Below, piece after piece: positions 1 through 45,915 of a DNA stretch of 45,915 nucleotides. How positions within the stretch are numbered: position 1 is the first letter of the stretch; the number at the start of each line of letters is the position of its first letter. Where the stretch lies: the IMG/VR virus record IMGVR_UViG_3300012668_000094, positions 1 through 45,915 of that record; one strand, written 5' to 3'. Both the position numbers and the translations under genes were made by a program. The notes below the pieces were generated by a model. The model searched no databases. It was given only the letters and a program-made list of their open reading frames with translations, and was not told the origin of the DNA. This DNA is from a virus.

Positions 1-77
1 AGACCCCCGATGGTGCCGACCCAGAAGATCTGCCATCTGAGGCCCTTGCGCGTTGTGTGTGAGGATTGCACCCACTC
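1..77. repeat. 77-bp terminal overlap identical to 45839..45915 (circular closure of the contig)
   Basis: Read directly: nt 1-77 and 45839-45915 are identical while the adjoining bases differ. Unique genome = 45,838 bp. Confidence 0.95.
58..70 (+). promoter_or_regulatory. copy of the 13-nt promoter-like motif (TGTGAGGATTGCA), antisense to the lysis-type genes
   Basis: Fits TGn + -10-like hexamer + TGCA consensus. Same bases as 45896..45908. Confidence 0.4.
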
Positions 78-105
78 GCCCCCTGTTCGCCCGTCTACGG
101 GGCTC

Positions 106-324
106 TCAGGACCTCTGAGAGGGCATATTGGCCCTTGCGGTCAGCGCAGCTGGGCCCCCGAGGAAGGCATAGATGGCCGAAGCGACCTGGAGCCACGTCG
201 GGATGCCGGCGCCGGCGCTCAGGAAGCCGACCACGGTGGCGCCCAGAATTACGCCCACTACTCCGAATAGGGAATAGGCAATACCACGGTATTGCTCGGG
301 AATTGCCTGCAATAGTTCTTTCAC
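106..324 (-). CDS. small membrane protein with 2 predicted TM helices (holin candidate)
   Basis: 72 aa. GTG start overlaps the upstream stop (GTGA). Hydrophobic stretches GIAYSLFGVVGVILGATVVGFL and WLQVASAIYAFLGGPAAL. Lies at the end of the late operon. Confidence 0.6.
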   Translation of the reverse strand: MKELLQAIPEQYRGIAYSLFGVVGVILGATVVGFLSAGAGIPTWLQVASAIYAFLGGPAALTARANMPSQRS

Positions 325-614
325 TTTGATTCCTCCGGGGCGACAGGGCTAGGGGTGTTGCTGACGGTGAGATCCCAGAGAGTGTTGATCTTGACGTCCT
401 GGGTGGCCTGTGCTTCCTTGACGAGCTGTAGCTCTACTGAGATATTGGCCAGCTTGTCGAGGACGGTGGGATTATTGGAAGTCCCACCGTTGCGTGTTAC
501 TTGGTGGTGTGTCTCAGTTACCTTGCGACGGTCTATCAGGTTGATAATCGTTCCGACAATGGAAGCGATAGCGGCAACGACTGCTGCTACGACTACTGCT
601 GTTGCAGGATCCAT
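321..614 (-). CDS. N-terminally membrane-anchored protein (lysis-cassette candidate)
   Basis: 97 aa. TAATG overlap with the upstream gene. N-terminal AVVVAAVVAAIASIVGTIINLI, then a polar/coiled tail. Confidence 0.55.
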   Translation of the reverse strand: MDPATAVVVAAVVAAIASIVGTIINLIDRRKVTETHHQVTRNGGTSNNPTVLDKLANISVELQLVKEAQATQDVKINTLWDLTVSNTPSPVAPEESK

Positions 615-2515
615 TACGCACTCACCGTTCGGAGTTGCAGGTAGAGAATTCCACCCTGGTTTCCATCGACCGTCGCATCCCGAGGGGTGCTTTGAATGAA
701 ACGCATTGACTCAATGACAACGGTCTGACCGACATTCAGGGAACTCGTGAAGTCCTGGTAAACCAGAGTCAGGGCATCACTCTCGAGCTGCTGGAGTGCC
801 ATGAGTCGATCCGAGCTGTACCTCGAGCCCCCGTATCGCTGGCCCGAGCGAGCCTGCTCCTCGTCGAAGCACAAGAGGGGCAGGGTGATGAGGCGCTGCG
901 GTGCCACCGCGGGCATCGCCCGGATGAGGTAGGAGTAGACCTTCGGGCCGGTGGTCCCGCCCGAGTGTCTCGTTAGCTCGATACGCAGTGATGCGTAGCG
1001 CATCGGGGCGCTGGCCCAACCCAGGGTGTCAGTGAGGATCTCCCCCTGGAGGGTCATGCTGCCGATGCTCTCGAGGGTGCCGCCCTCGCGGACACCCTGA
1101 ATGACCAGCGAGCCGGCCAGCGGCTCTATGTCCAGGTCGACGAACTTGAAGGCCTTGGGCTCGGTGGTGCGGAACCGGATACGGCTGGTCTGGACATAGC
1201 CGGTCGGCACGAGCTCGGTTGAGCTCTGGTACCACATGCGACCATCGGCGGTGGTGCCGTAGAGCTGGGACCCGATGCTTGCGGCCGAGGTCCAGCTGCT
1301 CACGAATTCGCAGTCAGCGTCCTTGGCGTACGGGAAGGTCCCGTCACCGAAGTCGGTGCTGGTGTCCACCCGGTAGACCAGGGCGTTGCCACCGGTCACA
1401 GCGAACGCGACGACGAAGAAGCGCCCCTGGCTGGTGATCGCCGTGCAGGAGGTCGCACCGGTGGGCTCGATGATGAGGGGCCCGTACTGGATCGAGGAGT
1501 CCTGCTGGACGACGCCGACCCGGAAGCCACGGCTGGTGCCGATGCCGATGTACTGGCCGGCCAGGACTGAGATCTCCTGGACCAGCTCCCCATCGGGGAG
1601 CACTGCGGTCACGGTCGCACCAGAGAGGGCGGGGAGACCCCCGCCCGCGTCGAAGGTGACAGCCTGGATGCTCGAGGAGAAGCCGTCGTGCCCACCGAAG
1701 TACATGGCAGAGGGGCCCTCGGCCATGCAGGTGTAGTTCCACCCGAGGTTGGGGTGGGTGAACTTCGGATCCTGGGACGCGAGGGCAGCCAACGCGAGGT
1801 TGGGCTGCCAGAGCTTGCGACCACCAATGACCCAGAGGCGATGCTTGCCCCATCCGAGCCGGGTCGGGCCGGCGCCGCAGAACCACTTGGTGGCCGTGCC
1901 GGGGGAGGAGATGAGGCCCTGGTATAGCTCACCGTCTGAGGTGACGTCGTAGAACGAGTTACCGGAGATCACTCCATCGACAATGGTGGCTGCCACATCG
2001 TGAAGCAGGACCAGGGCACTGCTCGGGCTGCCATCATTGGTGCTTTTGTAGAGGTTGCCGTTGGCCACCACCGACAGGCCTGCGGCACCGGAGACGGTGT
2101 AGTTCCTCATCCGGGTGTAGGTGCCGACAGGGCCCGTCAAGAGCACCATACGCTTGAGCAGGGAGAGCTCGCCCTGCTCGAACATGTTGACACCGCTGGA
2201 GTCCCAGAAGCCATTATGGGCGTCATCGCTACTGGGTTCGTACAGGAAGCCGGCGCCCTGGTGGAAGGAGCTCTGGCTCCGACGCCACCACCCGGACAGG
2301 CTCTGCTCCCCTGGGTCCTTCTCGGTGTCGAACTGCTCCTTGCGGAGGGGGATTGTCTCAATACTCTGGGGCAGCTCGGCAGAGGTGGCCAGCATGAACG
2401 GAATGCCACCAATGGCCACGTCAACCTCACGCCCCAGGCGGGAGTAGATCGCCTGGGACGCAGAGGACAGTCGCTCAGAGAGCGGTAGTGGGAGTCGGTC
2501 GGGGAAGTCAGCCAT
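614..2515 (-). CDS. large tail/nozzle-associated virion protein (633 aa)
   Basis: Uninterrupted ORF in the tail part of the late operon, overlapping neighbours at both ends. Beta-rich Gly/Ser/Thr composition. No specific motif recognised. Confidence 0.5.
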   Translation of the reverse strand: MADFPDRLPLPLSERLSSASQAIYSRLGREVDVAIGGIPFMLATSAELPQSIETIPLRKEQFDTEKDPGEQSLSGWWRRSQSSFHQGAGFLYEPSSDDAHNGFWDSSGVNMFEQGELSLLKRMVLLTGPVGTYTRMRNYTVSGAAGLSVVANGNLYKSTNDGSPSSALVLLHDVAATIVDGVISGNSFYDVTSDGELYQGLISSPGTATKWFCGAGPTRLGWGKHRLWVIGGRKLWQPNLALAALASQDPKFTHPNLGWNYTCMAEGPSAMYFGGHDGFSSSIQAVTFDAGGGLPALSGATVTAVLPDGELVQEISVLAGQYIGIGTSRGFRVGVVQQDSSIQYGPLIIEPTGATSCTAITSQGRFFVVAFAVTGGNALVYRVDTSTDFGDGTFPYAKDADCEFVSSWTSAASIGSQLYGTTADGRMWYQSSTELVPTGYVQTSRIRFRTTEPKAFKFVDLDIEPLAGSLVIQGVREGGTLESIGSMTLQGEILTDTLGWASAPMRYASLRIELTRHSGGTTGPKVYSYLIRAMPAVAPQRLITLPLLCFDEEQARSGQRYGGSRYSSDRLMALQQLESDALTLVYQDFTSSLNVGQTVVIESMRFIQSTPRDATVDGNQGGILYLQLRTVSA

Positions 2516-3411
2516 CAGGCGGTTCGCTTGAACATGTAGCAGGTGATGTAGGGCTGGAGGTTATTGTGTGCGGCGCCGCCACCCGTGTTCTGGTTTGTTG
2601 CGGTTGCCGGGTTGTTCGTTGCGGTTGTTGCGGTGACCAGGGAGTTGTTACTCGTACCGATCACGCCTGAGCCCGCCGCGGGCGCAACCGTGGTGATCGG
2701 ATCACCCAGTACCTGCTGGTGCTGGTGCGGGTTTTGCGTGTGGTTGTGGGCATCCTGGACGTGCGTGTGAGATGGCATCTCGGCAACGGTCAGGGTGTGG
2801 GTCTTGGCTCCGCCGATCTCCTCAGCGGTATCGAACTCCACCTGCGCGGCATCAACACCAACTGGCACGCGACCAGATCCCCAGGCCACCCAGGTTCCAC
2901 CGAGATAGGTGCCGGGGTTGACGTTGGTTGCACACATCTTGATGTCACCGACCGGGTGGGCGGCAAGGAGCGCCGCCTTCACGAAGGCCGTGGTCGCCAA
3001 GGCGGTAGTGCTATCCGTCGTGACAGGAGTCGTCGCGGTCTTATTGGTCAGCATCTGGGTGTCCGTGGTGCCGACCACGGAGCCGACGACACCATGGACG
3101 TTTGCCGAGGCGTTGACGTGAGCATTGGGCTCACGAACATCCTGGGCCGTAATGCCGTGGACAACTGAGGCGCCGGCCGAGTGCGCGAACGCCGTGGTGC
3201 CGTCGATCCCTCGAGTGACCGTCAGGGTCGTGCCGGCCGCGGCCGTCACGGAGACGGCCTCTTCCGTCGCCGTACCCCGGTCGATGATGAGGGTGTACGG
3301 GTAGGAGATCGGCAGGCCGGTCACCGACGTCATCACAATGGCCGTGGCGAGGGCCGTGCAGCTGTTGGCGAGTGTGGACGCCGCTGCATTGGCGTATTGC
3401 CTTACTGGCAT
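2515..3411 (-). CDS. tail fibre protein with phage-tail-collar-like C-terminal domain
   Basis: 298 aa. C-terminal ...GGAKTHTLTVAEMPSHTH...GGGAAHNNLQPYITCYMFKRTA resembles the collar/MdpB-type fibre tip. Thr/Ala-rich shaft. Confidence 0.7.
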   Translation of the reverse strand: MPVRQYANAAASTLANSCTALATAIVMTSVTGLPISYPYTLIIDRGTATEEAVSVTAAAGTTLTVTRGIDGTTAFAHSAGASVVHGITAQDVREPNAHVNASANVHGVVGSVVGTTDTQMLTNKTATTPVTTDSTTALATTAFVKAALLAAHPVGDIKMCATNVNPGTYLGGTWVAWGSGRVPVGVDAAQVEFDTAEEIGGAKTHTLTVAEMPSHTHVQDAHNHTQNPHQHQQVLGDPITTVAPAAGSGVIGTSNNSLVTATTATNNPATATNQNTGGGAAHNNLQPYITCYMFKRTA

Positions 3412-3414
3412 CGG

Positions 3415-4278
3415 TTACCTCGCAAGGTAGTTGGGTCGGGACGGGAACTGCTCGAGCAGTCGCCGGCGCTCCTCGGCTACGCGCTGGTTGTAGAGCGCGA
3501 AGAGCTGGGTGGCCGTACGGCCGGCATCGCCGGCCTGGATCACATTGGCCCTGCTGACGTTCTCAACGGAGTTGAGCTGCAAGCGGGCTGGCTCGAGGAA
3601 GCGGATCATCCGGGCAGTGACGCCGTAGGTGATCAAGTCCTCGAAGGAGTCGGGGATCCCGGCCGCGGCGAAGTCGGTGGTCAGCGCCCCGAACTTTGCT
3701 GTATAGACGACCCGGACGTCCCACCTCGAGGGCGCACCCTCGTAGAGGTTGAGCATCGGGGTGGTCGTGGTCTTCTCGAGCTCGTAGTTGTTGATGGGGT
3801 ACCAGTAGTCGGCGGGATCCACGGACCACTTCGTCTCGACTCGAAGGATGTTCTCGACGTCGGTCGGCAGGGGGTAGCTGCGGTCAATGACCTGGGGCGC
3901 CAGGGTGGTCTCCTTGACCCGAAATAGGGCCGGGAACAATCCACCGAGGACCTGATCCAGCGCCCGCCCAACCTCGGCTCGAGGGAAGGCCGGATCGAAG
4001 GTGACCATGACTCCGCTGTTGTGGGCAGCCGCGGTCGTACTCCGATACCCCCGCCCAAAGGCTGGGACGATGAGGTCGTTGCCACTCACGGAGTCGACGT
4101 AGATCAGCTCGTCGTCGATCTCTGTGATACCCCGCCTTGCCCCGTCAACGCCCGTACAGGGGATGGCCAGGGCACCAGAGGTCAATGCGCCGTTCAGCGA
4201 CGTGACCTGCTCATGCACCCCTGAGTAGGAGTGCAGAGCAGAGCTGATGCTCGTGATGAGCTCGGACCTCGTGGGCAC
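3415..4278 (-). CDS. virion structural protein (287 aa)
   Basis: Track ORF trimmed to GTG 4278, which has a GGAGA RBS 2 nt after the upstream stop. The upstream 62 codons are Arg/His-rich junk overlapping gene 4281..4631. Confidence 0.5.
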   Translation of the reverse strand: MPTRSELITSISSALHSYSGVHEQVTSLNGALTSGALAIPCTGVDGARRGITEIDDELIYVDSVSGNDLIVPAFGRGYRSTTAAAHNSGVMVTFDPAFPRAEVGRALDQVLGGLFPALFRVKETTLAPQVIDRSYPLPTDVENILRVETKWSVDPADYWYPINNYELEKTTTTPMLNLYEGAPSRWDVRVVYTAKFGALTTDFAAAGIPDSFEDLITYGVTARMIRFLEPARLQLNSVENVSRANVIQAGDAGRTATQLFALYNQRVAEERRRLLEQFPSRPNYLAR

Positions 4279-4280
4279 GA

Positions 4281-4631
4281 TCAGTCTCCGATGAGAGCCG
4301 AAGCGGCGAAGGTGAAGGAGGGGGTGGTGCCGGTGATCGTGTAGACCAGACGGGCGTACTGTCCCTTGACGGCGAACTCCTTGACGACCTTCTTGGCGGC
4401 GGTGATCGCAGTGAAGGTGTCGGGGGTGTCGCCCACATACCACGTCGAGTTGTCGTTGGACCACTCGACACTGACCGTCATGGACGGGCCAGTGCCGGTG
4501 ACCGCTGTGGCGTCAATGAAGACATCGAGGGTGTCGTCGGTCCCGGTCGGGAACGCGGTGCCGTTGGTTGTAGCGATCAGGGCACCCGACGCCTTGGCGA
4601 CGACTACCTGACGAGTCTTGGAGATTCTCAT
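4281..4631 (-). CDS. small beta-rich virion protein
   Basis: 116 aa from ATG 4631 with RBS GGGTGAGGA. Thr/Ala/Val-rich, ...SVEWSNDNSTWY... Confidence 0.45.
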   Translation of the reverse strand: MRISKTRQVVVAKASGALIATTNGTAFPTGTDDTLDVFIDATAVTGTGPSMTVSVEWSNDNSTWYVGDTPDTFTAITAAKKVVKEFAVKGQYARLVYTITGTTPSFTFAASALIGD

Positions 4632-4638
4632 GGGGTCC

Positions 4639-4884
4639 TCACCCTTGATAGGCGGATCCGGTGATCTCACTCACCTGGATCGCCGCTTGGACATCGTGCG
4701 GTCGGGTGCTCGCCGGCTGGATGCCGTACTTGCGAGCTTGTGCGTAACTGTCGAGCGTTTTGTCTGCCGCCTTCTGCGCCCCGAGGATCTCGGGATCGAG
4801 GGCGTTGGTGCGGAGGTTCTTGGCTCGAAGGCAAGCCCCGTAGCTCGAGTGATCCTTCGTGCGGCAGCTGCTGGAGCAGGCCAT
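4639..4884 (-). CDS. hypothetical late protein (81 aa)
   Basis: Strong RBS TAAGGAG before ATG 4884. Sits in the late operon. Confidence 0.45.
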   Translation of the reverse strand: MACSSSCRTKDHSSYGACLRAKNLRTNALDPEILGAQKAADKTLDSYAQARKYGIQPASTRPHDVQAAIQVSEITGSAYQG

Positions 4885-4892
4885 GGCTCTCC

Positions 4893-6704
4893 TTAGATCT
4901 GGGTGGAGGGGTAGCCCGCCGTGGCGAGCGAATCGGCTACGGCTTGGTCGAGCTCATATACACAGCCACCGCGCCAGTAATCGACCCCATCGACCTTCCC
5001 CACGAGGTCCTCTGGAACGAGGACCGAGACTCGGGTGTAGACCGCACCGTTCTTGATGATGCTTTTGGCGTGCGTCACGGTGAAGTAGCGCAGTGGTGCG
5101 ATGCGGGTCCGGATCGGCTCTTGGTGCGTGGGGGGTGAGAAGCGGTACTTCGGAACGATGATTACCTGGACTGCCCAGGTGGTACTCCGGGTCGGAGTGA
5201 CCTGAGCCAGGACCCTCCAGGTGGTCGAGCGCGAAGTGCTGACCGAGGTGCGGAGGACATTCCATGTCGTCGCCCGAGAGCCAGAGACTGTCGACCTGAC
5301 CCGCCATGTGGTTGCTCGCGTCACCGGAGCGACGGTTGTGAGAACGTCCCACGTCGTGGCCCTGCTGGCGGCAGTATTCGTCCTGACGTCCCAGGTGGTT
5401 GACCTGGATGTCGGGAGGGTGGCCTTGGTGTTCCAGCTGGTCACCCTCGAGGGAGTAACCCTGGCCTTCGTGTGCCACGAGGTGGCGCGGGACGCGCCGA
5501 CCGTGGCGAGGCTGCTGAGGACGTTCCAGGTGGTCGCCCTGGTCGTCGAGACTGTGGTCCTGACGTTCCAGGTGGTTGACCGGGTGGGCGCGACCGAAGC
5601 GAGCACGCGCCACGTGGTGGCGCGCGTCGGGGTGACGGTCGCCTTGACGTTCCAGGTAGTGGCACGCGAAGCCGTGACGGTGGCGAGTCCCCCGGCGACA
5701 TTCCATGTCGTGGCGCGGCTTGCGGCGACGGTCGCCTTCGTGTTCCAGGTCGTCGCTCGGCTGCCGGCGACGGTCGTGCGTACATTCCAGGTCGTCGAGC
5801 GGGTCGGTGTGACAGTGGCCCGGACGTGCCACGTGGTGGCCCTCGTGCTGGCAGTGGACGCCTGGACGCGCCACGTGGTGGCGCGGGTGGCGGCGGTGCT
5901 GGTGCGGATGTCCCAGGTGGTCTGACGGGATGCGGCCAGGGTCGCCTTGGTGTGCCACGTCGTGGCGCGGGTCGGAGTGACCCGAGCCTTGGTGTGCCAC
6001 GTGGTTGCCCGCGAGGCGGCGACCGTGGTGGTGGTTGCGCCACCCTTGATCTCGACGACGTGCATCCGCCACTTGGGGGCGTTTGCGTGCAGGCCGGTGA
6101 CCTGGATCGTCTTGGCGCCAGCCGCCCCGACGTTGGGGTGGTAGAACGCCATGAGCGTGTAGGCGGCGTTGTTGTGGAAGTACGCCAGCTCGACAGGTGT
6201 TCCGCCGTTGATCGCGGTATAGGCGCGAGAGGCGTGAGGCAGGGCGTTCCAGTCGCCCATGATGACCAGTAGGGCGCTGTCAGCGGCAGCGGTGGTGAAC
6301 GAGTACGAGACAGATGTGCCGGTGATTATCTGGGCACTGTTAGCGACGTTCCCGACACCGCCATGGCTTCGCCATACCGAGGAGTTGTGGTTGTACCTGT
6401 TGACGGTTCCAGCCGCTCGGGAGGCCGAGACCGTCCCTGCCGCCCACGCGCTGGTGCATTGCGTCCGCGCCGACTGGATCCACACGTCATCGTTCAGCCC
6501 ACCCGGGGACTCCGCATGCTCTGTCCATGTCTCAGCGACCGACGACGCCCACGAATAGTTCTCATTGTTGTCGTCGTTCTCCTCACAGAGCAGTGAGACA
6601 ACGAGGTCACCATTATTGGTGGCAAACCCGGGCGTCGTCTTGGGACTGGTGCTCGTGTCCCAGGATTCCCCGGCGCCGTGGGTGACAAAGGTGGGCGCTG
6701 GCAT
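4893..6704 (-). CDS. virion fibre/surface protein with 20 tandem [ST]R[AS]TTW repeats
   Basis: 603 aa: globular N-domain (1-230), 20 repeats of ~13 aa each with a conserved Trp (231-513), and a 90-aa C-domain. Confidence 0.65.
   Translation of the reverse strand: MPAPTFVTHGAGESWDTSTSPKTTPGFATNNGDLVVSLLCEENDDNNENYSWASSVAETWTEHAESPGGLNDDVWIQSARTQCTSAWAAGTVSASRAAGTVNRYNHNSSVWRSHGGVGNVANSAQIITGTSVSYSFTTAAADSALLVIMGDWNALPHASRAYTAINGGTPVELAYFHNNAAYTLMAFYHPNVGAAGAKTIQVTGLHANAPKWRMHVVEIKGGATTTTVAASRATTWHTKARVTPTRATTWHTKATLAASRQTTWDIRTSTAATRATTWRVQASTASTRATTWHVRATVTPTRSTTWNVRTTVAGSRATTWNTKATVAASRATTWNVAGGLATVTASRATTWNVKATVTPTRATTWRVLASVAPTRSTTWNVRTTVSTTRATTWNVLSSLATVGASRATSWHTKARVTPSRVTSWNTKATLPTSRSTTWDVRTNTAASRATTWDVLTTVAPVTRATTWRVRSTVSGSRATTWNVLRTSVSTSRSTTWRVLAQVTPTRSTTWAVQVIIVPKYRFSPPTHQEPIRTRIAPLRYFTVTHAKSIIKNGAVYTRVSVLVPEDLVGKVDGVDYWRGGCVYELDQAVADSLATAGYPSTQI
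5166..6014 (-). repeat. coding tandem repeat array (~39-nt units, 20 copies, diverged)
   Basis: Peptide units such as SRATTWNVKATVTP and TRATTWRVLASVAP. The array generates the long wrong-frame ORFs in the track. Confidence 0.85.
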
Positions 6705-6705
6705 G

Positions 6706-7059
6706 TCAAGCCGGCTGGGTGAACTGGAAGCCCAGGCCGGCTACGTCGGCATAGGCCTCCAGGCCGAGGTTCTTCAAGGTGCCAGCCGCCGTGATGACAA
6801 CATCGGTACCGGGGTCAACCTTGACCCAAAGGGGGGCTTTCTTCTTGTTGGGCAGGAGCGCCCATGCGGGGACGTTGCCCGTGTTGCGGGTACGGAGGTA
6901 CGACACCGGCCCATTGCAGTCGGGGCGCACCGACACCCCGTCCCAGCCATAACGGCAGTCGATGAGCACCGATCCCGAGAAGTTGGGTAGGGGTGTCTCC
7001 AGGGTGACGCTGTTGTAAGCGTCACCCCGAGAAGCCGGATCACAGGTCCCAATAGGCAT
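6706..7059 (-). CDS. hypothetical virion protein (117 aa)
   Basis: TGATG overlap with the upstream gene. Late operon position. Confidence 0.5.
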   Translation of the reverse strand: MPIGTCDPASRGDAYNSVTLETPLPNFSGSVLIDCRYGWDGVSVRPDCNGPVSYLRTRNTGNVPAWALLPNKKKAPLWVKVDPGTDVVITAAGTLKNLGLEAYADVAGLGFQFTQPA

Positions 7060-7607
7060 CAGAGGCTGCCGGTCTCACCAGACACGGCGATGGTCACACC
7101 GTCGTTGGATAGAGCGGCAGTGTTCGCCGCGGTGCGGCGGACCCAGATGGCACGACAGGAGCCGGCCGCGATGTTGCCCAGGGCGAGGCCGGTGCCGACC
7201 GTGGTCGGGGACGAGAAGGCCGACGTGCCCACCGGAGCGGTCGTCTCGTTTGCAACCTCAGCCGCTTGTGCGGCAGTTGCACCAATGGCAGACGCGGCCA
7301 CGTTGTCCGTGGCGATGGCGATGGACGCCCCGCCCGCGGTCTCGGCGGAGAGGTAGACGACCACGTTCTCGTACACGTTGGCCGCGTTCGAGTTGTGGAT
7401 GAAGATGCAGCGGTAGTCGACGGTACTCGCAGCATTCTCCGCGCCCGACACGTCGTCGAAGAGGTCATTGAGGGCTCCACCGGCCCAGGCCGTGGTGGAG
7501 ATGTACTTGCCGAGGGAGCCAGCTGCGGTGCCCACGGTCGAGTTGCCGGCCGTGCCGGTCTTGACGCTGTACTTGTACAGCACTTCGGCTGAGGTAATGG
7601 CAGCCAT
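7059..7607 (-). CDS. virion structural protein (182 aa)
   Basis: ATG 7607 with AGGAG RBS; the longer track ORF is unsupported. Ala/Thr/Gly-rich, ...DYRCIFIHNSN...AIWVRR... Confidence 0.55.
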   Translation of the reverse strand: MAAITSAEVLYKYSVKTGTAGNSTVGTAAGSLGKYISTTAWAGGALNDLFDDVSGAENAASTVDYRCIFIHNSNAANVYENVVVYLSAETAGGASIAIATDNVAASAIGATAAQAAEVANETTAPVGTSAFSSPTTVGTGLALGNIAAGSCRAIWVRRTAANTAALSNDGVTIAVSGETGSL

Positions 7608-7625
7608 GGTCGCTCCTGTGTTATG

Positions 7626-7638
7626 TGTTAGGATTGCA
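7626..7638 (+). promoter_or_regulatory. extended -10 promoter-like motif TGTTAGGATTGCA
   Basis: TGnTAGGAT is a good actinobacterial extended -10. It sits 7-8 nt upstream of the tRNA-like element. Confidence 0.55.
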
Positions 7639-7641
7639 GCA

Positions 7642-7805
7642 TCGGTAGTTGGTGTAGTGGCCGCGTGGGCTTCGTGCCTGTAGCGGCGGCGTGCCAGCAC
7701 ATCGCCCGCGGGTCGTCCGGACGCTCGCCGCGGGGACTTACTGCTGGAGGCTGAGCACACGGGCAGCGGCGCCCGAGGGCCGGTTCGATCCCGGACTACC
7801 GACCA
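7642..7805 (+). ncRNA. tRNA-like structured RNA (acceptor + T arm + CCA, with oversized core)
   Basis: TCGGTAGT (7642-49) pairs with ACTACCGA (7795-7802). T arm CCGG/TTCGATC/CCGG (7780-94), CCA at 7803-05, D-loop-like GGTGTAGTGG. About 125 nt lie where about 45 are expected. Confidence 0.5.
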
Positions 7806-7810
7806 GGACC

Positions 7811-7836
7811 CGAGGGCCCCCGCGAGGGGGCCCTCG
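7811..7836. terminator. 10-bp GC hairpin after the capsid gene / tRNA-like element
   Basis: CGAGGGCCCC-N6-GGGGCCCTCG. No clear U tail on either strand (I-shaped actinobacterial type, or attenuator). Confidence 0.5.
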
Positions 7837-7854
7837 AGCCTTAGATCACGACGA

Positions 7855-8808
7855 TCAGAGAACGTCGATGCTGGAGACCGTCTCCACGCGCCAGAGAGCT
7901 TCCTGGCGGTAGATGGACCAGCCGGCGATGCCGTGCCACGACAGCGGACGGAACCGCATCATCGTGTCCGTGACCGGGCCGATGATGAGGTGCGGCTCGA
8001 CAGCCACGACCTCGGCCAGACACTGCGAGCCGAACAGGTAGGACCTGTAGACCTGCTTCGCGGTCGCACCCGTCGCGGACGTCTTGCAGCGAGGGGACTC
8101 GATGTACGAGACACCGCCGAAGACGCCGACCTGCTCCATCCAGAGGTTGTTCGGAGCGACGTTGTTGTGCGGGTAGCGCCAGCCCAGCTCGCCCGTCTCA
8201 CGACGGAGGTCGTACGCCACGTCGGGGTGGATGAAAGCACCGAAAGTGTTTCCGCCCATCTTCTCGATGACGTTCGCGCCGCGCATCTTGGCGACGACAG
8301 CCTGGGGGATCTGGCTCTTGAAGACGTCGCCCGTGGTGAGCGTCACCTCTGTCTTGGTGGTGCTGGCGACGCCCGCGTTGGAGCGGACGACCTGGGTGCC
8401 GGCGTCCAGCACGTTGCGGACACGGAGGTCCACCGACTCTGCCTGACTCCGGGCGACAAGGTTCGCCACCGCGGGGTCGATGTCTGCGAACGTGAACGTC
8501 CGCAGTCGCAGCGTCGGGATGACCGTCTGACCCATTTCGTTCAGGGTCACGGTCACCGTGCTGGTGGAAGGCACCGCTTCCTCGCCGGGGTTCGTGGCCT
8601 CGGCAAGGTTGGTGGTGTTGGGGGTGAGGTCGTTGTACAGGTTGAACACGACCGTCTCACCGGGGTTGGTGAGAGCTGTTGCTCGGGTGTCCGCCACTCG
8701 ACGGAAAAGGGGCTCGGACCGGAGCTTGAAGCCGACGAGCTTCTCGTAACCGGTCTTGACCAGATTGAGGCCGAGTGAGGTACCCGAAGTGATGTCAGTG
8801 GTAGGCAC
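7855..8808 (-). CDS. major capsid protein (HK97-fold type, inferred)
   Basis: 317 aa directly after the acidic scaffold ORF. GTG start with TAAGGAG RBS. Followed by a strong hairpin. Sequence recalls actinophage capsid proteins (from memory only). Confidence 0.75.
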   Translation of the reverse strand: MPTTDITSGTSLGLNLVKTGYEKLVGFKLRSEPLFRRVADTRATALTNPGETVVFNLYNDLTPNTTNLAEATNPGEEAVPSTSTVTVTLNEMGQTVIPTLRLRTFTFADIDPAVANLVARSQAESVDLRVRNVLDAGTQVVRSNAGVASTTKTEVTLTTGDVFKSQIPQAVVAKMRGANVIEKMGGNTFGAFIHPDVAYDLRRETGELGWRYPHNNVAPNNLWMEQVGVFGGVSYIESPRCKTSATGATAKQVYRSYLFGSQCLAEVVAVEPHLIIGPVTDTMMRFRPLSWHGIAGWSIYRQEALWRVETVSSIDVL

Positions 8809-8834
8809 TGACTACTCCTTACGGGTTGGGGTTG

Positions 8835-9338
8835 TCACCCACCCAGGGCGCCGTTGCTCTGGAAGAACGCCATCAGCTCATCTTCTGAGCTGATCTTGTC
8901 CATCCGTTCGAGCACGTCGCCCGTGAGATGGGCAGGACTCCCGGCATCTGCTGCACCCTGGATCTGAGAGAGGGCCTCACGCTCAAGCGTGATGGCCGGG
9001 TCCTCGTCCTCTTGTACTTGTGCAACGTCATCGGGGTCATCGGTGGAGCTGTCTTCCGAGGAGGCCTTGGTCTTGGTGCCGAGAAGATGCGCGTACTTCT
9101 CAACCCATTCCTTCGGGTCCTGGTCCTCGGGGATCAGCTCTCTGATGGCCGGGTCTAGCCCCTTGTCCTTGAGCACCTGTACGGCGGTGTCTGCCTGCTT
9201 CTGCCCGTCGATGTCGCGCTGGAGCTTGTCGATCTTTGCCAGCGCTTGCTCGAGCTGCTTCCGCAAGCCACCACCGGTGGCGCCGTCCTGACGATCTAGG
9301 TCGTCGTAGGAATCGGACTCGTTGTTGTATCCGCTCAC
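8835..9338 (-). CDS. scaffolding protein
   Basis: 167 aa, highly acidic and helical (LRKQLEQALAKIDKLQRDIDGQKQ), immediately upstream of the capsid gene. RBS GAGGAGGA. Confidence 0.7.
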   Translation of the reverse strand: MSGYNNESDSYDDLDRQDGATGGGLRKQLEQALAKIDKLQRDIDGQKQADTAVQVLKDKGLDPAIRELIPEDQDPKEWVEKYAHLLGTKTKASSEDSSTDDPDDVAQVQEDEDPAITLEREALSQIQGAADAGSPAHLTGDVLERMDKISSEDELMAFFQSNGALGG

Positions 9339-9411
9339 GCGGTCCTCCTCGTTGTGGCCTCACACGCCCCGAGGGGGTGGCATGTGGCTCCGAATGTGCC
9401 GACTACCTACG

Positions 9412-9440
9412 CCTGTCACTGAGTCGGCTTGCGTGACAGG
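9412..9440. promoter_or_regulatory. inverted repeat CCTGTCAC-N13-GTGACAGG
   Basis: Perfect 8-bp arms in the 465-bp gap upstream of the scaffold gene. Candidate operator or hairpin. Confidence 0.4.
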
Positions 9441-9447
9441 GAAACTG

Positions 9448-9460
9448 TGGTATGGTTGCA
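9448..9460 (+). promoter_or_regulatory. extended -10 promoter-like motif TGGTATGGTTGCA
   Basis: TGnTATGGT + TGCA, pointing away from the late genes into a terminator-bounded segment. Confidence 0.5.
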
Positions 9461-9462
9461 TC

Positions 9463-9750
9463 AACGGGAAAGCGACGGCTGACCCGGAGTGTGGCTGAAC
9501 GTCTGGTACTGCTGGATCGACCGGACAAGGCTCATGCGGTGTGCAGGACCCTCTAGGCCGATTCGGTGAAGGGGGGCATGAGGACTAGCAATCCGATTGG
9601 CATACACCTTGCGGTGAACGCATGGACGGCTATAGGAGTACCTCAAACCCGAGAAAACTCCAGCTAGGCCGTGGTGGTAAAGACCAATCCACCCACTCAC
9701 ACAGACCCCCGTTAGCTGGGCCTTGGCCCTCAGCGGGGGTCTTGTGTTAT
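9463..9750 (+). ncRNA. ~285-nt putative non-coding RNA antisense to the late operon
   Basis: Bounded by the motif at 9448 and an intrinsic terminator (GACCCCCG 9704-11 / CGGGGGTC 9734-41 + TTGTGTT). Lower GC and no credible ORF. Confidence 0.5.
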
Positions 9751-9757
9751 GGTTGCT
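9745..9757 (+). promoter_or_regulatory. promoter-like motif TGTTATGGTTGCT
   Basis: Immediately after the terminator. It would drive an RNA antisense to the 21-aa ORF. Confidence 0.35.
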
Positions 9758-9803
9758 ACTGGCGCAGAGGGCCGGGGATCGACCCCCCGGTCCTCTCGCT
9801 ACG

Positions 9804-9869
9804 TCACCGGAAGGCGATGACGGCCAGGAGTACGACGGCGATGATCGCCAGGACTAGAATGGGGTCCAT
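9804..9869 (-). CDS. 21-aa hydrophobic peptide MDPILVLAIIAVVLLAVIAFR
   Basis: ATG 9869 preceded by GAGAGGAG RBS. Followed by an 11-bp hairpin (9767-9795). Not in the ORF track because it is too short. Confidence 0.45.
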   Translation of the reverse strand: MDPILVLAIIAVVLLAVIAFR

Positions 9870-9892
9870 GGTGGTTGGCTCCTCTCGTTATG

Positions 9893-10966
9893 TCAGTAGC
9901 TCTGGCGCTGTGCGGAGCCTGTGGCCCCGCGGCTCGAGCCGCTGAATGTGGCAGCCTCTTGGGCCATGATGCGCCGGCGCTTCTCGTTCTTGTTGAAGAA
10001 GACGTCCTGCTCAGCGTCGCCCTGTCCATAGGACTCGCCGTAAATGCTGGCCACCTGACCGACGCTCTGGTCCAGGGCTCGGACGGTGCCGTAGCCCTGG
10101 GCAGCTTGCTCGCCCGTGACACCCGCCTCAAGGAGGGTCTGGTAGCGAGCCATGTCGTTGACCTGATAGCCGTTGCGTGATGCCCAGCTGGCAACCTCGG
10201 CAGTCTTGTACTGCTTCTCGACAAGGGGCAGGGTGCGGTTCGGGTCCAGGAAGTACGCCGCCACGTCGCCGGTGCTGAGGCCATAGAACTGAGCCATCAG
10301 GTTTCGCATCGTCGGGTCAACGCTCTGGGCGGCTTGAGTGGCCATCCGGACCCGGCCCTCGATCTCCGCGGGCGAGGTGTTCTTGGCGATCCACTGGCCC
10401 ATGTCGGAGGGGTCATCATAGAAGCCTGCCGGCAGGCCGGCGTTGGCCATGATGCCCCGGTAGGTGTCCTCGAGCGCGAGGTAGTCTCGGATGCTGATGG
10501 CATTGTGGTGGTTGGCGATCCGGGCGTTGTAGCCCGGGAACCGCATCTGGAAGGCTGCGCTCTTCTGGATGTCCGGCATGAGGACACCGGATTCAACATC
10601 GGCCGGGGTGTAGCCGTTCTGCATGGCGCCGGTGAGGATGCCTTCGAGCTCGGCGTCCATAGTGAGGCCGATGTTGGCGAAGAACCTGCGGAGGTAGTCG
10701 ATGGCCGAGTTGTCGACAGGGGGCGGCGATGCCACCGCTGTCGACCCGCCACCGGTGCTACCACCGCCACCACTCGCCACCGGCACGGGCAGCGGGGTGG
10801 CCCAGCCGGCCAGATTCCCCTGGCCGTACTGGGGGTGACTTGTCCAGTCGGCCTGAACCTGCTCGGGGGTCCGTACTGTCTGGGTGTAGGTCGAGGTCGG
10901 CGTGGTTCGGTTTCGCTGGGGCCTGATGGTCGCGCCGGCGTTCCTCCAGTCATCTGCGACGGTCAC
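9893..10966 (-). CDS. internal-virion-type protein (357 aa)
   Basis: Start moved to GTG 10966, which overlaps the upstream stop (GTGA). Gly-rich linker then a helical domain. Confidence 0.5.
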   Translation of the reverse strand: MTVADDWRNAGATIRPQRNRTTPTSTYTQTVRTPEQVQADWTSHPQYGQGNLAGWATPLPVPVASGGGGSTGGGSTAVASPPPVDNSAIDYLRRFFANIGLTMDAELEGILTGAMQNGYTPADVESGVLMPDIQKSAAFQMRFPGYNARIANHHNAISIRDYLALEDTYRGIMANAGLPAGFYDDPSDMGQWIAKNTSPAEIEGRVRMATQAAQSVDPTMRNLMAQFYGLSTGDVAAYFLDPNRTLPLVEKQYKTAEVASWASRNGYQVNDMARYQTLLEAGVTGEQAAQGYGTVRALDQSVGQVASIYGESYGQGDAEQDVFFNKNEKRRRIMAQEAATFSGSSRGATGSAQRQSY

Positions 10967-11919
10967 GAGGTCAGCCCCCACATCTTGCCAATGGAGGCCG
11001 CGAAGCCCTCAGCCGTCTGCTTGGCGTTCTTGGTGTACATCCACCGAGAGTCCTTGCGAAGGGAGTCCTCGAAGCTGGACAGGTTGGTCGGCGCGTACTG
11101 ACCGTTGGTACCCGCGGTGCCACTGAGGGCCCGCCTGATTGTCGGGTCGGTCAGCTTGACGTCGGCGGGGTTGAGCTCAAGGAGCTCAGACATGCTCTGG
11201 ATGAACGGGCTGGCCACATCCATCAGGTCCAAGCCACCCTTGATCTGCTCGCCATAGAGCGGGAAGGCGTCAGCCGCCATGCGTCGGATCGACGTCACGA
11301 ACTGCTCCTGGGAAGCATCGCCCTTGACGATGCTCTGCATCCATCGACGCATCTGGTCGTCATTCAGGGTGATGCCGTTCTGGATCGCAGTGGATCGCAG
11401 CTGATCCTCGACGGTACTGAGCTCGCCGGTGTAGTAGCCGGCGCCACTGGGCTTGACGTGCTTCGCCAGCACGTCTCGCATCTGCGCCTCATCGAAACCA
11501 AAGAGGAGAGAGCGCTTGGCTAGCCGCTCGAGACCCGCCTCGGAAACCTGGGCGCCGATGGAGCCGGCGAGATTGGTGACGGCAGTCAGGCTCGCCTGGA
11601 AGCGCTCGTCGTACGTCGCGGGGTCAGAGAGCGATAGGGCCGTGACCTCACGCCACACATCGCTGTGCTTGGAGAACCACTTCGTCTGGCGCAGCTCGAC
11701 CTGGAACTTGGTCGGGGTCCAGTTGCCGGCGATAGCCTGCTTGAGCAGGTCCTCGAGCTCGGGGAATGCCTTGAAGAGGGCATAGGACAGACCGTAGTCC
11801 TCTTCGATCTGATCGCGGTCGATCTTGTCCTGCTTGGCGCCCTCGCCCTTGCCACCCTTAGTCTGGTCCTTCTTGTCCTCGGGCTTGTCACCACCCTTGG
11901 GCTCTGGCTTCTCAGGCAT
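10963..11919 (-). CDS. internal-virion-type protein (318 aa) with Lys/Gly/Asp-rich N-terminus
   Basis: ATG with AAGGAA RBS. N-terminal PEKPEPKGGDKPEDKKDQTKGGKGEG, then a helical body. Confidence 0.5.
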   Translation of the reverse strand: MPEKPEPKGGDKPEDKKDQTKGGKGEGAKQDKIDRDQIEEDYGLSYALFKAFPELEDLLKQAIAGNWTPTKFQVELRQTKWFSKHSDVWREVTALSLSDPATYDERFQASLTAVTNLAGSIGAQVSEAGLERLAKRSLLFGFDEAQMRDVLAKHVKPSGAGYYTGELSTVEDQLRSTAIQNGITLNDDQMRRWMQSIVKGDASQEQFVTSIRRMAADAFPLYGEQIKGGLDLMDVASPFIQSMSELLELNPADVKLTDPTIRRALSGTAGTNGQYAPTNLSSFEDSLRKDSRWMYTKNAKQTAEGFAASIGKMWGLTS

Positions 11920-11927
11920 GTCGTTCC

Positions 11928-13004
11928 TTACCGTTTGATCTGGACGCCATATGCACCCTCGTCGCCCTCGATGGATCGGATGCGAACGACAGTGCCCGGA
12001 CGGGCGGCTTCAATGACCTGACCGCCACCGATGTAGAGGGCGATGTGGTCGGCGCCGTTGTTGCGGCTGGAGTTATCCCAGGCGACCAGATCTCCCGGGC
12101 GGAGAGCGCTCATGGCGATCCGTGTCCCGGAGTTGGCCTGCTGGTAGCTGACCCTGGGGATCTCAATGCCGGCCGCGGCGAAGGCCTGCTGGAGCAGGCC
12201 CGAGCAGTCGACACCACCCTGGAGGCTGTTGCCGCCCCAGGTGTACGGCACACCCAGGGCCGTCTTGGCCGCTGAGATGACCGCCTTGCGCCAGCCGTCT
12301 ACACCCTTGGTGTAATCCCCAGTCTCCTCCGAGATGGGCTGGATGACCGAGGCGTTGGTCGCCGGCGAGATGAGCGGGCCGGCCCCGAAGTAGGGGTCTG
12401 CCATTGGCACTGGACCACTGCCCAGCTGTTGGATGGGCTCGGGCTGCTGGACGGTCGGGTTCGACATCCCCCAGGCGCCGAGCATCTGCTTGGCGGTAGG
12501 CGTCAGCGGCTCCGGGGTCTCGACCTGGAGGGCCTCCCCAGGGGCCTGTGTGCCGATCTGAGCGCGTTCCAGGCTCTCGAGGTACTGGTCTCCCTCGAGG
12601 GTCTGGGGAGCCTCTCCCGCGGCCCCCTGTACCTCGGGCCACATGGACCGCATGGCGCCGATCCGCTCGGCATACCGCTCCGGGTAGGCCGACCGCTGGA
12701 CGGCCTGAGCCGCCTCCCCCATGCCCATGCCGAAGCGATTGTCCCCGAGGCCAGTCAGGGTGGTGAAGAACTTCTTGGACGAGTAGTACGGATCCGTGAC
12801 CTGCTCGGGAGTGCCCCACCCCTGGGAGGGGCGCTGCTGGAACAGGCCGAGGGAGTCCCGGTCGCCATAGTTCACGTTGACGAGATTGGACTCCACCATG
12901 GCGGTGATGAGCCCGATCTGGATATCCCTGGTGCTCAGGCCCATGGACCGACCGACGCCGACGATCAGGGCGGCGTTGGCCAGCTGCTCCCTGCTCCAGG
13001 CCAC
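11928..13004 (-). CDS. virion-associated peptidoglycan hydrolase (lysozyme/transglycosylase-like + NlpC/P60)
   Basis: N-terminal MVESNLVNVNYGDRDSLGLFQQRPSQGWG. C-terminal YTWGGNSLQGGVDCSGLLQQAF...HIALYIGGG (Cys-His peptidase). Confidence 0.8.
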   Translation of the reverse strand: MAWSREQLANAALIVGVGRSMGLSTRDIQIGLITAMVESNLVNVNYGDRDSLGLFQQRPSQGWGTPEQVTDPYYSSKKFFTTLTGLGDNRFGMGMGEAAQAVQRSAYPERYAERIGAMRSMWPEVQGAAGEAPQTLEGDQYLESLERAQIGTQAPGEALQVETPEPLTPTAKQMLGAWGMSNPTVQQPEPIQQLGSGPVPMADPYFGAGPLISPATNASVIQPISEETGDYTKGVDGWRKAVISAAKTALGVPYTWGGNSLQGGVDCSGLLQQAFAAAGIEIPRVSYQQANSGTRIAMSALRPGDLVAWDNSSRNNGADHIALYIGGGQVIEAARPGTVVRIRSIEGDEGAYGVQIKR

Positions 13005-13005
13005 C

Positions 13006-14067
13006 TCAGACCCCCGGGACGGTCGCCCCGAGCGCCTGGAAGAGCGCCGGCGCGTAGGTGCCTACGGCCTGCCACTCTGCCCAGTCGGGGTTCTGTCGGG
13101 CCCTGCGGAGGAGGATGTCGTCGATGCCAGCCTGGGTAATCCCGGACTGAGTGGTCGAGGAAGAGAAGTTGTCGACGTCACTGGTGGAGTCGGAGTCGAT
13201 GACCCGACCCTTCTTGTTGGTGGTTTGCGACGACGTGTTCTCGGATGTGCTCTTGTTGGTACTCGTCGTCTTGGTGGGGCTTGTCCGCTGTGCGTACTGG
13301 ATGGCCCCAATGAAGTCCTCGAACTCAGCCTTGGTGGGGTCCCGGCCGAGCTCCCGCTGGAGCATGGCCCGGGTGAGGGCCATGGCGTCATTGGGGTCCA
13401 TGACGTCGCGGCTGATGCTGGTGTTCGAGGTCGTGTTGGTCGAGGAGGAGGTGGACGAGAAGGTCCCAGACAGGTCCTTGTTCTTCTCCTCTTCTTCGAT
13501 CCCGACACCGGTGATGTCGATATCGTTCTCGGTCAGGATCCCCGTGAGGTCCGAGAAGGAGCCGTCCCAGTTGGCCCCTCGGGGGAGCCGGTAGGACACG
13601 TTCTGCTCGAGGAGCTGCTCCGGGGTGATCTTCTGGCCGCGGGCGTAGCGGCCGGCCGCGTCGTTGAGCAGGTCCAAGTAGGCGTTCAGGGTCTCATTGA
13701 GGGTGAGATCCCTGGCAGCCTTGCCGACGTCCTCGAGGGACGCGGACCCGGCGAAGCCACCGAGGGTCAGAAGCAGAGCCAGCCGACTCTGCTCCCGGCG
13801 AGTCATCTGCTCGAACTCCTGGAGCAGAGAGTCGATGGTCTCGGTCTTGGTGATCGGACCTGTGACCAGAACGGACCCCTGGTAGGAGCCACCGGTGCTC
13901 GTGCCCGCGAAGACGGGGGCGAGCAGTGGATCCTCTTGGGTAGTGGCAGTGGCCGGAAGAGCCGATGGCATCGAGCTCTGGATCTGCGCGGCCCAGTCAT
14001 CACCCGGGGAACTGGGTCGCTCGCCGGTTGGCCTGGGCGTTGGTGGGGTGGTGTAGCCCTCGGGCAT
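13006..14067 (-). CDS. internal-virion-type protein (353 aa) with Ser/Thr-rich segments
   Basis: TAATG overlap with the giant gene. No motif recognised. Confidence 0.5.
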   Translation of the reverse strand: MPEGYTTPPTPRPTGERPSSPGDDWAAQIQSSMPSALPATATTQEDPLLAPVFAGTSTGGSYQGSVLVTGPITKTETIDSLLQEFEQMTRREQSRLALLLTLGGFAGSASLEDVGKAARDLTLNETLNAYLDLLNDAAGRYARGQKITPEQLLEQNVSYRLPRGANWDGSFSDLTGILTENDIDITGVGIEEEEKNKDLSGTFSSTSSSTNTTSNTSISRDVMDPNDAMALTRAMLQRELGRDPTKAEFEDFIGAIQYAQRTSPTKTTSTNKSTSENTSSQTTNKKGRVIDSDSTSDVDNFSSSTTQSGITQAGIDDILLRRARQNPDWAEWQAVGTYAPALFQALGATVPGV

Positions 14068-17000
14068 TAGCCGCTCCCTCGCATCAGTGTGTCACCCGTC
14101 AAGTAGCGGGCGTAGAGCTCCGCGAAGGCGGGATTGGATTGAACGATCTGACCGGTCTGGTCGTAGAACCATGAGGCCAGCGGGACGTTAGTGTCGGCCT
14201 GGAGACTCCTGGATCCACCGGCCATGTAGGCGGCGTCCAGCTGCTCGGCAGCCATCGTCCGGACGATGAGATACTGACGGAGGCCGGCGATGTCGGGCCG
14301 GTCGTCGAATTCCTTGTCGAAGGCGAACGTCTCGAGCTGCTGAACCTTGGTGTCGATGTCGTTGGCGAAGACATCAAAGTCAGCGGCCCAGGCCGGGTAC
14401 TGGTCCCGAAGGTCCGAGGTGGCGGCTGCCTTGAGTCGTTGCAGGTCCTTGGCCTCGACCTGCTGGATGCTGGTCAAGCCTCGCTCCATGAGCGCGGCGT
14501 CGACCGCCGCGGCCACCTTGCGGAACTCCTGCCATCCGAGCAGGCGCTCGCCTTCATCCATGCGAGCCTGCGGGTCCTGGATCTCACGCAGCTTGCGCGA
14601 GTCCAGCGGGCCCAGCTGGATATCGAACTGGGCGCGGTAGGCGTCCTGGGAGTAGTCGTCCGTGTAGGCGTCGGGGCTGATGACCAGCCCTCCCCAGTGG
14701 GGGAACTTCTGGATCAGGTCGGCGTTCTCCGACCACTCCTCCATGCCCTGGTTGGTGGGCGGGACGTGGGCCAGGGAGTTGCTCGAGCTGACGGCGTAGT
14801 ACGCCGCATCCTTGCCATAGTCGGTCAGGAACTGGTCGAAGTAGTCCTGGCCGTAGATCTCGCGGTAGCGGTGTGCCTGATCGAGCCAGAACTGGTGCTT
14901 GGGTGCGAACTCCGTCTGGACCGGGCTGGCCCAGCTGGAGAAGGCCCGCAGGCCCCAGAGGAAGTTGGCTGCCTTGTTGATCTCGTGCTGGGTTGGCATC
15001 GGCTTGCCCTCGCGGCGAGCCTCGAGGAGCATCTCCCGGCCCACCGACCATGCGAGGTTCGCACGGCCGAGGTCGTCAGCACCACCGGTGGCGTCCAGGA
15101 CGCGCCGGCCCCAGCCAGGGAACAGCTGCTCGAGGACACCCTCGGCGCCCGTCGAAGGGCGACCGATGGGGAAGAGCCAGCGATACCAGAGGTCATCGCT
15201 GCTGCCGGTGCCATCTGTGGGCGACACGATCTTGAGGAACTTGTCGATGGGCATGGTGAGCAGTGGGCCCGTCGACGGGAACAGTGGCATCTCGCCCTGG
15301 AGGACGGTGTTGGCCGACCCGATGGGGATGCGTACCGATCCGACGCTGTACAGAGACTTGCCCAGTGGCGTATCCCTCACCCACTCGGGGATGTTGAAGA
15401 CCACCTTGTCGGTCGGCTGGTAGAGGCCGAGGTTGAATGTGCCGCCCTTGCGGGTGCCGTCCTCAACCTCGTTGTTCTCCTCGTCGACCACGACGAAGTT
15501 GCGGTAGGTCGCACGCTGGCCCACAAACCACCGGGCCACCGTCTCGGGGCGGTCGCTGACGATCCGGGCCCACTTCACCATCGCCTCCTGCTGGGCGTTC
15601 CAGAAGGGGGCGATGAAGCGCAGCATGTCCGTCAGGTTGGTACCGTCCGACAGGTCGTACAGGGTCTTGCGGACCTCGTTCAGCGCGTGCCGGCGTGCCT
15701 CGGAGTAGATCCGACCTACGGCCTGCTCGTCGAGGAACTTGCGGTCGGTCTGTGCCACGAGGGCGCGCACCTTGGCGTCGAAGACAGCCTTGGCGAACGG
15801 CTGGCGGGAGAGGGCGTCGATGGGGATGGTGCCCAGGCCGGACCACATCTTGTCCGCGAGCCGCGTCCAGGGGGCGCTCTTGGTCATCTCGAGGTCGGGC
15901 CCGAAGACGTCCGGCATGTCGTCGTTGTGAATATCACGGCGCAGCTGGGCCGGCGTGAGCCGGTTCTTGCCCAGGAGTCGCTGGAGGCGCTTGTTGGGCA
16001 GGTAGTAGTCCAGCTTCGCCCGGTGCTCGTTCACCCAGAGCTCGGTGCTCCGGTGCTCGGGCATGATCTCAGCCCGGACCCGGTTGCCCTGCGGGGTGTT
16101 GTCGAGCCAGTCGACGATCTGGTCATCCCGCTGGCCGGCCAGCATCCTCTTCCAGATGGGGCTGTTGCCGACCTGATCGTTGAGCATGTCGGCCCAGATG
16201 TCGAAGTACCGCACGGCCGTCTGGTTCTCGCGGGTGCCGCGGACGACCGTCTTCTCATTGAACTTCGGGGGATGGTAAGTCTTGTGTCCGGCTGCCTGCT
16301 GGCGCAGGTACTGGAGAGCTCCACCGTGGCCGTCGCTGATGTTGTCGATGGTCTTGCTCGAGGAGACCAGGGCGCGGTTGATGTCGCCCTCCTGCCCCTC
16401 GAAGAAGTTCGGGATGTGGAACTGCTTGCCGTCAGCATCCTCGATGGTGGTGTGGCCGGCGCCGTACTTCTTCTTCATGCGCTCGTACAGCCCGCGGGCG
16501 GGGTCGTCGAGGGTGGAGTCCATGTCCTCGAGGTTCATCTGCCGGTCGCCGTCGAGGTAGGCCATCTCCTGGGCGCGGAGGTCGCCGTTGGCGGCAGCCG
16601 CCCAGTCGAAGTCAGCGTTCAGGCCATCGGCCTCGTTGACCATCTGGTTGAACCGCTGGGGGTGTGCCACCTCGTACCAGTCCTGGCCGAAGGCGTTGGG
16701 GGTGCCCGGGTCGACGTGGCTGTAGTCCATGGCCCTGACGGCGAAGTCGTCGAGATTCTGGTCGAGCGCCCGAGCCTTGCCCACGGTGAAGCCGTGGTAC
16801 TCCAGGCCCATCGCAGACATGAGCGTCTGCTCCTGGGTGCGGAGCTCGATCACCCTGGGGTCAGTGAGTCTGGCCTTGCCGCTCAGCTGGGCCTTGCGCG
16901 CCTCCAGCTCGGCGTGGATGGTGTGCAGCTGGCGCAGCATGGGGTTGCGCTTGCCGAACCGCACGATGCGGGACTCGGGGACGCTGTTGGTGGTGAGGGG

Positions 17001-20000
17001 CATCTCGACGGAGCGGGGGTCGGCAAACCACCGCTCGATGGGAGTGAAATCCCCATCGGGCACATAGAGCGGCTTGACCTCAAGGTCCTCGGGGCGCAGC
17101 CAGATGTAGACCTGATGCCGGGTCGGGGTGTTGTTGCCCCCGCGGTGCGTCAGGGCGCCGGCGTTCTTGGTCTCCTCGAGGTAGCGGGAGACGATCTTGT
17201 TGGCCTCGCCATACTGGTCGATCTGCTCCCAGACGTTCGCCCAGGTGACCTTCTTGGAGCTCGGGTGGATTCGGGTCTGGAAGGCACTCTGGGCTCGGTT
17301 GAGCTTGCGACCATGATTGCGATAGGCCATGTCGCGCATGTTGAGCGCGGCGTTGTATGACCGTCGCAGGTCGTCGGCGGTGAGGTCAGAGATCTCGCTA
17401 CGACTCGGGTTCTCACGGACCCAGTTGATGAGGTCGTCGATGTCGGCCTTGGTCATCTCCTGGTCGACGTCGAAGACGTCGTACGTCTTGCCGGTCTTGG
17501 AGCTGCGGAGGTGGTAGAGCTTGCCGGTGCCGTAGGTGTAAGAGTCAACCACGTCGGCGGCGACACTGGTGTGGAAGCCAGGGCCGAGCATATTCCCGTT
17601 GTCCATGGGAACCTCTTCACGAGGAAGGAGCTCATCCGGCAGGTCGCGGCTAGTCCCGTGGAAGACGGGCTTGGTTAGCGGCTCGCCATTCAGGGCACCC
17701 GGGGGCGCCTGGAGGTCGGGGTCTACCTTGAGTCCCTGCTGGCCCTGGAAGTAGCGGTACAGGCCCTCCTGCATCGGAGAGAGGGTGTCGCGGGACATTG
17801 CGTAGTACGGCTTGTTGCCCTCGAGGTCGAACATGCGAAGGGCCTTGGGGTTCGCGTCGAGGGGTGTAGACTCAGCGACCCGGCGAAGAGCGTTGCTCGC
17901 CAGGACCTTCGGGTTGCCACCCTTCTTGCCCTTGGTCGTCTGGCCGAACCATAGGCCGACGCCAAGGTTGCCATCGGGGTCGATGAAGGTGCGGATCCCC
18001 TGCCGGCTCAAGAGCTCGGCGTTCTGCTCCACCCAGTAGTGGAAGTTGCGCTCCTGCTGGATCCCACCCTCGCCGCGGCGAAGGTTGATACCGGGGTTGA
18101 TGCTGGGAAGCGGGACGAAGTAGCCGCGAGTCAGCCGCTGACCCGTGAGGGCGTCATAGACGGCCGGCATGTCCATGGCCTTCGTTGCGTCGGCATCACT
18201 GGTAACCCGACTGCGGAAGTCGTTGTAGTCGTTGACCACGCGATAGAGCGGGTCGCCCATGTCGTTGACGGCCTGCTGGCGGGCCTGCTGACGCAAGGCC
18301 GCACCGTCTCGGATGAAGCCGAGGTTCTTGATGTGCTCCAGGCGGGCGGGCTGCTCGCCGTCCTTGACGCCGAGCAACTCCTTCTCCCAGGGCGCGGGCG
18401 CCAGGGCAAGGTCAGCCATCTCCTTCTCGAACTCGTTGCTCGAGAGCCGCCATGCGTCATCGGAGCGATTGCGGAGAGAGTAGGCCTGACCGATCTTGGA
18501 GGCGCGGTCGAACCGGCTCTTGTTCACGGCCGGGAACTCATTGGCCGGGAACTTCGGGGCGGTGGTGATCTCGACGTCGTGCTTGATCGGGTCGGGGCTG
18601 ACGCGCTGGTAGCGGGCCAGGGGCCCGTCGTTCAGCCACTTGTGGTGTGAGCGTAGGTCGAACTTGTTCTTGACCCACCCGGGCACGCCGGCAACCGTCT
18701 TGGCCGAGAAGAGGCCGAGGGAGTAGGCGCCGGTACCGAGGGCGCGGGCGCCCTCTCCGGTGACCCAGTACATCGGGCCGAAGATGGCGGCAGCACGAAG
18801 CCCCTCGTCCATGAGGACGCGCTGGGGCCAGCCCGGTCGCCACAGCTGCATCGGCTTCCAGAGGGAGTAGAACTTGGTGCCGATTATGTTCGTCAGGGCT
18901 GCCGTATGCGCCGCTCCGTAGGCGGCGCGGTTCTTGTCGAGGCTGGCCAGGATCTCGGGGTGACGCTTGAGCTCGTAGTAGAGCGCCCGGATGTCGGCCG
19001 GCTGGTAGTAGTTCACCGTCTGGGTGGCGTCCTCGGGGGCCACGCGCTTCTGGAGCGCGGACTCGTGGACCGTCACCGTGGTGCGCTTGGTGCCGTCCAT
19101 TAGCTCGAGGGTGACCATGCCGTTGTCGTCGGGCTCGCTCACGAGGCGAGCAGTGTTGAACTCGTCACCGACGCGCTGGCCGAGGGCCGGGGCGCTCGAG
19201 TAGACACGGCCCTTGCCCGAGAGCACGCCATCGAAGGTGCGACCCCGCTCCGCATTCACGGTGTCCCAGATCAGCTTCACGGTGTCGGTGGAGACGCCGA
19301 GCTTCTGGGCCATGCCCGGAATGAGGTGGCTCTCCTCCATGTCGAAGAGGACCTTGTACTTCTCTCGGGGGGTGGGGGCATCGACGAAGCGCTGCACCGT
19401 CTCGGCGCGGAGCTCGGGGTCCACCTTGTAGGCGAGGGTCATGTCCAGGCCCTCGAAGTACCGGTCGATGTTGCGGGGCCCGGAGTCGATGTCGTGGAAC
19501 GAGATCGTGCCGGCCTTGTTCATCCAGGTGTTCCTGGTCCACGAGATGCTCTCGTGGGAGTAGCCGAACTGGTTCCCCATGAACATCTTCCGCACCGGCC
19601 CGCGGGAGTCGAAGCGGCCCTCGACGTCGTTCCACTTGGGTGCCTGGATCCGCTGGACCCGCGGCTGGTAGGGGTCCCCCATGTCGAGGACGTTGCCGGC
19701 CCTGTCCTGGGTCAGGCCCTTGGTGCCCATGAGATCCAGCCAGTCGGCGTACTCCAGGTTGCCCCGGAGGTCCTTCTCGGCCTGGGCGAGCTGCTGCTCG
19801 CGGAGCTTGATGTCGGTGTCGATCTCCCACCGGTGGAAGGCGCTGCCGCCAGCCGGCTTCTTGGCGAGGTCGGCCAGCTCTGCCTCCAGGACGGAGGCGC
19901 GAGTCTTGGTGGCCTCGAGGGCATTGAGGAACGTCGAGGCATTGGGGTCGTACTTGAGCAGGTTCTCCGGGGTCTCCCGCTTGAGCCGGTCGACCTGGGC

Positions 20001-21290
20001 GAAGGCCTTGGAGTCGTTGTTCAGTACGCCCCAGGTGAGGTTCATCAAGTCGGGGTTGTCGGCCTGGGCGGCGATGTGGAGGGCCTTGGCCGCGGCCACC
20101 CCATCGGTGGCCCGGTTGTGGAACATCGGCAGGCGGGCGAAGGTGGCGAAGTCTGTGTTGCGGGCGTAGTCCTCTACGCCGGCGCGACCCTCGAGCATCC
20201 GGTTGGCACGCCAGCTGGCGTACTTCTGTGCCGGCTTCGTGCGGACGCTGATGATCTCGCGGCCGGTCAAGCCCTCGCGGATAGCGGCCGACATCGACGA
20301 CGCCTCGTTGATGGGCGTCTCGTTGCGAAGGATGCGGCGGAAGTTGCCGGCGCCGCGGGCGACGATCACACCAGGGTCGGCGTACCACAGTGCAGCGAGC
20401 TCGGCGCCGACCGAGGACATCTGGTAGAGGGAGTTGCCCTTACGCATCTCCTCCAGCTGTGCATCGGTGGCGACCGGATTGAGGAGCGAGTCGACCATGG
20501 CGTTGCCGAGGGTCTTCTCATTGTTCTCGCGCCACGACCTGCCCCAGCTGTCGGGCGAGAAGTAGTAGTTCAGGGCGTCCGTGGGATTGCCCGAGAGGAA
20601 CCGGGAGTTGGTCTCCTTGGTCATGTAGACCGCGGTGGTCGCGCCACGGTAGGCCTTGTTCCAGGCGGTGGCAGCCTGCTCGACACCGGGGAGCTCGGAG
20701 ACGTTGGTGCGGACGGCGCTTGACTTGGCGCGGCGGGCGATCTCGATGCGAGTGGGCTCCGAGAATGACATGTACTCGGTCTCGGTGAGCGTGCCGCCGT
20801 GCTGCACATAGTAGTCGTAGCCGGGGTCCTCGGGGGCGTCCCCCATGAGGTAGGTCAGCGGGTCGTCGTTGAGTAGACCCGTGACGCCCTGGCCGATGTC
20901 GTTGCGGGCCTGCCGCAGCCCGGTCTGGACCTCATTGCCGAGCTTCTGATACCAGGGCTGGTCACCGTCGCCCTTGTTGGAGAAGCTCGAGGACTCCATC
21001 GAGAAGCCGTAGCGCTCGAAGTTTTGGGCGATATCCAGCTCGCGCTGGTGGGTGGCCGGGTCCACGCGAGCGGCGGCGAGCGCGATCTCGTCGCGCCGGC
21101 TGATCTCGGCCTGGAGTCGAACATATTCAGCGAAGGAGTCGCCGTCGATGGGCAGGGTGGACAGGTCGAGGGCAGCACCGAATGGAGGGATTGCTCCCGC
21201 GGGCGTGATCGCAGCCGCCGCGGCACCTACCCGCGTGACGCTCCACGGACTCCCACTGCTTGATGCAGTGAGCGACCAAGGACTACTCAA
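14067..21290 (-). CDS. giant virion-module protein (2,407 aa) with ART-PolyVal-like segment; putative ejected polyvalent protein
   Basis: Single 7,224-nt ORF. TTG start overlaps the upstream stop (TTGA). aa ~1205-1410 read KPVFHGTS...GPGFHTSVAADVVDSYTYGTGKLYHL...HQVYIWL. Confidence 0.75.
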   Translation of the reverse strand: MSSPWSLTASSSGSPWSVTRVGAAAAAITPAGAIPPFGAALDLSTLPIDGDSFAEYVRLQAEISRRDEIALAAARVDPATHQRELDIAQNFERYGFSMESSSFSNKGDGDQPWYQKLGNEVQTGLRQARNDIGQGVTGLLNDDPLTYLMGDAPEDPGYDYYVQHGGTLTETEYMSFSEPTRIEIARRAKSSAVRTNVSELPGVEQAATAWNKAYRGATTAVYMTKETNSRFLSGNPTDALNYYFSPDSWGRSWRENNEKTLGNAMVDSLLNPVATDAQLEEMRKGNSLYQMSSVGAELAALWYADPGVIVARGAGNFRRILRNETPINEASSMSAAIREGLTGREIISVRTKPAQKYASWRANRMLEGRAGVEDYARNTDFATFARLPMFHNRATDGVAAAKALHIAAQADNPDLMNLTWGVLNNDSKAFAQVDRLKRETPENLLKYDPNASTFLNALEATKTRASVLEAELADLAKKPAGGSAFHRWEIDTDIKLREQQLAQAEKDLRGNLEYADWLDLMGTKGLTQDRAGNVLDMGDPYQPRVQRIQAPKWNDVEGRFDSRGPVRKMFMGNQFGYSHESISWTRNTWMNKAGTISFHDIDSGPRNIDRYFEGLDMTLAYKVDPELRAETVQRFVDAPTPREKYKVLFDMEESHLIPGMAQKLGVSTDTVKLIWDTVNAERGRTFDGVLSGKGRVYSSAPALGQRVGDEFNTARLVSEPDDNGMVTLELMDGTKRTTVTVHESALQKRVAPEDATQTVNYYQPADIRALYYELKRHPEILASLDKNRAAYGAAHTAALTNIIGTKFYSLWKPMQLWRPGWPQRVLMDEGLRAAAIFGPMYWVTGEGARALGTGAYSLGLFSAKTVAGVPGWVKNKFDLRSHHKWLNDGPLARYQRVSPDPIKHDVEITTAPKFPANEFPAVNKSRFDRASKIGQAYSLRNRSDDAWRLSSNEFEKEMADLALAPAPWEKELLGVKDGEQPARLEHIKNLGFIRDGAALRQQARQQAVNDMGDPLYRVVNDYNDFRSRVTSDADATKAMDMPAVYDALTGQRLTRGYFVPLPSINPGINLRRGEGGIQQERNFHYWVEQNAELLSRQGIRTFIDPDGNLGVGLWFGQTTKGKKGGNPKVLASNALRRVAESTPLDANPKALRMFDLEGNKPYYAMSRDTLSPMQEGLYRYFQGQQGLKVDPDLQAPPGALNGEPLTKPVFHGTSRDLPDELLPREEVPMDNGNMLGPGFHTSVAADVVDSYTYGTGKLYHLRSSKTGKTYDVFDVDQEMTKADIDDLINWVRENPSRSEISDLTADDLRRSYNAALNMRDMAYRNHGRKLNRAQSAFQTRIHPSSKKVTWANVWEQIDQYGEANKIVSRYLEETKNAGALTHRGGNNTPTRHQVYIWLRPEDLEVKPLYVPDGDFTPIERWFADPRSVEMPLTTNSVPESRIVRFGKRNPMLRQLHTIHAELEARKAQLSGKARLTDPRVIELRTQEQTLMSAMGLEYHGFTVGKARALDQNLDDFAVRAMDYSHVDPGTPNAFGQDWYEVAHPQRFNQMVNEADGLNADFDWAAAANGDLRAQEMAYLDGDRQMNLEDMDSTLDDPARGLYERMKKKYGAGHTTIEDADGKQFHIPNFFEGQEGDINRALVSSSKTIDNISDGHGGALQYLRQQAAGHKTYHPPKFNEKTVVRGTRENQTAVRYFDIWADMLNDQVGNSPIWKRMLAGQRDDQIVDWLDNTPQGNRVRAEIMPEHRSTELWVNEHRAKLDYYLPNKRLQRLLGKNRLTPAQLRRDIHNDDMPDVFGPDLEMTKSAPWTRLADKMWSGLGTIPIDALSRQPFAKAVFDAKVRALVAQTDRKFLDEQAVGRIYSEARRHALNEVRKTLYDLSDGTNLTDMLRFIAPFWNAQQEAMVKWARIVSDRPETVARWFVGQRATYRNFVVVDEENNEVEDGTRKGGTFNLGLYQPTDKVVFNIPEWVRDTPLGKSLYSVGSVRIPIGSANTVLQGEMPLFPSTGPLLTMPIDKFLKIVSPTDGTGSSDDLWYRWLFPIGRPSTGAEGVLEQLFPGWGRRVLDATGGADDLGRANLAWSVGREMLLEARREGKPMPTQHEINKAANFLWGLRAFSSWASPVQTEFAPKHQFWLDQAHRYREIYGQDYFDQFLTDYGKDAAYYAVSSSNSLAHVPPTNQGMEEWSENADLIQKFPHWGGLVISPDAYTDDYSQDAYRAQFDIQLGPLDSRKLREIQDPQARMDEGERLLGWQEFRKVAAAVDAALMERGLTSIQQVEAKDLQRLKAAATSDLRDQYPAWAADFDVFANDIDTKVQQLETFAFDKEFDDRPDIAGLRQYLIVRTMAAEQLDAAYMAGGSRSLQADTNVPLASWFYDQTGQIVQSNPAFAELYARYLTGDTLMRGSG

Positions 21291-21766
21291 CCTAGCTCTG
21301 CTCTCAACTGCCGCACGAGGCGGCGTGTGTTCTGGTCCGCGTCATCTCTCGAGGCGAGGACGACCAGGACGGGAAGGAACTTGCGAAGACGAGCCCGCTG
21401 CTCGTCATTCAGGGGGGACGGCATGTTGGGCGCCGAGGGTCCAGCGCCCGGTCCACCGGACATGCCAGCCATCACGTCCTCCATGGGGCGCTGGGTGTCA
21501 GCGTCCATGGGAACCAGCTGGGAGAGGTCGGGGCCGGCCGCAGGCGGGGCACCGGCACTGGCAGCCATGCCGCCAGAGCCGAGGTCGCCGCTCATGGGGG
21601 CACCGCCCTGGATCTGCTGCATGGCCTGTCGTTCGCCATAGTCGCCACCGGGGGCAATCATCTGCGGCTGCCTTCCATCGGTGCGCTTGGAGAGACGCCC
21701 GGGTCCAGAGACCGGGGCGGGGTGTGCGGGGCGGCGGTAGCCGCCGTGGCCGTTCCCATCAGCCAT
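21287..21766 (-). CDS. Gly/Pro/Met-rich low-complexity protein (159 aa)
   Basis: ATG 21766 overlaps the upstream stop by 8 nt. Only the C-terminal ~45 aa look structured. Confidence 0.5.
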   Translation of the reverse strand: MADGNGHGGYRRPAHPAPVSGPGRLSKRTDGRQPQMIAPGGDYGERQAMQQIQGGAPMSGDLGSGGMAASAGAPPAAGPDLSQLVPMDADTQRPMEDVMAGMSGGPGAGPSAPNMPSPLNDEQRARLRKFLPVLVVLASRDDADQNTRRLVRQLRAELG

Positions 21767-21998
21767 CGGCTGACTCCGAGGTGATCCGCTCAATGTCGAG
21801 CGAGGCCTCCTGGCGGAACTGGGCCTGCTGTGTCTTGAAGTTTGCGTGGCCTGCCGCCAGATTGAAGGCGATCACTGCCGTCGAATGGAAAGCAGCAAGG
21901 ATCCCCTCGACGAGATTGAGCACCAAGGGCGCAAGATCATCAACCCTGAACTGGTGGGCACCATTGGGCTCGAAGTAGCATTCGTCGTCGTCATCCAT
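21759..21998 (-). CDS. hypothetical protein (79 aa, acidic N-terminus)
   Basis: RBS CAAGGAGG. Preceded by GC hairpin 22030-22060. Confidence 0.5.
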   Translation of the reverse strand: MDDDDECYFEPNGAHQFRVDDLAPLVLNLVEGILAAFHSTAVIAFNLAAGHANFKTQQAQFRQEASLDIERITSESADG

Positions 21999-22076
21999 GC
22001 GAACCTCCTTGAGGGGGACCCAGGACCCCCCGCCGCCAAGGGCGGGGGGCCGGGAGATGAAAGATCACCTCACAGG

Positions 22077-22259
22077 TCAGTGCAGCGGGTTCTTCTTGCC
22101 ATTGCCGGTGGGCTTGGGTGTGCCGTGACCGGCAACACCCTGACCGAGGGGACCGGAGGCGGGGCCGTTGGCCGGCATTCCGTCCGCGTGAGGGGCGTGC
22201 GTATTGACCTTGCCGGGAGCGGGACGGGACCCGGCCGGCTGCGCGTTTGGTGCGCTCAT
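22077..22259 (-). CDS. Gly/Pro-rich basic protein (60 aa)
   Basis: ATG 22259 with strong RBS AAGGAGA. The longer track ORF is unsupported. Confidence 0.45.
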   Translation of the reverse strand: MSAPNAQPAGSRPAPGKVNTHAPHADGMPANGPASGPLGQGVAGHGTPKPTGNGKKNPLH

Positions 22260-22270
22260 GGTGATTCTCC

Positions 22271-22396
22271 TTATTGGGCCGGCCCGGGCTTCCGATGCCG
22301 GGGCGCGTAGGTGGTGGTGAAGGTGTGGGTGGTCGACTGGATGAAGCCGCGGCCACAAGAAGGGCAGATCGGGCCGTTCCAGGTGTAGGGGTACAT
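22271..22396 (-). CDS. 41-aa CPSC-containing small protein
   Basis: ATG shares one base with the portal stop (TGATG). Hand translation: MYPYTWNGPICPSCGRGFIQ... Not in the track. Confidence 0.4.
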   Translation of the reverse strand: MYPYTWNGPICPSCGRGFIQSTTHTFTTTYAPRHRKPGPAQ

Positions 22397-24195
22397 CAGG
22401 CGGGGATCCTTCTCGAGACGTTCGCCTGGAGGTTGGCGTTACCGCCCGGAGTGAGGCCGGCCAGCACCATCGAGATATCAGGTGCGGCGCCGGCGCCCAT
22501 GAAGGCGTTGTCTCCAGGCTGTTCGGTGGGAGCGGGGCCTCCCCCGCCCAGCTGTTGCATCAGCTGGGCCATGGGGTCGTTGGCCGCGGCTGCCGGCTGC
22601 TCCTCGGGCATGAAGGCCTCGAGGACCGCCTCGTGGAACGGCTTGCCGCTCTCCCGGTCCCTGATGATCTGCGCGGCCCGCTGGAGGGTCTGGAGGGGGT
22701 CGACCCCCTGCTGACTCATCACCGGGGCGTTGGCGAGCAGGGCGAACATGCCCTGCTTCATCGCGTCGGTCATCTGCTCGATATCGACTCGACGCTGGAG
22801 GTCTTCCACGTCGACGTCGAACGGCAACATCCGCTGCATGGTGTCGCGGTCGATGGCCTGATCTGCTCGCAGCTGGAGCAGGAACACGATGGCCCGGTTG
22901 GGGTCCATGCCGGCCGTCATGCCGTACGTCACGGAGACGGAGTAGTCGCCCTTGATGTCCTTCGCCGGCGTGTAGGTCTCGGTGAAGGGCGCGCCGCTGG
23001 CGACGCCGCGGACGGTCTTGCGGACCTCGGGCCAGTAGAGCTCGTCCATCTCGAACGCGATCTCGACGGCTCTACGGAGACAGTCCCCCACCACGTCCTG
23101 CGCGGTGGCGATCTGAGTGGAGTACCACTCGGTCAGGGCCTCCACGCCCTTGCCCGTGATGACCGAGGCCTTCACGTCCCCGCGGCGTGCCGCGGGTGAC
23201 CGGGTACCGTCCGCAATCTCCTTGTCCAGGAGCTGCGACTCGATCAGAGAAGACTGGGGCAGCTCGATGGGTACGCGCCGAACCTTGTCGGGACTGTTCG
23301 TGCGAATAATCGCATCGGCGCCAAAACTGATCTGAGTCACATCGTCAGGCACGGCGAGCGGAGCTCGCACTGCCTTGTCCGCGGCCTCCAACCCGTACAC
23401 GGCCATGCGTGCGCGGGCGAGCCAGACCCAGATCACATCATCGAACTGCCCTCGCTGCTGCTCATCCCACCGCGGTCGCTCAGCGACCACAATTGGGGGA
23501 CGCTTGAAGCGATGTTCAAGCCTACGGAGCACCAGCCCCTCCCGCTCGGGGAGGAAGAGGATGATTGAGTTGTTCACGTACATCTGGGCGACGTCGAGCT
23601 TGGTGTCGCCCGCCTCGCCCTTGCCCCAGGCTGTGTCGCTGCGCCCGATGTACTCGGCCACCTCGGGGAATTTCGCACTCAGCGACTCGATGGTGTCCTG
23701 CCACACCTTGCAGTACAGGGTGACGTTGCCATAGAAGTCGGTCTGCCAGAAGGCGGTACGGGGGTCGTCGATGCGGAACCGCGGGCACTGCGCCTCGAAG
23801 TCCGGCTCGATGACGATGGGCATGGCCGCGAAGGACCAGAACCAGTCGCAGCCCGTGTAGAGCTGGAGCTTGAGCCGGCTGTGCTCCACGTAGTAGAGCG
23901 CCACCTTGGTCCGCTTCGAGGAGAAGCGCTTGGCCCGGTCGCTGTTCATCGAGGAGCTGGTGCAGTCGATGGAGGGAAGGCGGGCCAGGGTCTCGGCCAT
24001 GTCTCGAGCCGTCACGTCGACGATGTTGGCGACGACCGGCCGGGGCCAATTCTTCGGGAACATCCCGGGCATGATGGATTCCACGTCACCACGACGCGCA
24101 GCCGCGACATCGCGGTTGCGCTGCTGGCGCTCAGTGGATCCTGAGACCAGCGAGTTGAAGCGACCCATCAGATCGCGCGAGACGTGTTCCATCAC
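22396..24195 (-). CDS. portal protein
   Basis: 599 aa directly downstream of terL with a GTGA overlap. Size and position are typical. No motif-level proof. Confidence 0.7.
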   Translation of the reverse strand: MMEHVSRDLMGRFNSLVSGSTERQQRNRDVAAARRGDVESIMPGMFPKNWPRPVVANIVDVTARDMAETLARLPSIDCTSSSMNSDRAKRFSSKRTKVALYYVEHSRLKLQLYTGCDWFWSFAAMPIVIEPDFEAQCPRFRIDDPRTAFWQTDFYGNVTLYCKVWQDTIESLSAKFPEVAEYIGRSDTAWGKGEAGDTKLDVAQMYVNNSIILFLPEREGLVLRRLEHRFKRPPIVVAERPRWDEQQRGQFDDVIWVWLARARMAVYGLEAADKAVRAPLAVPDDVTQISFGADAIIRTNSPDKVRRVPIELPQSSLIESQLLDKEIADGTRSPAARRGDVKASVITGKGVEALTEWYSTQIATAQDVVGDCLRRAVEIAFEMDELYWPEVRKTVRGVASGAPFTETYTPAKDIKGDYSVSVTYGMTAGMDPNRAIVFLLQLRADQAIDRDTMQRMLPFDVDVEDLQRRVDIEQMTDAMKQGMFALLANAPVMSQQGVDPLQTLQRAAQIIRDRESGKPFHEAVLEAFMPEEQPAAAANDPMAQLMQQLGGGGPAPTEQPGDNAFMGAGAAPDISMVLAGLTPGGNANLQANVSRRIPA

Positions 24196-26096
24196 ATGGC
24201 CTGTCGTTGATGCTGGAGGTACTCGTCGATGTTGATGACCACCCGGTCGGCAAGGTCGTTATCGGAGGCGAATGGGTTCTCGAGGAAGTCCTGCTTCCGG
24301 TTACCCAGGTGCTTGACGACCGCGCGAGCGGCGGTCTCTGCGAACCAGAGGGCCATCACGGTGTCGATCTTCTGGGTCTTCGGGTGCTCGGGGTACCACG
24401 TCACCAGCTGTGCCTTGAGGGTGCGGAAGGCCTCGTTGGGATTCATGCCAGGGAGGTCGAGCAGGGCGTGGCCGTCCTGATGTCCGCGGAGCAGATTCTC
24501 GAGCGAGGAGACACCCCACTCGGGGTCATTCTTGTTGTTGTTGGTGCTGTGCTCGTCGAGACGGACACCTCTCGAGGCCAAGAATTGGTTGATCTCCCGG
24601 TCCTGGGTGAGGAATGCCTGGAAGGCGTTCTTCTCAATTCGCCAGATGTCGATGTCGTACTTCTCGGTCCAGTCCATGATGAGCTCACGAAGCCCACTGG
24701 CACGGACCTGCTTGTTGAAGACGTCAACGAGGTAACGCTTCCCGGTGTCACGGTCGACAGCGAGTACCACGCAGGCGGTGAAGCCTGCTGACGTGGCCGG
24801 GTCTAGGCCGGCGACGACGGTCATGTTGCGGAGGGTGGGAACCTGTCCGCGCCAACGGCTGCCGTCCTGGCAGCTGTTGAGAGCTTCGATGGTAAAGAGG
24901 GTCTCCTCGGAGACCGGCTGCTGCATGTAGACCAGGGCCCAGGTGGTCGGCTTGAGCTTGCGGCGCAGCTTCGCCAGCCGCGGCCCGTCCCACTTCGGCC
25001 ACAGGCCCTCGGCGTTCGGGGTGCCCGGGCGGGTCGGGTGGGGTCGATCCGCGTACGGCCAGAGCGTGACCCACTTCTCCGGGTCGTCGTCGAAGTCGAA
25101 GACGGCCGGCTGGGACAGGTACGTCCAGTCGGACTCTTCCCCGTCGTAGTGGTCGGGGTTGAGGAGCTCGGAGTAGAGGTCCACCGGTGCCACGCGAGTC
25201 CCCACGACGAGCAGGGGCGCGTCACGGGTCATCACGTCCTGCATGATGTAGTCCAGGTGCGCCTCGTACTGGTGCGCGTTGTTCAGGTCCTGCACGTCGT
25301 CGAGGATGATGAGATCGGCGCGGGCGCCGTAGATCTGCTGACCGATTCCCAGGACCTCGATGTTCGGGTCCTTCTGGTCGGAGTCGGTGTTGCCGAAGTA
25401 GATCATGTTGGCAGTCCAGACCTCGGCTGCCTTCTCGAAGCCCTCGGCCGGCCCGTAGTCGATCTGGAGCTTGGCGAACGCCTTGTTGGTCAGCCGGCGC
25501 TTGATGCCGGCGAGGAACTTCTTCGCCATCCGCTCGGTCTTGGAAATGATGACCACGCGGAACTCGGGGTTGGTGACGATCTTGTACGTCACGTAGTCCA
25601 TCGTGATCGTGGTGCTCTTCGCGTGGCCGGGTGGAGTGTTGATGATCACCGTGTCCGGGTCGCCCAGCTTGTAGACCTGGGCCGGGTGCAGGTTGCGAGG
25701 CTCCCGACCCTCGATGAGGTCGATCCACTGCATCTGGTGATTGAAGCGCCTGGAGTTGAGGTACTTCTCCGAGAAGTCCTCAAAAGAAATGAATTCGCCG
25801 CGGCGGTCGTATTTAGCACCAGCAATGCGGGCGAGAATGAGATCTGCGGCCTCTTTGAATTCCGCATCGGTTTCCCGGTAATACTTCCAAATGGCCGGCT
25901 GCTTTCCAGCCAGTCGACAGGAATCCTCGACAGTATGGCCGGCCTCCCGCATGGCAAGGATCTTGGCCTTGGTCCGTGCCACCTCTGAACGCTTGGCTGT
26001 CGCCTTGCGTCGAACCTGAGAAGAAGCAAGTCCTGAATTCTGGGCCTCACCGGCGAGCCGGCCATCGCGGCTCGGCGGGTCAAGATGACGGGCCAC
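24192..26096 (-). CDS. terL: terminase large subunit with N-terminal HTH-like extension
   Basis: PPGHAKST (Walker A-like), LIILDDVQD (Walker B), nuclease-type VVAGLDPATS. The first ~95 aa are basic/helical (AKILAMREAGHTVEDSCRLAG). Confidence 0.9.
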   Translation of the reverse strand: MARHLDPPSRDGRLAGEAQNSGLASSQVRRKATAKRSEVARTKAKILAMREAGHTVEDSCRLAGKQPAIWKYYRETDAEFKEAADLILARIAGAKYDRRGEFISFEDFSEKYLNSRRFNHQMQWIDLIEGREPRNLHPAQVYKLGDPDTVIINTPPGHAKSTTITMDYVTYKIVTNPEFRVVIISKTERMAKKFLAGIKRRLTNKAFAKLQIDYGPAEGFEKAAEVWTANMIYFGNTDSDQKDPNIEVLGIGQQIYGARADLIILDDVQDLNNAHQYEAHLDYIMQDVMTRDAPLLVVGTRVAPVDLYSELLNPDHYDGEESDWTYLSQPAVFDFDDDPEKWVTLWPYADRPHPTRPGTPNAEGLWPKWDGPRLAKLRRKLKPTTWALVYMQQPVSEETLFTIEALNSCQDGSRWRGQVPTLRNMTVVAGLDPATSAGFTACVVLAVDRDTGKRYLVDVFNKQVRASGLRELIMDWTEKYDIDIWRIEKNAFQAFLTQDREINQFLASRGVRLDEHSTNNNKNDPEWGVSSLENLLRGHQDGHALLDLPGMNPNEAFRTLKAQLVTWYPEHPKTQKIDTVMALWFAETAARAVVKHLGNRKQDFLENPFASDNDLADRVVINIDEYLQHQRQAM

Positions 26097-26109
26097 AATT
26101 ACTCTTTCA

Positions 26110-26144
26110 TCGAAATGTGCAAAGTCAATTCGTCGAAATGTGCA
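26110..26144. repeat. direct repeat TCGAAATGTGCA x2 just upstream of terL
   Basis: Exact 12-mers at 26110-21 and 26133-44. Related GGCACATTCGGA (minus strand) at 9389-9400 upstream of the scaffold gene. Confidence 0.6.
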
Positions 26145-26154
26145 GGATTAGTTT

Positions 26155-26261
26155 GGGGGAACCAGGGCAGCGACGGAGGAGCTGCCTGGAGGGGGGATCA
26201 AGCCAGGGGGAACCTACGACTCTCTAGGAGGAGGTTCCTCCCCAGCTCAGGCTGGGGAACC
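26155..26261. repeat. GGGGAACC x3 direct (~50-bp spacing) plus one inverted copy
   Basis: Direct copies at 26155-63, 26206-14 and 26254-61. Inverted GGTTCCTCCCC at 26233-43. Confidence 0.6.
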
Positions 26262-26725
26262 TGGGAGGGAGGTGGAGCTCTGTCGTCGAGCTCCACCGAC
26301 CGACTGGAGGGGGTCTAGGAGCCTGGGGCTTCTGGGCCCCAGCTCCTGGCAAGAGCGAAGGCGACCGGTCTTTCGGTCGCTCAGGCTGGAGCCTTCGCTC
26401 CCTCTGTAAGGGGGTTCACTATGTATTAGCCCCGAGAAGGGTCCCTTTCCCCGTCCAACGGCCAAAGTATTTTTTGAGCCTCTGGAAACATGCAGGTCAG
26501 AGCGATATGCCCGGATCCTGTTCCTACCAAAATTTTCAGAGGGACCTTAGCGTTCGAGCGCAGCGAGGACGCTAACAACGGGGGGTCAAGATGCCTGCCT
26601 CGCCCTCGACGGCACCCCCCGGGGGGGGTGTGACAGCCTGCCTCACCCTCTCGCCCAGCACGGGAGGAGTACGTCCCAACGATGGCAAGACAATGCACGT
26701 TGTAATGCAATAGGTAATGCAATAG

Positions 26726-26763
26726 ACAAAACGAAAGGCCCGAATACATTACATATTCGGGCC
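26726..26763 (-). terminator. intrinsic terminator of the 28478->27003 cassette
   Basis: Perfect 10-bp stem GGCCCGAATA/TATTCGGGCC (26737-63), followed on the minus strand by TTTCGTTTTGT. Confidence 0.8.
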
Positions 26764-27002
26764 AATCGTTGTGGACTTGCTATTCGGTTATTGCTTTCTC
26801 AGGTCTCCCTCCCTCTCTCTCTCTCTCCCTCAAGCCATGATCCTGTAGTGGACACTGTGATGTGTCCTCCCCAATCAGGCCTCTCCCAATCAACCATCTC
26901 CCTTCACCGACTCAAGGATGCGCCGCGTGGCATTGTCCGCCATTGTTTGCGACCCCAGAAGAATGATGATGTCACTCATTCCAATGGGAATGCGTAGGGT
27001 GA

Positions 27003-27998
27003 TCATTGGATCGAGTCGAATTGGATTGTTCCATCCATGGGATAGGGGAGTTCGTTATACAGGATGTCCCGGGCCTCACTGACCGCATGGTCGGAATTAT
27101 CCGACTCCGGCACATCCACGTCCACGTCCACGGTGAAGCGAACCGTGACAGTCGTTGTGTGCGCTTCATCCCATTCCTCGCGCCCCATGAGACCAATCTC
27201 ATCCATGCAGTTCTCGAATTCCCCGCACAGTCCATTCTGCTTGGCGTAGCGGACGGCCGTCGCGTTAGCCTCCTCCTTCCACGCTTCGACGCGAGCACGG
27301 TCACGCGCTAGCGCGGTCTCTACGGCTCTGTCAATGTCCGCTTGAGTGAAGGATGCCGCCACGGTCTCCACGGCGCTCTCAGGTGCCTCTGTGGACTCCT
27401 GAGAGGTCTCGTCGGCCCACCGCACGAACGTGGTGGACGACAGGTCCAGAGCGCCGCGCACCCAGTCGCGCTCGCGCCCGGCGTCGTCGTGCGACCTCAC
27501 CACGACATAGCGCGGCCCGGACACTGCCGTGTGACTAACCACAGTGGCGTCACCTGCGCTGATGTGATTCCACACCGACCCAAGGGGATAGGCCTCTGTG
27601 ATGGGGAGTGCCTCGCGCGCCGTAGCGTCGTGCTCAATGCGTGGCCGGACCGGAGTAGCGACGGGCGAGACCGGAGTCATGTAGTGCTGTTCGATATTCC
27701 AGCCACGGAAAGTGGCGGACGTATCCAGCGTGTCAGTGAGGTCGTATCCCGCAGGATCCAGTAGCCACATGCCACCCGAGCGCGGATCGGTCTCAGGGAG
27801 GACAACGAGTCCCCAACCCGGACCCATGTCGCGGGAGGGGACCGCGTAGAACGTCCTCTCGTCGTTGGTCGCGTGAGGGTTGGTCCTCATACCGGAGGAT
27901 TCCAGACCGGACGCGAAGAACTCCGGCGAGAGGGTGACGAGAGTGAGTGTTCCATTCTCGAGGGTGAGTGTTTCGGTTGTGCTAGTAGACATGATCAC
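27003..27998 (-). CDS. acidic protein of unknown function (331 aa), cassette gene 2
   Basis: Clean ORF with weaker GC3 bias than the rest of the genome. C-terminal ...TVRFTVDVDVDVPESDNSDH... No motif recognised. Confidence 0.6.
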   Translation of the reverse strand: MIMSTSTTETLTLENGTLTLVTLSPEFFASGLESSGMRTNPHATNDERTFYAVPSRDMGPGWGLVVLPETDPRSGGMWLLDPAGYDLTDTLDTSATFRGWNIEQHYMTPVSPVATPVRPRIEHDATAREALPITEAYPLGSVWNHISAGDATVVSHTAVSGPRYVVVRSHDDAGRERDWVRGALDLSSTTFVRWADETSQESTEAPESAVETVAASFTQADIDRAVETALARDRARVEAWKEEANATAVRYAKQNGLCGEFENCMDEIGLMGREEWDEAHTTTVTVRFTVDVDVDVPESDNSDHAVSEARDILYNELPYPMDGTIQFDSIQ

Positions 27999-28036
27999 TA
28001 TTCCATTCTGTGAAGTGTTTTGCGGATTGTGTTTTG

Positions 28037-28049
28037 TGTCAGTGTTGCG
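28037..28049 (+). promoter_or_regulatory. degenerate motif copy TGTCAGTGTTGCG (antisense to cassette gene 1)
   Basis: 2 mismatches to the consensus. Lies in the 100-nt spacer between the cassette genes. Confidence 0.25.
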
Positions 28050-28097
28050 TGGCGGTCATACAGATAATGACGATGATTACCACAGTGAGAATGTCTG

Positions 28098-28478
28098 TCA
28101 GATATCCTCCAGTATGGTCGGCAGGTCGTCCCATGCGACATCTGAGAGGTCCCCGGGGATGTCCACAACAGCGCCGTAGCACTGGTCCAGTGCCACCATG
28201 TGACCGAGCGCGGCCGCAATCTGGAGGATGTGGAACACGTTGTGAACGAACGTCTCCCCCGCCTCCAGTGAGACTGCACCGCGCGCGACCAGTAGGCCTA
28301 CCTCCGCCATAGCAGGCTCCAGTAGCGCGGCAAGCGCTCCCATCATCTCATCGTCGTCGACGATGGCAGGGAAAGCGACGGCAAGAGTTTCGCACGGTGA
28401 GATGCCGAGGAATTCCCCGAGATCGGCCGACGTGGTGAGTGCTTGCGACCATTCCATGATCGTGTCATGTGTGCTCAT
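28098..28478 (-). CDS. very acidic small protein (126 aa), cassette gene 1
   Basis: ATG 28478 with GGAAGGA RBS. Asp/Glu-rich with almost no Lys/Arg. Confidence 0.6.
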   Translation of the reverse strand: MSTHDTIMEWSQALTTSADLGEFLGISPCETLAVAFPAIVDDDEMMGALAALLEPAMAEVGLLVARGAVSLEAGETFVHNVFHILQIAAALGHMVALDQCYGAVVDIPGDLSDVAWDDLPTILEDI

Positions 28479-28540
28479 TGTTTCGATCCTTCCCAATCCG
28501 GTCCGGCACGGTGCCGGCCCGATACAGACTCAACGCCCTA

Positions 28541-28553
28541 TGCAAGCCTGACA
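28541..28553 (-). promoter_or_regulatory. promoter-like motif TGTCAGGCTTGCA driving the acidic cassette
   Basis: Minus-strand copy ~60 nt upstream of ATG 28478. Confidence 0.55.
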
Positions 28554-28685
28554 CAACCCCATGGCACATCTTCGTTACCAAACCGTGACCCATGTCTAGA
28601 CCAGCCTCGAGATCGGCGTCGAGCGGCGCGCCGCGGGGCGACGGCCCTCGCGCGCGCGCGGGGGGTGGGGGAGGAGGCGCAACGG

Positions 28686-28715
28686 GTCCGCACTGGACCG
28701 CACTGGTCCGCACTG
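28686..28715. repeat. three tandem 10-bp repeats G(T/A)CCGCACTG
   Basis: GTCCGCACTG GACCGCACTG GTCCGCACTG, helically phased, in the divergent control region. Confidence 0.8.
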
Positions 28716-28784
28716 CACATGGTGGAGCCCATGGTCAACCACCGTTACCAAGTCGTGACCTTTGACCGGGAATGGTCTACCATG

Positions 28785-28797
28785 TGTCATGGTTGCA
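28785..28797 (+). promoter_or_regulatory. promoter-like motif TGTCATGGTTGCA driving the early plus-strand operon
   Basis: About 110 nt upstream of ATG 28906. Confidence 0.55.
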
Positions 28798-28905
28798 GCC
28801 TGTATCCCCGGTGGATCTGGCGACAGAGCCACCACCCCCAAGTACCGGGTTCACCGGGGACATCAACCACTACATTTCGGCCGATTTCGGCCAGAGAGAG
28901 GCACC

Positions 28906-29175
28906 ATGACCAACTTCAACCGAACCGTTACGAGCATCGCGCTCGCCTGTCCGCACTGCGGCAGCGACCGCCTCCGTTCCGACGAGGTGGCCACTATCGG
29001 CTATCCCGTCGCCATGTTCCGCGACGAGAGCGGCAACGTCGACGTCGAATACACCGGCGAGGAATACGACACCTTCGATGAGGGCACCGTCTATTCCGGC
29101 GACATCTGGTGCCGCGACTGCGGCGACCAGCTCACCGAGTCCGACCTTGTTTCGGCACAGGAGGTGGACGCATGA
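28906..29175 (+). CDS. zinc-ribbon protein (89 aa)
   Basis: ATG with GAGAGAGG RBS. CPHC...CRDC. Confidence 0.6.
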   Translation: MTNFNRTVTSIALACPHCGSDRLRSDEVATIGYPVAMFRDESGNVDVEYTGEEYDTFDEGTVYSGDIWCRDCGDQLTESDLVSAQEVDA

Positions 29176-29312
29176 AGCGAATCGGGCGGGCCGAGTATCT
29201 GCGGATACTCGACGAGCAGCGATGGGGGGGAAACAAGGACTATGTGACTTGGGTCCGCTTCCCGAGCGGTCACATCCGCTTCTACCTCATGGACGACGAG
29301 GTGGACGCATGA
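29172..29312 (+). CDS. hypothetical early protein (46 aa)
   Basis: ATGA overlap with the upstream stop. MKRIGRAEYLRILDEQRWGG... Confidence 0.5.
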   Translation: MKRIGRAEYLRILDEQRWGGNKDYVTWVRFPSGHIRFYLMDDEVDA

Positions 29313-29584
29313 CCATGTTCTGGACCATGCCCGAGGACGACTGCCTACCGGCAGTCACGCTCTGTGAGCGCCACGCCCTGGAGGCGTCCAACCTGGGAGC
29401 TCCGCTATTCGGCTTCACGGAGCCGTTCAAGACCATGCAGGAGGCCGCGACCATGCTGGACGCAATGGTCGCCACCTTCGGCAACGGAAAGGTGACCTCG
29501 TTCAACTTCCAGACGAGCGAGATCGGCCACTGCGACGAATGCCACCGCGAGATGCAGGCATTCCACCAGGGGGAGGCCGTATGA
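29309..29584 (+). CDS. hypothetical early protein (91 aa)
   Basis: ATGA overlap. C-terminal HCDECH motif. Confidence 0.55.
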   Translation: MTMFWTMPEDDCLPAVTLCERHALEASNLGAPLFGFTEPFKTMQEAATMLDAMVATFGNGKVTSFNFQTSEIGHCDECHREMQAFHQGEAV

Positions 29585-29766
29585 GCCGCAAGGACTACGT
29601 GGCGATTGCTATGGCAATCAACGAGGCGTACAAGATGAGCGACTACCACCCAGAGGCACGCCATGACATGGAGCGGGTCGCAGGGAACATCGCTCGCGTA
29701 TTCGCTGCCAACAATCCCAACTTCGACCGCGACCGCTTCATGGCTGCCTGCGGGGTGGACCAGTGA
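29581..29766 (+). CDS. hypothetical early protein (61 aa)
   Basis: ATGA overlap. Confidence 0.55.
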   Translation: MSRKDYVAIAMAINEAYKMSDYHPEARHDMERVAGNIARVFAANNPNFDRDRFMAACGVDQ

Positions 29767-29975
29767 ACGTCAAGGCCTGCGCGAACTGCTACGACTACGC
29801 CGGGGAGCACGCCCTGTTGGTTCCTGATGGCCGAGCCCAGGGTGGCTGGCGACACAAGGGCGGCACCGTCCGTTGTGCTGGTCAGGAGGACGACCACACC
29901 GACGACCGCGCTGAGCCCATGACCCTCAGCACCGAGGACGCCATCGACTTCGGAATCATCGAGGAGACCGCATGA
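29763..29975 (+). CDS. hypothetical early protein (70 aa, Cys-containing)
   Basis: GTGA overlap. Confidence 0.5.
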   Translation: MNVKACANCYDYAGEHALLVPDGRAQGGWRHKGGTVRCAGQEDDHTDDRAEPMTLSTEDAIDFGIIEETA

Positions 29976-30106
29976 AAGAGCCCTGCGGAGCCACCATGGA
30001 ATCCCTCATGCTCGACAACCACACCCACGCCTGCACTGGCACTCACGACGAGGGCCATCACATGTGTTCGGAATGCCGACGCTATTTCGGAAAGGCCGAC
30101 AATTGA
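29972..30106 (+). CDS. 44-aa Cys/His-rich small protein
   Basis: ATGA overlap. Hand translation: MKEPCGATMESLMLDNHTHACTGTHDEGHHMCSECRRYFGKADN. Not in the track. Confidence 0.45.
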   Translation: MKEPCGATMESLMLDNHTHACTGTHDEGHHMCSECRRYFGKADN

Positions 30107-30108
30107 AC

Positions 30109-30324
30109 GTGCGAATAGAACCAAAGAAGATAAACCGGCTCGCAAGCACCGTAGAAACGGTTACATTCCGAGCCGCTGAATTCTTCGCCCTTTATGTAGA
30201 AAGGGAGGACGAGGAGTTCGGGGGGACATTCTGGGACTGGGTCTCCGACCACGCCACCCTGGACGCGGCATACTCCCGAGCTACCTCGCTCGGGGACGCC
30301 ACCCCGGCAGTAAGGGCAGCCTGA
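30109..30324 (+). CDS. hypothetical early protein (71 aa)
   Basis: GTG 30109 chosen just after the upstream stop. The start is uncertain. Confidence 0.4.
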   Translation: MRIEPKKINRLASTVETVTFRAAEFFALYVEREDEEFGGTFWDWVSDHATLDAAYSRATSLGDATPAVRAA

Positions 30325-30551
30325 TGGACGACCCTGGGGAAACGCCTGGAGACGGGTCCGCACTCAACCCATGGGACCAACTGCCACCCCACCTCCAGGA
30401 GGCGCTCAGAGGGGCCATGGAAGGCCTCTCAGACGCCTTCGGGGACGTCTCACACCCACTCGGTCCACAGCTCCAGCGCATGTGGGAGGTGGCCGACCAG
30501 ATCGAGGCGTATGCACTGAGCAAAGAACAGATTTCGGCCGAAAGGGGATAA
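30324..30551 (+). CDS. hypothetical acidic protein (75 aa)
   Basis: TGATG overlap. Confidence 0.5.
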   Translation: MDDPGETPGDGSALNPWDQLPPHLQEALRGAMEGLSDAFGDVSHPLGPQLQRMWEVADQIEAYALSKEQISAERG

Positions 30552-30565
30552 ACTCAATTCCCTTT

Positions 30566-30591
30566 TAGTTTGCAACAATGCAACCATTACA
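30566..30591. promoter_or_regulatory. internal promoter-like element (TAGTTTGCA on plus; TGTAATGGTTGCA on minus)
   Basis: Imperfect inverted pair GTTTGCA-ACAA-TGCAACC in the 60-nt gap before ATG 30612. Confidence 0.35.
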
Positions 30592-30611
30592 TACAACAGA
30601 AAGGAATACCT

Positions 30612-30917
30612 ATGACAGCACCCATTTCCGACAAGGCGGCTATCCGCCAAGTCATCCGGGCGCTTCGCGCATCGGATCACAAGATCTACGGAGGGCACGA
30701 CGGAGAGGAGGAAGTGACCTACTTCAATGCCAGTGAGGACGACATCATCGGTGATATGACGGCGTGCGACTCCTCGAAACTCTATGTGACCCTGCCTGAT
30801 GGCACGGAAGGCTGGATCCTCTTCGTCCTCGGCAACGAGCCATTCGAGGTCATCTGCGACCACACCACCAACCTGAGCGACGTCCTGGACCCACTGGCCG
30901 AAGCGTGGGAGGAGTGA
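30612..30917 (+). CDS. hypothetical acidic protein (101 aa)
   Basis: ATG with GAAAGGAA RBS. Confidence 0.55.
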   Translation: MTAPISDKAAIRQVIRALRASDHKIYGGHDGEEEVTYFNASEDDIIGDMTACDSSKLYVTLPDGTEGWILFVLGNEPFEVICDHTTNLSDVLDPLAEAWEE

Positions 30918-31108
30918 GTCGAGGCAAAAGCCGCCAGCGCTGGCACTGCCGCGCTTGCGAAAAGACGGCCTTCGGGTCCGAGCACCGAGCGATAGACACG
31001 ATGGTCACACTCCGTGACCAGTCCACTCGTGACGTAGTACCAATCCGCGCCTACCCTTGTCCCTATGGCAATGGGTGGCACCTGACCAAGCAAAAGGAAC
31101 GTGTATGA
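30914..31108 (+). CDS. zinc-ribbon protein (64 aa)
   Basis: GTGA overlap. WHCRAC...YPCPYGNGWHLT. Confidence 0.5.
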   Translation: MSRGKSRQRWHCRACEKTAFGSEHRAIDTMVTLRDQSTRDVVPIRAYPCPYGNGWHLTKQKERV

Positions 31109-31524
31109 CCCAGTTGTATCTCAATCCATACCGCCCCGAGATGGGCGATGCGAGGCCGCTCCGCAAGCTGGCTCGCAACTACCGTGCGACCTACCACCAG
31201 TACCAGAGTCCGCGGGAGCTCCAGACTGCCACGGCCACCGGCCGATGGGTCGGGGTCGAGTCCCGGCTTCCGGGGTCGAAGTCGGCTCACGAGGTCGACT
31301 GGGTTGGACTGATGGATGAGTTCTACGCCCGCACAGACGGCCTGCACATCGTCGTCGGCAGCATGAACCACGGTCTGCCGGGTGACGTGCTCGAGATGAT
31401 GGACTACCTCGTGTACGTCCCTCAATTCGACGACGTGCCCTTCCTGGCGCCGGCCACAGCCGCGGCCATCGTCCTCGATCAGATCTTTGCGACGGTCGCC
31501 AACCGGTCAGGGGTGTTTGGATGA
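31105..31524 (+). CDS. SPOUT (SpoU/TrmH-like) methyltransferase-fold protein, divergent
   Basis: 139 aa. LHIVVGSMNHGLPGDVLEMMDYLVYVP...APATAAAIVLDQI resembles SpoU motifs 2-3. ATGA overlap. Confidence 0.45.
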   Translation: MTQLYLNPYRPEMGDARPLRKLARNYRATYHQYQSPRELQTATATGRWVGVESRLPGSKSAHEVDWVGLMDEFYARTDGLHIVVGSMNHGLPGDVLEMMDYLVYVPQFDDVPFLAPATAAAIVLDQIFATVANRSGVFG

Positions 31525-31880
31525 GCGAGCCGTACTTGATGCCCTGCGGCCACACCGTGCAGATCCCCCATGGCGGCTCAGCCAAGTGCGAGCCGTGCGC
31601 AGCCCTAGCCGGGTATCTGAATGAGCAAGTCGCACGCTCCGACGCCGCCCTGCGTACTGCACCCCCGCCCCCACCGCGAACGGAGATGACCGTGGCTGAG
31701 CAGTTCCCCTACGCCACACGGTGCTGCCCCGGCGACGGGTCGATGGCTCACGTCCGCGGGTGCGTCAACCACCCAGAAGCCGCACGCATGACCGCCGAGC
31801 AGACCTCAGCCGGCAAGCAGCCCCCGCCGAGGCCCAAGCGGCCGATGGAGGACAGCCCCTACCGAGGAGAGTCGCGATGA
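31521..31880 (+). CDS. Cys-rich protein with Pro-rich linker (119 aa)
   Basis: ATGA overlap. Confidence 0.5.
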   Translation: MSEPYLMPCGHTVQIPHGGSAKCEPCAALAGYLNEQVARSDAALRTAPPPPPRTEMTVAEQFPYATRCCPGDGSMAHVRGCVNHPEAARMTAEQTSAGKQPPPRPKRPMEDSPYRGESR

Positions 31881-32227
31881 ACGAAGAAGAAGTATTCATC
31901 GCAGGCTGGCTGGCCGGAGCCGAGTGGTTCGAGGGCTCATGGCTAGAGGCCACCAGCACTGCAAACGCTAAGACGTCGTACGCGGAGTGGCGAGCACGCC
32001 GCGAGGTCGAGGAACTGGCAGCACAGCGAGACGACTCGCTGCGGAGGTTGTCTGACGGCCACCTCACGAACGCCGAACTGCGGGCGCGGCTCGGGGCGGT
32101 GGAGGCGCTGGCGGAGGAGCCTGTCGTCTGGCCGTATGTGTGGCAACTCCACGAGTGGTGGAAGTGGCACGACCGCCTCCGTGCCGCTCTCGCCAACCCC
32201 AGCGCCGCGCAGGGGGAGGCCCCGTGA
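31877..32227 (+). CDS. hypothetical Trp-rich helical protein (116 aa)
   Basis: ATGA overlap. The longer track ORF is trimmed. Confidence 0.5.
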   Translation: MNEEEVFIAGWLAGAEWFEGSWLEATSTANAKTSYAEWRARREVEELAAQRDDSLRRLSDGHLTNAELRARLGAVEALAEEPVVWPYVWQLHEWWKWHDRLRAALANPSAAQGEAP

Positions 32228-32538
32228 ATCCGACCAAGAAGGAGATCACCGCCGTGGTCGAGCTTCTCGAGCAGGACTGGGAGACACCCGAGGAGCTGGC
32301 CAAGGCTGTCATTGCAGCCGTGGATGACGCTCGCGTTGAGCGCACCACGTACGTCGCGGTGCTCCAATTCGGGAAGGCCAAGCCGGTCTGGTATGCGGGG
32401 CTCGGGCCCTACGCCGGTGCAACGTCGGCACGTAACGCCGCCAAGAGATTCCCCGGCTCCTCTGTTGCTACGGTGATTGCCGTGGTTCCATTGAGGTCAC
32501 CGGAGATGGTTGAGCAACAACTCAGGGAGACGGCATGA
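32224..32538 (+). CDS. hypothetical protein (104 aa)
   Basis: GTGA overlap. Confidence 0.5.
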   Translation: MNPTKKEITAVVELLEQDWETPEELAKAVIAAVDDARVERTTYVAVLQFGKAKPVWYAGLGPYAGATSARNAAKRFPGSSVATVIAVVPLRSPEMVEQQLRETA

Positions 32539-32669
32539 ATATTGTCATAGGCATCGGCGTGCTCTTGGGCTTCTTCCTGATGGTCACGGATCCATACCTC
32601 ATCACCTGGGGCCTCATCATCTTCGCGTGTGTCGCCGGTACGGCCGAGTGGTCGAAGAGGTTCAGGTGA
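32535..32669 (+). CDS. 44-aa membrane protein (2 TM)
   Basis: ATGA overlap. MNIVIGIGVLLGFFLMVTDPYLITWGLIIFACVAG... Not in the track. Confidence 0.5.
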   Translation: MNIVIGIGVLLGFFLMVTDPYLITWGLIIFACVAGTAEWSKRFR

Positions 32670-32905
32670 CGAAGGTTCAGCACACCGCACGCCTCCACGA
32701 GGAGAGCGTGCAGAAGATCGCTCAAGGTCGACCTGCCTTCGATTTTCGTGGCCGACCCCTGCAACAACGCCACGCAACCAGCAAGTGGTCCGTGACCGTG
32801 TTTCCGCTCGTGATGGAAACAGCACGCCGGCTCCAGCGACCCGGCACAACCATCCGCATCATCAACGAGGGCGAAGTCCTCATCATCAACAAGGAGAATA
32901 GATAG
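32666..32905 (+). CDS. hypothetical protein (79 aa)
   Basis: GTGA overlap. Confidence 0.45.
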   Translation: MTKVQHTARLHEESVQKIAQGRPAFDFRGRPLQQRHATSKWSVTVFPLVMETARRLQRPGTTIRIINEGEVLIINKENR

Positions 32906-33207
32906 TGGCTCAGAAGATCAGCGTCGTCCTGGTGGACGACCTCGATGGCAGTGAGGCTCACGAGACCGTGAGCTTCGGTCTCGATGGGGCAACCTACGAG
33001 ATCGACCTCAACAAGGCCAACGCCCAGGACCTCCGGATCGGACTGGCGCCCTTCCAGGCTGTCGCCCGAGTGACATCCAAGGCACCGAAGTCCGGCCCAT
33101 CCAAGACGCGCCTCGTGCGCGAGTGGGCCCGAGAGATCGGCCTGGACGTATCGAGCCGTGGAACCATCCCGGCCGAGATCGTGCAGCAGTATGAGGCTGC
33201 TCACTAG
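32905..33207 (+). CDS. lsr2: Lsr2-family nucleoid-associated protein (xenogeneic-silencer type)
   Basis: N-terminal KISVVLVDDLDGSEAHETVSFGLDGATYEIDL. C-terminal REWAREIGLDVSSRGTIPAEIVQQYEAA matches the Lsr2 dimerisation and RGR-type DNA-binding regions. Confidence 0.85.
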   Translation: MAQKISVVLVDDLDGSEAHETVSFGLDGATYEIDLNKANAQDLRIGLAPFQAVARVTSKAPKSGPSKTRLVREWAREIGLDVSSRGTIPAEIVQQYEAAH

Positions 33208-33221
33208 AGCACAACGAAAGA

Positions 33222-33262
33222 AGACCCCCGCCTCTCATACAGGCGGGGGTCTTCGTGTGTGT
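33222..33262. terminator. bidirectional intrinsic terminator between convergent operons
   Basis: AGACCCCCGCCT-N7-AGGCGGGGGTCT followed by TCGTGTGTGTG. Confidence 0.75.
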
Positions 33263-33277
33263 GAATGCAATGGCTTC

Positions 33278-33457
33278 TTACTGCCGCAATGAACGCAACA
33301 GCTTCATGCGTACGGCGATCAGGGCGACGATGGCTTGGTCCAGGTCGTCCGTGACGTCGTGCTCATCCGAGCTGCGGAGCTCGGGGTGCTGACGGATCTG
33401 GGACTCGAGCGAGCGGATGAACGCGCCGAGCTCGGTGATGAACTCATGACTCAGCAT
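33278..33457 (-). CDS. hypothetical helical acidic protein (59 aa)
   Basis: ATG 33457 shares a base with the upstream stop (TGATG). Alternative ATG at 33469. Confidence 0.45.
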   Translation of the reverse strand: MLSHEFITELGAFIRSLESQIRQHPELRSSDEHDVTDDLDQAIVALIAVRMKLLRSLRQ

Positions 33458-34065
33458 CACTTCCCCCATCGCAGGGGGATGTCGACACCCGGGTGGTCAC
33501 TGTCGATGTCGACCGTGGACGGTGAGAGCAGCCGAATCCTTGGCGGCGCGAGTACACCAAGCACCCCGTTGCCGCGGTAGTGCCGCTGCATGTTCTGTTC
33601 CATCCAGTCCACCGAGAGGTTCCAGTCGCCGGCCATCACGCCGCGACAGCTCTTGGCCCGGGCGACATAGGCAGCCCTGGCTGCCGTGGACCTGAGTGGT
33701 GGCGCATGGACCGCCCAGATCGGGACAGGCAGGCCCTTCGCATCCGCACCCACGATGGGGCGCATCCGGACGGCGGTCTTGCCGCTCCCGGAGGGGTTGG
33801 ATCCCACCAGGATCCCTACCGGCTCGAGCTCGAACCTGGAGGCGATAGCCACGCCGGCCTCCGGGGAGCCCTGCTCTCCATACTGGACTGAGTGGAAGCC
33901 GAAGTCCCGAGCCAGTGGTTCCAGGTTGAGCCAGCTGGCCTCCGAGAAGACCACGATGTCAGGGAGGCCACGCTTCCCCGGCAGAGTCAGGGCCAGTCGA
34001 GCCTCCTTCGCGGGGTTGCGCTCAGAGACGCCCTCGAGGTTCGCTACCCGCAATAGGGCCTTCAC
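33457..34065 (-). CDS. endonuclease/exonuclease/phosphatase (EEP)-fold protein
   Basis: 202 aa. ...DIVVFSEAS..., ...IWAVHAPP..., ...GDWNL..., ...DSDHPGV... in EEP motif order. GTGA overlap. Confidence 0.55.
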   Translation of the reverse strand: MKALLRVANLEGVSERNPAKEARLALTLPGKRGLPDIVVFSEASWLNLEPLARDFGFHSVQYGEQGSPEAGVAIASRFELEPVGILVGSNPSGSGKTAVRMRPIVGADAKGLPVPIWAVHAPPLRSTAARAAYVARAKSCRGVMAGDWNLSVDWMEQNMQRHYRGNGVLGVLAPPRIRLLSPSTVDIDSDHPGVDIPLRWGK

Positions 34066-34691
34066 TCGGTACCTCCTGGATTGGGCCCACCGAGGGCAGC
34101 CCTCAGTCGGCCGAGGATGCGCCGCAGACGGGAGTCCGCGGCCTTGGTGGTGCAGCCCCAGTCGAGCGCCAGGACGGCGATCTCCTGGTCGGGGTCCTTG
34201 ACCCCGTACACCTGTGTCAGAAGCGCTCTATCGTGCTCGTGGAGCGTCTGGAAGGCCCTCCTGACGTCGGCCACCATCGCCATCAGGTTGCCGCCCTCGT
34301 TGGAGGGCGTGCCCGAGCTGATCCGGTCCAGCTGGACGGATCCCGGGAGCATCCAGTCTGGGTCGAAGGACAGCACGAGCAGGTCTCGCACCATGGGGAT
34401 CGAGTAGAAGAACTCGTCCTCGGGGAGGTAGCCGTCGTGCTCTGACTTCTCGGCTCGGCAGTACCGCTCGCCGGCGTTCCGCAAGGCCTTGGTGATGGTC
34501 CGCTCGGCGTGGCGGTCGCCGTGCTCCTCACGCCACTTCATGGCCTTGTGGTAGTTGGCGAACAGCCACAGGTAGCACTCCTGCTGCACGTCCTCATAGG
34601 AGACGTGCTGGCGGTACCGGGCGGTCAGGATGCGGGAGGCGGAAGAGACAGCGGCGTGATCGGCCGGGGTGAAGTCGAACGTGGTGGTCAT
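34062..34691 (-). CDS. sigma-70-family (ECF-like, regions 2+4) factor
   Basis: 209 aa. EDVQQECYLWLF...ALRNAGERYCR (region 2-like) and DRALLTQVYG...TTKAADSRLRRILGRLR (region 4 HTH-like). Confidence 0.5.
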   Translation of the reverse strand: MTTTFDFTPADHAAVSSASRILTARYRQHVSYEDVQQECYLWLFANYHKAMKWREEHGDRHAERTITKALRNAGERYCRAEKSEHDGYLPEDEFFYSIPMVRDLLVLSFDPDWMLPGSVQLDRISSGTPSNEGGNLMAMVADVRRAFQTLHEHDRALLTQVYGVKDPDQEIAVLALDWGCTTKAADSRLRRILGRLRAALGGPNPGGTE

Positions 34692-34894
34692 GAGTGCAGC
34701 ACCTCGTCGATGGCCCGGACGGTCTCGTCCAGCGCGTAGGGAAACTCGGCGGGGTGGTCATCTCGCAGGAGGGTGGTCCTGCCGATCTTGTGCTGGTGGA
34801 CTCGGACGGAGATCTCCAGGCGGCGGTGATGCCCAAGCGTGTCCTCGTGGGTGATGCCTCCGCTGACGCGCTCCCAGCGCGGGTCGCGCATCAT
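34688..34894 (-). CDS. hypothetical protein (68 aa)
   Basis: ATGA overlaps at both ends. Confidence 0.45.
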   Translation of the reverse strand: MMRDPRWERVSGGITHEDTLGHHRRLEISVRVHQHKIGRTTLLRDDHPAEFPYALDETVRAIDEVLHS

Positions 34895-35670
34895 GCGATC
34901 CCCGCCGTTCGGTCGGAGCGGTTCCCGCGGAACCACTTCTTGTCGGTCGGGCAGAAGTAACGGGGGTAGCGCCGGGTCTTGGTGTAGGCGAAGCCGCGGC
35001 GTTGGCCCTGCTCACGACACGTCGGGCAGTGGCCCTCGAGGATCGGCTCATCGTCGTAGAGGGCAAGGGCCGGCATCGAGGTGAGATCGGAGCAGGCGTG
35101 CAGTAGCTCCTCGGTGGTCACCACGTCGCGCTTGTTGTAGCGGCGCATCTGGCGCCACATCTTCGGGTCGCCCTCGAGACAGCCGCGCCACAGCGCGAAG
35201 CCGTCGTTGGTCATCTTCCCGGTCAGCCTGTACCGCTCGGTGACGTAGGCCAGCTTGTGGCTGAGCCACTCCTCGTCGGCCTTGATGACCTTGTAGAGAT
35301 CGACCGAGGCGAACGGGCTGGGCAGGCCCAGGCCGGCCAGCCGGAACTCCCTATTCAGGTGGCGAAGGTCGAACTTGTCCGAGTTGTAGCCCACCACCAC
35401 GTCAGCGTTGTTGAGGAGCTCCCACGCCTTCTCGACCATGTGGTGGTGGCGCTCCTCCCAGGCCACCCGAGGAGCGAACTCCTCGGCCTGAGTGAAGTCG
35501 AACTCCGACTCGAACATGACCCGGTTCTCGTGCTCCCACTTCGCAGCGAAGCTCAGCATCCGGGTGGGCTCAACGATCTGGATGGGGGCGATGTTGGTGT
35601 TCCAGACCTGGAACGAGTAGCAGAGGTGGGGCGAGGTTTCTATATCTAAAGTCAGAACTTTACGCGACAT
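34891..35670 (-). CDS. DEDD/RNase H-fold 3'-5' exonuclease (PolB-exo-like) with C-terminal zinc ribbon
   Basis: 259 aa. N-terminal KVLTLDIETSP, ...GYNSDKFD..., C-terminal CPTC...FCPTD. Confidence 0.65.
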   Translation of the reverse strand: MSRKVLTLDIETSPHLCYSFQVWNTNIAPIQIVEPTRMLSFAAKWEHENRVMFESEFDFTQAEEFAPRVAWEERHHHMVEKAWELLNNADVVVGYNSDKFDLRHLNREFRLAGLGLPSPFASVDLYKVIKADEEWLSHKLAYVTERYRLTGKMTNDGFALWRGCLEGDPKMWRQMRRYNKRDVVTTEELLHACSDLTSMPALALYDDEPILEGHCPTCREQGQRRGFAYTKTRRYPRYFCPTDKKWFRGNRSDRTAGIA

Positions 35671-35767
35671 TGCGATACGTCTTCCCGCTAGTGATCTGAT
35701 AGATCACGTGGCCATTGCCCTTGTAACCATGGTCACGACAGTCGATGGTGAGGACCTTGCGGCTCAC
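35660..35767 (-). CDS. 35-aa ORF echoing the exonuclease N-terminus
   Basis: GTGA overlap with the upstream stop. VSRKVLTIDCRD... versus MSRKVLTLDIET... Confidence 0.25.
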   Translation of the reverse strand: MSRKVLTIDCRDHGYKGNGHVIYQITSGKTYRNVA

Positions 35768-36081
35768 GGCTTCTCCTCGAGGTCATCGGGGAAGAGGTTG
35801 GTGAGATCGGTGTCGATCTCGGTGGCTTCCTTCGCTACCTCGTATTCGAGGTGGCACTTCTCAAGCAGTGGCTTCGCGTACTCGAGTAGGTTGAGCACCT
35901 CTTTACGGTTGGCATCTGGCCACATGAGGCGCAGATGAACACCGGCCGAGGGGAACGAGAACATGAGGCGCAGCTCATCGCTGCTCTCAGGGTTGTCTGG
36001 AAGGATGAGCTTGAACCGGGCCATCCGGCCCTCTGGGTCGTTCGGGTCAATCGGGTCGTTCGGGTTATTGGGATCCGTCAT
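35764..36081 (-). CDS. hypothetical acidic protein (105 aa)
   Basis: ATG 36081, 4 nt after the primase stop. The longer track ORF overlaps the primase out of frame. Confidence 0.5.
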   Translation of the reverse strand: MTDPNNPNDPIDPNDPEGRMARFKLILPDNPESSDELRLMFSFPSAGVHLRLMWPDANRKEVLNLLEYAKPLLEKCHLEYEVAKEATEIDTDLTNLFPDDLEEKP

Positions 36082-36085
36082 GGAC

Positions 36086-36724
36086 CTACCCCTTGCTGAC
36101 GTACGCGAGGTATTCGTCGACGCCGTGCTCGAGCACGTAGGAGTTGACGTCATAGCCCTCGGGCATCGGTCGCCGGATCGAGTTGGGGAGGTTGCGCGCC
36201 AGGGTTGCAACGAACTCTCGGCCGGCTTTGTCTCCGTCGCCAACGATGATGACTCTTTCATAGTCATCGAAGAGGCGGTAGTAGAACGGCTTCCAATTGG
36301 TGGCACCGGGCACACCCACCGCGGGCATTCCTGCCTGCGTGGAGATCAGTGCATCCAGCTCACCCTCGGTCACGGCCACGGTGTCGGTGGGCTGGTGCAG
36401 AGCACCGACGTTGTAGAGGTGGGTGCTATCCCCCGAAACACCCTGGTACTTGCCGTGCTCGAGGTCGCCGCAGTTGTGATCCTCGAGGCAACGGAACCTC
36501 ATGTAGACCACTCCTGTTGGGGTGATGAATGGGATGGACAGTCGGCCGGCGTACTGGTGGTGAACCGGGTCAGGGTCGACCACGAGACCAAGGAGAAACC
36601 CAGTTGCGGCGTCCTGGTCGATGCCCCGAGCGGCGAGGTAGGAGACCGTCTTCTCGTCCAGAGCTTCGTGATAGGCCCTTGCCAGACCCTCCAGATAGCT
36701 CTTCTGCGACTCGCTTGGCCTCAC
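36086..36724 (-). CDS. DNA primase, RNA-polymerase/TOPRIM part
   Basis: 212 aa. YLAARGID...LGLV and AVTEGELDALIS...VIIVGDGDKAGREF (TOPRIM). GTG start lies inside the zinc-finger ORF. Confidence 0.8.
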   Translation of the reverse strand: MRPSESQKSYLEGLARAYHEALDEKTVSYLAARGIDQDAATGFLLGLVVDPDPVHHQYAGRLSIPFITPTGVVYMRFRCLEDHNCGDLEHGKYQGVSGDSTHLYNVGALHQPTDTVAVTEGELDALISTQAGMPAVGVPGATNWKPFYYRLFDDYERVIIVGDGDKAGREFVATLARNLPNSIRRPMPEGYDVNSYVLEHGVDEYLAYVSKG

Positions 36725-36935
36725 GGAACTCCAACCCCTCTTGTGTCATCAGGAGCTCGATGGCGTCCCCTCGTACTTGGCATGTGAAGCAATTGAAGAC
36801 GCCCTCCTCGAGGTTCACGGAGGCCGAGGCTCGGCGGTCCTGGTGGAACGGGCACCGGACCTGCTGGTTGCCCTGGCGAGCGGCGTTGTACTCGACCCCG
36901 TACTTGTCGAGGATCGGCCCGATCTCGAGGGTCAC
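36570..36935 (-). CDS. DNA primase, CHC2 zinc-finger part
   Basis: CPFHQDRRASASV...FNCFTCQVRGDAIELLM. The last ~40 codons are Arg/Gly-rich and overlap the TOPRIM ORF by 155 nt. Confidence 0.75.
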   Translation of the reverse strand: MTLEIGPILDKYGVEYNAARQGNQQVRCPFHQDRRASASVNLEEGVFNCFTCQVRGDAIELLMTQEGLEFREAKRVAEELSGGSGKGLSRSSGREDGLLPRRSGHRPGRRNWVSPWSRGRP

Positions 36936-37078
36936 GGCCTATCCCTCCGGATCCACCACAGCCACTCGGCGTGCTCCCACGCCTTCTCCCAGGTATCGAA
37001 GGCGGTGGAGTCCCACCAATCGCCGTGGTCCATCAGGGCTACCCAGTAGCCCCCGTCCTTGAAGACCGCGGCCTTCAC
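36932..37078 (-). CDS. 48-aa Trp-rich small protein
   Basis: GTGA overlaps at both ends. Hand translation: VKAAVFKDGGYWVALMDHGDWWDSTAFDTWEKAWEHAEWLWWIRRDRP. Confidence 0.45.
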   Translation of the reverse strand: MKAAVFKDGGYWVALMDHGDWWDSTAFDTWEKAWEHAEWLWWIRRDRP

Positions 37079-37416
37079 GGCTTGAACCGGTCGTCATAGT
37101 CAGGGTGCTCACGCATGAAGGCGAGCATCGCCAGACAGTGCCAAGCAGCGTGAGCCAAGTGGGGCAGGCCGGACTCCTCGTCGAGGTCCTCTCCTGACCA
37201 GAACAGCATCAGGTGTCGCTGGCAGGCGTCGAAGGACAGCGACCAGGGGTACCCCCGCATGTAGTTGAGGCGGTCGTACTTCTCCTCACCGAAGCCGGCC
37301 ACCCTCGCCACATCCAAGATGGCCTGGGGGTCGATGGATCCCAGACGCGCCCGCTTGGCACCCTTGGATCCACCAGTCTCGGAGGTCACGACGACCCCGA
37401 TCTCATGCCCACTCAT
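37075..37416 (-). CDS. DUF5664-like (dATP/dGTP diphosphohydrolase N-terminal-like) protein
   Basis: 113 aa. GGSKGAKRARLGSIDPQAILDVARVAGFGEEKY...RHLMLFWSGEDLDEESGLPHLAHAAWHCLAML. Confidence 0.5.
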   Translation of the reverse strand: MSGHEIGVVVTSETGGSKGAKRARLGSIDPQAILDVARVAGFGEEKYDRLNYMRGYPWSLSFDACQRHLMLFWSGEDLDEESGLPHLAHAAWHCLAMLAFMREHPDYDDRFKP

Positions 37417-37547
37417 CGCCGCTCGCTCTTGCGAGCTCGACGGGCCCGGTCCAGGTCGAGCAGGGTGGGCCGGACCTTGGTGTTGTCCTCGCACCACTTC
37501 TCGATGGTCTTGCAGGATCCGAAGAGCACCCTCTTGGGCATCTCCAT
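37413..37547 (-). CDS. 44-aa basic small protein
   Basis: Its stop overlaps the downstream ATG (ATGA). Weak RBS. Confidence 0.35.
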   Translation of the reverse strand: MEMPKRVLFGSCKTIEKWCEDNTKVRPTLLDLDRARRARKSERR

Positions 37548-37561
37548 CAGGTATGTGGGGA

Positions 37562-37924
37562 TCACTCGGTCACCTCGAAGCGCTTGACCGGGATGCCGGC
37601 CTCTTCTGCGAGGCGAGCGGTCATGCTCGCCCCCAGGCTGTCGTTCTTGATGAAGGCGAGGCAGACGTCGGCCCCAAGCTCCACCATCTGGCGGTTGCGG
37701 ACGAAGCCGGCCCTCTTGCCGTGGATGTCCCACTCGGCGGGATGGAGCTCGACCGTGGCCCCCAGGTCCCTTGCGACCTGCTCGCAGAGGGCATCTGCCC
37801 CGGTGGGACAGGCCCCACTGACCAGCGTCGACTCGTGCGGGTCGGGGCCCAGCTCGTATACCACTGCATCCACGATGGCCTCGAAGTCGTCCCAGTCCCG
37901 CGAGCCAGTGACCAGGATCCTCAC
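37562..37924 (-). CDS. SLOG/DUF2493-family protein
   Basis: 120 aa from GTG 37924 (GTGA overlap). VRILVTGSRDWDD...LVSGACPTGADALCE... Confidence 0.6.
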   Translation of the reverse strand: MRILVTGSRDWDDFEAIVDAVVYELGPDPHESTLVSGACPTGADALCEQVARDLGATVELHPAEWDIHGKRAGFVRNRQMVELGADVCLAFIKNDSLGASMTARLAEEAGIPVKRFEVTE

Positions 37925-38079
37925 AGCACGCCTTCCTTGCATATGCCGCACGAGCACCGCTCGTCGACTCGCCTGTAGGTGGGGAACTCCTTGCAGAGGC
38001 CGCAGCGACTGGACGGGAAGCCAGCGACCATCGGCCACTCCTGACAGCACTCACCGATGTAGGTGTGGAAGGTGGTCAC
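37921..38079 (-). CDS. 52-aa Cys-rich (8 Cys) zinc-binding-type protein
   Basis: GTGA overlaps at both ends. Hand translation: VTTFHTYIGECCQEWPMVAGFPSSRCGLCKEFPTYRRVDERCSCGICKEGVL. Confidence 0.5.
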   Translation of the reverse strand: MTTFHTYIGECCQEWPMVAGFPSSRCGLCKEFPTYRRVDERCSCGICKEGVL

Positions 38080-38453
38080 AGCCCCTGCCCCCTCAGCCAC
38101 TCGTCCAGCGTCGTCGTGACGTACGCCTGGGAGACGCCCTTCTGGCGGCGGTAGTGGACAACCATGAAGTCGACCTCGGTAGGGAACAGGCCGCGGTGGA
38201 TCGCGTAGTTGTCAGACTCGACCTCAGCCTGCTTGACCCAGCTGGCGAGGTTGAAGCCCTTCTCGCGCTTACACTCGATGACCACGCGCCGCTGCTCGCT
38301 GTCGTTCCAGAACTTGAGGATGACGTCGCCCTCGTCCTCGGCACCAGTGAGCACGAGGTTCTCGGCGTCGAGCCCTCGCTCGTCGCGCAGGTACTTCATC
38401 ACGTCCCGCTGGAACTTCTTGCCGGCCGCGGTGGCGTAGCGGTTGACAGGCAT
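38076..38453 (-). CDS. PD-(D/E)xK nuclease, Holliday-junction-resolvase-like
   Basis: 125 aa. ...GAEDEGDVILKF...VVIECKRE... Confidence 0.55.
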   Translation of the reverse strand: MPVNRYATAAGKKFQRDVMKYLRDERGLDAENLVLTGAEDEGDVILKFWNDSEQRRVVIECKREKGFNLASWVKQAEVESDNYAIHRGLFPTEVDFMVVHYRRQKGVSQAYVTTTLDEWLRGQGL

Positions 38454-39067
38454 CAGCCGATCCGTCGCTGGAACTTCTTGTAGATGTTGGGCATCCGCTC
38501 CCGGGTGGCGTCACACGGGCAGTCCTTGTAGGCGAACAGCGAGTGCGGCACATAGTCGGGCTCGGCGGTGATCGCACCACCGCGGTGCATCGCCACGAGG
38601 ATGTCCACGATGGACTCCTCGGCCTGCTTGGACAGCAGAGTCTTCTCCATGCCGATCACCACGATGGCTCGAGCGAACCGGTTCTGGTTGTAGCTGTAGC
38701 CGTCGACATCCTTGTCATTGACGGTGTGGCTGCCAGCCGCATCGAGGTACTGACCCTGGCCGATCCAGCCGGTCTCCATGTCGACGCCCCAGTTGTAGGA
38801 GAAGCCGGTCCTGAACCGCTCCCAGCCGATGCGTTCGATGGTCTGCATGTCCTTGATGAAGTCCCCCACCAGGGGACCGTGATCGAGGGTGACGCTGATG
38901 TGCTGGACCACCGTGTCGGCCGGCTCGATGGCCACCCTGGTCTCACGTCGAGTCAGGTAGACGCCCTCGAGAGAGGACTCCCACTGCTTGTGGGAGAAGA
39001 CCGGAACCGTGGCCACATTGCGGAGCTCGGACATGACGCGCTTGTTCACGCCTTCGGGCTGACTCAT
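38453..39067 (-). CDS. N-acetylmuramoyl-L-alanine amidase (Amidase_2/PGRP fold); endolysin candidate
   Basis: 204 aa. VVQHISVT (His), AGSHTVN, PHSLFAYKDCPC (His...Lys-x-Cys), as in T7-lysozyme-type amidases. Confidence 0.7.
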   Translation of the reverse strand: MSQPEGVNKRVMSELRNVATVPVFSHKQWESSLEGVYLTRRETRVAIEPADTVVQHISVTLDHGPLVGDFIKDMQTIERIGWERFRTGFSYNWGVDMETGWIGQGQYLDAAGSHTVNDKDVDGYSYNQNRFARAIVVIGMEKTLLSKQAEESIVDILVAMHRGGAITAEPDYVPHSLFAYKDCPCDATRERMPNIYKKFQRRIG

Positions 39068-39228
39068 CGGCAGTGCCCCACGGGCTTGAAGCTCTGGTAC
39101 ATCCCCTTGCCAAGGAGCACCTTGGAAACCTCATCGAGGGGATGCTTGGTCATGCGAGCGCTGCCCCCGGAGTCGCTCCCCTTGGTCTTGCACGGCTTGA
39201 TCCGGGGACTCTTCTTGGTGACACTCAT
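39064..39228 (-). CDS. 54-aa basic small protein
   Basis: ATGA overlaps at both ends. Tail of a longer unsupported track ORF. Confidence 0.4.
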   Translation of the reverse strand: MSVTKKSPRIKPCKTKGSDSGGSARMTKHPLDEVSKVLLGKGMYQSFKPVGHCR

Positions 39229-39530
39229 GCCACACACTCCTGGAAGTAGAGGTCTCCATAGACCTCGAACGGGTGGACCCCCAGGACCTCGAGGCAGATG
39301 GCGTCGAGGTGCTCGAGGGTGATCTTTGCCCCAGGTTTGGGGCGGCTGCCGTTGCGCGGCCAGCCGATGCCGCGTGCGGCCATGTAGTCGACCAGCGGCT
39401 GAGCCGGGAACTTCGGTGAGCACCCCTGGCGCTGGCGGTGGTAACAGGTGTTGCAGAGTCCCGGCTTCCTCACGGAGCGAGATCGGCGGGTGCAACCCCC
39501 GGCGACACACTCAAAGGGGCTGTCACTCAT
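39225..39530 (-). CDS. zinc-finger protein (CxxGC...GLCNTCYHRQR)
   Basis: 101 aa from ATG 39530, just after the upstream stop. The motif recalls Zn fingers of actinophage HNH/EndoVII-type proteins, but no catalytic motif is seen. Confidence 0.45.
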   Translation of the reverse strand: MSDSPFECVAGGCTRRSRSVRKPGLCNTCYHRQRQGCSPKFPAQPLVDYMAARGIGWPRNGSRPKPGAKITLEHLDAICLEVLGVHPFEVYGDLYFQECVA

Positions 39531-39651
39531 CGTCATCACCCCAGGTGTCAAGAGCGTCGTCAATCATGTAGTTGATCTCCTTGACGGCTTCCCAGATGCA
39601 GTAGCGAAGGTTGATGTAGGTGTCGAGAGCCCAGCCGATGAGGAACCTCAT
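39523..39651 (-). CDS. 42-aa small protein
   Basis: TAATG overlap with the helicase stop. MRFLIGWALDTYINLRYCIWEAVKEINYMIDDALDTWGDDDE. Confidence 0.4.
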   Translation of the reverse strand: MRFLIGWALDTYINLRYCIWEAVKEINYMIDDALDTWGDDDE

Positions 39652-40391
39652 TACGCACGGCTCCAGTGCAGGGAGTCCTCGTCGAGGCGGAACCACTCGG
39701 CGGTCATGCCGCTCTTGTCGCTCTTGCCGAACCGGTCCTTGACCACAGCGACCGGGCGACGGACGCCATGGTCGGAGGTGGTGAGGATCAGCGCCGGCTT
39801 CTGGCTGACCTTGCCGACGATGGCCTTGCGCGGAGGACAGGGAAGCTCCTTGATCCGGTCGTCCTCGGTGGTGTGGTGGAGCACCACGGTGGCCGAGTCG
39901 GTGGCCCGGGCCATCTGGACTAAGGCCTTCATGGCACGCCGTTGCGTGCCCCACTCATCCTCGGACTGCCCCTCCACGTCGGTGAGGTTGTCGACGATCA
40001 CGAAGTCCGGGGCCTTGCCCCAGAGCTCCCAGAAGGCCTGGATCTCATCGTCGATGGAGTCGTAGGTCAGGTCATCCTCGAAGGACCAGAAGAGATTGTT
40101 CATCTGCTCCATGGCTCCCACTGCCCAGGGGTCCTCGGCCTCGAGGAGCCGCTCTGCCTCAACGGCAGAGACACCACTCATCCACATGGCCAGCGAACGG
40201 CTGGCCTGCCCGAGCTCGGCTGAGTCGGCGGAGAAGTAGATACCCCGCAGGTCGTGGCGAATCCACCCGAGCGCCATCCATAGAGCCATCAGGCTCTTGC
40301 CGGCCCCCGGCTGGCCGGCGATGAGGGTGACCTCAGAGCGCCGGCAGGACGGGATGCCGAGCAGGACAGACGGCAACGGCTTGCCGCCCAT
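39651..40391 (-). CDS. RecA-fold replicative helicase/ATPase (DnaB C-terminal / AAA_25-like)
   Basis: Walker A LIAGQPGAGKS, Walker B FVIVDNLTD. Start set to ATG 40391 to avoid a 127-nt overlap; start uncertain. Confidence 0.7.
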   Translation of the reverse strand: MGGKPLPSVLLGIPSCRRSEVTLIAGQPGAGKSLMALWMALGWIRHDLRGIYFSADSAELGQASRSLAMWMSGVSAVEAERLLEAEDPWAVGAMEQMNNLFWSFEDDLTYDSIDDEIQAFWELWGKAPDFVIVDNLTDVEGQSEDEWGTQRRAMKALVQMARATDSATVVLHHTTEDDRIKELPCPPRKAIVGKVSQKPALILTTSDHGVRRPVAVVKDRFGKSDKSGMTAEWFRLDEDSLHWSRA

Positions 40392-40423
40392 GGAGCGGCT
40401 ACGCACCGCCCTCGAGAGGCGCT

Positions 40424-40726
40424 TCAATGCCTTGCCCGGTCGATCAGCTCGAAGCCGAAGAAGTTGCTCTCGGTTCGATAGCCCCCCCCACACTGCGGAC
40501 AGTGAAACGCCGGGGTGTGGGCGATTAGGTTGAGGTACATCTCCTTGCACTCACTGCACAGGAGGCGGTGGTGGCCGCACCTCTTGAGACCAATCCACCG
40601 GGCCGGGTCGGAGTGGTCCTTGATCTTCTCGGGCCAGATCCTCGGCCCGTCGCAGGGCAGGTCGAAGCCAAAGTCCTCATCGAGGACGACACGCTCATCC
40701 TCCAGGAGACCGACGTCCTGGTGCAT
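40424..40726 (-). CDS. zinc-ribbon protein (100 aa)
   Basis: CGHHRLLCSEC...HCPQCGG. Confidence 0.5.
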   Translation of the reverse strand: MHQDVGLLEDERVVLDEDFGFDLPCDGPRIWPEKIKDHSDPARWIGLKRCGHHRLLCSECKEMYLNLIAHTPAFHCPQCGGGYRTESNFFGFELIDRARH

Positions 40727-40729
40727 GGC

Positions 40730-41119
40730 TCAGCCCCACACCGGTTCGCACTTGTCCGTGGCGTTCTTGGGCTGCGGGCACATCCAGCCTTCCCAAGTGC
40801 CACGGGAGTTGACGCCGGTCTTGTAGGCCCGCTTGCCGTGGTTGCAGAAGCGGTCCTGGCCGATCACCTGGGCTCCCTGCTGGGGAGCGGGGGCGGCGGC
40901 GACGGCAGGGGCCGCGGCCGGCGCCGGGATGGCTGCGCCGTTGGCCCCATGGAACAGACCCTTGGTCTCCACGATGGTCTCGAGCAGGCTCTCCTGGACC
41001 GCCAGGAGGTTCTCCTCCAGCTCGGCCACGTTGTCACCACGGACGACCAGGAGCGCAGCTCCGTAGCCCTCATCACTCTTGAACGACACCGTGTAGGTGT
41101 CGGTTGCGTTCTCGCTCAC
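40730..41119 (-). CDS. hypothetical protein with Ala/Pro linker and C-terminal Cys cluster (129 aa)
   Basis: GTGA overlap. ...FCNHGKRAYKTGVNSRGTWEGWMCPQPKNATDKC... Confidence 0.5.
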   Translation of the reverse strand: MSENATDTYTVSFKSDEGYGAALLVVRGDNVAELEENLLAVQESLLETIVETKGLFHGANGAAIPAPAAAPAVAAAPAPQQGAQVIGQDRFCNHGKRAYKTGVNSRGTWEGWMCPQPKNATDKCEPVWG

Positions 41120-41358
41120 TGGAACAGCTCCCTGATCTTGTCGGCCTTGGCCCTATTGGCGGTCTTGGTGCGGAAGGCCTCGTCGCGCACCTCGCGGAGG
41201 CGCATGACCTCCACTTCCGCTTCGGTGACGACCTCACCGGCCACCTCGGCAGCCCCCTCGAGTCGCTGAGCTGCGACCTCGAAGATGTCCAGGGCGCCCT
41301 GCGCCTGGGTGTTGGCCACCAAGAGGCGACCCTCGAGCGTCTTCTTCCGGTTCCTCAC
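41116..41358 (-). CDS. coiled-coil protein (80 aa)
   Basis: GTGA overlap. Confidence 0.5.
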   Translation of the reverse strand: MRNRKKTLEGRLLVANTQAQGALDIFEVAAQRLEGAAEVAGEVVTEAEVEVMRLREVRDEAFRTKTANRAKADKIRELFQ

Positions 41359-42233
41359 TGCTTGTCTCCTTCGTTGTGTGTCAGGGTTGCATCTGGTTTA
41401 CGAAAAAATGGGGTCCCGCCCATCGCAACGCAAAAACGCGCCACGCCGCAGGCGCTCTTGCAGAGGTTCCCGGGGACGGCCAGGAAGAGCTGCTGGTCTC
41501 TGATCTCACGGGCCTTCCAGGCCTGCTCCCACAGCCACTCCTCGGTGAAGACACTGAGGTCGAACCACTCAGGCACTCCCCCGCTACGGGCCTTCCAGAA
41601 GCCAGCCCACCGGGGCTGCACCTCGAAGGTGCCGAGCACTCCCAGGGCGTTGTACGCCATCTGGCGGGGCCATGCGTCGGTGTGGCTGCCGGTCTTGAGG
41701 TCGACGATGTAGAGCTCGCCGGCGTCGTTGACGTACACCCGGTCGATAATGGAGCGGATCTGGAGGTCCTCCGGGCCATAGGCCCAGACCTCAACCTCGA
41801 CGGCCGGCTTGAGCTCGCCGTCCTCGTCGGGGTACTCCCAGATCTTGAGGCCGCAGTTGTCTCGCCACATGATCCACTGCTTGATGAACTCGGGGCCCTT
41901 GAGGGACCACCACTCAGGGGTCTCCTTCTCGGGCCAGTCCTTGCTGGCGCGACCGGAGCGGTAATACTCGGACGGCTCGTACTGGGGACTGCGCTCCACG
42001 GCCTCGTCGTAGCACTCCTGCCAGACGATGGACCAGAGCTCGTTGATCCCTCGCTCGTCACCCAGGTCGATCATCTCGGTGACCCTGTGGACGGTGCTGC
42101 CACCGATCCCGGCCCACATGGGCCGTTCGGGAGCACCTTCGACACGAGTCAGGCGGTACTGCTCACCACAGGTAGTGAGGCTCGAGATCTGCGACGGGCT
42201 GAGGTAGGTCGGCGGGATCCAGTCGGGGTTCAC
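41355..42233 (-). CDS. Cas4/RecB-like PD-(D/E)xK exonuclease with Cys cluster
   Basis: ...SPSQISSLTTCGEQY..., ...IVDLKTGS..., ...QMAYNALG..., C-terminal CKSACGVARFC. Start moved to GTG 42233 (GTGA overlap). Confidence 0.65.
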   Translation of the reverse strand: MNPDWIPPTYLSPSQISSLTTCGEQYRLTRVEGAPERPMWAGIGGSTVHRVTEMIDLGDERGINELWSIVWQECYDEAVERSPQYEPSEYYRSGRASKDWPEKETPEWWSLKGPEFIKQWIMWRDNCGLKIWEYPDEDGELKPAVEVEVWAYGPEDLQIRSIIDRVYVNDAGELYIVDLKTGSHTDAWPRQMAYNALGVLGTFEVQPRWAGFWKARSGGVPEWFDLSVFTEEWLWEQAWKAREIRDQQLFLAVPGNLCKSACGVARFCVAMGGTPFFRKPDATLTHNEGDKQ

Positions 42234-42466
42234 AGGAGACCACTGAGGGTCTCGAGAGGGAGGGGCGCGGAGGCGACCAGGATCGGGGCGTAGCGGAAGA
42301 TCTGCGAGGAGTTGATGACGTTCACGTCCACCGTGACCAATCCCCACCCTTTGGGTGGTCTATGTAGGCGTTCGTCGAGATCCGAGATCTCGAGGTAGCC
42401 CTCCTCGGATGTCTCAAACCAGACCCCGCTCCAGCAGGGAACTTCACAGCCGTGTGAACATGCCAT
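42230..42466 (-). CDS. first gene of the replication operon (78 aa, N-terminal Cys cluster)
   Basis: ATG with GGGGG RBS. About 85-nt leader from the motif at 42559. Confidence 0.45.
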   Translation of the reverse strand: MACSHGCEVPCWSGVWFETSEEGYLEISDLDERLHRPPKGWGLVTVDVNVINSSQIFRYAPILVASAPLPLETLSGLL

Positions 42467-42558
42467 TTTCGATTACCCCCAAAGCTTCCCCGGGTTGTCA
42501 GAGGAAGGTTGATCCGTACCTCCGTCTGGGTCTAGGACGGGGGTTGTGGTGCCGATGA

Positions 42559-42571
42559 TGCAACCATGTCA
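42559..42571 (-). promoter_or_regulatory. promoter-like motif TGACATGGTTGCA driving the replication operon
   Basis: Minus-strand copy directly after terminator 42574-94. Confidence 0.55.
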
Positions 42572-42573
42572 CA

Positions 42574-42844
42574 TAAAACGCCTTCGCGCAAGGCCCAACA
42601 TCTCACATCGACACTATTTTGCCTAGCATTTGCCCAACTTTGCTGGTAGTGGACTGTTCCACCACTCTCGGGGGGAGGGGCCATCAACTTCTGCACCGAA
42701 GGAAAGAAGTTGAGGGGAGGGGGGCTATCGCCCCTACCAACGGCCGAAGGGCCGGCCCCTTGTGGGGAGCCGGCCCTAGCGGTGGAGCGGAGAGAGCGGA
42801 TGGGGGGTCTCGCTCGCTTCGCTCGCTCTCAGAGTGTAACCACA
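42574..42844 (-). ncRNA. ~270-nt putative ncRNA with three C-rich tracts
   Basis: Bounded by the motif at 42847-59 and terminator GCCTT-CGCGC-AAGGC + GTTTT (42574-94). The RNA has CCCCTCCCCCC, CCCCCCTCCCC and CCCCCC tracts plus several perfect hairpins. Confidence 0.45.
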
Positions 42845-42846
42845 CA

Positions 42847-42859
42847 TGCAACCCTGACG
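42847..42859 (-). promoter_or_regulatory. promoter-like motif CGTCAGGGTTGCA
   Basis: Minus-strand copy 11 nt after the regulator stop codon. Confidence 0.45.
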
Positions 42860-42869
42860 CAAGCCCTCT

Positions 42870-43313
42870 TCACGAAATTCTTTTCTCGGGGTCCCGGACG
42901 ACCGGGACATCCGGGATGTCCGGCTCGCCCTTGATGTAGAAGAAGCCCTTCTCGGTGTCGGGGTAGTAGACCACCACGGCCCCGGCCTGCTGGAGCTGGG
43001 CCAACCAGGAGTCCAGCCGCTGGTCGGACTCGGCGCTGTTGGCGATGTCCTTGCGCCGGCGCCCCAGGAGTCGGAGCATCCGGGCCGCGTAGTGCGTCTG
43101 GTGCTCCTCCTTGATCGTCCAGGGGAGCTCGTCGACGTACTTCTTGGCGACCGATGCTTCGCCGGCGCGGAAGAGCGCGGCGGACACCGTACTTCGGCTG
43201 ACGGGGTACCCGGTGCGGCGCGTCACCTCGTCAGCGATCTGCTGATGGGTCAAGCCTCGGTCGACCATCTGACGCAAGTCAGAGGTGGGGGGCAGGATGC
43301 GTGCTGGGGACAT
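42870..43313 (-). CDS. HTH DNA-binding regulator (repressor/switch candidate)
   Basis: 147 aa from ATG 43313. LTHQQIADEVTRRTGYPVSRSTVSAAL is HTH-like. Divergent from the integrase operon. Confidence 0.55.
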   Translation of the reverse strand: MSPARILPPTSDLRQMVDRGLTHQQIADEVTRRTGYPVSRSTVSAALFRAGEASVAKKYVDELPWTIKEEHQTHYAARMLRLLGRRRKDIANSAESDQRLDSWLAQLQQAGAVVVYYPDTEKGFFYIKGEPDIPDVPVVRDPEKRIS

Positions 43314-43452
43314 GCAACACAGTGTGGCGCAACTGTGGCACTTAGTCAAATCCACAACCAACCCGAGGGGTGGTTGCACCCGCCCTACTCGCCCCTCCGT
43401 CGCAGGTCAGGATCAGGGGTTTCGTAGGACACGACGCTGCTGGGTGCTGTTG

Positions 43453-43489
43453 TGTCAGGATTGCACCGTGCTACAGTGGCATGGTTGCA
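43453..43489 (+). promoter_or_regulatory. two tandem promoter-like motifs (TGTCAGGATTGCA, TGGCATGGTTGCA) 24 bp apart
   Basis: Copies at 43453-65 and 43477-89, upstream of the plus-strand nuclease-integrase operon. Confidence 0.5.
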
Positions 43490-43518
43490 TACCGATTCTG
43501 ACCCAACTGGAGGAACTT

Positions 43519-43617
43519 GTGACCATCTGGTCCACACGCATTGAAGCGCTCCTGTCGCGCTGTCGCTCGAAGCTCTTTGTCCTGGCCGCGGCCGGCCTAC
43601 TCAGGCACCGCCCGTGA
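43519..43617 (+). CDS. 32-aa peptide with hydrophobic C-half
   Basis: GGAGGA RBS 4 nt before the GTG. The stop overlaps the next start (GTGA). VTIWSTRIEALLSRCRSKLFVLAAAGLLRHRP. Confidence 0.4.
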   Translation: MTIWSTRIEALLSRCRSKLFVLAAAGLLRHRP

Positions 43618-43988
43618 TCGCCGCGGAGCCCCGTACGTGGGACTACACCGTCACCACCCTGGTCCGGGCCGTGGACGGTGACACGTTCGACCTCACCCTC
43701 TCGAAGCGGATGGACTTCGGCTTCCGCCTGATCGAGGACAAGGAGTGGTCGACCCGCTTCCGTCTCCTGGGCATCAACGCCCCGGAGACGAATCAGGTGG
43801 GCGGGGCGGCAGCCACGCTCTACGCCAGCACCTGGATCTACGCCGCAATCTACGAGGGCGTGCTACGAGGGCAGACGTTCAAGGCCGACAGCTTCGGCCG
43901 GTGGCTCATCGACCTCTACTGCGCCGACACCGGCGAGCACCTCGCAGCGTCGATGATCGCTGCCGGCCATGGGGTGAGGTACCCGTGA
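43614..43988 (+). CDS. staphylococcal-nuclease (thermonuclease)-fold protein
   Basis: 124 aa. VRAVDGDTFDL...RFRLLGINAPET... is the SNase signature. Confidence 0.65.
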   Translation: MIAAEPRTWDYTVTTLVRAVDGDTFDLTLSKRMDFGFRLIEDKEWSTRFRLLGINAPETNQVGGAAATLYASTWIYAAIYEGVLRGQTFKADSFGRWLIDLYCADTGEHLAASMIAAGHGVRYP

Positions 43989-44239
43989 AGGTCCAGAAGC
44001 AGGGCCACGATTGGGTCGCCATGTGCGCGGAGCATGGCGAGGCCTACTGGTGTGCGGACTGGGAGGGTGCCCTCGAGGCTGCCTATGGGCATGTCGCCAT
44101 GCGACACCCATGGCTCTGCGACCACCAGTTGAGCTATGGCCCCATGGACCACCGGTGGCGCCGCTGCCTGGAGTGTGGCGCCCACCTCCCGCCAACGAGC
44201 AACCTTGACACCCAACCTGACACGGAGGATGCTTCGTGA
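43985..44239 (+). CDS. hypothetical Cys/His/Trp-rich protein (84 aa)
   Basis: GTGA overlap. The longer track ORF is trimmed. Confidence 0.45.
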   Translation: MKVQKQGHDWVAMCAEHGEAYWCADWEGALEAAYGHVAMRHPWLCDHQLSYGPMDHRWRRCLECGAHLPPTSNLDTQPDTEDAS

Positions 44240-44418
44240 AGACCTGGAGCGTCGGACCCCCCAACCCGAGGGGGGATCTCTATACCGACGAGACCCCGGT
44301 CCCCAAGCCAACGGAAGAGGAGCGGGCCTTGGCCGTTAGGCGCGTGATGCGGCTCGCGGAACCGGGTCTCGTCGACGAGGTACTGGAGATGCTGGGGCTG
44401 ACCGATGCTTCTCAGTGA
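44236..44418 (+). CDS. hypothetical protein (60 aa)
   Basis: GTGA overlap. Directly upstream of int (excisionase-position gene, no motif). Confidence 0.45.
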   Translation: MKTWSVGPPNPRGDLYTDETPVPKPTEEERALAVRRVMRLAEPGLVDEVLEMLGLTDASQ

Positions 44419-45433
44419 CGCCGTGCAGGCCTTCTGCCACGACCGGCGATCCAAGGGGATCGCGCCGGCGACCAGGAAGAACGAGTCCCAGGTCCTGCGG
44501 CTCTTCCTGGCAGACGTCGGCAACATCCAGGTCCGGCAGCTGCGACCGCAGCACGCGGACACCTTCTGGGGGAACCGATCAGGCTGGGCCCCCGGGACCC
44601 TCAACCGGGCCCGTCACACCCTGAGCACCTTCTTCTCCTGGTGCCGCGACCGCGGCTACATGGGGCGGGACGGTGACCCCCTGGCCGGCACTCGAGGATT
44701 CAAGGTCCCGACCCGCTCGAGGATCATCATTCCCCAGGGCCAATTCGAGTCGGTGCTCGAGGGGCGGTCGACCCCTCGCTCCCGGATCACCTTCGCCATC
44801 GGGCTCTACATGTTCCTGCGGATCTCGGAGACCGAGGGCCTGCGGTGGCAGGACATCGACCTCGAGGGGGGGGTGGCCGAGGTCTTCCGACAGAAGACGG
44901 GGACCATCGACATGCTGCCCATCTGCGAGGAGCTGGTGCTCGAGCTCAAGCGCTGGCGACTGACGTACGCGGCCGAGCTCGGAGAGCAACCCCGACCGGA
45001 GTGGTTCGTGGTTCCGGGCTCAACCCCTCCGCGGGGCCAGGGCGTGAAGGGCACGAAGGGCTTCGGGGTACACAGCGAAAGACACTTCCTTCCCACAAAG
45101 AGGGCATATCTCGCAAAGGTCATTGCCAGAGGGCTGCGAGAGGCGGGATACTATATGCCCTATGAGGGAGGACACACGCTGAGACGCTCGGGGGCTACGG
45201 CGCTGTACAACCAGCTCACTCATGTTGGCCATGACCGGGCCATTAGGATCTGTCAAGCCATGCTCGGGCACGCATCTGTTCGGACCACTGAGGTCTACCT
45301 GCGACTCGATCTTGACCGCAAGGTGAGGAACGATCTACTCGCCGGCAGGCCCATGTTCCCCATGCGGACCGAGGGTGTTGTCCTGCACCTGGAAAGGGAG
45401 ATAAGTGGTACGCAAGACGGTCGAGTTGTATGA
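44405..45433 (+). CDS. int: tyrosine integrase
   Basis: 342 aa. ...LRISETEGLRWQDI..., HTLRRSGATALY, LGHASVRTTEVYL (R..HxxR..Y catalytic set). Confidence 0.9.
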   Translation: MLLSDAVQAFCHDRRSKGIAPATRKNESQVLRLFLADVGNIQVRQLRPQHADTFWGNRSGWAPGTLNRARHTLSTFFSWCRDRGYMGRDGDPLAGTRGFKVPTRSRIIIPQGQFESVLEGRSTPRSRITFAIGLYMFLRISETEGLRWQDIDLEGGVAEVFRQKTGTIDMLPICEELVLELKRWRLTYAAELGEQPRPEWFVVPGSTPPRGQGVKGTKGFGVHSERHFLPTKRAYLAKVIARGLREAGYYMPYEGGHTLRRSGATALYNQLTHVGHDRAIRICQAMLGHASVRTTEVYLRLDLDRKVRNDLLAGRPMFPMRTEGVVLHLEREISGTQDGRVV

Positions 45434-45638
45434 GTGTGACGTCTGCGGATCTGAGGCCGAGCGATACTTGGTCACATTCCCGGACGGCGGAGTTCTCGCA
45501 CTGGACAGGTGCGAAAGACACGACAAGAAACTCCTGGCATTGAGGCAGGAAAAGGGGGCCTGGACGAGTTCCGGTGGTAGGGCGGTATTCCGAATATCTA
45601 CCCCGGAAGAGATCGAGAAAGAACGGACAGAGAATTGA
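45405..45638 (+). CDS. 77-aa protein resembling an Lsr2 N-terminal (oligomerisation) domain without the DNA-binding tail
   Basis: GTG with AAGGGAG RBS. KTVELYECDVCGSEAERYLVTFPDGGVLALD versus phage Lsr2 KISVVLVDDLDGSEAHETVSFGLDGATYEIDL. Confidence 0.45.
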   Translation: MVRKTVELYECDVCGSEAERYLVTFPDGGVLALDRCERHDKKLLALRQEKGAWTSSGGRAVFRISTPEEIEKERTEN

Positions 45639-45641
45639 AAT

Positions 45642-45667
45642 GCGCCCCCCTTTCGGGGGGCGTTTCT
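45642..45667. terminator. bidirectional intrinsic terminator
   Basis: GCGCCCCCC-TTTC-GGGGGGCG followed by TTTCTCAT. T-rich on the other strand as well. Confidence 0.8.
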
Positions 45668-45909
45668 CATGTGACTTGTTCTCGTAGAATGTGGACGGCC
45701 AGAGCGGCGGCTCCGACCCCCAAGGCTCCAGCGAATACCACTCGTCCGGGTGGTTGATTCGTACGGAAGATCTCTCGGGTCACCTCGCTCAGCGTCGACC
45801 CGTCATTCTTGGTCGCCCGCCATGCGTCAAACCCACCCAGACCCCCGATGGTGCCGACCCAGAAGATCTGCCATCTGAGGCCCTTGCGCGTTGTGTGTGA
45901 GGATTGCAC
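45667..45909 (-). CDS. small membrane protein (80 aa, 2 TM), last gene of the late operon
   Basis: GTG start at 45909 (= nt 71). WQIFWVGTIGGLGGF and VVFAGALGVGAAALAV. Confidence 0.55.
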   Translation of the reverse strand: MQSSHTTRKGLRWQIFWVGTIGGLGGFDAWRATKNDGSTLSEVTREIFRTNQPPGRVVFAGALGVGAAALAVHILREQVT

Positions 45910-45915
45910 CCACTC
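45839..45915. repeat. second copy of the 77-bp terminal overlap
   Basis: Identical to 1..77. Confidence 0.95.

Follow-up and report, generated by a model that had tools for sequence, protein, structure and literature searches.

A dispersed asymmetric motif in an uncultured temperate phage genome: probable sites of an L5/R4-type immunity repressor

Silencing of a prophage by a repressor acting at stoperators was first described in mycobacteriophage L5. Repressors of the L5 gp71 family bind as monomers to 13-14 bp sites without dyad symmetry, which number 20-30 per genome and are oriented with transcription; some of these sites are operators and most are stoperators, and repression is lost when a site is reversed (PMC6550527, PMC9283540). 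Monomer binding and an orientation-dependent block of elongation are known for L5 and TipsytheTRex only (PMC9283540, PMC6550527). Stoperator motifs have been published for the R4 group of Streptomyces phages (R4, TGTGCAAGTGTNGC; ELB20, TGTGCAAGTGTNGCA; Zemlya, GTGTGCAACCTTCGTA; phiHau3, AGTGTGTTAGNCNGAC) and for L5 (GGTGGCTGTCAAG) (PMC10276819, Table S3). The stretch of DNA analysed here (45,915 nt, called the window) is a 46-kb circular genome of a temperate phage with an N4-gp56-type capsid in its virion module and a tyrosine integrase; positions 1-77 are identical to 45839-45915, the overlap of a circular assembly. A motif recurs along this genome, and from homology and placement we infer, with a probability of about 0.75, that its copies are immunity-repressor sites, comprising operators that overlap -10 elements and orientation-biased stoperators.

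The motif itself is real. A sequence-only reading had listed 13 copies of a 13-nt element, and all 13 were recovered at their positions and on their strands. Its length was an underestimate: the 13-mer is a core, and conservation runs 2 nt further 5', giving the consensus TGTGTCAKGGTTGCA, which is not palindromic. The list had also missed a good copy, 44198(-). Over the whole window, 17 matches to TGTCAKGGTTGCA with at most two mismatches were found against 1.8 expected, and none of 100 dinucleotide shuffles reached this number. Since positions 1-77 duplicate 45839-45915, the match at 45896 and site 58 are one and the same. Fourteen unique copies of TG-TGTCAKGGTTGCA remain, the first at 58 and the last at 44198, where chance would give about 2; positions G2, A5, T9, T10, G11 and C12 of the 13-mer are invariant among them. 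With a 19-nt weight matrix these 14 sites scored at least 20.5 bits (12.3-26.2 bits when each was left out in turn), and the next best hit scored 11.9 bits. Coding matches at 40834 and at 36197, the latter put forward earlier as a weaker copy, look like chance.

Intergenic DNA makes up 12% of the genome, yet with the initial gene calls it contained 13 of the 14 sites (binomial P = 1.6e-11). Correction of one gene start showed that site 58 overlaps an ORF, and the counts therefore became 12 intergenic sites and two at gene edges (Table 1), which agrees with the mostly non-coding placement noted before. The ORF concerned, the last of the late region, is 80 aa long after correction. Orientation was closely tied to transcription. 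All eight copies within transcription units carry TGCAACCnTGACA on the transcribed strand and are antisense to their own unit, those of the late region included, as had been observed; they usually stand just 5' of the ribosome-binding site of the next gene, in a stoperator-like position. Five of the eight, which end 18-44 nt before a start codon, are directed away from that codon. Among all copies the distance to a start codon ranges from 18 to 109 nt, and the motif contains no ribosome-binding site. The opposite orientation was seen for six copies, at promoter gaps, and these point into the operons that they precede, again as read earlier; four of them are inverted, and all four lie in gaps that presumably contain promoters. 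A stoperator role of the antisense copies, as roadblocks to elongation, was absent from the options of the sequence-only reading.

Table 1. Motif sites and associated features of the window. S, orientation in which the transcribed strand reads TGCAATCCTCACA, as at site 58. Gene starts behind the site classes are calls made in this analysis.
Feature	Coordinates	Strand	Sequence	Orientation and context
Site 58	58..70	+	TGTGAGGATTGCA	S relative to leftward late transcription; overlaps first codons of last late ORF (GTG 71, across origin to 45667); directly downstream of gene 106..324(-)
Site 7626	7626..7638	+	TGTTAGGATTGCA	S; end 18 nt upstream of ATG 7607; adjoins AGGAG (5' side) of gene 7059..7607(-)
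tRNA-like RNA gene	7642..7804	+		Antisense to late operon; perfect 7-bp acceptor stem, GGTTCGATCC T-arm
Candidate -35	9429..9434	+	TTGCGT	TATGGT hexamer of site 9448 follows after 16 nt
Site 9448	9448..9460	+	TGGTATGGTTGCA	S relative to late operon; start of scaffold-like gene (9338) 109 nt downstream
manA-like structured RNA (RF01745)	9468..9703	+		Full-length match
Site 9745	9745..9757	+	TGTTATGGTTGCT	S; directly 3' of terminator hairpin of manA-like RNA gene
Site 28037	28037..28049	+	TGTCAGTGTTGCG	S; 44 nt upstream of ATG; gap between genes 28098..28496(-) and 27003..27992(-)
Site 28541	28541..28553	-	TGTCAGGCTTGCA	Inverted (forward); heads leftward structural operon; start of gene 28098..28478/28496(-) lies 44-62 nt downstream
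Site 28785	28785..28797	+	TGTCATGGTTGCA	Forward; heads rightward block; first likely start ATG 28906
Site 30579	30579..30591	-	TGTAATGGTTGCA	S within rightward block; ends 20 nt before ATG 30612; follows terminator-like hairpin
Site 41379	41379..41391	+	TGTCAGGGTTGCA	S; in last ~12 codons of PD-(D/E)XK exonuclease gene; 20 nt upstream of GTG (41358) of following gene
Site 42559	42559..42571	-	TGACATGGTTGCA	Inverted; candidate early-operon operator; hexamer CATGGT, 17 nt from TTGCGC (42591-42586); first early ORF start 42466
Site 42847	42847..42859	-	CGTCAGGGTTGCA	Inverted; 11 nt past rep stop codon, before GC-rich hairpins
Immunity repressor (rep), 147 aa	42870..43313	-		N-terminal HTH and second domain with PW..H....LR segment
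Site 43453	43453..43465	+	TGTCAGGATTGCA	First of tandem pair, 24 nt apart; pair forward relative to rightward integrase operon (GTG 43519), S relative to rep
Site 43477	43477..43489	+	TGGCATGGTTGCA	Second of tandem pair; rep/integrase-operon gap
Site 44198	44198..44210	-	TGTCAAGGTTGCT	S, within integrase operon; GTG 44236 follows after 25 nt

The HTH protein encoded by rep, already named as a regulator in the sequence-only reading, is, by profile and fold comparison, a member of the L5 gp71/R4 gp29 repressor family, whose members pair an N-terminal HTH with a second DNA-binding 'Stoperator' domain. It matched the phrog_3929 transcriptional repressor (E = 1.6e-20), is 34-36% identical to annotated immunity repressors of R4-group phages, and aligned with R4 gp29 at 33% identity over 132 aa (E = 8e-19); R4 gp29 in turn matched L5 gp71 (E = 1e-11). 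A direct BLASTP comparison with L5 gp71 gave no match for the repressor; what links it to L5 is profile similarity, the fold and the intermediate position of R4. Comparison of the family profile with L5 gp71 by hhalign gave a probability of 94.8% (E = 5.4e-8, 125 columns), and the profile also matched PDB 7r6r/7tz1, a cluster A2 immunity repressor on DNA (E = 0.005). An AF2 model of the repressor (pLDDT 80) had 7r6r_A as its top Foldseek match by far (probability 1.00, 138 columns); the TM-score of this match was modest (0.37-0.42) and its rmsd 9.6 Å. The PW..H....LR, RL..W and GF.Y columns are conserved in all three groups compared. The gene order of rep, a small ORF, a Cas4-family exonuclease and a DnaB-like helicase is that of L5 genes 71-70-69...65, and the exonuclease is 26% identical to L5 gp69 (E = 4e-13).

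We compared the window with twelve related metagenomic loci, seven of which carry repressors that are 61-70% identical to that of the window. The same motif was present in these loci in the same positions and orientations, and, as in the window, most copies fell in short gaps between genes or at gene junctions. Among in-operon hits across the twelve loci, 21 of 22 share one orientation, and each of the nine hits in the rep/early-gene gap is inverted. Sites occur in both the rep/early-gene and the rep/integrase gaps of the window and of all seven related rep loci, which also keep the position of site 41379 (7/7); the tandem pair upstream of rep recurs in L068, L072 and L073. Loci L080 and L081 have syntenic S sites after the capsid gene, comparable to site 7626. 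Sites of the late region are fewer in the relatives, and one locus (L079) has none there above threshold.

Taken together, membership in the L5/R4 family, the many dispersed asymmetric sites and the R4-like motif favour the operator reading, and among the three options offered earlier (a set of promoters, sites read by a phage sigma-like factor, or a repressor operator that overlaps the -10) the last fits best. In a lysogen, repressor monomers would, by analogy with the family, occupy all 14 sites. The six copies at unit heads read TGTGTCAKGGTTGCA along transcription: 42559 and 42847 for the early operon, 43453 and 43477 for the integrase operon (also upstream of rep), 28541 for the structural operon and 28785 for the rightward block. 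These overlap an extended -10-like element (TGn-YAKGRT) and may be operators that block initiation. The eight in-unit copies, of opposite polarity and at gene junctions, would act as stoperators that halt RNA polymerase which has escaped or read through. Read forward, 7626 and 9448 could also be repressor-controlled -10 elements for two small antisense RNA genes in the late operon.

Both of these RNA genes, which had been noticed as discrete units, were confirmed on the plus strand. ARAGORN called the tRNA-like gene as tRNA-Ser(gct) only if a 68-nt intron was permitted, and the gene was not found in the relatives examined. The manA-like RNA scored 37.5 bits (E = 1.6e-7), under the gathering score of 55.2, and is followed by a hairpin (9705-9744) and then TTGTGTT. 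At site 7626, TGT-TAGGAT occupies the place of a -10 for the tRNA-like gene, which begins 8 nt past TAGGAT; site 9448 forms the -10 region of the manA-like RNA, whose predicted 5' end lies 12 nt past TATGGT. The manA-like RNA is conserved in L082, with TTGCAC-17-TATGGT at the same place, and sequence conservation between the window and L082 starts exactly at motif 9448. Over the 14 sites, the TG of an extended -10 is rightly placed in 13, and A2 and T6 of the hexamer are present in all. Eight copies point at a downstream unit (the six operon heads and the two RNA genes), and six are antisense into coding sequence. The position of 7626 and 9448 together with the six operon-head copies suggests that the motif is a repressor site containing a -10-like element, and some copies apparently also serve as promoter -10 elements.

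A promoter core alone, that is, an extended -10 for host sigma-A that involves no repressor and in which antisense copies are antisense promoters, would account for this TGn-hexamer arrangement, the six operon heads, the two RNA genes, the -35-like hexamer at 16-17 nt of the manA-like RNA in two phages, TTGCGC at 17 nt of 42559, and TTGTCC-16-TAGGGT in L067 and L069. We nevertheless consider it unlikely. C begins nine of the 14 hexamers and T only three (7626, 9448, 9745); at the operon heads all six begin with C, not T, and would thus be weak sigma-A -10 elements, and a consensus promoter scan of both control regions, where these heads lie, found no promoter. A -35-like hexamer at 16-17 nt accompanies only two of the 14 copies, and a -10 explains neither the invariant TTGCA 3' of the hexamer nor the TG on its 5' side. 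Five antisense copies would direct transcription away from the adjacent start codon and into the gene upstream at its 3' end, to no obvious use. The strict split in polarity between operons and promoter gaps, together with the biology of the family, is better explained by repressor binding. The proposed promoter set may apply in part, to 7626, 9448 and the six operon heads; as a pure promoter reading it fails for most copies, eight of the 14 being antisense. We found nothing in support of the further proposal that the motif is a promoter class for the phage sigma-like protein (34062-34691), which seems very improbable. Although the protein matches phrog_354 'sigma-K factor' (E = 1.6e-13), and the unusual C1 and invariant TGCA could mean a non-housekeeping specificity, it has no Pfam or PDB sequence match, so that its identity as a sigma factor is weak; its own gene lies in the motif-headed early operon, which must be transcribed first, the same eight copies are antisense to genes, and a separate -35/-10 pair at fixed spacing is absent.

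Five copies, read on the transcribed strand, end 18-25 nt before a start and directly precede its ribosome-binding site, which would also suit an RNA element of the 5'-UTR that controls translation or processing downstream, comparable to the start-associated sequences of cluster K mycobacteriophages. Other copies are separated from any start by 44-109 nt or have the opposite orientation at promoter gaps, 41379 is in the end of a coding region, 58 covers the first codons of an ORF, and next to the densest cluster of sites stands the gene for a DNA-binding repressor of the appropriate family; we give such an element very little weight. As start-associated sequences proper the copies were rejected, since the ribosome-binding site is outside the motif, the distances to starts are 18-109 nt and six copies are opposite. 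That the motif marks points where small mobile cassettes insert or recombine is similarly improbable. Both RNA genes are lineage-specific insertions exactly beside resident sites, the manA-like gene is flanked by two copies, and 9448 and 9745 bound a 297-nt segment (9461-9757); but most copies have no cassette nearby, the second flanking copy, 9745, is degenerate in L082, no recombinase is linked to the sites, and RNA genes that use a site as promoter explain the pattern equally. Repressor binding remains our preferred reading, and it can be set against the described systems.

A sigma-54 promoter (TGGCAC-N5-TTGCA) shows a superficial likeness to TGGCATGGTTGCA in its GG and GC elements. This -24/-12 assignment was rejected, as the GG-to-GC offset is 9 nt against 12 in the consensus, and GG is present in two of the 14 sites, which mostly have TGT. 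Lambda-type operators are likewise repressor sites that coincide with hexamers of the core promoter, within a divergent control region that adjoins the repressor gene; unlike the window sites, they are dyad-symmetric, bound by dimers, confined to the immunity region and devoid of elongation-blocking copies.

The R4 group (R4, ELB20, phiHau3 and Zemlya; Arequatrovirus, SEA-PHAGES cluster BD) resembles the window phage in its homologous repressor (33-36% identity), in a related asymmetric 15-bp motif with 14-17 copies at gene junctions and strong polarity, and in its two classes of site near rep, one that lies upstream of this gene and follows its direction and one, inverted, in the gap from rep to the first early gene. 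The window motif shares TGTG...GCA with R4, TGCAACC with Zemlya and TGTCA(A/K)G with L5; the similarity to the R4 motif is best (11-12/15) in the polarity opposite to that suggested by synteny, and the likeness in polarity to L5 and R4 is meant relative to transcription, not to which domain reads which half-site. Scanning R4 gave 17 sites, all sense-oriented across both arms, with one site upstream of rep in rep's direction and a single inverted site between rep and the first early gene, where the window has four inverted sites and the tandem pair. The R4 group further differs from the window phage in the sequence of its motif, in an unrelated virion module (the window phage has an N4-gp56-type capsid and a 46-kb genome, its relatives an SU10-like adaptor) and in a serine rather than a tyrosine integrase. 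The window motif, in contrast, contains a -10-like element and stands in front of RNA genes, in a phage that has no cultured host.

Cluster A (L5 gp71, Bxb1 gp69 and TipsytheTRex; PDB 7R6R/7TZ1) differs in repressors that have no pairwise sequence similarity to that of the window (183 against 147 aa), and its sites number 20-30 rather than 14 and do not have the extra GTTGCA half of the 15-bp window site. The L5 Pleft operators have the polarity of its stoperators and overlap the -35, whereas the promoter-gap sites of the window are inverted and overlap a -10-like element; the right arm of L5 has 16 of 16 sites in one orientation, so that the four to six inverted sites of the window exceed both L5 (none seen in this arm) and R4 (one). 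Common to cluster A and the window are the two-domain repressor family by profile and fold, dispersed asymmetric sites aligned with transcription, the TGTCA(A/K)G element, which is on the non-transcribed strand in both, and the gene order that runs from rep to the helicase. A known prophage-silencing system of the L5/R4 type thus most likely appears here in an uncultured phage lineage.

Allowing up to two mismatches, TGTCAKGGTTGCA matched the whole window 17 times against 1.8 expected, a number that shuffled sequences came nowhere near, and the enrichment proposed from the sequence alone was thereby borne out. When the good copies were turned into a weight matrix, 14 unique sites scoring at least 20.5 bits stood apart from everything else, which reached 11.9 bits at most; leave-one-out scores of the 14 sites were 12-26 bits. 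All 13 coordinates in the sequence-only reading were correct, one good copy, at 44198 (-), had been overlooked, and the supposed weak coding copy at 36197 fell into the background class, as did 40834. Window positions 1-77 are repeated exactly at 45839-45915, and this identity of the 77-bp ends marks the contig as a circular assembly, so that 45896 and 58 are one and the same site (sites are named by the first coordinate of the 13-mer). The conserved block spans 15 nt (TG-TGTCAKGGTTGCA), has six invariant positions within the 13-mer, and lacks dyad symmetry. By the gene calls made in this analysis, 12 sites are intergenic in a genome whose intergenic fraction is only 12%; of the remaining two, one overlaps a small ORF at its opening codons and the other falls in the final ~12 codons of the exonuclease gene. 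The motif is real and highly non-random.

An exact 15-mer scan of IMG/VR returned 66 contigs with one match apiece, in line with chance, and a 7-mer enrichment analysis, in which coding bias dominated, was uninformative. Separately, the window contains CCTCGAG/CTCGAGG 72 times where a second-order Markov model predicts ~24; several relatives are enriched for it as well, and it may reflect a codon effect.

With ~64% GC and a length of 45.8 kb, the window constitutes the genome of a temperate phage that has no close relative among GenBank phages. The main features are collected in the table.

Genes, gene blocks and RNA genes discussed in the text
Feature	Position (strand)	Description
Structural block	leftward	long; terminase, portal, N4-gp56-type capsid
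Early block	leftward	Cas4-family exonuclease, DnaB-like helicase, primase, polymerase exonuclease subunit
Rightward blocks (two)	rightward	one ends in tyrosine integrase
Last late ORF	GTG 71 across the junction to 45667	80 aa, two hydrophobic stretches
tRNA-like gene	7642-7804 (+)	~163 nt; perfect 7-bp acceptor stem, canonical GGTTCGATCC T-arm, encoded CCA
Capsid gene	7855-8808 (-)	N4-gp56 type
manA-like RNA	9468-9703 (+)	236 nt; matches RF01745 over its full length (37.5 bits, E = 1.6e-7; the gathering score, 55.2, is not reached)
Giant ORF	14067-21290 (-)	2407 aa, tape-measure-like in appearance
'Sigma-like' protein	34062-34691 (-)	single PHROG match, phrog_354, E = 1.6e-13
Repressor	42870-43313 (-)	HTH protein, 147 aa

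The copies are strongly polarized. Copies for which the transcribed strand reads TGCAACCnTGACA are labelled S here. Transcription units contain eight copies, every one of them S (58, 7626, 9448, 9745, 28037, 30579, 41379 and 44198), and half of these stop 18-25 nt before the following start codon, directly 5' of its ribosome-binding site. Downstream of site 58, ATG 36 was rejected as a gene start since it opens merely a 15-codon ORF, the true start being GTG 71. The inverted copies, four out of four, lie in gaps that must hold promoters: 42559 and 42847 between the repressor gene and the early operon, and 28541 and 28785 in the divergent gap 28496-28906. A tandem pair, 43453/43477, 24 nt apart, separates the repressor gene from the integrase operon. 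The divergent gap also contains a direct repeat, CGTTACCAA-N3-GTGAC (28573-28589 and 28743-28759, 170 bp apart), an inverted TCTAGACCA/TGGTCTACCA beside both motif copies, and three tandem (G)GWCCGCACTG units at 28685-28716; these repeats may be the binding site for a second regulator.

The HTH protein matches a PHROG of transcriptional repressors, shares 34-36% identity with proteins annotated as immunity repressors in R4-group Streptomyces phages, and aligns with R4 gp29 at E = 8e-19. R4 gp29 is itself annotated as similar to L5 gp71, which it matches at E = 1e-11. Direct BLASTP of the repressor against L5 gp71 gave no match; a family profile of 24 sequences detected L5 gp71 at 94.8% probability and also retrieved the crystal structure of a DNA-bound cluster A2 immunity repressor. 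This structure was the sole convincing Foldseek match to the AlphaFold model of the repressor (pLDDT 80). The recognition helix, RSTVSAAL, is nearly invariant over the family. Repressors of the L5 family act as monomers with two DNA-binding domains on asymmetric 13-14 bp sites; there are 20-30 of these per genome, oriented with transcription, of which a few are operators and the majority are stoperators that block elongation, and reversal of a site abolishes repression (PMC6550527, PMC9283540). The repressor gene has no ribosome-binding site and is preceded by TTGACT-17-CACACT-7-ATG (43313-43349, -), an arrangement suggestive of a leaderless transcript. In the public gene call the start is a later ATG (132 aa); all relatives begin with MPARILPP.

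Metagenomes contain over 250 related repressors, and we retrieved seven loci around repressors 61-70% identical to that of the window and five around capsid genes. A scan of IMG/VR with the repressor found no relatives, a metagenome scan with the capsid gave just two contigs of 1.3 kb each, and GTDB genomes scanned with the repressor profile and with the capsid yielded no prophage relative. In the related loci the motif occupies positions equivalent to those in the window. The tandem pair upstream of the repressor gene is present, the one or two copies between this gene and the early genes are inverted in 9/9 cases, an S copy marks the 3' end of the exonuclease gene in all seven repressor loci, and S copies flank the scaffold and capsid genes. 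In-operon matches are S in 21 of 22 instances. In one relative, L074, the sites (9722, 9896, 10602 and 11852) read TGTCAACGTTGCA or TGCGAACGTTGCA, and its repressor (P0105) carries several substitutions in the PWTVRRPHHSHYAIRMLRV segment of the second domain, which corresponds to the DNA-contacting part. This co-variation of motif and repressor is one case alone and only suggestive; L074 may be a natural specificity variant.

The region around the capsid genes shows additional features. A conserved structured leader lies on the gene-sense strand at 9339-9447 (-), upstream of the scaffold and capsid genes, and is also found upstream of the scaffold-like gene in three relatives (L079, L080 and L081); the four-sequence alignment has compensatory changes in 10 of 20 predicted pairs, such as CCTGTCAC/GTGACAGG versus CCACCGT/GCGGTGG. 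An apparent uncalled small Cys-rich (zinc-ribbon-like) ORF is present at 9147-9329 of L080 and in the equivalent gap of L081 and L079, its place being taken in the window by a 21-aa hydrophobic ORF, 9804-9869 (-).

Judged by these sequence comparisons, the explanation that best fits the motif is a set of operators and stoperators for an L5/R4-type immunity repressor. The sequence-only reading had also offered it as a promoter set, in the form TGn plus a -10-like hexamer. This fits 7626 and 9448, which precede RNA genes, but is weak as a general explanation: T occupies the first hexamer position in just 3 of 14 copies, and a -35-like hexamer at 16-17 nt accompanies only two. A scan of both control regions with an E. 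coli-type consensus found no promoter at the sites. Reading the reverse complement of the motif as a -35 element (CTGACA) or as an ECF-type -35 (TGCAAC) gave no -10 at consistent spacing, and a sigma-54 reading was ruled out by spacing. Of the proteins that might read the motif as a promoter, the 'sigma-like' candidate has no Pfam or PDB sequence match. The 2407-aa ORF was considered as an N4-like virion RNA polymerase and rejected; it too lacks a Pfam or PDB match, its sole match being a PHROG of unknown function, and it may be internal to the virion or act in ejection. In relatives an SU10-like adaptor is encoded; together with the N4-gp56-type capsid, this indicates a probably podovirus-like virion. 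Lsr2 genes in relatives and a GC content of 58-68% point to Actinobacteria as the host group.

Sites 7626 and 9448 are clearly positioned as putative promoters of plus-strand RNA genes lying antisense in the late operon. The manA-like RNA match starts 12 nt past the TATGGT of 9448 and ends at a hairpin (9705-9744) followed by a T-rich tail; the RNA appears stand-alone, with its own predicted -35, -10 and terminator. The relative L082 (92% capsid identity) carries the same RNA at 7382-7618 (-), scoring 37.4 bits, behind the same motif with a -35-like hexamer at 17 nt, and sequence conservation between the two begins exactly at the motif. In marine metagenomes, in cyanophages and in gamma-proteobacteria, manA RNAs have been described and are regarded as putative elements of 5' UTRs (PMC2864571). 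The tRNA-like gene starts 8 nt past the TAGGAT of 7626, and ARAGORN called it, as tRNA-Ser(gct), only if a 68-nt intron was allowed. It is absent from the relatives, whose post-capsid gap is 60-130 nt, and had no match in Rfam or among GenBank phages. BLAST of both RNA genes against GenBank phages gave nothing for one; the sole match of the other was 62 nt long, to the tRNA-Lys of a Rhodococcus phage (E = 6e-4).

From the placement of these copies, we conclude that a -10-like element, apparently a usable one, forms part of the repressor site. Those copies directed at a transcription unit would then probably be repressible promoters, and the others would be roadblocks to elongation. Extended to the whole lineage, a single 15-bp sequence would be both the site of a repressor monomer and the core (-10) of every early and RNA-gene promoter, polarity alone would set repressible promoter or elongation roadblock, and the manA-like and tRNA-like RNA genes would have been captured behind resident stoperators and so come under repressor control. 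We regard this joint reading as tentative, with a probability of about 0.3. If the dual role is true, manA RNAs can be independent trans-acting transcripts and not 5'-UTR riboswitches. The overlap of site and -10-like element, and its use before RNA genes, is a testable twist. The relatives, including the one in which second-domain substitutions accompany a changed motif centre, form a graded series of repressors and motifs for the study of binding specificity, which could reveal how a monomeric two-domain repressor evolves a new one. The motif also gives a ready means of locating the immunity region and the limits of transcription units when these genomes are annotated.

The phage lineage was previously undescribed; the type of repressor-stoperator system is already known. 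Among the published stoperator motifs of the R4 group and L5 (PMC10276819 Table S3), those of R4 and ELB20 have TGTG...GCA in common with the window motif, that of Zemlya has TGCAACC, and that of L5 has TGTCA(A/K)G. In the R4 genome, where 0.15 copies of the R4 motif would be expected, 17 were found. They have sense orientation in both arms and sit at gene junctions, among them those on either side of the capsid gene; one copy precedes the repressor gene (rep) and shares its direction, and only the copy between rep and the first early gene is inverted. This is the layout seen in the window. In the right arm of L5 all 16 copies have one orientation, and the non-transcribed strand carries TGTCAAG in L5 and TGTCAKG in the S copies of the window. 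Synteny with R4 and the element shared with L5 suggest that S is the canonical stoperator polarity, although the best alignment to the R4 motif (11-12 of 15 positions) is in the opposite polarity to that suggested by synteny. The gene order rep, small ORF, exonuclease, DnaB-like helicase is shared with L5, and the window exonuclease is homologous to L5 gp69. Repressor-stoperator silencing was previously thought typical of a few siphovirus clusters; with the present set, the L5/R4 strategy would reach into an abundant group of uncultured temperate phages that are actinophage-like and have ~46-kb genomes and N4-type capsids, and this mode of silencing therefore has the look of a mobile module that does not depend on virion type.

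Follow-up and report, generated by a model that had tools for sequence, protein, structure and literature searches.

Genomic setting of the element

The stretch of DNA analysed here, called the window, comprises the 45,915 nt of IMG/VR virus record IMGVR_UViG_3300012668_000094 and belongs to a temperate, actinobacterial, podovirus-like phage. Portal and terminase were assigned using PHROGs, a tyrosine integrase is encoded at 44405–45433, approximately 8 kb from the element described below on the circular map, and no TROVE/Ro60 protein was found in the large ORFs scanned with Pfam. The late gene downstream of the capsid gene encodes 182 aa on the minus strand (7059–7607) and, because its ATG lies at 7607, the intergenic gap between the two genes spans 247 nt (7608–7854). 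This gap holds, on the plus strand, a tRNA-like unit preceded by a promoter-like motif and followed by a GC-rich hairpin (Table 1). A plus-strand ORF running across the element (7691–7912) was considered as coding sequence and rejected for failing the GC3 criterion used for this genome. Elsewhere in the window, a match to a SpoU-type methyltransferase at 31057–31524, checked in PDB and NCBIfam, was too weak to be connected with the RNA.

Two assemblies, a JGI contig and Logan ERR4837109, agree fully on the sequence of the element; their samples are perhaps not independent. Because both assemblies carry the identical sequence, the element is probably not an assembly artefact. The only other contig found to contain the element is an identical genome.

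Table 1. Positions of the element's parts and of associated signals in the window
Feature	Position	Strand	Description
Extended −10 promoter-like motif TGTGTTAGGATTGCA	7624–7638	+	TG at 7626–7627; −10 hexamer TAGGAT at 7629–7634
tRNA-like unit	7642/3–7805	+	About 164 nt; acceptor stem, U8, D arm, T arm and ACCA present
Acceptor-like stem, 5' strand TCGGTAGT	7642–7649	+	Perfect 8-bp complement of 7795–7802; acceptor placed here by ARAGORN intron mode
U8 and G9	7650–7651	+	U8 is T7650; D arm follows
D arm	7652–7666	+	Stem GUGU 7652–7655/GCGU 7663–7666; 7-nt loop AGUGGCC 7656–7662 with A14 and G18G19; read from the sequence
Long GC-rich arm	7667–7774	+	108 nt in the anticodon-arm position; predicted single irregular hairpin closed by GGGC/GCCC (constrained fold)
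Variable-loop-like linker GAGGG	7775–7779	+	5 nt (constrained fold)
T arm CCGG-TTCGATC-CCGG	7780–7794	+	4-bp stem; loop with T54, T55, C56, R57 and A58, flanked by G53 and C61
Acceptor-like stem, 3' strand ACTACCGA	7795–7802	+	Followed by CCA at 7803–7805
GC-rich hairpin	7811–7836	.	11-bp stem, GCGA loop; directly past the capsid stop codon
Motif copy	9446–9460	+	Precedes a manA-like RNA by 7 nt; runs antisense to the late genes

Acceptor stem, D arm and T arm of the tRNA-like unit

The two acceptor-like strands can be paired in two registers. In the first, C7643 is position 1 and seven base pairs are followed by A73 and an encoded CCA (7802–7805); this 7-bp register is the one matching real tRNAs of the TTGGTGTAG type, and within it the acceptor/T stack amounts to 11 bp, not 12. 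In the second, the '8/4' form, T7642–A7802 contributes an eighth pair and C7803 takes the place of the discriminator. Where a tRNA has a 7-bp acceptor stem and a free 3' NCCA, the element thus offers eight perfect pairs, A73 and CCA. The pair at 3:70 is G3–C70.

The U8 and a D arm carrying A14 and G18G19, as required of a tRNA, are both in place. The D arm opens with TGGTGTAGTGG, the usual 5' D-arm word in phage tRNA-Gly, tRNA-Glu, tRNA-Gln, tRNA-Trp and tRNA-Asp genes, and its stem consists of one Watson–Crick pair and three G·U pairs; with three of the four stem pairs being G·U, the D stem is confined to the plus strand. Positions 24 and 25 of this stem differ from those of typical phage tRNAs by transitions that retain pairing as G·U, and A21 and the 15–48 Levitt pair are non-canonical. 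The linker preceding the T arm has the length of the variable loop in class I tRNAs. The T loop and G53–C61 are canonical, whereas the T stem has 4 bp against the 5 bp of tRNA because G7779 and A7795 are unpaired. Two T-arm-like motifs occur in the window and only the copy at 7780–7794 is preceded by G53. Its sequence, GCCGGTTCGATCCCGG, recurs without change as the T arm of tRNA-Gly(UCC) from Streptomyces phage Manuel, and the D and T frame of the element as a whole is nearest to phage tRNA-Gly(UCC) and least like tRNA-Ser. The T loop, the CCA and the G·U pairs in the D stem have meaning on the plus strand only.

A long arm in the position of the anticodon arm

No anticodon arm (5-bp stem, 7-nt loop, U33, R37) is present beside the D stem or the variable loop of the element, and no loop of the interior fits anticodon-loop rules. 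The long arm that occupies this position contains an inner repeat (7705–7711/7728–7734) and an inner hairpin (7760–7764/7771–7775, CGGGC/GCCCG). The features listed in the initial annotation, namely the −10, the paired octamers, the CCA, the T arm, the D-loop-like TTGGTGTAGTGG (7649–7660) and these inner repeats, were all found in the sequence at the coordinates given there, and its description of an oversized core that would not fold as a standard cloverleaf is supported.

Folded alone, the long arm reaches −57 kcal/mol on the plus strand, which is not significant when compared to shuffles (z = −0.89), and −47.4 kcal/mol on the minus strand. The whole element likewise folds no better than shuffles (z = −0.97). 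Between the two strands, the plus strand is favoured by approximately 10–15 kcal/mol. The unconstrained minimum-energy fold, which is rod-like, exceeds the tRNA-like fold in stability by 13.5 kcal/mol. Because neither the element nor its interior can be told apart from shuffled sequences by fold energy, thermodynamics supports neither side. The two halves of the interior, 7660–7726 and 7727–7793, are identical at 34 of 67 positions (51%), a score equalled by 6 of 500 shuffles, and this identity suggests that the interior may have been enlarged by internal duplication.

Detection of the element and expectation by chance

ARAGORN, one of the tRNA finders named as a check in the initial annotation, gave a divided answer. 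It found 0 genes in the window at default settings and was negative in tmRNA mode, while in intron mode its sole call in the window was exactly this interval. Dinucleotide shuffles yielded 61 intron-mode calls in 45.9 Mb, or approximately 0.06 per window, and for this reason the call is weak when taken alone. Rfam, named alongside, brought no family to significance at the element: nothing was found there at gathering thresholds, the tRNA model (RF00005) gave no match at E ≤ 10 even when only the element (177 nt) was searched, and no family, YrlA included, matched the plus strand of the element at E ≤ 10.

A stricter, composite scan required G53-TTCRANN-C61 with at least four stem pairs, followed by a 3' strand for which a 7-mer of perfect complementarity lies no more than 260 nt upstream. 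The element was the only match in the real window, and 46 matches were obtained in 1000 shuffled windows. When either the U8/A14/R15/GG signature or NCCA was added to the composite, none of the 1000 shuffled windows contained a match. The earlier proposal of a tRNA-like unit lying on the plus strand, antisense in the late operon, is supported.

Homologues were sought at several levels of stringency. Neither blastn nor megablast of the region recovered a homologue from 50,697 phage records, and an exact 23-mer from the 3' end was without a match in viral contigs. The D-arm 18-mer had one chance match in viral contigs, and a gapped pattern running from D loop to T loop found only tandem tRNA pairs within phage arrays. 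An 18-mer from the 5' end matched genomes 36 times, with none of the matches called as tRNA by ARAGORN and most of them resembling coding sequence. In the collections scanned, the ends of the element matched no tRNA gene. No homologue on which covariation or conservation could be judged was found in the collections searched.

A repeated promoter-like motif precedes the element

The extended −10 proposed in the initial annotation, TGTTAGGAT, was confirmed at 7626–7634 and gains credibility from its context. The surrounding 7624–7638 is the zero-mismatch copy of a repeated motif, TGTGTnAGGATTGCA, that is found at 11 sites in the window against 0.38 expected. Across the window sites and those of relatives, T−15, G−14, A−11 and T−7 are invariant, and these are the positions expected to matter in an extended −10 promoter. 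In the early intergenic regions at 28.5–28.8 kb and 42.8–43.5 kb, copies of the motif face outward, toward flanking ORFs whose coding is partly resolved. A further copy precedes a manA-like RNA (RF01745, 37.5 bits, E = 3.9e-8) that has a hairpin at its end and that is also matched on the same antisense strand in the relatives L032 (40.6 bits) and L028 (37.4 bits). From this second RNA, placed 7 nt past a motif copy, it follows that the phage group has at least one other RNA of the same layout.

In relatives the motif abuts the ribosome-binding site of the next gene, and it was therefore also considered as a late promoter or leader element of the sense strand. The sense orientation was rejected because the invariant positions are those of an antisense extended −10, and also because the manA-like RNA matches antisense in three genomes. 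Transcription from the motif upstream of the element is predicted to start at approximately 7640–7642. Promoter-like motifs antisense to the structural operon, common to relatives and in one case standing before a manA-like RNA, represent a wider feature of this uncultivated phage group.

Promoter-like motif and hairpin adjoin one another in relatives

A hairpin equivalent to that at 7811–7836 is present in every capsid relative whose contig runs past the capsid stop codon. In the late sense the hairpin is the capsid terminator or stabiliser. In approximately half of the capsid relatives compared the motif directly adjoins this hairpin, and the predicted antisense promoter of the element is common to that share of relatives. 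In L003, L005, L006, L088, L090 and L102, the capsid hairpin is followed after 7–8 nt by the motif, and there is no insert. In the window, hairpin and motif are separated by 164 nt, counted from the first acceptor base to the CCA, with 3–5 nt on each side. The insert is absent from approximately 45 related loci, which hold relatives of the capsid gene or the 182-aa gene and were drawn from IMG/VR, ENA, JGI and Logan.

Because promoter and hairpin adjoin each other in relatives, the tRNA-like unit is an insertion into an antisense promoter–hairpin unit that already existed, both parts of which are older than the element. The hairpin is the only candidate for the 3' boundary of a plus-strand RNA. 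It is without a U tract on either strand, making termination of plus-strand transcripts at this position uncertain. Ordinary tRNA arrays are found in distant relatives, namely Streptomyces phage Manuel, L108 and L109.

A proposed tRNA-derived, non-decoding RNA as the best explanation

Taken together, the element is best explained, tentatively and with a confidence that falls a little short of even, as a tRNA-derived, non-decoding tRNA-like RNA whose insertion separated the capsid terminator hairpin from an antisense extended −10 promoter. Counting against this explanation are the failure to find homologues in the collections searched, the approximately 45 related loci without the insert, the want of a significant Rfam family, the more stable rod-like fold, fold energies at the level of shuffles, the 4-bp T stem with its 11-bp stack in the register of the encoded CCA, the non-canonical A21 and Levitt pair, and a hairpin lacking a U tract. 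The analysis shows the anatomy of the sequence, where the insertion starts and stops, the repetition of the promoter motif and that relatives are without the insert. We infer how such an RNA would be transcribed, folded and processed, and what decoy role it may have. Host sigma-A RNA polymerase would start at approximately 7640–7642, either at the first base of the acceptor stem or 1–2 nt before it. The transcript is predicted to take the fold of the upper half of a tRNA, with the acceptor stem on the T arm and an elbow of D loop and T loop, and the long hairpin would project from the position of the anticodon arm. Its 3' end may be fixed by the hairpin at 7811–7836 or by trimming to the encoded CCA.

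Being without an anticodon loop, the RNA would be unable to decode. It may instead act as a tRNA mimic engaging proteins that read the acceptor, T arm and elbow. Candidate partners include RNase P, 3' trimming enzymes, the CCA-adding enzyme and modification enzymes, and further possible partners are toxins, defence nucleases and transferases aimed at tRNA 3' ends. Alternatively, the element may form a structured module at the 5' end of the antisense transcript predicted from the same promoter in relatives.

A more far-reaching form of this proposal, which we consider speculative and rather improbable, is that the element is the first to be seen of a class of phage RNAs in which only the upper half of a tRNA is retained, in its native connectivity, and a long arm takes the position of the anticodon arm. 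Such RNAs would be expressed antisense in the structural operon, plausibly in the lysogen, and would divert host proteins recognising the acceptor end, in the manner of a decoy or sponge. The targets in this case could be the toxin or defence nucleotidyltransferases, nucleases and acetyltransferases common in Actinobacteria, and a decoy of this kind would leave translation undisturbed because the RNA cannot decode. If expressed, the element would represent another re-use of the tRNA fold by a phage, one that combines normal connectivity and an in-register promoter-like motif with the lack of an anticodon, and would offer a simple, testable candidate decoy.

Alternative explanations

The main rival reading is that the element is a neutral relic, a dead tRNA gene or fragment that came from the arrays of related phages, recombined into a dispensable spot and was internally duplicated, with any transcription being incidental. 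We hold this to be unlikely, although it has the most in its favour after the RNA proposed above. The restriction of the element to one genome among the approximately 45 related loci, the many tRNA genes of the wider lineage, the likeness of the two interior halves, the missing anticodon arm, the short T stem, the several non-canonical tertiary positions and an interior that folds at the level of shuffles all speak for this reading, and the promoter–hairpin site may simply tolerate neutral insertions. Against it stand the parts that have remained intact: all eight acceptor pairs, U8, A14, G18G19, G53, T54, T55, C56, A58, C61 and ACCA, together with D-stem changes at 24 and 25 that preserve G·U pairing. 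Furthermore, the insert has exactly the ends of a mature tRNA and lies in register with a perfect-consensus promoter, and it differs in site and is opposite in orientation to the tRNA arrays of relatives. Should the element be only a relic, it would nonetheless illustrate cleanly an insertion of tRNA origin that begins and ends where a mature tRNA does.

It is quite improbable that the functional strand is the minus (sense) strand, where the sequence would give the 182-aa gene a structured 5' leader or the late mRNA a processing site, and that the resemblance to tRNA is incidental. The late mRNA necessarily contains the reverse complement of the element, the whole 247-nt gap folds on this strand with z = −2.16, a figure in which the capsid hairpin is included, and weak Rfam matches to Scr6925 (17.3 bits) and Actino-pnp (12.7 bits) were obtained there. 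Both of these matches have E > 1, however, and the element itself folds worse on the minus strand than on the plus strand, with z = +0.13 for its interior. The plus-strand meaning of the T loop, the D-arm G·U pairs and the CCA would be left without an account, and the relatives of both flanking genes do without such a leader.

A small mobile hairpin element of the MITE type that had entered the genome behind the capsid gene, with TCGGTAGT/ACTACCGA as its 8-bp terminal inverted repeats, would account for the rod-like minimum-energy fold and for the presence of the element in this genome only, at a site that is empty in relatives. This is very unlikely, as the element is a single copy in the genome, its junctions are without a target-site duplication, and exact seeds recovered no copies from viral, genome or metagenome collections. 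Shuffled sequences fold as well as the rod does, and the T loop, D loop, U8 and CCA are left unexplained.

The option of an interrupted tRNA, raised in the initial annotation, fared poorly and has only a slight chance of being correct. The model returned by ARAGORN intron mode at its default threshold is a decoding tRNA-Ser(GCU) with a 68-nt intron at 32/33, and a truncated match to tRNA-Sec was obtained over the 3' part of the element, weak at 12.1 bits and E = 3. When every possible single segment was deleted, ARAGORN called 108 tRNAs at a threshold of 100%, 15 at 105% and 0 at 110%, compared to 14–611, 2–195 and 0–39 calls, respectively, in controls with shuffled interiors. No single-segment deletion is thus better than shuffled interiors at restoring a tRNA, from which it follows that the 'tRNA-Ser plus 68-nt intron' of ARAGORN is arbitrary. 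The modelled anticodon stem contains two G·U pairs, 32/33 is not a known intron site, and the variable arm is full of mismatches. Known tRNA introns of bacteria and phages are group I introns of approximately 200 nt or more, whereas the insert here would be approximately 90 nt at most and no intron family was found by Rfam. Nor does the identity fit, with a D and T frame least like that of tRNA-Ser and a discriminator that is not G73.

Finally, the suggestion, named in the initial annotation as a route to refutation, that the 3' segment is merely an attP core copied from the 3' end of a host tRNA gene, for which the tyrosine integrase of the phage and the integration of many actinobacterial elements into tRNA genes could be cited, is hardly credible: compared with host tRNA genes, the 3' 20-mer GTTCGATCCCGGACTACCGA matched none, being absent from the genomes of 185,579 species (one genome each) and having in metagenome contigs two matches, both by chance and in unrelated sequence, while the 5' 18-mer matches no tRNA gene, the element lies inside the structural module at its distance from the integrase, a matching 5' acceptor strand and D arm would be needless, and relatives with the same integrase position are without the element.

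Comparison with known systems

Ordinary tRNAs, tmRNAs and mimics of the Y RNA type are all known from phages, and the part that tRNAs play in the contest with tRNA-targeting defence is an active field. The YrlA-type Y RNAs are tRNA mimics of bacteria and phages that are bound by Ro60/Rsr, and YrlA of M. smegmatis is cut by RNase P and has CCA added (Chen et al. 2014, PMC4201824). Like YrlA, which is known in Actinobacteria and phages, the non-decoding element proposed here would join a tRNA-like domain of acceptor, D and T parts to a long helix. The topology is permuted, however: YrlA ends in the long helix and its acceptor is closed by a loop, whereas in the element the acceptor holds the ends and the long helix is closed. 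On reading the element no GNCGAA(N)G motif was seen. Identity with YrlA or another Y RNA was rejected on this opposite topology, the lack of a TROVE (rsr) match in the ORFs scanned, and the lack of an Rfam match at E ≤ 10 on the plus strand.

With the tRNA-like domain of tmRNA the element shares ends that pair as an acceptor beside a T arm with CCA, and a long helix in place of the anticodon arm. It differs in having G3–C70 rather than G3:U70, a full D stem and a length of 164 nt, and in having no pseudoknots and no credible tag reading frame. A tmRNA was rejected given that ARAGORN tmRNA mode and Rfam were negative at normal thresholds; lowering the ARAGORN threshold to 80% produced implausible models only, with the tRNA-like domain drawn from other sequence.

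The register with an 8-bp acceptor and a 4-bp T stem, a 12-bp stack, resembles the (8/4) tRNAs of bacteria and phages, and the weak truncated similarity to tRNA-Sec recalls the allo-tRNAs. The latter are decoding tRNAs of approximately 90 nt that possess a genuine anticodon arm, a long V arm and a long D stem capped by a tetraloop (Mukai et al. 2017, PMC5389517). Identity with either was rejected, as the D arm of the element is of class I type, an anticodon arm is lacking and the V arm amounts to a weak CGGGC/GCCCG option.

Also among the closest known systems are ordinary phage tRNA genes, for example those in the arrays of L108, L109 and Streptomyces phage Manuel (Beephvirinae), the last of which counts 19 genes. 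The host phylum is the same, and the capsid lineage is related with 43% identity. These tRNA genes measure approximately 70–90 nt, are arranged in arrays in the sense direction upstream of the scaffold gene, and are not overlooked by default ARAGORN and the Rfam tRNA model as the element is; the latter, at 164 nt, has a 4-bp T stem and no anticodon stem-loop, and is a single gene that follows the capsid gene and runs against the late operon. Common to both are the acceptor stem, U8, a D arm opening with TGGTGTAGTGG, the T arm GCCGGTTCGATCCCGG and the CCA end.

In the TMERs of MHV68 and the mascRNA of MALAT1, a tRNA-like fold that takes no part in decoding gives tRNA-processing enzymes a handle on a longer non-coding transcript. 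Those systems are eukaryotic and involve RNA polymerase III or RNase Z, and their hairpins follow the tRNA-like part, whereas in the element the hairpin would replace the anticodon arm.

Genome context

The contig, obtained from JGI sample 3300011199, is complete, has a GC content of ~64%, and was assembled as a circle of 45,915 bp, as shown by a 77-nt direct repeat at both ends (1–77 and 45839–45915). An identical genome was found in Logan ERR4837109. Among cultured phages, Streptomyces podoviruses such as Manuel are nearest, with a capsid identity of just 43%, and the Lsr2-like gene points to an actinobacterial host. The tRNA-like element is located in a 247-nt gap that separates the stop codon of the capsid gene (7855) from the ATG (7607) of a 182-aa late gene. 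Elsewhere, Pfam gave a signature of an RNA methyltransferase of the SpoU/TrmJ type at 31057–31524 (+), but it is very weak (E = 1.4e-4, below cutoff).

Coordinates of features in the window and in related loci
Feature	Locus	Coordinates	Strand	Remark
Acceptor-like stem	window	7642–7649/7795–7802	plus	
D arm	window	7650–7666	plus	
Long arm	window	7667–7774	plus	108-nt hairpin
T arm	window	7780–7794	plus	
CCA	window	7803–7805	plus	
Capsid hairpin	window	7811–7836		
manA-like RNA	window	9468–9703	plus	236 nt; 37.5 bits
manA-like RNA	L032	1112–1347	minus	40.6 bits
manA-like RNA	L028	1088–1324	minus	37.4 bits
Hairpin	window	9704–9743		
Motif copies	window	56–70 (= 45894–45908), 7624–7638, 9446–9460, 9743–9757, 28783–28797, 41377–41391, 43451–43465	plus	
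Motif copies	window	28541–28555, 42847–42861	minus	
Terminase	window	24192–26096	minus	late gene
Portal	window	22396–24195	minus	late gene
Virion protein, 2407 aa	window		minus	late gene
N4-gp56-type major capsid protein	window	7855–8808	minus	late gene
Tail genes	window		minus	late genes
Lsr2-like nucleoid protein	window	32905–33207	plus	
dATP/dGTP diphosphohydrolase N-terminal domain	window	37075–37497	minus	
Tyrosine integrase	window	44405–45433	plus	convergent with late-operon end
tRNA array	L094 (Manuel)	988–2853		43% capsid identity
tRNA array	L108	408–868		43% capsid identity
tRNA array	L109	17–867		43% capsid identity

Anatomy and tRNA likeness of the element

Re-reading of the sequence located every motif that the initial annotation had listed, each at its given coordinates. 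The T stem consists of 4 bp, and the loop AGUGGCC is enclosed by a D stem, GUGU/GCGU, in which three pairs are G.U. Two registers are allowed, either 7 bp with A73 and an encoded CCA, or an 8/4 form. With the acceptor, D and T arms imposed, the remainder folds as a single hairpin followed by a 5-nt variable-type linker, and the modelled structure is a cloverleaf with a long arm replacing the anticodon arm. This constrained fold has an energy of -70.1 kcal/mol versus -83.6 kcal/mol for an unconstrained rod, and the stability of the long arm is not above that of shuffles (z = -0.89). The two consecutive 67-nt halves of the interior (7660–7726 and 7727–7793) are identical at 34/67 positions (51%), with a global alignment score of 10 against -1.35 ± 4.0 in shuffles, 6 of 500 of which scored equally or better. 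This identity hints that the oversized core may derive from an old internal tandem duplication.

The 10-mer CCCGAGGGCC occurs twice, at the junction of the variable loop and T stem (7772–7781) and in the 5’ arm of the capsid hairpin (7809–7818). Given this repeat, the 3’ arm of the capsid hairpin (7829–7839) could in principle pair instead with 7771–7781, breaking both the T arm and the hairpin. The repeat may be due to chance, with ~0.6 such repeats expected, or may mark an alternative structure.

Among the detectors named in the initial annotation, ARAGORN at default settings and Rfam were negative on the element. ARAGORN in intron mode called exactly 7642–7804 (+) and nothing else in the window, a call that is weak by itself given a false-positive rate of ~0.06 per window. 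A composite scan, which required a T arm and, within 260 nt, a perfect 7-bp acceptor, had the element as its single match in the real window and gave 46 matches in 1000 shuffled windows. When either U8/A14/R15/GG or NCCA was added, the element was again the sole real match and no match was found in the 1000 shuffled windows. The tRNA likeness is therefore not due to chance, the probability of which we consider negligible.

Promoter-like motif and insertion site

The extended -10 proposed upstream of the element proved to be a zero-mismatch copy of a repeated motif, TGTGTnAGGATTGCA, for which 11 matches with up to 3 mismatches were found in the window versus 0.38 expected. Across the sites in the window and in relatives, T-15, G-14, A-11, T-7 and a following TGC are invariant, the pattern expected of extended -10 promoters recognised by actinobacterial sigma-A. 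Five copies oppose minus-strand genes: the early region has one (41377), and the other four lie inside the late operon or at its end. This orientation suggests that the structural module would be systematically transcribed antisense. One copy is directed at the 3’ terminus of the final late gene, and has an equivalent in the relative L090 (position 19908, minus strand). The early intergenic copies (28541/28783 and 42847/43451) form outward-facing pairs directed toward the flanking ORFs, coding in the 28–31 kb region being partly resolved.

Capsid relatives were compared at ~25 loci of 59–92% identity and two of 43%, using contigs that extend past the capsid stop. In all of these, a GC-rich hairpin comes after the capsid stop, then a short spacer and the ribosome-binding site of the next gene, which varies between loci; ~55–130 nt separate the capsid stop from the start of that gene. 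About half carry the motif beside the capsid terminator hairpin, where it also directly adjoins the ribosome-binding site of the next gene. In the spacers of the related loci L003, L005, L006, L088, L090 and L102 the motif is aimed at the capsid hairpin from 7–8 nt away, and its product would be a very short hairpin RNA or a capsid-antisense RNA. In the window, a stretch of 164 nt that runs from the acceptor's first base through CCA fits exactly between motif and hairpin. No element-like sequence was present upstream of the relatives of the 182-aa gene (46–92% identity, ~20 loci). Because relatives possess motif and hairpin without the insert, both are probably older than it. The insert is a discrete unit with ends that coincide with mature-tRNA-like ends; its anatomy, boundaries and promoter family are directly observed.

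A second putative structured RNA, antisense to the late operon

The scaffold-like gene is preceded by a conserved gap without coding sequence, in which a match to manA RNA (RF01745; E = 3.9e-8 in a small search) lies between a motif copy and a hairpin. The match begins 7 nt after the motif copy and ends at the hairpin. Matches were also found in the relatives L032 and L028; none of the three reaches the gathering score of 55.2. Conservation of the region is high, and in each genome the RNA lies on the same strand, antisense to the late genes. In marine cyanophages and gamma-proteobacteria, manA RNAs have been described as elements of 5’ UTRs; in these actinobacterial phages the manA-like RNA has the appearance of a stand-alone gene. 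The layout of motif, structured RNA and hairpin antisense to the late operon thus occurs a second time, and conserved, among these phages, which supports transcription of the tRNA-like unit from a predicted start at ~7640–7642, at or 1–2 nt before its first base.

A probable 23-aa hydrophobic mini-ORF, MDPILVLAIIAVVLLAVIAFR (9799–9870, minus), with a ribosome-binding site is located in the stretch that separates the manA-like region from the upstream late gene and that aligns poorly in relatives.

The gap preceding the scaffold and capsid genes, which houses the manA-like RNA in the window and its close relatives, is occupied in distant relatives (Manuel, L108 and L109) by sense-oriented arrays of 3 to 19 ordinary tRNA genes. 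This position seems to be an RNA-gene hotspot, and the arrays make a tRNA-derived origin within the phage lineage plausible. Homologues of the element were absent from phage records by blastn. Exact seeds from the 3’ end, 5’ end and D arm gave only chance matches in viral contigs and the genomes of 185,579 species, as did the 3’ end in metagenome contigs, and a gapped D-to-T pattern matched only tandem tRNA pairs in phage arrays. The element is so far known from a single genome.

Interpretation and alternatives

The sequence observation of the initial annotation was confirmed and its interpretation partly supported, the interrupted tRNA and the att core being the options without support. We tentatively favour a tRNA-derived, non-decoding tRNA-like RNA, expressed from the pre-existing antisense promoter and acting as a tRNA mimic or a structured 5’ module. 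Its transcription, fold, processing and target are inferred. The RNA would mimic a tRNA toward proteins that recognise the acceptor, T arm or elbow; alternatively, it would form the structured 5’ module of the antisense transcript predicted in relatives from the same promoter.

The main rival, less probable in our view, is a neutral tRNA-gene relic that grew by duplication and is tolerated at a dispensable site. The uniqueness of the element, its missing anticodon arm and its unremarkable fold energy fit such a relic, whereas its intact invariant positions, D-stem changes that preserve wobble pairing and exact register with a perfect promoter speak against one.

A minus-strand leader element is improbable. 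The strand of the element is plus, since the T loop, CCA and G.U-rich D stem are found only there and the plus strand folds 10–15 kcal/mol better. On the minus strand, Rfam gave a weak match to Actino-pnp RNA (7779–7807; 12.7 bits, E = 1.7–4.8) in which the consensus words UCGGUAGU and GAUCGAA are reproduced exactly. The reverse complements of these two words form the acceptor 3’ strand and the T loop; the match was judged to be chance. A MITE-like element is rated lower still.

The suggestion of an interrupted tRNA was addressed by removing every possible single interior segment and running ARAGORN on each product, with 12 shuffled interiors as control. The real interior gave 108, 15 and 0 calls at thresholds of 100%, 105% and 110%, compared with 14–611, 2–195 and 0–39 for shuffled interiors. 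No deletion outperformed the shuffles and no hidden anticodon arm was found; the acceptor/D/T frame is so good that nearly any filler gives a ‘tRNA’. The tRNA-Ser(GCU) with a 68-nt intron at position 32/33 called by ARAGORN is for these reasons arbitrary, and the D/T frame is most like phage tRNA-Gly(UCC) and least like tRNA-Ser. An intron-containing tRNA is accordingly very unlikely. An att core, the other alternative named initially, is the slimmest of these prospects because no tRNA gene in the collections scanned has the acceptor sequences and the integrase is 8 kb away.

Comparison with known systems

The element belongs to no Rfam family. Its 8/4 register is similar to that of allo-tRNAs, but these are decoding tRNAs. 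In how it would work, the element comes closest to the tRNA-like domains of YrlA Y RNAs and tmRNA, in which the upper half of a tRNA is likewise combined with a long helix. It does not pass the tests that define either kind: its topology is the opposite of that of YrlA Y RNAs, with no Ro60 gene or Rfam match found, and the G3:U70 pair, tag reading frame and pseudoknots of tmRNA are missing. The element would represent the phage and bacterial tRNA-mimic kind in a variant form, so far in one genome.

Follow-up and report, generated by a model that had tools for sequence, protein, structure and literature searches.

A giant virion-block gene of a putative actinobacterial podovirus carries a predicted ART-PolyVal-like module in an optional slot

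Phage T7 carries large internal podovirus proteins, gp14, gp15 and gp16 (the ejectosome), which are ejected before the DNA and are paired with a wall-degrading activity, and T4 Alt is a protein of modest size. The latter is a head-packaged ADP-ribosyltransferase (ART) that is injected with the DNA (PMC5512222, PMC9503650). The ART-PolyVal domain (N4-ART, PF18760) has its prototype in the vRNAP of Roseovarius Plymouth podovirus 1 (RPP1) (Iyer et al. 2017, PMC5512222), and its catalytic triad is H-Y-D, with the histidine on strand 1, the tyrosine on strand 2 and the aspartate on strand 5 (PMC5512222). Recognised active-site classes of ARTs include H-Y-[EDQ], with the residues on strands 1, 2 and 5 of a split beta-sheet fold, and H-H-h, with a histidine at strand 2; DUF3990 is a family of the ART clan (PMC7955679). 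Polyvalent proteins combine 2 to 15 unrelated effector domains, typically with an MPTase, ArdC, SNF2, methylase, MuF or LPD domain among them (Iyer et al. 2017, PMC5512222). Among phages of Actinobacteria, a gene for more than 4,400 amino acids is present in phage Burro and in the cluster EK podoviruses of Microbacterium; its product was described as 'likely processed, and virion associated' (Jacobs-Sera et al. 2020, PMC7302621). Electron microscopy shows that relatives of the phage studied here in Manuelvirus and cluster BF are podoviruses (PMC11536984, PMC13097060). No role has been assigned to the giant genes of actinobacterial podoviruses, among them cluster BF gp10 and the 13-kb cluster EK gene.

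The window (the whole 45,915-nt stretch of viral DNA analysed here) resembles the cluster EK and Burro genomes in having one enormous virion-block gene of unknown role in what appears to be an actinobacterial podovirus. A tblastn search of a phage collection returned only Streptomyces phages and no similarity to EK phages. The ORF lies on the minus strand at 14067..21290 and encodes 2,407 aa from a TTG start; at 7,224 nt it takes up 15.7% of the window, in agreement with the first-pass annotation, which had described one uninterrupted ORF of about 16% of the genome. The start codon (21290-21288) shares bases with the TGA stop of the 168-aa gene upstream, forming TTGA, the junction from which coupling had been proposed there, and the stop codon overlaps the ATG of the downstream 353-aa gene to give TAATG. 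GC content by codon position is 0.635, 0.439 and 0.892. Two homologues, P0002 and P0003, match 99% of the length of the protein at 72-73% identity, with the start called at the same place, and about 30 further, more distant relatives were detected. Because of the GC3 of 0.89, the overlaps with both neighbours and the homologues at 72-73% identity, the ORF is a genuine gene and not a high-GC artefact. Such GC3 tends to produce antisense ORFs of the kind seen at 14439-17360, where 973 aa are open on the opposite strand. The giant protein lacks cysteine, has no predicted transmembrane segment, and no internal repeats were found in it.

The genes on the minus strand run in the order TerL (24192-26096), portal (22396-24195), a 121-aa ORF, the 168-aa gene (21287..21793, phrog_8200), the giant gene, the 353-aa gene (13006..14067), a 358-aa lysin-domain protein (11928..13004), a 318-aa ORF and, further on, capsid (7855-8808). 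This order is kept in at least eight related contigs and in Streptomyces phage Manuel, including the 168-aa, 353-aa and lysin genes, and the Streptomyces cluster BF podoviruses show the same order around their giant gene. The giant gene thus does follow the portal-proximal small genes, as first annotated, but does not directly adjoin the lysin gene, the 353-aa ORF lying between the two. The 358-aa protein combines a lysozyme-like N-terminal part with an NlpC/P60 peptidase (PF00877, E 5.4e-24), and its PHROG matches are to endolysin, tail-lysin and tape-measure-lysin families. No strong minus-strand terminator-like site was found within the virion gene block. Tail tube, sheath, chaperone and tape-measure genes were absent among the ORFs scanned against PHROGs, as the earlier reading of this context had it. 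The phage encodes an integrase, a repressor and a sigma-factor-like protein and has no tRNA genes, unlike the cluster BF phages, which are virulent and tRNA-gene-rich. It is most likely a temperate, podovirus-like (short-tailed) phage of Actinobacteria.

Comparison of the relatives divides the protein into two conserved bodies separated by a variable cassette. The N-terminal body (residues 1 to ~1160; 17811..21290, minus strand) is conserved across the family, has no Pfam match and found nothing in PDB sequence searches. In relatives that share 70-84% identity in TerL, portal and capsid proteins, its identity falls to only 31%, and it is evolving much faster than the structural genes. The C-terminal body (residues ~1570-2407; 14067..16580, minus strand) contains the sole PHROGs match of the protein, to phrog_10618 of unknown function (residues 1622-2007, E 1.9e-56), a family also matched by 18 of the 21 family members. 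It is this body that is shared with the cluster BF giants (Beephvirinae; Manuel gp10, 1,646 aa; phrog_10618): the tblastn matches, in 29 Streptomyces phage records, cover residues ~1570-2400, a C-terminal stretch of ~830 aa, at 23-25% identity. The cluster BF genes likewise come after the portal gene and before peptidase and glycosylase genes, but their products have no detectable homology to the N-terminal body and no ART-like module. The cassette (residues ~1165-1570; 16581..17798, minus strand) is missing from four relatives that retain both bodies (P0004/L007, L011, L013 and L021), in which the two conserved blocks are spaced by a few tens of residues or, in L021, by ~160 aa.

Pfam gave no match at E<=1 on the whole giant protein, and the Pfam scan of 18 giant-family members added no domain to the ART-like module. 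The earlier remark that the other ~2,000 aa contain nothing nameable stands, and the ~2,100 aa outside the module could still hide domains. The description of the protein as a polyvalent effector fared less well: a single effector-like domain is nameable along the whole 2,407 aa, and as the remaining ~2,100 aa lack any named match, the protein is at most a candidate for the label "polyvalent". Peptidase, helicase, methylase and LPD domains were not detected by Pfam in the giant protein, LPD38 being seen only in one distant module carrier (P0028). Neither a processing peptidase (zincin MPTase) nor a MuF packaging domain was found; both are common in known polyvalent proteins.

The module itself spans residues 1186-1444 (16959..17735, minus strand). 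The motif strings on which an ART-like core had been proposed for residues ~1205-1410 are all present (KPVFHGTS at 1207, GPGFHTS at 1236, KLYHL at 1257, ALTHRGG at 1379 and HQVYIWL at 1392). An AlphaFold2 model built from a 24-sequence alignment (A4) reached a pLDDT of 83.2 and a pTM of 0.79. When this model was searched against BFVD with Foldseek, as had been suggested, 10 matches were obtained at E<=1e-3, and the top ones were viral proteins annotated as ART-PolyVal-like or PolyVal ADP-ribosyltransferase (E 8.8e-6 to 8e-4), with probabilities of 0.99-1.0 and TM-scores of only 0.31-0.50. Against the PDB there was no match at E<=1e-3, and TM-scores were modest across the Foldseek matches (0.39-0.51); members of the ART superfamily (ParT, RES, diphtheria toxin, PARP1, tankyrase) were frequent among these non-significant PDB matches. 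An hhalign comparison with the RPP1 ART-PolyVal domain gave E 1.9e-4 at a probability of 48% and paired the HGT and GxG[FL][YF]T..A..Y motifs; module-versus-ART probabilities were only 36-48% overall.

The Pfam profile counts against the assignment in the window phage. PF18760, also proposed as a check, gave no match at E<=10 on residues 1171-1437 of the giant protein or on its relatives P0002, P0005 and P0006, while the RPP1 vRNAP, taken as a positive control, scored 36.5 bits against a gathering score of 31.2 bits. Only one of the 21 family members (P0028) matched this profile, below threshold (21.1 bits, E 5.6e-4) and exactly on its module; another distant carrier (P0029) has a sub-threshold match to DUF3990, also exactly on its module. 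The assignment to ART-PolyVal stands as regards the fold and not as regards the Pfam profile. The predicted fold matches phage ART-PolyVal-like domains, which partly supports the assignment, and the module is most likely a divergent ART-PolyVal-like domain. Like ART-PolyVal, it lies inside a very large phage protein among late genes, and the motifs come in the same order (hHGT, GxG-aromatic-T...A..Y, a G-x-x-G-h strand, and a hydrophobic strand followed by P/D-x-x-h). Unlike ART-PolyVal, it belongs to a protein without any Pfam match, ends in a conserved C-terminal tail, VPExRIxR, and contains a helical insertion of ~95 aa (residues ~1281-1375; 17166..17450, minus strand), which forms helices at module positions 96-190 of the model and corresponds to alignment columns variable in length and sequence.

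The candidate catalytic residues also depart from the H-Y-D triad of ART-PolyVal. The strand-1 histidine of the VFHGT motif, H1211 (codon at 17658..17660, minus strand), aligns with the HGT of RPP1 and is a histidine in 22 of 24 sequences. The strand-2 position, a tyrosine in 23 of 24, is H1240 in the window phage, the sole exception; its codon, CAC (17571..17573, minus strand), is one transition away from the tyrosine codon TAC. By analogy with the 'YNE-YIVY' of PARP and the 'E-IMVV' of N4-like ARTs (PMC7955679), the strand-5 position is probably Q1393, in the motif H-Q-VYIW (17112..17114, minus strand), a column occupied by Q in 13 sequences, D in 4, R in 2, H in 2 and other residues in 3; hhalign gave another, low-confidence register for this C-terminal part of the module. 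[quoted passage not shown] Of the catalytic histidine and candidate glutamate predicted in the first pass, the former is retained as H1211 and the latter is replaced by a putative strand-5 glutamine. Given H1211, H1240 and Q1393 at the triad, ADP-ribosyltransferase activity of this particular module may be altered or reduced. Further conserved columns are Y1251, H1382 and H1392 (each 21/24) and E1401 (23/24); the 24 copies are only ~21-64% identical overall, yet 21-23 of them retain the putative NAD+-contacting residues and several additional His, Gly and Glu.

The module family comprises about 24 representative proteins among 1.84 billion searched. Beyond the giants, P0027 carries the module as a fusion to a tape-measure protein, and in P0028 it occurs together with a region matching the internal-virion-protein family phrog_6651 and an LPD38 domain; the annotation of these partner proteins or families is of kinds that leave the virion. 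On balance, we favour the view that the giant acts as an ejection protein, internal to the virion, in a temperate podovirus-like phage of Actinobacteria, and that its slot holds an ART-PolyVal-like, putatively ADP-ribosylating module. We infer packaging and ejection from the position of the gene between portal and capsid genes and from the fusion partners of the module elsewhere. The protein would be made alongside the late genes, packaged in the head close to the portal and would exit with the DNA, probably cooperating with its two neighbours, the 353-aa protein and the NlpC/P60 lysin, in passage through the thick Gram-positive wall. For the module, the likeliest role would be NAD+ binding and ADP-ribose transfer onto a putative host target early in infection. 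The proposed logic is that of T4 Alt, an ART that is produced late, travels in the virion and acts on the host at the start of infection (PMC5512222, PMC9503650), although Alt is a separate protein of the R-S-E clade and the present domain, known from sequence, is H-Y-[EDQ]-like and embedded midway along a protein of 2,407 aa. The T7 core proteins would be alike in type, being large, internal, ejected and partnered with wall lysis; PDB sequence searches revealed no sequence or profile similarity to them, and the lytic domain is within gp16 in T7 while the lysin is encoded by a separate adjoining gene here.

If the module is active, virion-delivered ADP-ribosylation would extend to phages of Gram-positive Actinobacteria, and the module would define an ART-PolyVal-related lineage missed by current Pfam models. 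One of the giant genes of actinobacterial podoviruses now has a testable anatomy, two conserved bodies and an optional slot with an ART-like domain, for which the natural variants with and without the module and the single Tyr-to-His change are ready-made controls.

A rather unlikely explanation, albeit the most serious of the alternatives, is that the giant protein has a structural role and nothing more, as an internal core or an envelope-spanning conduit, and that the module is decayed and non-catalytic, kept for packing or NAD+ binding or in the course of being lost. The giant would then be an ordinary internal virion protein with a decayed domain. The window phage does differ at two of the three ART-PolyVal triad positions (H1240 for Tyr and Q1393 for Asp; PMC5512222), the four module-less relatives manage entirely without the domain, Pfam does not recognise it, and the conserved, syntenic portion of the protein is the C-terminal body rather than the module. 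Yet the putative NAD+-contacting and additional residues are retained in 21-23 of the copies despite their divergence, which argues for selection on the pocket; a strand-5 glutamine and a strand-2 histidine are both known in ART classes, H-Y-[EDQ] and H-H-h respectively (PMC7955679); and the module has spread into unrelated proteins of ejected or internal-virion type, as expected for useful cargo.

We regard as less probable again a reading in which the giant is a delivery chassis with a plug-in slot at ~1165-1570 and the cargo an unclassified ART lineage, whose chemistry or target perhaps differs. Such a lineage might act on nucleic acid or on a small molecule, or might deplete or sense NAD+ and so counter NAD+-based host defences at entry. 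Its proposed marks are the H, Y, Q/D triad (H, H, Q here), the extra histidines H1382 and H1392 and the helical insertion.

That the giant is instead a tape-measure or other tail-length-determining protein is very improbable; the first-pass annotation, too, had judged a length ruler unlikely. The gene is very long and lies inside the virion block, the nearby lysin resembles lysin domains found also within tape-measure proteins, and the distant carrier P0027 is a tape-measure fusion. Yet the gene sits between the portal and capsid genes, outside any tail block, no tail tube, sheath or chaperone genes occur among the ORFs scanned, and the protein matches no tape-measure PHROG and has no internal repeats. 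The relatives that have its C-terminal third and its gene order in common are podoviruses, whose tails are very short (PMC11536984, PMC13097060).

Least credible is an RNA polymerase carried in the virion, of the type of N4 gp50 or the giant enzyme of crAss-like phages, which the size of the protein in a podovirus-like genome, the N4-like vRNAP location of the prototype ART-PolyVal domain and the resemblance of 'NADFDW' at residue 1558 to the NADFDGD motif might suggest, since Pfam vRNAP_dom and N4_RNAP are absent from the giant in the same scan that detects both in the RPP1 protein, NADFDW lacks the third Asp, falls within the variable cassette and shows no conservation (NAEFDW in L010, none in P0011, the region missing from module-less relatives), and the sigma-factor-like gene and repressor of the phage suggest use of the host polymerase.

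The giant ORF on the minus strand (14067-21290; 2,407 aa, 15.7% of the 45,915-nt window) is uninterrupted and begins, as the first-pass annotation had read it, with a TTG codon overlapping the TGA stop of the upstream 168-aa ORF (TTGA), while its own stop overlaps the ATG of the following ORF (TAATG). It is a real gene, given its GC content per codon position (0.635, 0.439 and 0.892), the full-length homologues with 72-73% identity found in other assemblies, for which the same start is called, and the further, more distant relatives that were also recovered. All peptide strings quoted in that annotation occur in the protein where it had placed them. Neither transmembrane segments nor internal repeats were found by prediction and search of the protein, and its cysteine count is 0, which may reflect actinophage composition or may suit unfolding through the portal and tail channel. 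Antisense to the giant gene lies a 973-aa ORF (14439-17360, plus strand), best explained as a stop-poor antisense frame rather than a gene, because GC3 reaches 0.89 in the frame of the giant gene.

All late genes of the window are located on the minus strand, in the order TerL (24192-26096), portal (22396-24195), a 121-aa ORF, the 168-aa ORF (phrog_8200), the giant gene, a 353-aa ORF (13006-14067), a 358-aa protein consisting of a lysozyme-like N-terminal part and an NlpC/P60 peptidase (11928-13004), a 318-aa ORF, several small ORFs, the major capsid protein (7855-8808) and tail-fibre-like genes (614-3411). The lysin described earlier as adjoining the giant gene is therefore present but one gene further off, the 353-aa ORF lying in between. 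The window is a nearly complete temperate phage genome; replication genes are also present, and the temperate lifestyle is read from an integrase (44405-45433, plus strand; phrog_1, E 2e-34) and a repressor-like gene (42870-43379, minus strand). The nearest cultured relatives, the Streptomyces podoviruses of cluster BF, have by contrast been described as virulent phages with 15-21 tRNA genes, whereas no tRNA gene was found in the window.

The giant protein falls into three parts when its relatives are aligned. Pfam gave no match at E<=1 over its length, and the only PHROGs match was phrog_10618 (function not assigned) at residues 1622-2007, which makes the C-terminal body a member of this family. 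Likewise, when 50,697 phage records were searched by tblastn, matches were confined to the C-terminal third of the protein (residues ~1570-2400) and came from giant hypothetical proteins in 29 Streptomyces podovirus records (23-25% identity). Nothing meaningful emerged from the PDB when it was searched by sequence, whether with the single protein, with the module profile or with the full-length profile. Residues 1 to ~1160 and ~1570-2407 are kept in every relative at least 41% identical. The stretch between them (~1165-1570) is carried by the close homologues P0002 and P0003, by L010 and L012 and by the module-bearing representatives, and is replaced in four relatives by a much shorter one, of a few tens of residues in P0004/L007, L011 and L013 and of about 160 aa in L021. 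From this alignment of relatives with and without the middle stretch, residues ~1165-1570 form a presence/absence cassette whose site is fixed; among the relatives aligned, none showed a different domain in the slot. The N-terminal half, judging from sequence comparison, is evolving unusually fast, much faster than the neighbouring genes and also faster than the C-terminal body: in L011 and L012, TerL, portal and capsid are 70-84% identical to those of the window and the C-terminal body about 48-50%, whereas the N-terminal body (residues 1-1160, window 17811-21290) is only 31% identical.

Within the cassette, the region singled out in the first-pass annotation as resembling an ART-PolyVal domain proved to be a discrete module (residues 1186-1444). 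No ART family of Pfam matched the module or its close relatives at E<=10, and this includes PF18760, the family which that annotation had named. Sub-threshold matches were obtained in more distant module copies, PF18760 on the C-terminal half of the P0028 module (E 5.6e-4, 21 bits) and DUF3990 on the N-terminal half of the P0029 module; DUF3990 belongs to the Pfam ART clan (PMC7955679). An AlphaFold model from a 3-sequence module alignment (pLDDT 35.7) was discarded and not used for structure search, while the model built from 24 aligned sequences (A4) is confident (pLDDT 83.2, pTM 0.79). This model predicts strands at VFH and GFHT followed by a helix, then strands at KLYHLRS and TYDVF followed by a helical insertion of about 95 aa, and lastly strands at ALTHRG, HQVYIW and LEVKP. 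Foldseek against predicted viral structures returned 10 matches at E<=1e-3, the top ones annotated as 'ART-PolyVal-like domain-containing protein' or 'PolyVal ADP-Ribosyltransferase' (E from 8.8e-6, probability 1.0, TM-scores 0.31-0.50). Against PDB structures there was no significant match (best E 0.27); members of the ART superfamily recur among the non-significant ones (ParT, Xre-RES toxins, diphtheria toxin, PARP1, tankyrase, NatT), with target-normalised TM-scores of 0.46-0.51 for the small toxins. Using hhalign, the family alignment was matched to the prototype ART-PolyVal domain of Roseovarius Plymouth podovirus 1 (E 1.9e-4, probability 48%), whose vRNAP itself matches PF18760 at 36.5 bits, and the motifs HGT and GxG-aromatic-T...A..Y were aligned. 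Taken together, the structure model with its Foldseek matches, the recurring PDB ARTs and hhalign suggest that the module is a distant ART-PolyVal relative missed by current models, and homology to domains of this type is highly probable. The earlier ART-PolyVal reading holds for the predicted fold, but two of the three tests of membership, one on the Pfam threshold and one on the H-Y-D triad, place the module outside the family.

The active site of ART-PolyVal domains comprises a His in strand 1, a Tyr in strand 2 and an Asp in strand 5 (PMC5512222), and ART classes are defined as H-H-h, H-Y-[EDQ] and R-S-E (PMC7955679). Counted over the 24 module copies, position 1211 is His in 22 and position 1240 Tyr in 23. 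Eleven residues past the latter, position 1251 is a second Tyr in 21/24, the spacing that also separates Tyr896 from Tyr907 in PARP1. Position 1393, just ahead of the VYVW strand, is Gln in 13/24 and Asp in 4/24; His1382, Gly1384-Gly1385, His1392 and Pro1400-Glu1401 are also nearly invariant. By analogy with the strand-5 motif 'YNE-YIVY' of PARP (PMC7955679) and with 'E-IMVV' or 'E-AMVIA' at the comparable motif of N4-like ART domains, we infer that position 1393 would be the strand-5 catalytic position. Motif analogy was used here because hhalign of the module core minus the insertion against three N4-like ART domains (12-36% probability) is unreliable in its C-terminal register. With H, Y and Q or D, the module family would fit the H-Y-[EDQ] class. 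At strand 2 the window protein is the sole exception in having a His, and its triad reads H, H, Q. The catalytic Glu anticipated earlier is absent, Gln standing at the putative strand-5 position. This strand-2 His is encoded by CAC (17571-17573), one transition away from TAC (Tyr), and could be real or an assembly error.

Both the module and the giant-protein family are rare. Searched exhaustively by HMMER with the module profile, 1.84 billion representative proteins yielded only 24 at E<=0.001, and these supplied the useful module relatives. Most are giants of roughly 2,100-2,550 aa in which the module lies near residue 1,150-1,400; a few others are shorter and probably incomplete, the module being about as far from their start. 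Another architecture is seen in three full-length proteins: in P0027 (2,330 aa) the module precedes a tape-measure protein, P0028 (1,425 aa) carries an internal-virion-protein-family region (phrog_6651), then the module, then an LPD38 domain, and P0029 (943 aa) has no PHROG match. Two contig scans of 185,579 species-representative genomes detected no relatives, and hence neither a prophage copy nor a host, while a metagenome scan added a single, partial relative; the family is carried by only a handful of viral and metagenomic contigs. A word-index homologue search returned zero matches for a 267-aa in-frame module fragment, its source protein included, and only 8 proteins for a 29-sequence profile, none of them among the exhaustive-HMMER relatives; negatives of this search are not readable as absence.

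We propose that the phage is a podovirus-like temperate actinophage and that the giant protein would serve it as an internal virion (ejection) protein. Expressed together with the head genes, the protein would be packed close to the portal and leave along with the DNA. Its passage through the Gram-positive envelope would be aided by the neighbouring 353-aa protein and by the wall-degrading enzyme, and the ART-like module would be an optional cargo in the mid-protein slot, acting on a host target with NAD+. Virion-delivered ARTs are already established as a general idea, with precedents in T4 Alt and in the polyvalent-protein ARTs for which packaging in the head is predicted (PMC5512222, PMC9503650). 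The cargo idea is drawn from the presence/absence polymorphism of the module among relatives, from its presence alongside a tape-measure protein and alongside an internal-virion-protein region in proteins built differently, and from the strong conservation of the putative NAD+ pocket. Association of the giant protein with the virion is probable; the whole account is one that we only modestly favour, and activity of the window's module copy as a transferase is conceivable though somewhat doubtful. Weak points of the account are that no processing peptidase or MuF domain was found, that Pfam does not recognize the module, that TM-scores are modest and that the triad is unusual. Its main rival, a purely structural core protein carrying a decayed ART-like domain, seems to us unlikely. 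Since only one effector-like domain is identifiable, the protein is not to be filed as polyvalent, the label first given to it. Proteins of >4,400 aa are encoded by Microbacterium cluster EK podoviruses (PMC7302621); tblastn over the 50,697 phage records found no similarity between these and the giant protein. An unexplained class of giant phage genes gains a testable anatomy.

The gene order of the late block is shared by related metagenomic contigs and by the Streptomyces phage Manuel, in which TerL, portal and capsid are 42%, 44% and 43% identical to those of the window. A tape-measure function, considered unlikely in the first-pass annotation, is very unlikely: Manuelvirus and cluster BF phages are podoviruses by electron microscopy (PMC11536984, PMC13097060), and the scanned ORFs of the window yielded no gene for a tail tube, sheath, chaperone or tape measure. 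A 349-aa protein (3415-4464, minus strand) matches the SU10 adaptor family (PF24175) weakly and below threshold (E 1.5e-4, 22.7 bits, cut-off 27), which would fit a podovirus-type tail. The string 'NADFDW' at residue 1558 had raised the idea of a virion RNA polymerase; this reading is likewise very unlikely and was rejected, the motif not being conserved and the third Asp missing. Amid the early and replication genes, a sigma-factor-like gene (34062-34691, minus strand; phrog_354, E 1.6e-13) suggests that the phage diverts the RNA polymerase of its host instead of supplying one itself. Finally, the sole megablast match of the first 25 kb of the window among the 50,697 phage records is a 58-nt segment (2514-2571), 89.7% identical to the beginning of a gene for a minor tail protein in Microbacterium phage Rie18; the segment sits at the 5' end of a tail-fibre-like gene (2515-3411) and may represent a mosaic joint and a weak hint of the host.

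Follow-up and report, generated by a model that had tools for sequence, protein, structure and literature searches.

The anti-restriction proteins T7 Ocr and ArdA and the RecBCD inhibitors lambda Gam and T7 gp5.9 are small, soluble, and very negatively charged, and one product of the phage locus described here (protein B) is likewise so. Conserved Cys and His residues are, to our knowledge, not a defining feature of any of these DNA mimics. The nearest cultured relatives of the phage carrying this locus are the Beephvirinae Streptomyces phages FlowerPower and Stella, whose TerL proteins share 42 to 43% identity with its TerL and are coded a few hundred nucleotides from the left genome end, ~370 nt beyond terminal repeats of 253 and 263 bp, respectively. 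The leftward-transcribed early genes of these phages begin near the right end, and ~2 kb of non-coding DNA is located around the terminal repeat. In the Rhodococcus linear plasmids pRHL3 and pROB01, the terminal-most, outward-reading operons (RHA1_RS42855-RS42840, ending 652 bp from the replicon end, and ROP_RS38700-RS38715, ending 623 bp from it, respectively) code for proteins annotated as hypothetical, so that no function can be transferred from them.

The window analyzed here is a 45,915-nucleotide stretch of viral DNA (IMG/VR record IMGVR_UViG_3300012668_000094), and the locus of interest comprises three genes designated B, A, and C. FlowerPower and Stella differ in having no homologue of any of the three, and their anti-restriction candidate is an ArdA-like gene within the early operon. 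Unlike the window phage, they also have ~20 tRNA genes and no annotated integrase; the window phage is temperate, with a tyrosine integrase at positions 44405 to 45433. Stella gp89 and gp90 were considered as positional analogues and set aside, as they are basic and of low complexity, have no HMM match, and are probably spurious open reading frames (ORFs). The first gene of each plasmid operon codes for the C-terminal domain of the gene A family (hmmsearch E value of about 1e-13; phmmer E = 8e-5 to the window A protein), and all of the plasmid operon products are acidic and Lys-poor, like those of the window operon. The plasmid proteins lack the N-terminal domain and the middle barrel of A, however, and the partner genes code for a DUF3846 protein and two small proteins rather than B and C; comparison of B with DUF3846 by hhalign indicates that they are unrelated (probability 0.1). 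That the A family recurs in operons that read outward and come last before the end of a linear replicon provides a concrete and testable lead on its function.

Organization, conservation, and regulation of the operon

The three genes form an operon, B-A-C, on the minus strand between the early and late modules. The initial annotation described a two-gene cassette, and although it is indeed a self-contained unit at the early/late boundary, it contains three genes, gene C having been overlooked. At least six related metagenomic phage contigs show the order B-A-C, terminator, long non-coding stretch, and TerL, and wherever a related contig spans the region (L001, L005, L006, L007, L008, and L009), B-A(-C) occupies the same place. 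In this uncultivated lineage of temperate actinobacterial phages, B-A-C is a conserved operon transcribed separately from its neighbors, with a transcription start and an expression timing that we infer. It is a fixed feature of this phage group and not a recent acquisition, because its position is fixed in the relatives, its third-position GC content (GC3) is early-like, and it shares a motif with the divergent early operon.

The lower GC3 noted at the outset is evident relative to the late genes (0.844) and the replication genes (0.837), but the cassette GC3 of 0.715 is about equal to that of the adjacent early operon (0.741), and the GC content of the cassette region (0.60) is within the ordinary range for the window genome. 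The reported AT-richer spacer of about 100 nt between B and A is present at positions 27999 to 28097 (minus strand); it is 99 nt long, CA-rich, with a GC content of 0.42, and unstructured (fold z = +0.26), and the corresponding spacer in L001 is 240 nt. Nucleotide identity to L001 is 70 to 73% for A and B (70% for A) and 86% for TerL, and this faster divergence of A and B than of TerL is as expected for host-interaction genes.

Upstream of B is a putative promoter motif, TGTCAGGCTTGCA (28541 to 28553, minus strand), belonging to the family TGTNANGNTTGCA, which has eight exact matches (seven unique sites) in the genome compared with 0.05 expected, and an extended consensus of gTTGTGTGTcAgGgTTGCAt. 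The motif is where it was first reported and strongly over-represented, and it may act as a promoter; it could instead be an operator. Several copies are antisense within operons, and the motif is also found at the replication operons. A consensus promoter scan gave no match at the motif, and a sigma-70 -35/-10 reading was discarded because the spacing is inconsistent by eye. A divergent partner motif, TGTCATGGTTGCA (28785 to 28797, plus strand), faces small early genes, and the divergent pair, 28553(-) and 28785(+), is also kept in L001 and L002. As this pair is common to the cassette and the early operon, the two units are probably co-regulated early in the lytic cycle, and expression confined to lysogens is less likely.

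A repeat is located ~20 nt upstream of the motif, GGTCAC-N5-GGTAAC (GGTCACGGTTTGGTAACG on the minus strand; 28573 to 28590), with a second copy (28743 to 28760) upstream of the divergent motif. These two copies (0.24 expected) lie within a longer repeat, D2, spanning 28558 to 28590 and 28728 to 28760, and L001 carries equivalent elements; the repeat is possibly a regulator binding site. The 5' leader hairpin reported before B exists in the MFE fold at 28496 to 28523 (minus strand), with the core GGCCGGCAC-CGU-GCCGGACC followed by a Shine-Dalgarno-like GGGAAGGA, but it is a weak candidate that folds no better than shuffled sequences (z = -0.56); L001 has a hairpin of other sequence at the same position (z = -1.6).

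The operon is closed by an intrinsic terminator (26727 to 26763, minus strand), a GC-rich hairpin with an 11- to 12-bp stem and a U-run that is conserved in the relatives. Positions 26737 to 26763 together with the T-run have a folding energy of -26.4 kcal/mol (z = -7.35), and the stem is kept via compensatory changes in L001, L004, and L005. To call it the best terminator in the genome overstates the case, in that it is strong and conserved but only among the top three or four, with that at 33218(-) being stronger. The presence of a conserved strong terminator between the operon and TerL argues that the operon is not late expressed.

Proteins coded by the operon

Gene B (28098 to 28478, minus strand) codes for a helical, hyperacidic protein of 126 aa that, as first described, is nearly devoid of Lys and Arg. 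It has no Lys and one Arg (K+R 0.8%), a net charge of -20 (-0.16 per residue), and a pI of at most 4.05, making it the most acidic and most K/R-poor protein of the genome. A charge density of -0.16 per residue would match that of known DNA mimics. The 13 homologues, all from metagenomes, share 44 to 60% identity, and all 14 family members, B included, are small proteins with a high negative charge density, with net charges of -18 to -28 and between zero and three Lys plus Arg residues in 13 of the 14 members.

That B is a DNA-mimic anti-restriction protein, as the initial annotation ventured, is a guess, in favor of which are the strong acidity and the scarcity of Lys and Arg throughout the B family. 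The AF2 model (pLDDT 84) is a helical bundle whose best PDB match by Foldseek has an E value of 1.9, no known DNA mimic is among the PDB matches listed, and B has no sequence match to the ArdA or Ocr families in Pfam or NCBIfam. Residues F36, P37, H79, H83, and H93 are invariant and C29 is nearly so, and the near-invariant C29 together with the three invariant His residues suggests a site that binds metal or another specific ligand, instead of mimicry by charge alone. Should B be a nucleic acid mimic or decoy, it would represent a new fold for this role and a new tool against actinobacterial defense or repair enzymes. No B-like domain is fused to an A-family protein among 164 proteins.

Gene A (27003 to 27998, minus strand) codes for a modular acidic protein of 331 aa starting from a GTG at 27998; an alternative ATG start at 27992, chosen by gene callers in two assemblies, gives a protein of 329 aa. 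The ORF and its acidic character are as initially described (pI 4.39, net charge -32, and containing VDVDVDVPESDNSDH), but this acidity is unremarkable, ranking 7th of ~51 proteins. A is a member of a sizable uncharacterized family of actinobacterial mobile elements without a Pfam, PHROG, or PDB relative, with at least 270 clusters at 50% identity (cluster representatives, E ≤ 1e-3); homologues include P0002-P0005, and a profile search with an 83-sequence alignment added at least one protein.

The AF2 model of A (pLDDT 84) has an N-terminal domain (residues ~10 to 110, pLDDT 96 to 98), a small beta-barrel (125 to 185, pLDDT ~80), a disordered acidic linker (188 to 209), and a C-terminal domain (215 to 331), and as a whole it has no significant fold match in the PDB by Foldseek. 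The best local Foldseek matches of the middle barrel are to 5dma (PcrA/UvrD C-terminus; probability 0.96, E = 0.18) and 7egs (UvrD C-terminal domain), and it also resembles CarD, with fold matches at E values of 0.06 to 0.4 that are not significant. In the predicted model, residues 125 to 185 may thus bear a weak fold likeness to Tudor/SH3-like protein-interaction barrels such as the PcrA/UvrD C-terminal domain and the RNAP-interacting domain of CarD. A homologues bear one to several such barrels, and one family member has a DUF1918 match.

The C-terminal tails of 6 of 10 A-family members align with PF14207 (DpnD/PcfM-like) at E values of 1e-4 to 0.03, across a beta-hairpin-plus-helix within profile positions 1 to 33 of 46 (five of the six start at position 1). 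The scores of 15 to 23 bits are all below the 25-bit gathering cutoff and the tail of the window A protein gives no match, and at the sequence level the alignments are suggestive of a remote similarity. DpnD is a protein from the pneumococcal DpnI cassette (PMC4471560). A supposed link between DpnD/PcfM and polyvalent proteins was dropped, as DpnD/PcfM is unmentioned in PMC5512222.

Gene C (26890 to 27006, minus strand) codes for a 38-aa protein, MITLRIPIGMSDIIILLGSQTMADNATRRILESVKGDG, and its start overlaps the stop codon of A (ATGA). Gene callers report it in both of two independent assemblies, and it has homologous ORFs in L001, L005, L007, and L009, and shows codon-type conservation relative to L001; a Pfam scan gave no match.

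The initial observation that neither A nor B has a recognizable domain holds for Pfam, PHROGs, NCBIfam, and PADLOC. The defense role raised with it finds no support, as PADLOC gave no match to B and only AbiEii for A (E = 0.028), with no stretch passing singly. Searched by tblastn, 50,697 phage records contain no match to A, to B, or to any of three distantly related members of the A family; there is also no megablast match of the region to cultured phages, and nothing below E = 0.19 in PDB profile searches by sequence. A BFVD fold search gave matches to an unnamed protein (E = 3.9e-5) and to a 'host shutoff protein' (E = 2.3e-3, TM 0.14), which are weak and globally poor and were not used to assign function. 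With these set aside, neither A nor B resembles, in sequence or in fold, any known protein for anti-restriction, DNA mimicry, or host shutoff.

Possible roles of the operon

As a fixed lineage feature rather than a recent acquisition, B-A-C is a reasonable candidate for a host-takeover or anti-defense function. The reading we favor, with a probability of about 40%, is that of an early, host-directed accessory operon in which B is a decoy or nucleic acid mimic and A is a modular adaptor. The physical genome ends, which like those of the closest cultured phages are probably direct terminal repeats of short length, would be located within the non-coding stretch, such that no coding DNA would follow the operon at the right end, toward which it would read; if the last-packaged DNA is ejected first, as is usual in phages, the operon would be one of the earliest parts of the genome to reach the cytoplasm. 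Expression would be early, alongside the neighboring small early genes, and the products would target host proteins and not the virion. B, a negatively charged helical protein essentially free of Lys and Arg, would be a decoy or mimic by which a DNA- or RNA-binding protein of the host is blocked, with a restriction enzyme, an AdnAB/RecBCD-type end-processing nuclease, or a nucleoid protein as candidate targets, and it would resemble T7 Ocr, ArdA, Gam, and gp5.9 also in being coded on early-entering DNA. A may be an adaptor that tethers or targets host factors, built of a novel N-terminal domain, Tudor/SH3-like barrel, acidic linker, and conserved C-terminal domain, and C would be a translationally coupled mini-protein.

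Adjacency to TerL and to the structured RNA suits a packaging or late-regulation role equally well. It is conceivable, if unlikely, that the operon serves the ends of linear replicons, in their protection, in replication or processing of the terminal repeats, or in assisting terminase at the packaging site. The operon always adjoins the long conserved non-coding stretch and TerL, the A-family C-terminal domain is found in the terminal-most outward operons of pRHL3 and pROB01, and C is small, conserved, partly basic, and, judged by eye, of HTH/RHH-like appearance. However, the conserved strong terminator and 0.6 to 1.3 kb are located between the operon and TerL, codon usage is early-like and not late-like, the acidity of A and B makes direct DNA binding unlikely, and L012, a phage of more distant kinship, has its A-family gene at a place other than beside TerL. 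There is also no scaffold or terminal-protein signal other than a weak PHROG scaffold match in 1 of 83 members, and none for TerS, as neither A nor B has such a match in Pfam or PHROGs and C has none in Pfam; a terminator plus ~630 nt upstream of TerL and an early-like GC3 also do not fit a TerS gene. We regard it as quite improbable that B-A-C and the ~600-nt structured RNA constitute an unrecognized end-of-replicon module of actinobacterial linear mobile DNA, in which B has a new mimic fold and the loss of Lys is adaptive. Such a module would span terminal-repeat phages and Rhodococcus linear plasmids, and the A-family C-terminal domain would be the hallmark of telomere-proximal proteins of a new class. 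Its proteins would shield replicon ends or disarm end-attacking host enzymes during cell entry, and having almost no lysine, as is seen throughout the family, would allow escape from lysine-directed host tagging, such as actinobacterial pupylation.

It is very unlikely that the operon controls late transcription, with its promoter feeding the late genes through regulated terminator read-through into the leader and TerL, and with A, B, or C as regulators in a lambda pR'/tR'-like arrangement. The motif is absent between the terminator and TerL and from the late strand of the 25-kb late operon, and conservation extends to both the terminator and the structured leader of ~600 nt, but late promoters of another type may be present in the leader. 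Likewise, the A barrel weakly resembles RNAP-binding Tudor domains (UvrD/PcrA C-terminus, CarD), although these fold matches are not significant (E ≥ 0.06) and there is no similarity to known antiterminators. Still less probable is the original proposal of a recently acquired moron, expressed in lysogens for host defense or superinfection exclusion. The phage is temperate, and the unit is bounded by a promoter-like motif and a terminator of its own, but its position is conserved in all relatives found rather than being patchy, its composition equals that of the early genes rather than being deviant, and its motif is common to the lytic early and replication operons; it also lacks a PADLOC match and, unlike typical exclusion proteins, its products have no membrane or lipoprotein features. 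A self-contained promoter-terminator unit of lower GC3 is insufficient for calling a moron, and in the present lineage such a unit belongs to the early program as a constant component.

The non-coding region beside TerL

Outside the operon, between the terminator and the start of TerL, is a conserved non-coding region (26097 to 26700, minus strand), and these ~600 nt look like a conserved structured RNA. The region has no Rfam match, and a 19-mer scan for the element found two low-GC contigs with chance-like matches in the metagenome collection and none in the genome collection. The core of the region has 83% nucleotide identity to L001, and of 126 predicted pairs, 23 have double-sided changes, compared with 9.7 ± 2.2 in shuffles and 2 to 6 in slid controls.

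A conserved three-gene operon encoding novel protein families

Genes B, A, and C form a conserved, autonomous operon on the minus strand between the early and late modules, coding for novel protein families and sharing a control motif with the early genes. The initial annotation described a cassette of two acidic proteins, a real and mostly accurate observation that overlooked the third gene, C. What is new is the uncharacterized protein families; the genomic setting itself is of a known kind.

Gene B (28098 to 28478, minus strand) codes for a 126-aa protein with no Lys, one Arg, and a net charge of −20. First described as almost devoid of Lys and Arg, it tops the ∼51 genome proteins in both acidity and Lys/Arg poverty. 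All 14 family members have net charges of −18 to −28, and 13 contain zero to three Lys plus Arg. The AF2 model (pLDDT 84) is a helical bundle with a 30-residue helix at its end, and Foldseek found no similar solved structure (best E = 1.9). Invariance is complete for F36, P37, H79, H83, and H93 and almost complete for C29 and E75; E75, H79, and H83 are spaced i, i+4, and i+8 on the long helix. Among related metagenomic phage contigs, the B HMM matches strongly in L001, L002, L005, and L009 and weakly in L006; the distant proteins at the B position in L006 to L008 appear by eye to retain the Cys, the F/Y-P pair, and one His.

A 99-nt spacer (GC 0.42), AT-richer as first described, separates B from gene A (27003 to 27998, minus strand). 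The 331-aa A protein is indeed acidic (pI 4.39, net charge −32), although it ranks merely 7th of ∼51 in this respect. Its AF2 model (pLDDT 84 overall) has a confident N-domain (residues ∼10 to 110, pLDDT 96 to 98), a small beta-barrel (125 to 185), a disordered acidic linker (188 to 209), and a C-domain (215 to 331). When 1.84 billion cluster representatives were searched by profile, 270 relatives emerged at E ≤ 1e-3; among the 150 matches listed, 142 have the C-domain, 50 the N-domain, and 18 the particular barrel of A, and the numbers of N-domains and barrels differ among homologues. The C-domain core, FExWKxxAxxxAxxYAxxNxLCxEFDRCMxxIGL, leads into a beta-hairpin and then a helix. Six of 10 family tails match Pfam DpnD/PcfM at 15 to 23 bits, below the 25-bit cut-off, and the tail of A itself does not match; DpnD is a protein without known function (PMC4471560). 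The A fold has no significant match in the PDB, the best local ones being Tudor-like barrels, led by the PcrA/UvrD C terminus (probability 0.96, E = 0.18, not significant).

Gene C (26890 to 27006, minus strand; 38 aa) has a start overlapping the A stop codon (ATGA) and shows codon-type conservation relative to L001. Independent assemblies, Logan ERR4837109 and JGI 3300011199, yielded this same genome, and C is called as a gene in both. Homologues in L001, L005, L007, and L009 keep the motif RIPIGMSDxxILLG...ATRRIL; by eye, C appears HTH- or RHH-like, but it has no Pfam match. Lys makes up 0.6% of the proteins encoded at 26890 to 28478, versus 2.6 to 3.8% in other modules, and its scarcity is family-wide (medians of 0.9% in A and 0% in B; alignments A3 and A4). 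Speculatively, low Lys might let these proteins evade lysine-directed modification in actinobacteria.

Genome organization and control elements

The window, 45,915 nt long, is an actinobacterial phage genome (GC 0.64) in which nucleotides 1 to 77 are identical to 45839 to 45915, a k-mer overlap typical of circular-type assemblies, so that the unique length is 45,838 nt and the motif matches at 58 and 45896 are one site. It codes for a tyrosine integrase (44405 to 45433), a RecB-like nuclease, a DnaB-like helicase, and a Toprim primase. GC3 resolves four blocks: late genes (614 to 26096, minus strand; 0.84), B-A-C (minus; 0.715), small early genes (28762 to 33207, plus; 0.74), and replication genes (33278 to 43379, minus; 0.84). 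The early operon includes genes for an Lsr2-like nucleoid protein (32905 to 33207, plus; Pfam E = 3e-24) and a weakly SpoU-methylase-like protein (31057 to 31524, plus), and a very strong, bidirectional-looking terminator lies at ∼33218, between the early and replication operons.

The motif at 28541 to 28553 belongs to the family TGTNANGNTTGCA, with eight exact matches versus 0.05 expected; the motif-type promoter proposed here is strongly over-represented as a sequence and putative as a promoter. The consensus extends to ∼19 nt, with ∼11 copies of gTTGTGTGTcAgGgTTGCAt at 58, 7626, 9448, 28785, 41379, 43453, and 43477 (plus) and 28553, 30591, 42571, and 42859 (minus), and may be a promoter, operator, or stoperator-like site. 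Sense-oriented copies sit 5' of the cassette, early, replication, and integrase operons, and those at 58, 7626, 9448, 30591, and 41379 are antisense within operons. The copy at 9448 is followed ∼300 nt on by a strong plus-strand terminator near 9742 (−25.7 kcal/mol), making 9448 to 9750 a small plus-strand motif-terminator unit antisense inside the late block.

The divergent control region (28558 to 28760) contains two copies of GGTCAC-N5-GGTAAC (28573 to 28590 and 28743 to 28760), three 10-bp-phased ACTGGnCCGC repeats (28682 to 28718), and GC-rich palindromes (28614 to 28665); the divergent motif pair and the GGTCAC-N5-GGTAAC repeat are kept in L001 and L002. The hairpin reported 5' of B exists but folds no better than chance (z = −0.56). 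The intrinsic terminator (26737 to 26763, minus; −26.4 kcal/mol, z = −7.35) folds strongly and ranks within the strongest three or four genome-wide rather than as the best. B-A-C is probably expressed early.

Conservation, replicon ends, and possible functions

Homologues of A and B occur in metagenomes only, with none in 50,697 cultured phage records. All related contigs covering the region (L001 and L005 to L009) share one layout: small early genes in one direction, a divergent control region, B or a B-like gene, an A-family gene, usually C (clear in five of seven loci), a terminator (confirmed in L001, L004, and L005), 0.8 to 1.3 kb of non-coding DNA, TerL, and portal. A and B are 70 to 73% identical in nucleotides to L001, versus 86% for TerL, and are thus faster evolving. 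Recent acquisition as a moron had been proposed from a GC3 lower than that of the flanks; this holds against the late and replication genes, but the cassette equals the adjacent early genes, and with the shared motif and common layout, the proposal is wrong. The same synteny, composition, and motif sharing make a lysogen-expressed defence moron very improbable.

Beyond phages, the A-family C-domain is encoded in genomes of Rhodococcus and Cellulomonas, and 15 Rhodococcus plasmids carry it too. On linear plasmids pRHL3 (RHA1; L023 652 to 2379) and pROB01 (R. opacus B4; L025 555830 to 557569), the A-like gene is first in a four-gene operon, followed by a DUF3846 gene and two genes for small acidic proteins; this outward-reading operon is terminal-most, stopping 652 bp (pRHL3) and 623 bp (pROB01) from the replicon end. 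In the Rhodococcus linear plasmid pUSK13_2 (L024), the unit lies inside a large inverted duplication, which may stem from the assembly folding back at a telomere. Phages FlowerPower and Stella have terminal repeats of 253 and 263 bp with TerL ∼370 nt further in, from which we infer that the phage ends lie within 26100 to 26730; B-A-C would then be a terminal, outward-reading operon, as on the plasmids. Phage DNA packaged last is usually ejected first, and by this rule B-A-C would lie on the end entering the cell first.

A function tied to replicon ends or packaging is worth weighing but unlikely, and a role in regulating read-through to the late operon is more doubtful still. We tentatively prefer (probability of roughly 40%) a host-directed accessory function, in which B would act as a charge-based decoy or nucleic acid mimic and A as an adaptor built of modules. 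An anti-defence role is a plausible guess.

The non-coding region and TerL

A conserved non-coding stretch of ∼600 nt (26097 to 26700, minus strand) runs from the terminator to TerL, with counterparts in L001 (4547 to 5162), L004 (3899 to 4505, minus), and L005 (1463 to 2132). It is conserved about as well as TerL (83% nucleotide identity to L001 in the core), matches no Rfam family, and single-nucleotide indels rule out a coding role. The predicted fold has ∼20 helices and 23 pairs with double-sided changes, versus 9.7 ± 2.2 in shuffles (0 of 500 reaching 23) and 2 to 6 in slid controls; since there are four sequences and the structure derives from the same alignment, this candidate large structured leader or noncoding RNA of the late operon is a lead rather than a result. 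G-U pairs conserved on the TerL strand speak for RNA rather than DNA structure.

TerL (24192 to 26096, minus strand) is 42 to 43% identical to Streptomyces Beephvirinae TerL. No separate small-terminase gene is evident in the window; TerL is long (634 aa), with a basic extension over its N-terminal ∼100 aa that may be a source of DNA recognition.

Follow-up and report, generated by a model that had tools for sequence, protein, structure and literature searches.

The early-leader RNAs of lambdoid phages include the nut sites, which work together with N, and the put RNAs of HK022. In L5, D29 and StarStuff the early lytic promoter Pleft drives an abundant, stable and processed non-coding RNA of about 500 nt, and about 90% of the transcripts terminate upstream of the early genes (PMC5712189). 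Cluster A mycobacteriophages carry stoperators, described as asymmetric repressor sites of 13 bp that are scattered across the genome (PMC9283540, PMC6550527). The 6C RNAs have C-rich stretches that pair with G-rich, often ribosome-binding, sequences without a chaperone (PMC6486639).

Here we describe a gap of about 400 bases between the repressor gene and the early lytic operon of an uncultivated phage, IMGVR_UViG_3300012668_000094, a complete virus record of 45,915 bp with terminal repeats, which was analysed at its full length and is called the window below. The genome has a GC content of about 64%, its portal protein shares 44% identity with the portals of Streptomyces phages including Manuel and Immanuel3, and the phage is a temperate actinophage. 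Repressor gene, gap and early operon follow one another co-directionally on the minus strand. We tentatively favour, at a little less than an even chance, the view that this gap forms a non-coding transcription unit of its own on the repressor side of the immunity/early region. The features of the locus, in the order in which the minus strand would be read after the integrase gene, are as follows.

44405-45433, strand opposite to the repressor gene: tyrosine integrase gene, past the repressor, where a nuclease gene is also found
42870-43268, minus strand: immunity-repressor-like gene (phrog_3929 'transcriptional repressor', E 2.6e-20)
42847-42859, minus strand: P1, a copy of the 13-nt motif with a -10-like hexamer at 42851-42856, 10 nt past the repressor stop codon
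42833-42838, minus strand: second -10-like hexamer, TACACT, with a TTG-type -35 at 42857-42862, 18 nt upstream
42784-42824, minus strand: hairpin 1, with a C/A-rich loop and, as 5' arm, a tandem 9-mer invariant in all relatives
42748-42777, minus strand: hairpin 2, a GC-rich stem on a self-complementary octamer (arms 42748-42759 and 42766-42777)
42721-42734, minus strand: hairpin 3, formed by a G-run and the initial Cs of the C tract 42714-42724
42670-42724, minus strand: core module, consisting of the C tract 42714-42724, hairpin 4 (42681-42716) and the C tract 42670-42680
42644-42664, minus strand: variable hairpin, not conserved
42612-42623, minus strand: A-rich tract, found in every close relative, some 20-30 nt before the P2 -35
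42574-42594, minus strand: 5-bp hairpin (42580-42594) and T-run (42574-42579), containing the P2 -35 hexamer
42556-42571, minus strand: P2, the early-operon promoter, with a motif copy at 42559-42571 and a -10-like hexamer at 42563-42568
42230-42466, minus strand: first early gene, 78 aa, immediately beyond the gap
41355-42347, minus strand: PD-(D/E)XK exonuclease gene, in the early operon after the 78-aa gene
39651-40550, minus strand: DnaB-like helicase gene, in the early operon downstream of the exonuclease

The elements that the first-pass annotation had listed (the motif at 42847-42859, hairpins, C tracts, T-run and the second motif at 42559-42571) are all found where it had placed them. 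Its location of the unit on the minus strand between regulator and replication operon also holds, with the repressor gene upstream and the exonuclease/helicase operon downstream; an L5 gp49-like protein is encoded among these early genes as well. Annotated immunity repressors of Streptomyces phages share 32-36% identity with the repressor. Its reading frame in the longest form extends to 43379 and gives 169 aa, while the recorded product has 132 aa and starts at 43268; relatives are 129-147 aa long, and the 132-aa form is probably the true one.

The stretch 42467-42869 is non-coding. It has no third-position GC signal and holds only short open reading frames of poor composition, its GC content is 60%, and the genes flanking it have a GC3 of 0.80-0.85 (0.85 for the repressor gene). 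Public metagenomes contain more than 270 relatives of the repressor, and homologues of 65-91% identity number roughly 100. Among the contigs retrieved through these relatives, every one with enough flanking sequence shows the same layout: integrase and then, further on, repressor, a non-coding stretch of 325-490 nt, a small ORF and a PD-(D/E)XK exonuclease. Homologous gaps were found in five metagenomic contigs (L045, L056, L059, L060 and L229) whose repressors are 80-89% identical, so that the comparisons below rest on five to six related sequences. These close relatives share a series of ordered blocks on the repressor-sense strand, that is, on the minus strand of the window: a TACACT-type hexamer, hairpin 1, hairpin 2, optional extra hairpins, hairpin 3, a C tract, hairpin 4, a second C tract, the A-tract and a promoter-like block with the 13-nt motif. 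Since the spacing between blocks varies by one to tens of bases, there is no reading frame that they could share.

More distant relatives, with repressors 63-73% identical, have unrelated sequence in the gap and an equal density of palindromes. In three of them very long palindromes take the place of the module (L046 3439-3660, L048 3439-3620 and L052 3500-3640), the nested arms in L048 adding up to about 65 bp; they comprise GC-only palindromes and flanking AT-rich TAGT-type repeats with stops in all frames, and could possibly be an origin, an RNase III substrate or the target of a phage Lsr2-like protein. A blastn comparison (word size 11) of 42400-42950 with 50,697 phage records returned no match, and IMG/VR pattern scans for the G-tract architecture and for the hairpin 4 loop gave unrelated matches only. 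Repressor searches found only 47-48% identical relatives with non-homologous gaps in IMG/VR, none in genome_contigs and two distant loci in metagenome_contigs; an exonuclease search in IMG/VR found no relatives.

The 13-nt motif occurs 17 times in the genome with at most two mismatches, against 1.8 copies expected, and none of 100 shuffled sequences reached 17. Its best interpretation is as the core element of a class of phage promoters, and it would comprise an extended -10, a discriminator and the start region. At P2 all six sequences keep the same layout: a TTG-type -35 (42586-42591 in the window), a spacer of exactly 17 nt, TGn, and a -10-like hexamer of CAnGGT type. Transcription would start near 42556. 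In L060 and L045 an ATG lies 7 nt beyond the hexamer, and in L060 it opens a homologue of the first early gene (71% identity over the 51 residues of the shared part), which would thus be leaderless behind P2. In the window the relatives' ATG is replaced by ATC, an in-frame TAA precedes the present ATG by two codons, and a separate G-rich ribosome-binding site serves the present ATG. The gene's 5' leader (42467-42556, minus strand) is a decayed N-terminal coding stretch with a frame that can still be read, which is the remnant expected from a leaderless first gene behind P2. The A-rich tract upstream resembles an UP element.

The layout of P2 and the leaderless starts in the relatives together fix the direction of the motif as the minus strand, as had been assumed beforehand. 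We also considered the motif in reverse (TGCAACC on the coding strand), which would imply a plus-strand RNA, and rejected it on the same two grounds. Two further claims of the earlier annotation are borne out here: that the unit is non-coding and headed by a minus-strand promoter-type motif, given the lack of a coding signal and the support for the motif direction at P2, and that another promoter motif directly follows it, this being P2 with its invariant layout. Its claim of the same architecture at 9448-9757 fails, as the motif there lies on the opposite strand and the sequences are unrelated. Motif copies inside operons (7626, 9448, 9745, 30579 and 41379) all five point against the local genes, which fits antisense or non-coding promoters, or orientation-dependent repressor sites of the stoperator type. 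Elsewhere in the genome, 34062-34691 (minus strand) encodes a sigma-factor-like protein (phrog_354, E 1.6e-13), which might be the reader of this unusual CAnGGT-type promoter class.

At the head of the unit the picture is more varied. The P1 motif is at the same position in L056 and absent from L059, L060 and L229, i.e. from three of the five relatives. L056 and L229 share the neighbouring hexamer TACACT unchanged, whereas L059 has TACGCT and L060 a degenerate form, so that TACACT or TACGCT stands ahead of the first conserved block in four of five sequences, with block conservation starting 3-4 nt past it. A promoter-headed minus-strand non-coding unit of about 270 nt is therefore plausible, and we infer that P1 fires.

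The hairpins differ in how they are conserved. None of the 13 pairs of hairpin 1 covaries, and one is broken without compensation in two of five sequences; with its invariant 5' arm, this element looks more like a recognised sequence than a structure. The stem of hairpin 2 is likewise invariant and without covariation, its C-rich loop varies in length and sequence, and only two or three U follow directly. Hairpin 3 is present in all relatives, with stems of 5-8 bp. Hairpin 4, whose inverted repeat arms lie at 42681-42692 and 42705-42716, occurs with three stem versions among the relatives, including one T-A to C-G exchange and a wholly different stem in L229, around a loop with 7 invariant bases. 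Among the elements of the unit only this one has structural support, a covarying stem under a conserved loop.

Folding of the single sequence is unremarkable, with z-scores against shuffles of -1.8 for the minus and -2.1 for the plus strand. The opposite (plus) strand folds better by 6-20 kcal/mol in all five sequences; G-U pairs number 26 of 400 against 37 of 399, favouring neither strand, and wobble tallies do not favour one either. Fold energy and G-U counts thus carry no strand signal, and the assignment of the strand comes from the promoters. A covariance model of hairpins 1 and 2 retrieves only the close clade, with marginal matches elsewhere at E>0.002. One marginal match lies in the window itself, at 26310-26405 on the minus strand (25 bits, E 0.011), in a hairpin-dense region upstream of the terminase gene, and is probably mere GC-hairpin likeness.

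The arm of hairpin 1 (42805-42829) contains a 20-nt tandem 9-mer that is also a mirror repeat and is found exactly in more than 120 bacterial and archaeal loci (those named in our analysis are L111, L120, L129, L136, L090, L095, L138; L112-L165; L142, L191). In Solirubrobacterales the 20-mer is the conserved centre of a loop of about 45 nt closed by a stem of 20-25 bp that differs between species, and in several genomes this element lies just upstream of an apparent hemB. In Ilumatobacteraceae it is part of an intergenic repeat, with about 20 exact or near-exact matches in one genome, and an Acidobacteriota MAG has a multi-copy element with 31 nt in common with the phage, bases before the arm included. 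An Rfam scan of nine of the loci with the 20-mer, all from outside the Ilumatobacteraceae, matched no family.

On the minus strand C tracts are present at 42670-42680, 42714-42724 and 42802-42807. The last of these, a run of six Cs in the loop of hairpin 1, is kept in two of five sequences, while the two tracts of the core module are kept in five of six. The first Cs of 42714-42724 lie in the stem of hairpin 3 in nearly all sequences, so what is conserved as single-stranded is a CCUCC-type stretch on each side of hairpin 4. The coordinates given earlier for the C tracts were right, but one tract is partly in a conserved stem, and the conserved tracts lie outside loops. Nor do C6-bearing loops serve as a 6C hallmark here, as the run in hairpin 1 is so poorly kept and the loop of hairpin 2 is C-rich in a variable way. 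Searches with Rfam models at the gathering threshold gave no match in the window, in the relatives L056, L059 and L060 or in the host loci, and cmscan of 42350-43000 (651 nt) at E<=10 gave eight weak matches, none to 6C; the best, Scr3920, reached 24 bits against a cut-off of 88. The unit from P1 to P2 measures about 250-270 nt, roughly three times the length of 6C (<100 nt), and an RNA of 6C size, about 90 nt, would arise only if hairpin 2 terminated.

An anti-Shine-Dalgarno role, the other proposal of the first-pass annotation, found no support when targets were searched, as the C tracts pair with gene starts no better than with random windows. Mean duplex energies of the two C tracts were -7.1 and -8.7 kcal/mol against 40 start regions, taken from an approximate list of starts, and -7.6 and -10.0 kcal/mol against random windows of the genome. 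Antisense targets of the tracts in the phage genome were limited to chance-level 11-mers.

A terminator had been proposed at 42574-42594, and here the evidence is divided. The hairpin at 42580-42594 is the only terminator-like site that a terminator scan found in the gap, and it is followed by a U-run; a strong terminator conserved among the relatives is not supported. Hairpins of 4-6 bp in shifting registers occur in four of six sequences and are absent from two, and a real U-run follows only in the window, the relatives' tails having two U.

Putting these features together, we propose that P1 and the adjacent TACACT hexamer start an untranslated minus-strand RNA of about 250-270 nt, beginning near 42844 or near 42826. 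The RNA would fold into a row of hairpins in which two conserved single-stranded CCUCC-type tracts flank hairpin 4 with its covarying stem and conserved loop, and would run to the weak hairpin and U-stretch that overlap the P2 -35; part of the transcripts would probably read through into the early operon. The exposed C-rich core is the most likely working part and could pair with G-rich RNA or load Rho. The strand, the 3' end and the function are what we infer from the arrangement just described. Against an RNA unit speak the lack of covariation in hairpins 1 and 2, the missing P1 motif in most relatives, the weak fold score, the better folding of the opposite strand, and a 3' hairpin that is weak, changes register and in relatives has few U behind it. 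Since P2 lies behind the unit, the unit is dispensable as a leader.

The best surviving alternative, which we rate as rather unlikely, is that the gap insulates transcription and its RNA has no function of its own. A lysogen reads the repressor gene co-directionally with the lytic genes behind it, and the gap would therefore exist to stop this transcript from entering them. Hairpins 1-3 would be intrinsic terminators poor in U and stabilisers of the 3' end, and the C-rich, G-poor core would be a Rho-loading (rut) site. The composition agrees with this: a 78-nt sense-strand window with C/G of 2.3-3.5, a Rho-loading type of composition, covers the core in L056, L059, L060 and L229, and C-rich windows recur in the distant relatives L047 and L052. 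In the phage described here, however, the best C/G stretch lies downstream of P2 and not on the core. The different and equally hairpin-dense gaps of distant relatives are what one would expect if any strong structure sufficed. L059 and L060 bear on the question in two ways. Lacking the P1 motif, they have instead a hairpin behind the repressor stop codon, followed in L060 by a T-run, as an insulator would have it; yet this separate hairpin already stands upstream of the conserved block, so that the conserved module is not simply the repressor terminator. Insulation also leaves unexplained the invariant 20-nt arm of hairpin 1, the loop of hairpin 4 and the -10-like hexamer before the first block. 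If the gap is only an insulator, it is ordinary.

Two other views are each improbable in our estimate, and to the same degree. According to the first, the phage carries a repressor-controlled sRNA of a new family that does in trans what 6C does for the host. At the onset of lytic growth its two exposed CCUCC-type tracts, kept apart by a conserved hairpin, would pair with host or phage mRNAs at G-rich leaders or ribosome-binding sites, or alternatively would soak up a host factor; the invariant 20-nt 5' arm of hairpin 1 matches a repeat that is multi-copy in some actinobacterial genomes. According to the second, the gap works as DNA and not as RNA. Two same-orientation 16-nt repeats bracket it at a distance of 288 bp (309 bp in L056), and the two motif copies they represent could be cooperating or looping repressor operators, with a roadblock behind the repressor gene, except that at P2 the motif acts like a promoter. 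A replication origin is another option, with iterons formed by the palindromes and by the 5' arm of hairpin 1, which consists of two perfect 9-mer repeats in tandem, has a partial copy in inverted orientation and is invariant without covariation; replication genes follow immediately downstream, and the distant relatives have long palindromes and AT-rich repeats at this place. An AT-rich unwinding region and a multi-copy iteron array are both absent, though, at a GC content of 60%, and the cumulative GC skew has no turning point at the gap. Finally, four G-runs of 4-6 on the plus (template) strand with a hairpin-forming central spacer, conserved in relatives, could fold into a G-quadruplex that has a hairpin as its loop and impedes RNA polymerase. 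The lack of a strand signal in the pairing statistics also counts in favour of a DNA-level site.

That the attP of the tyrosine integrase lies in the gap, as had been offered as an alternative, is very improbable. The gap is non-coding and rich in repeats, no attP was located elsewhere (nothing recognisable beside int, no tRNA or tRNA-like piece), and many bacterial genomes contain exact copies of the 20-nt arm of hairpin 1; but 1.5 kb separate the gap from int, a stretch that holds the repressor and nuclease genes, and the bacterial matches are a low-complexity repeat of 20-31 nt that is multi-copy in some genomes and not associated with tRNAs. A portal search in about 800 genomes gave two distant prophages (portal identity 44-45%), neither of which has a repressor homologue next to its portal gene, so that no prophage junction could be read either way, and comparison of the int flanks, the genome-end region and the gap with seven actinobacterial genomes gave no meaningful matches. 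A true 6C (B11) sRNA captured by the phage, suggested at first sight by the C-rich loops on hairpins 1 and 2 and the C-rich single-stranded tracts, has a negligible chance, since the covariance-model search rules out family membership, the unit is too long and the C6 of hairpin 1 is not conserved.

What we favour, then, is the separate non-coding transcription unit behind the repressor gene, and its nearest counterparts can be compared with it in turn. With 6C (RF01066; PMC6486639) the unit shares a high-GC Gram-positive setting and C-rich unpaired stretches, which in 6C are proposed as the working part, and some functional likeness is reasonable for this reason though family membership fails. 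It differs in matching no 6C model, in length (about 270 nt against less than 100 nt), in tracts that flank a hairpin instead of occupying loops, and in being phage-borne and set in an immunity region.

The resemblance to stoperators concerns the motif: asymmetric, 13 nt, present in about 15 copies and mostly in short gaps, with two copies bracketing the unit and one of these directly behind the repressor gene. In contrast to stoperators, the motif is laid out like the core of a promoter, its hexamer being followed after 7 nt by leaderless starts in relatives, and the repressor of this phage belongs to another family.

As in the lambdoid nut and put systems, a structured RNA would stand behind a repressor-controlled early promoter and ahead of terminators, and hairpin 4, with its conserved loop and variable stem, recalls the boxB and put stems. 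There is no match to these in sequence or model, and in contrast to the lambdoid leaders the second promoter after the unit makes control of read-through unnecessary.

The Pleft RNA of L5 and D29 is comparable in several respects. Both systems belong to temperate actinobacteriophages in which the repressor is read in the same direction as the early genes, both have hundreds of non-coding bases between an early promoter of the repressor region and the first early gene, and both are hairpin-rich with incomplete termination before the early genes, as far as this can be predicted for the present unit. No sequence similarity links the gap to that RNA or to the Cluster A right-end region (blastn against phage records), and the unit described here comes straight after the repressor gene and has a second promoter behind it. 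That the L5/D29 RNA is expressed, abundant and toxic has been shown (PMC5712189), while the RNA of the present unit is predicted. The comparative work gives a usable working model of the promoters of this phage group, a 13-nt core with leaderless first genes, which helps to annotate the other motif-headed non-coding units of the same genome. Should the unit be transcribed, this widespread group of soil actinophages, known without cultivation, would possess an RNA family not yet catalogued, and the poorly understood habit of temperate actinophages of making a large non-coding RNA at the lysogeny/lytic switch would have a second, independent example beside the Pleft RNA.
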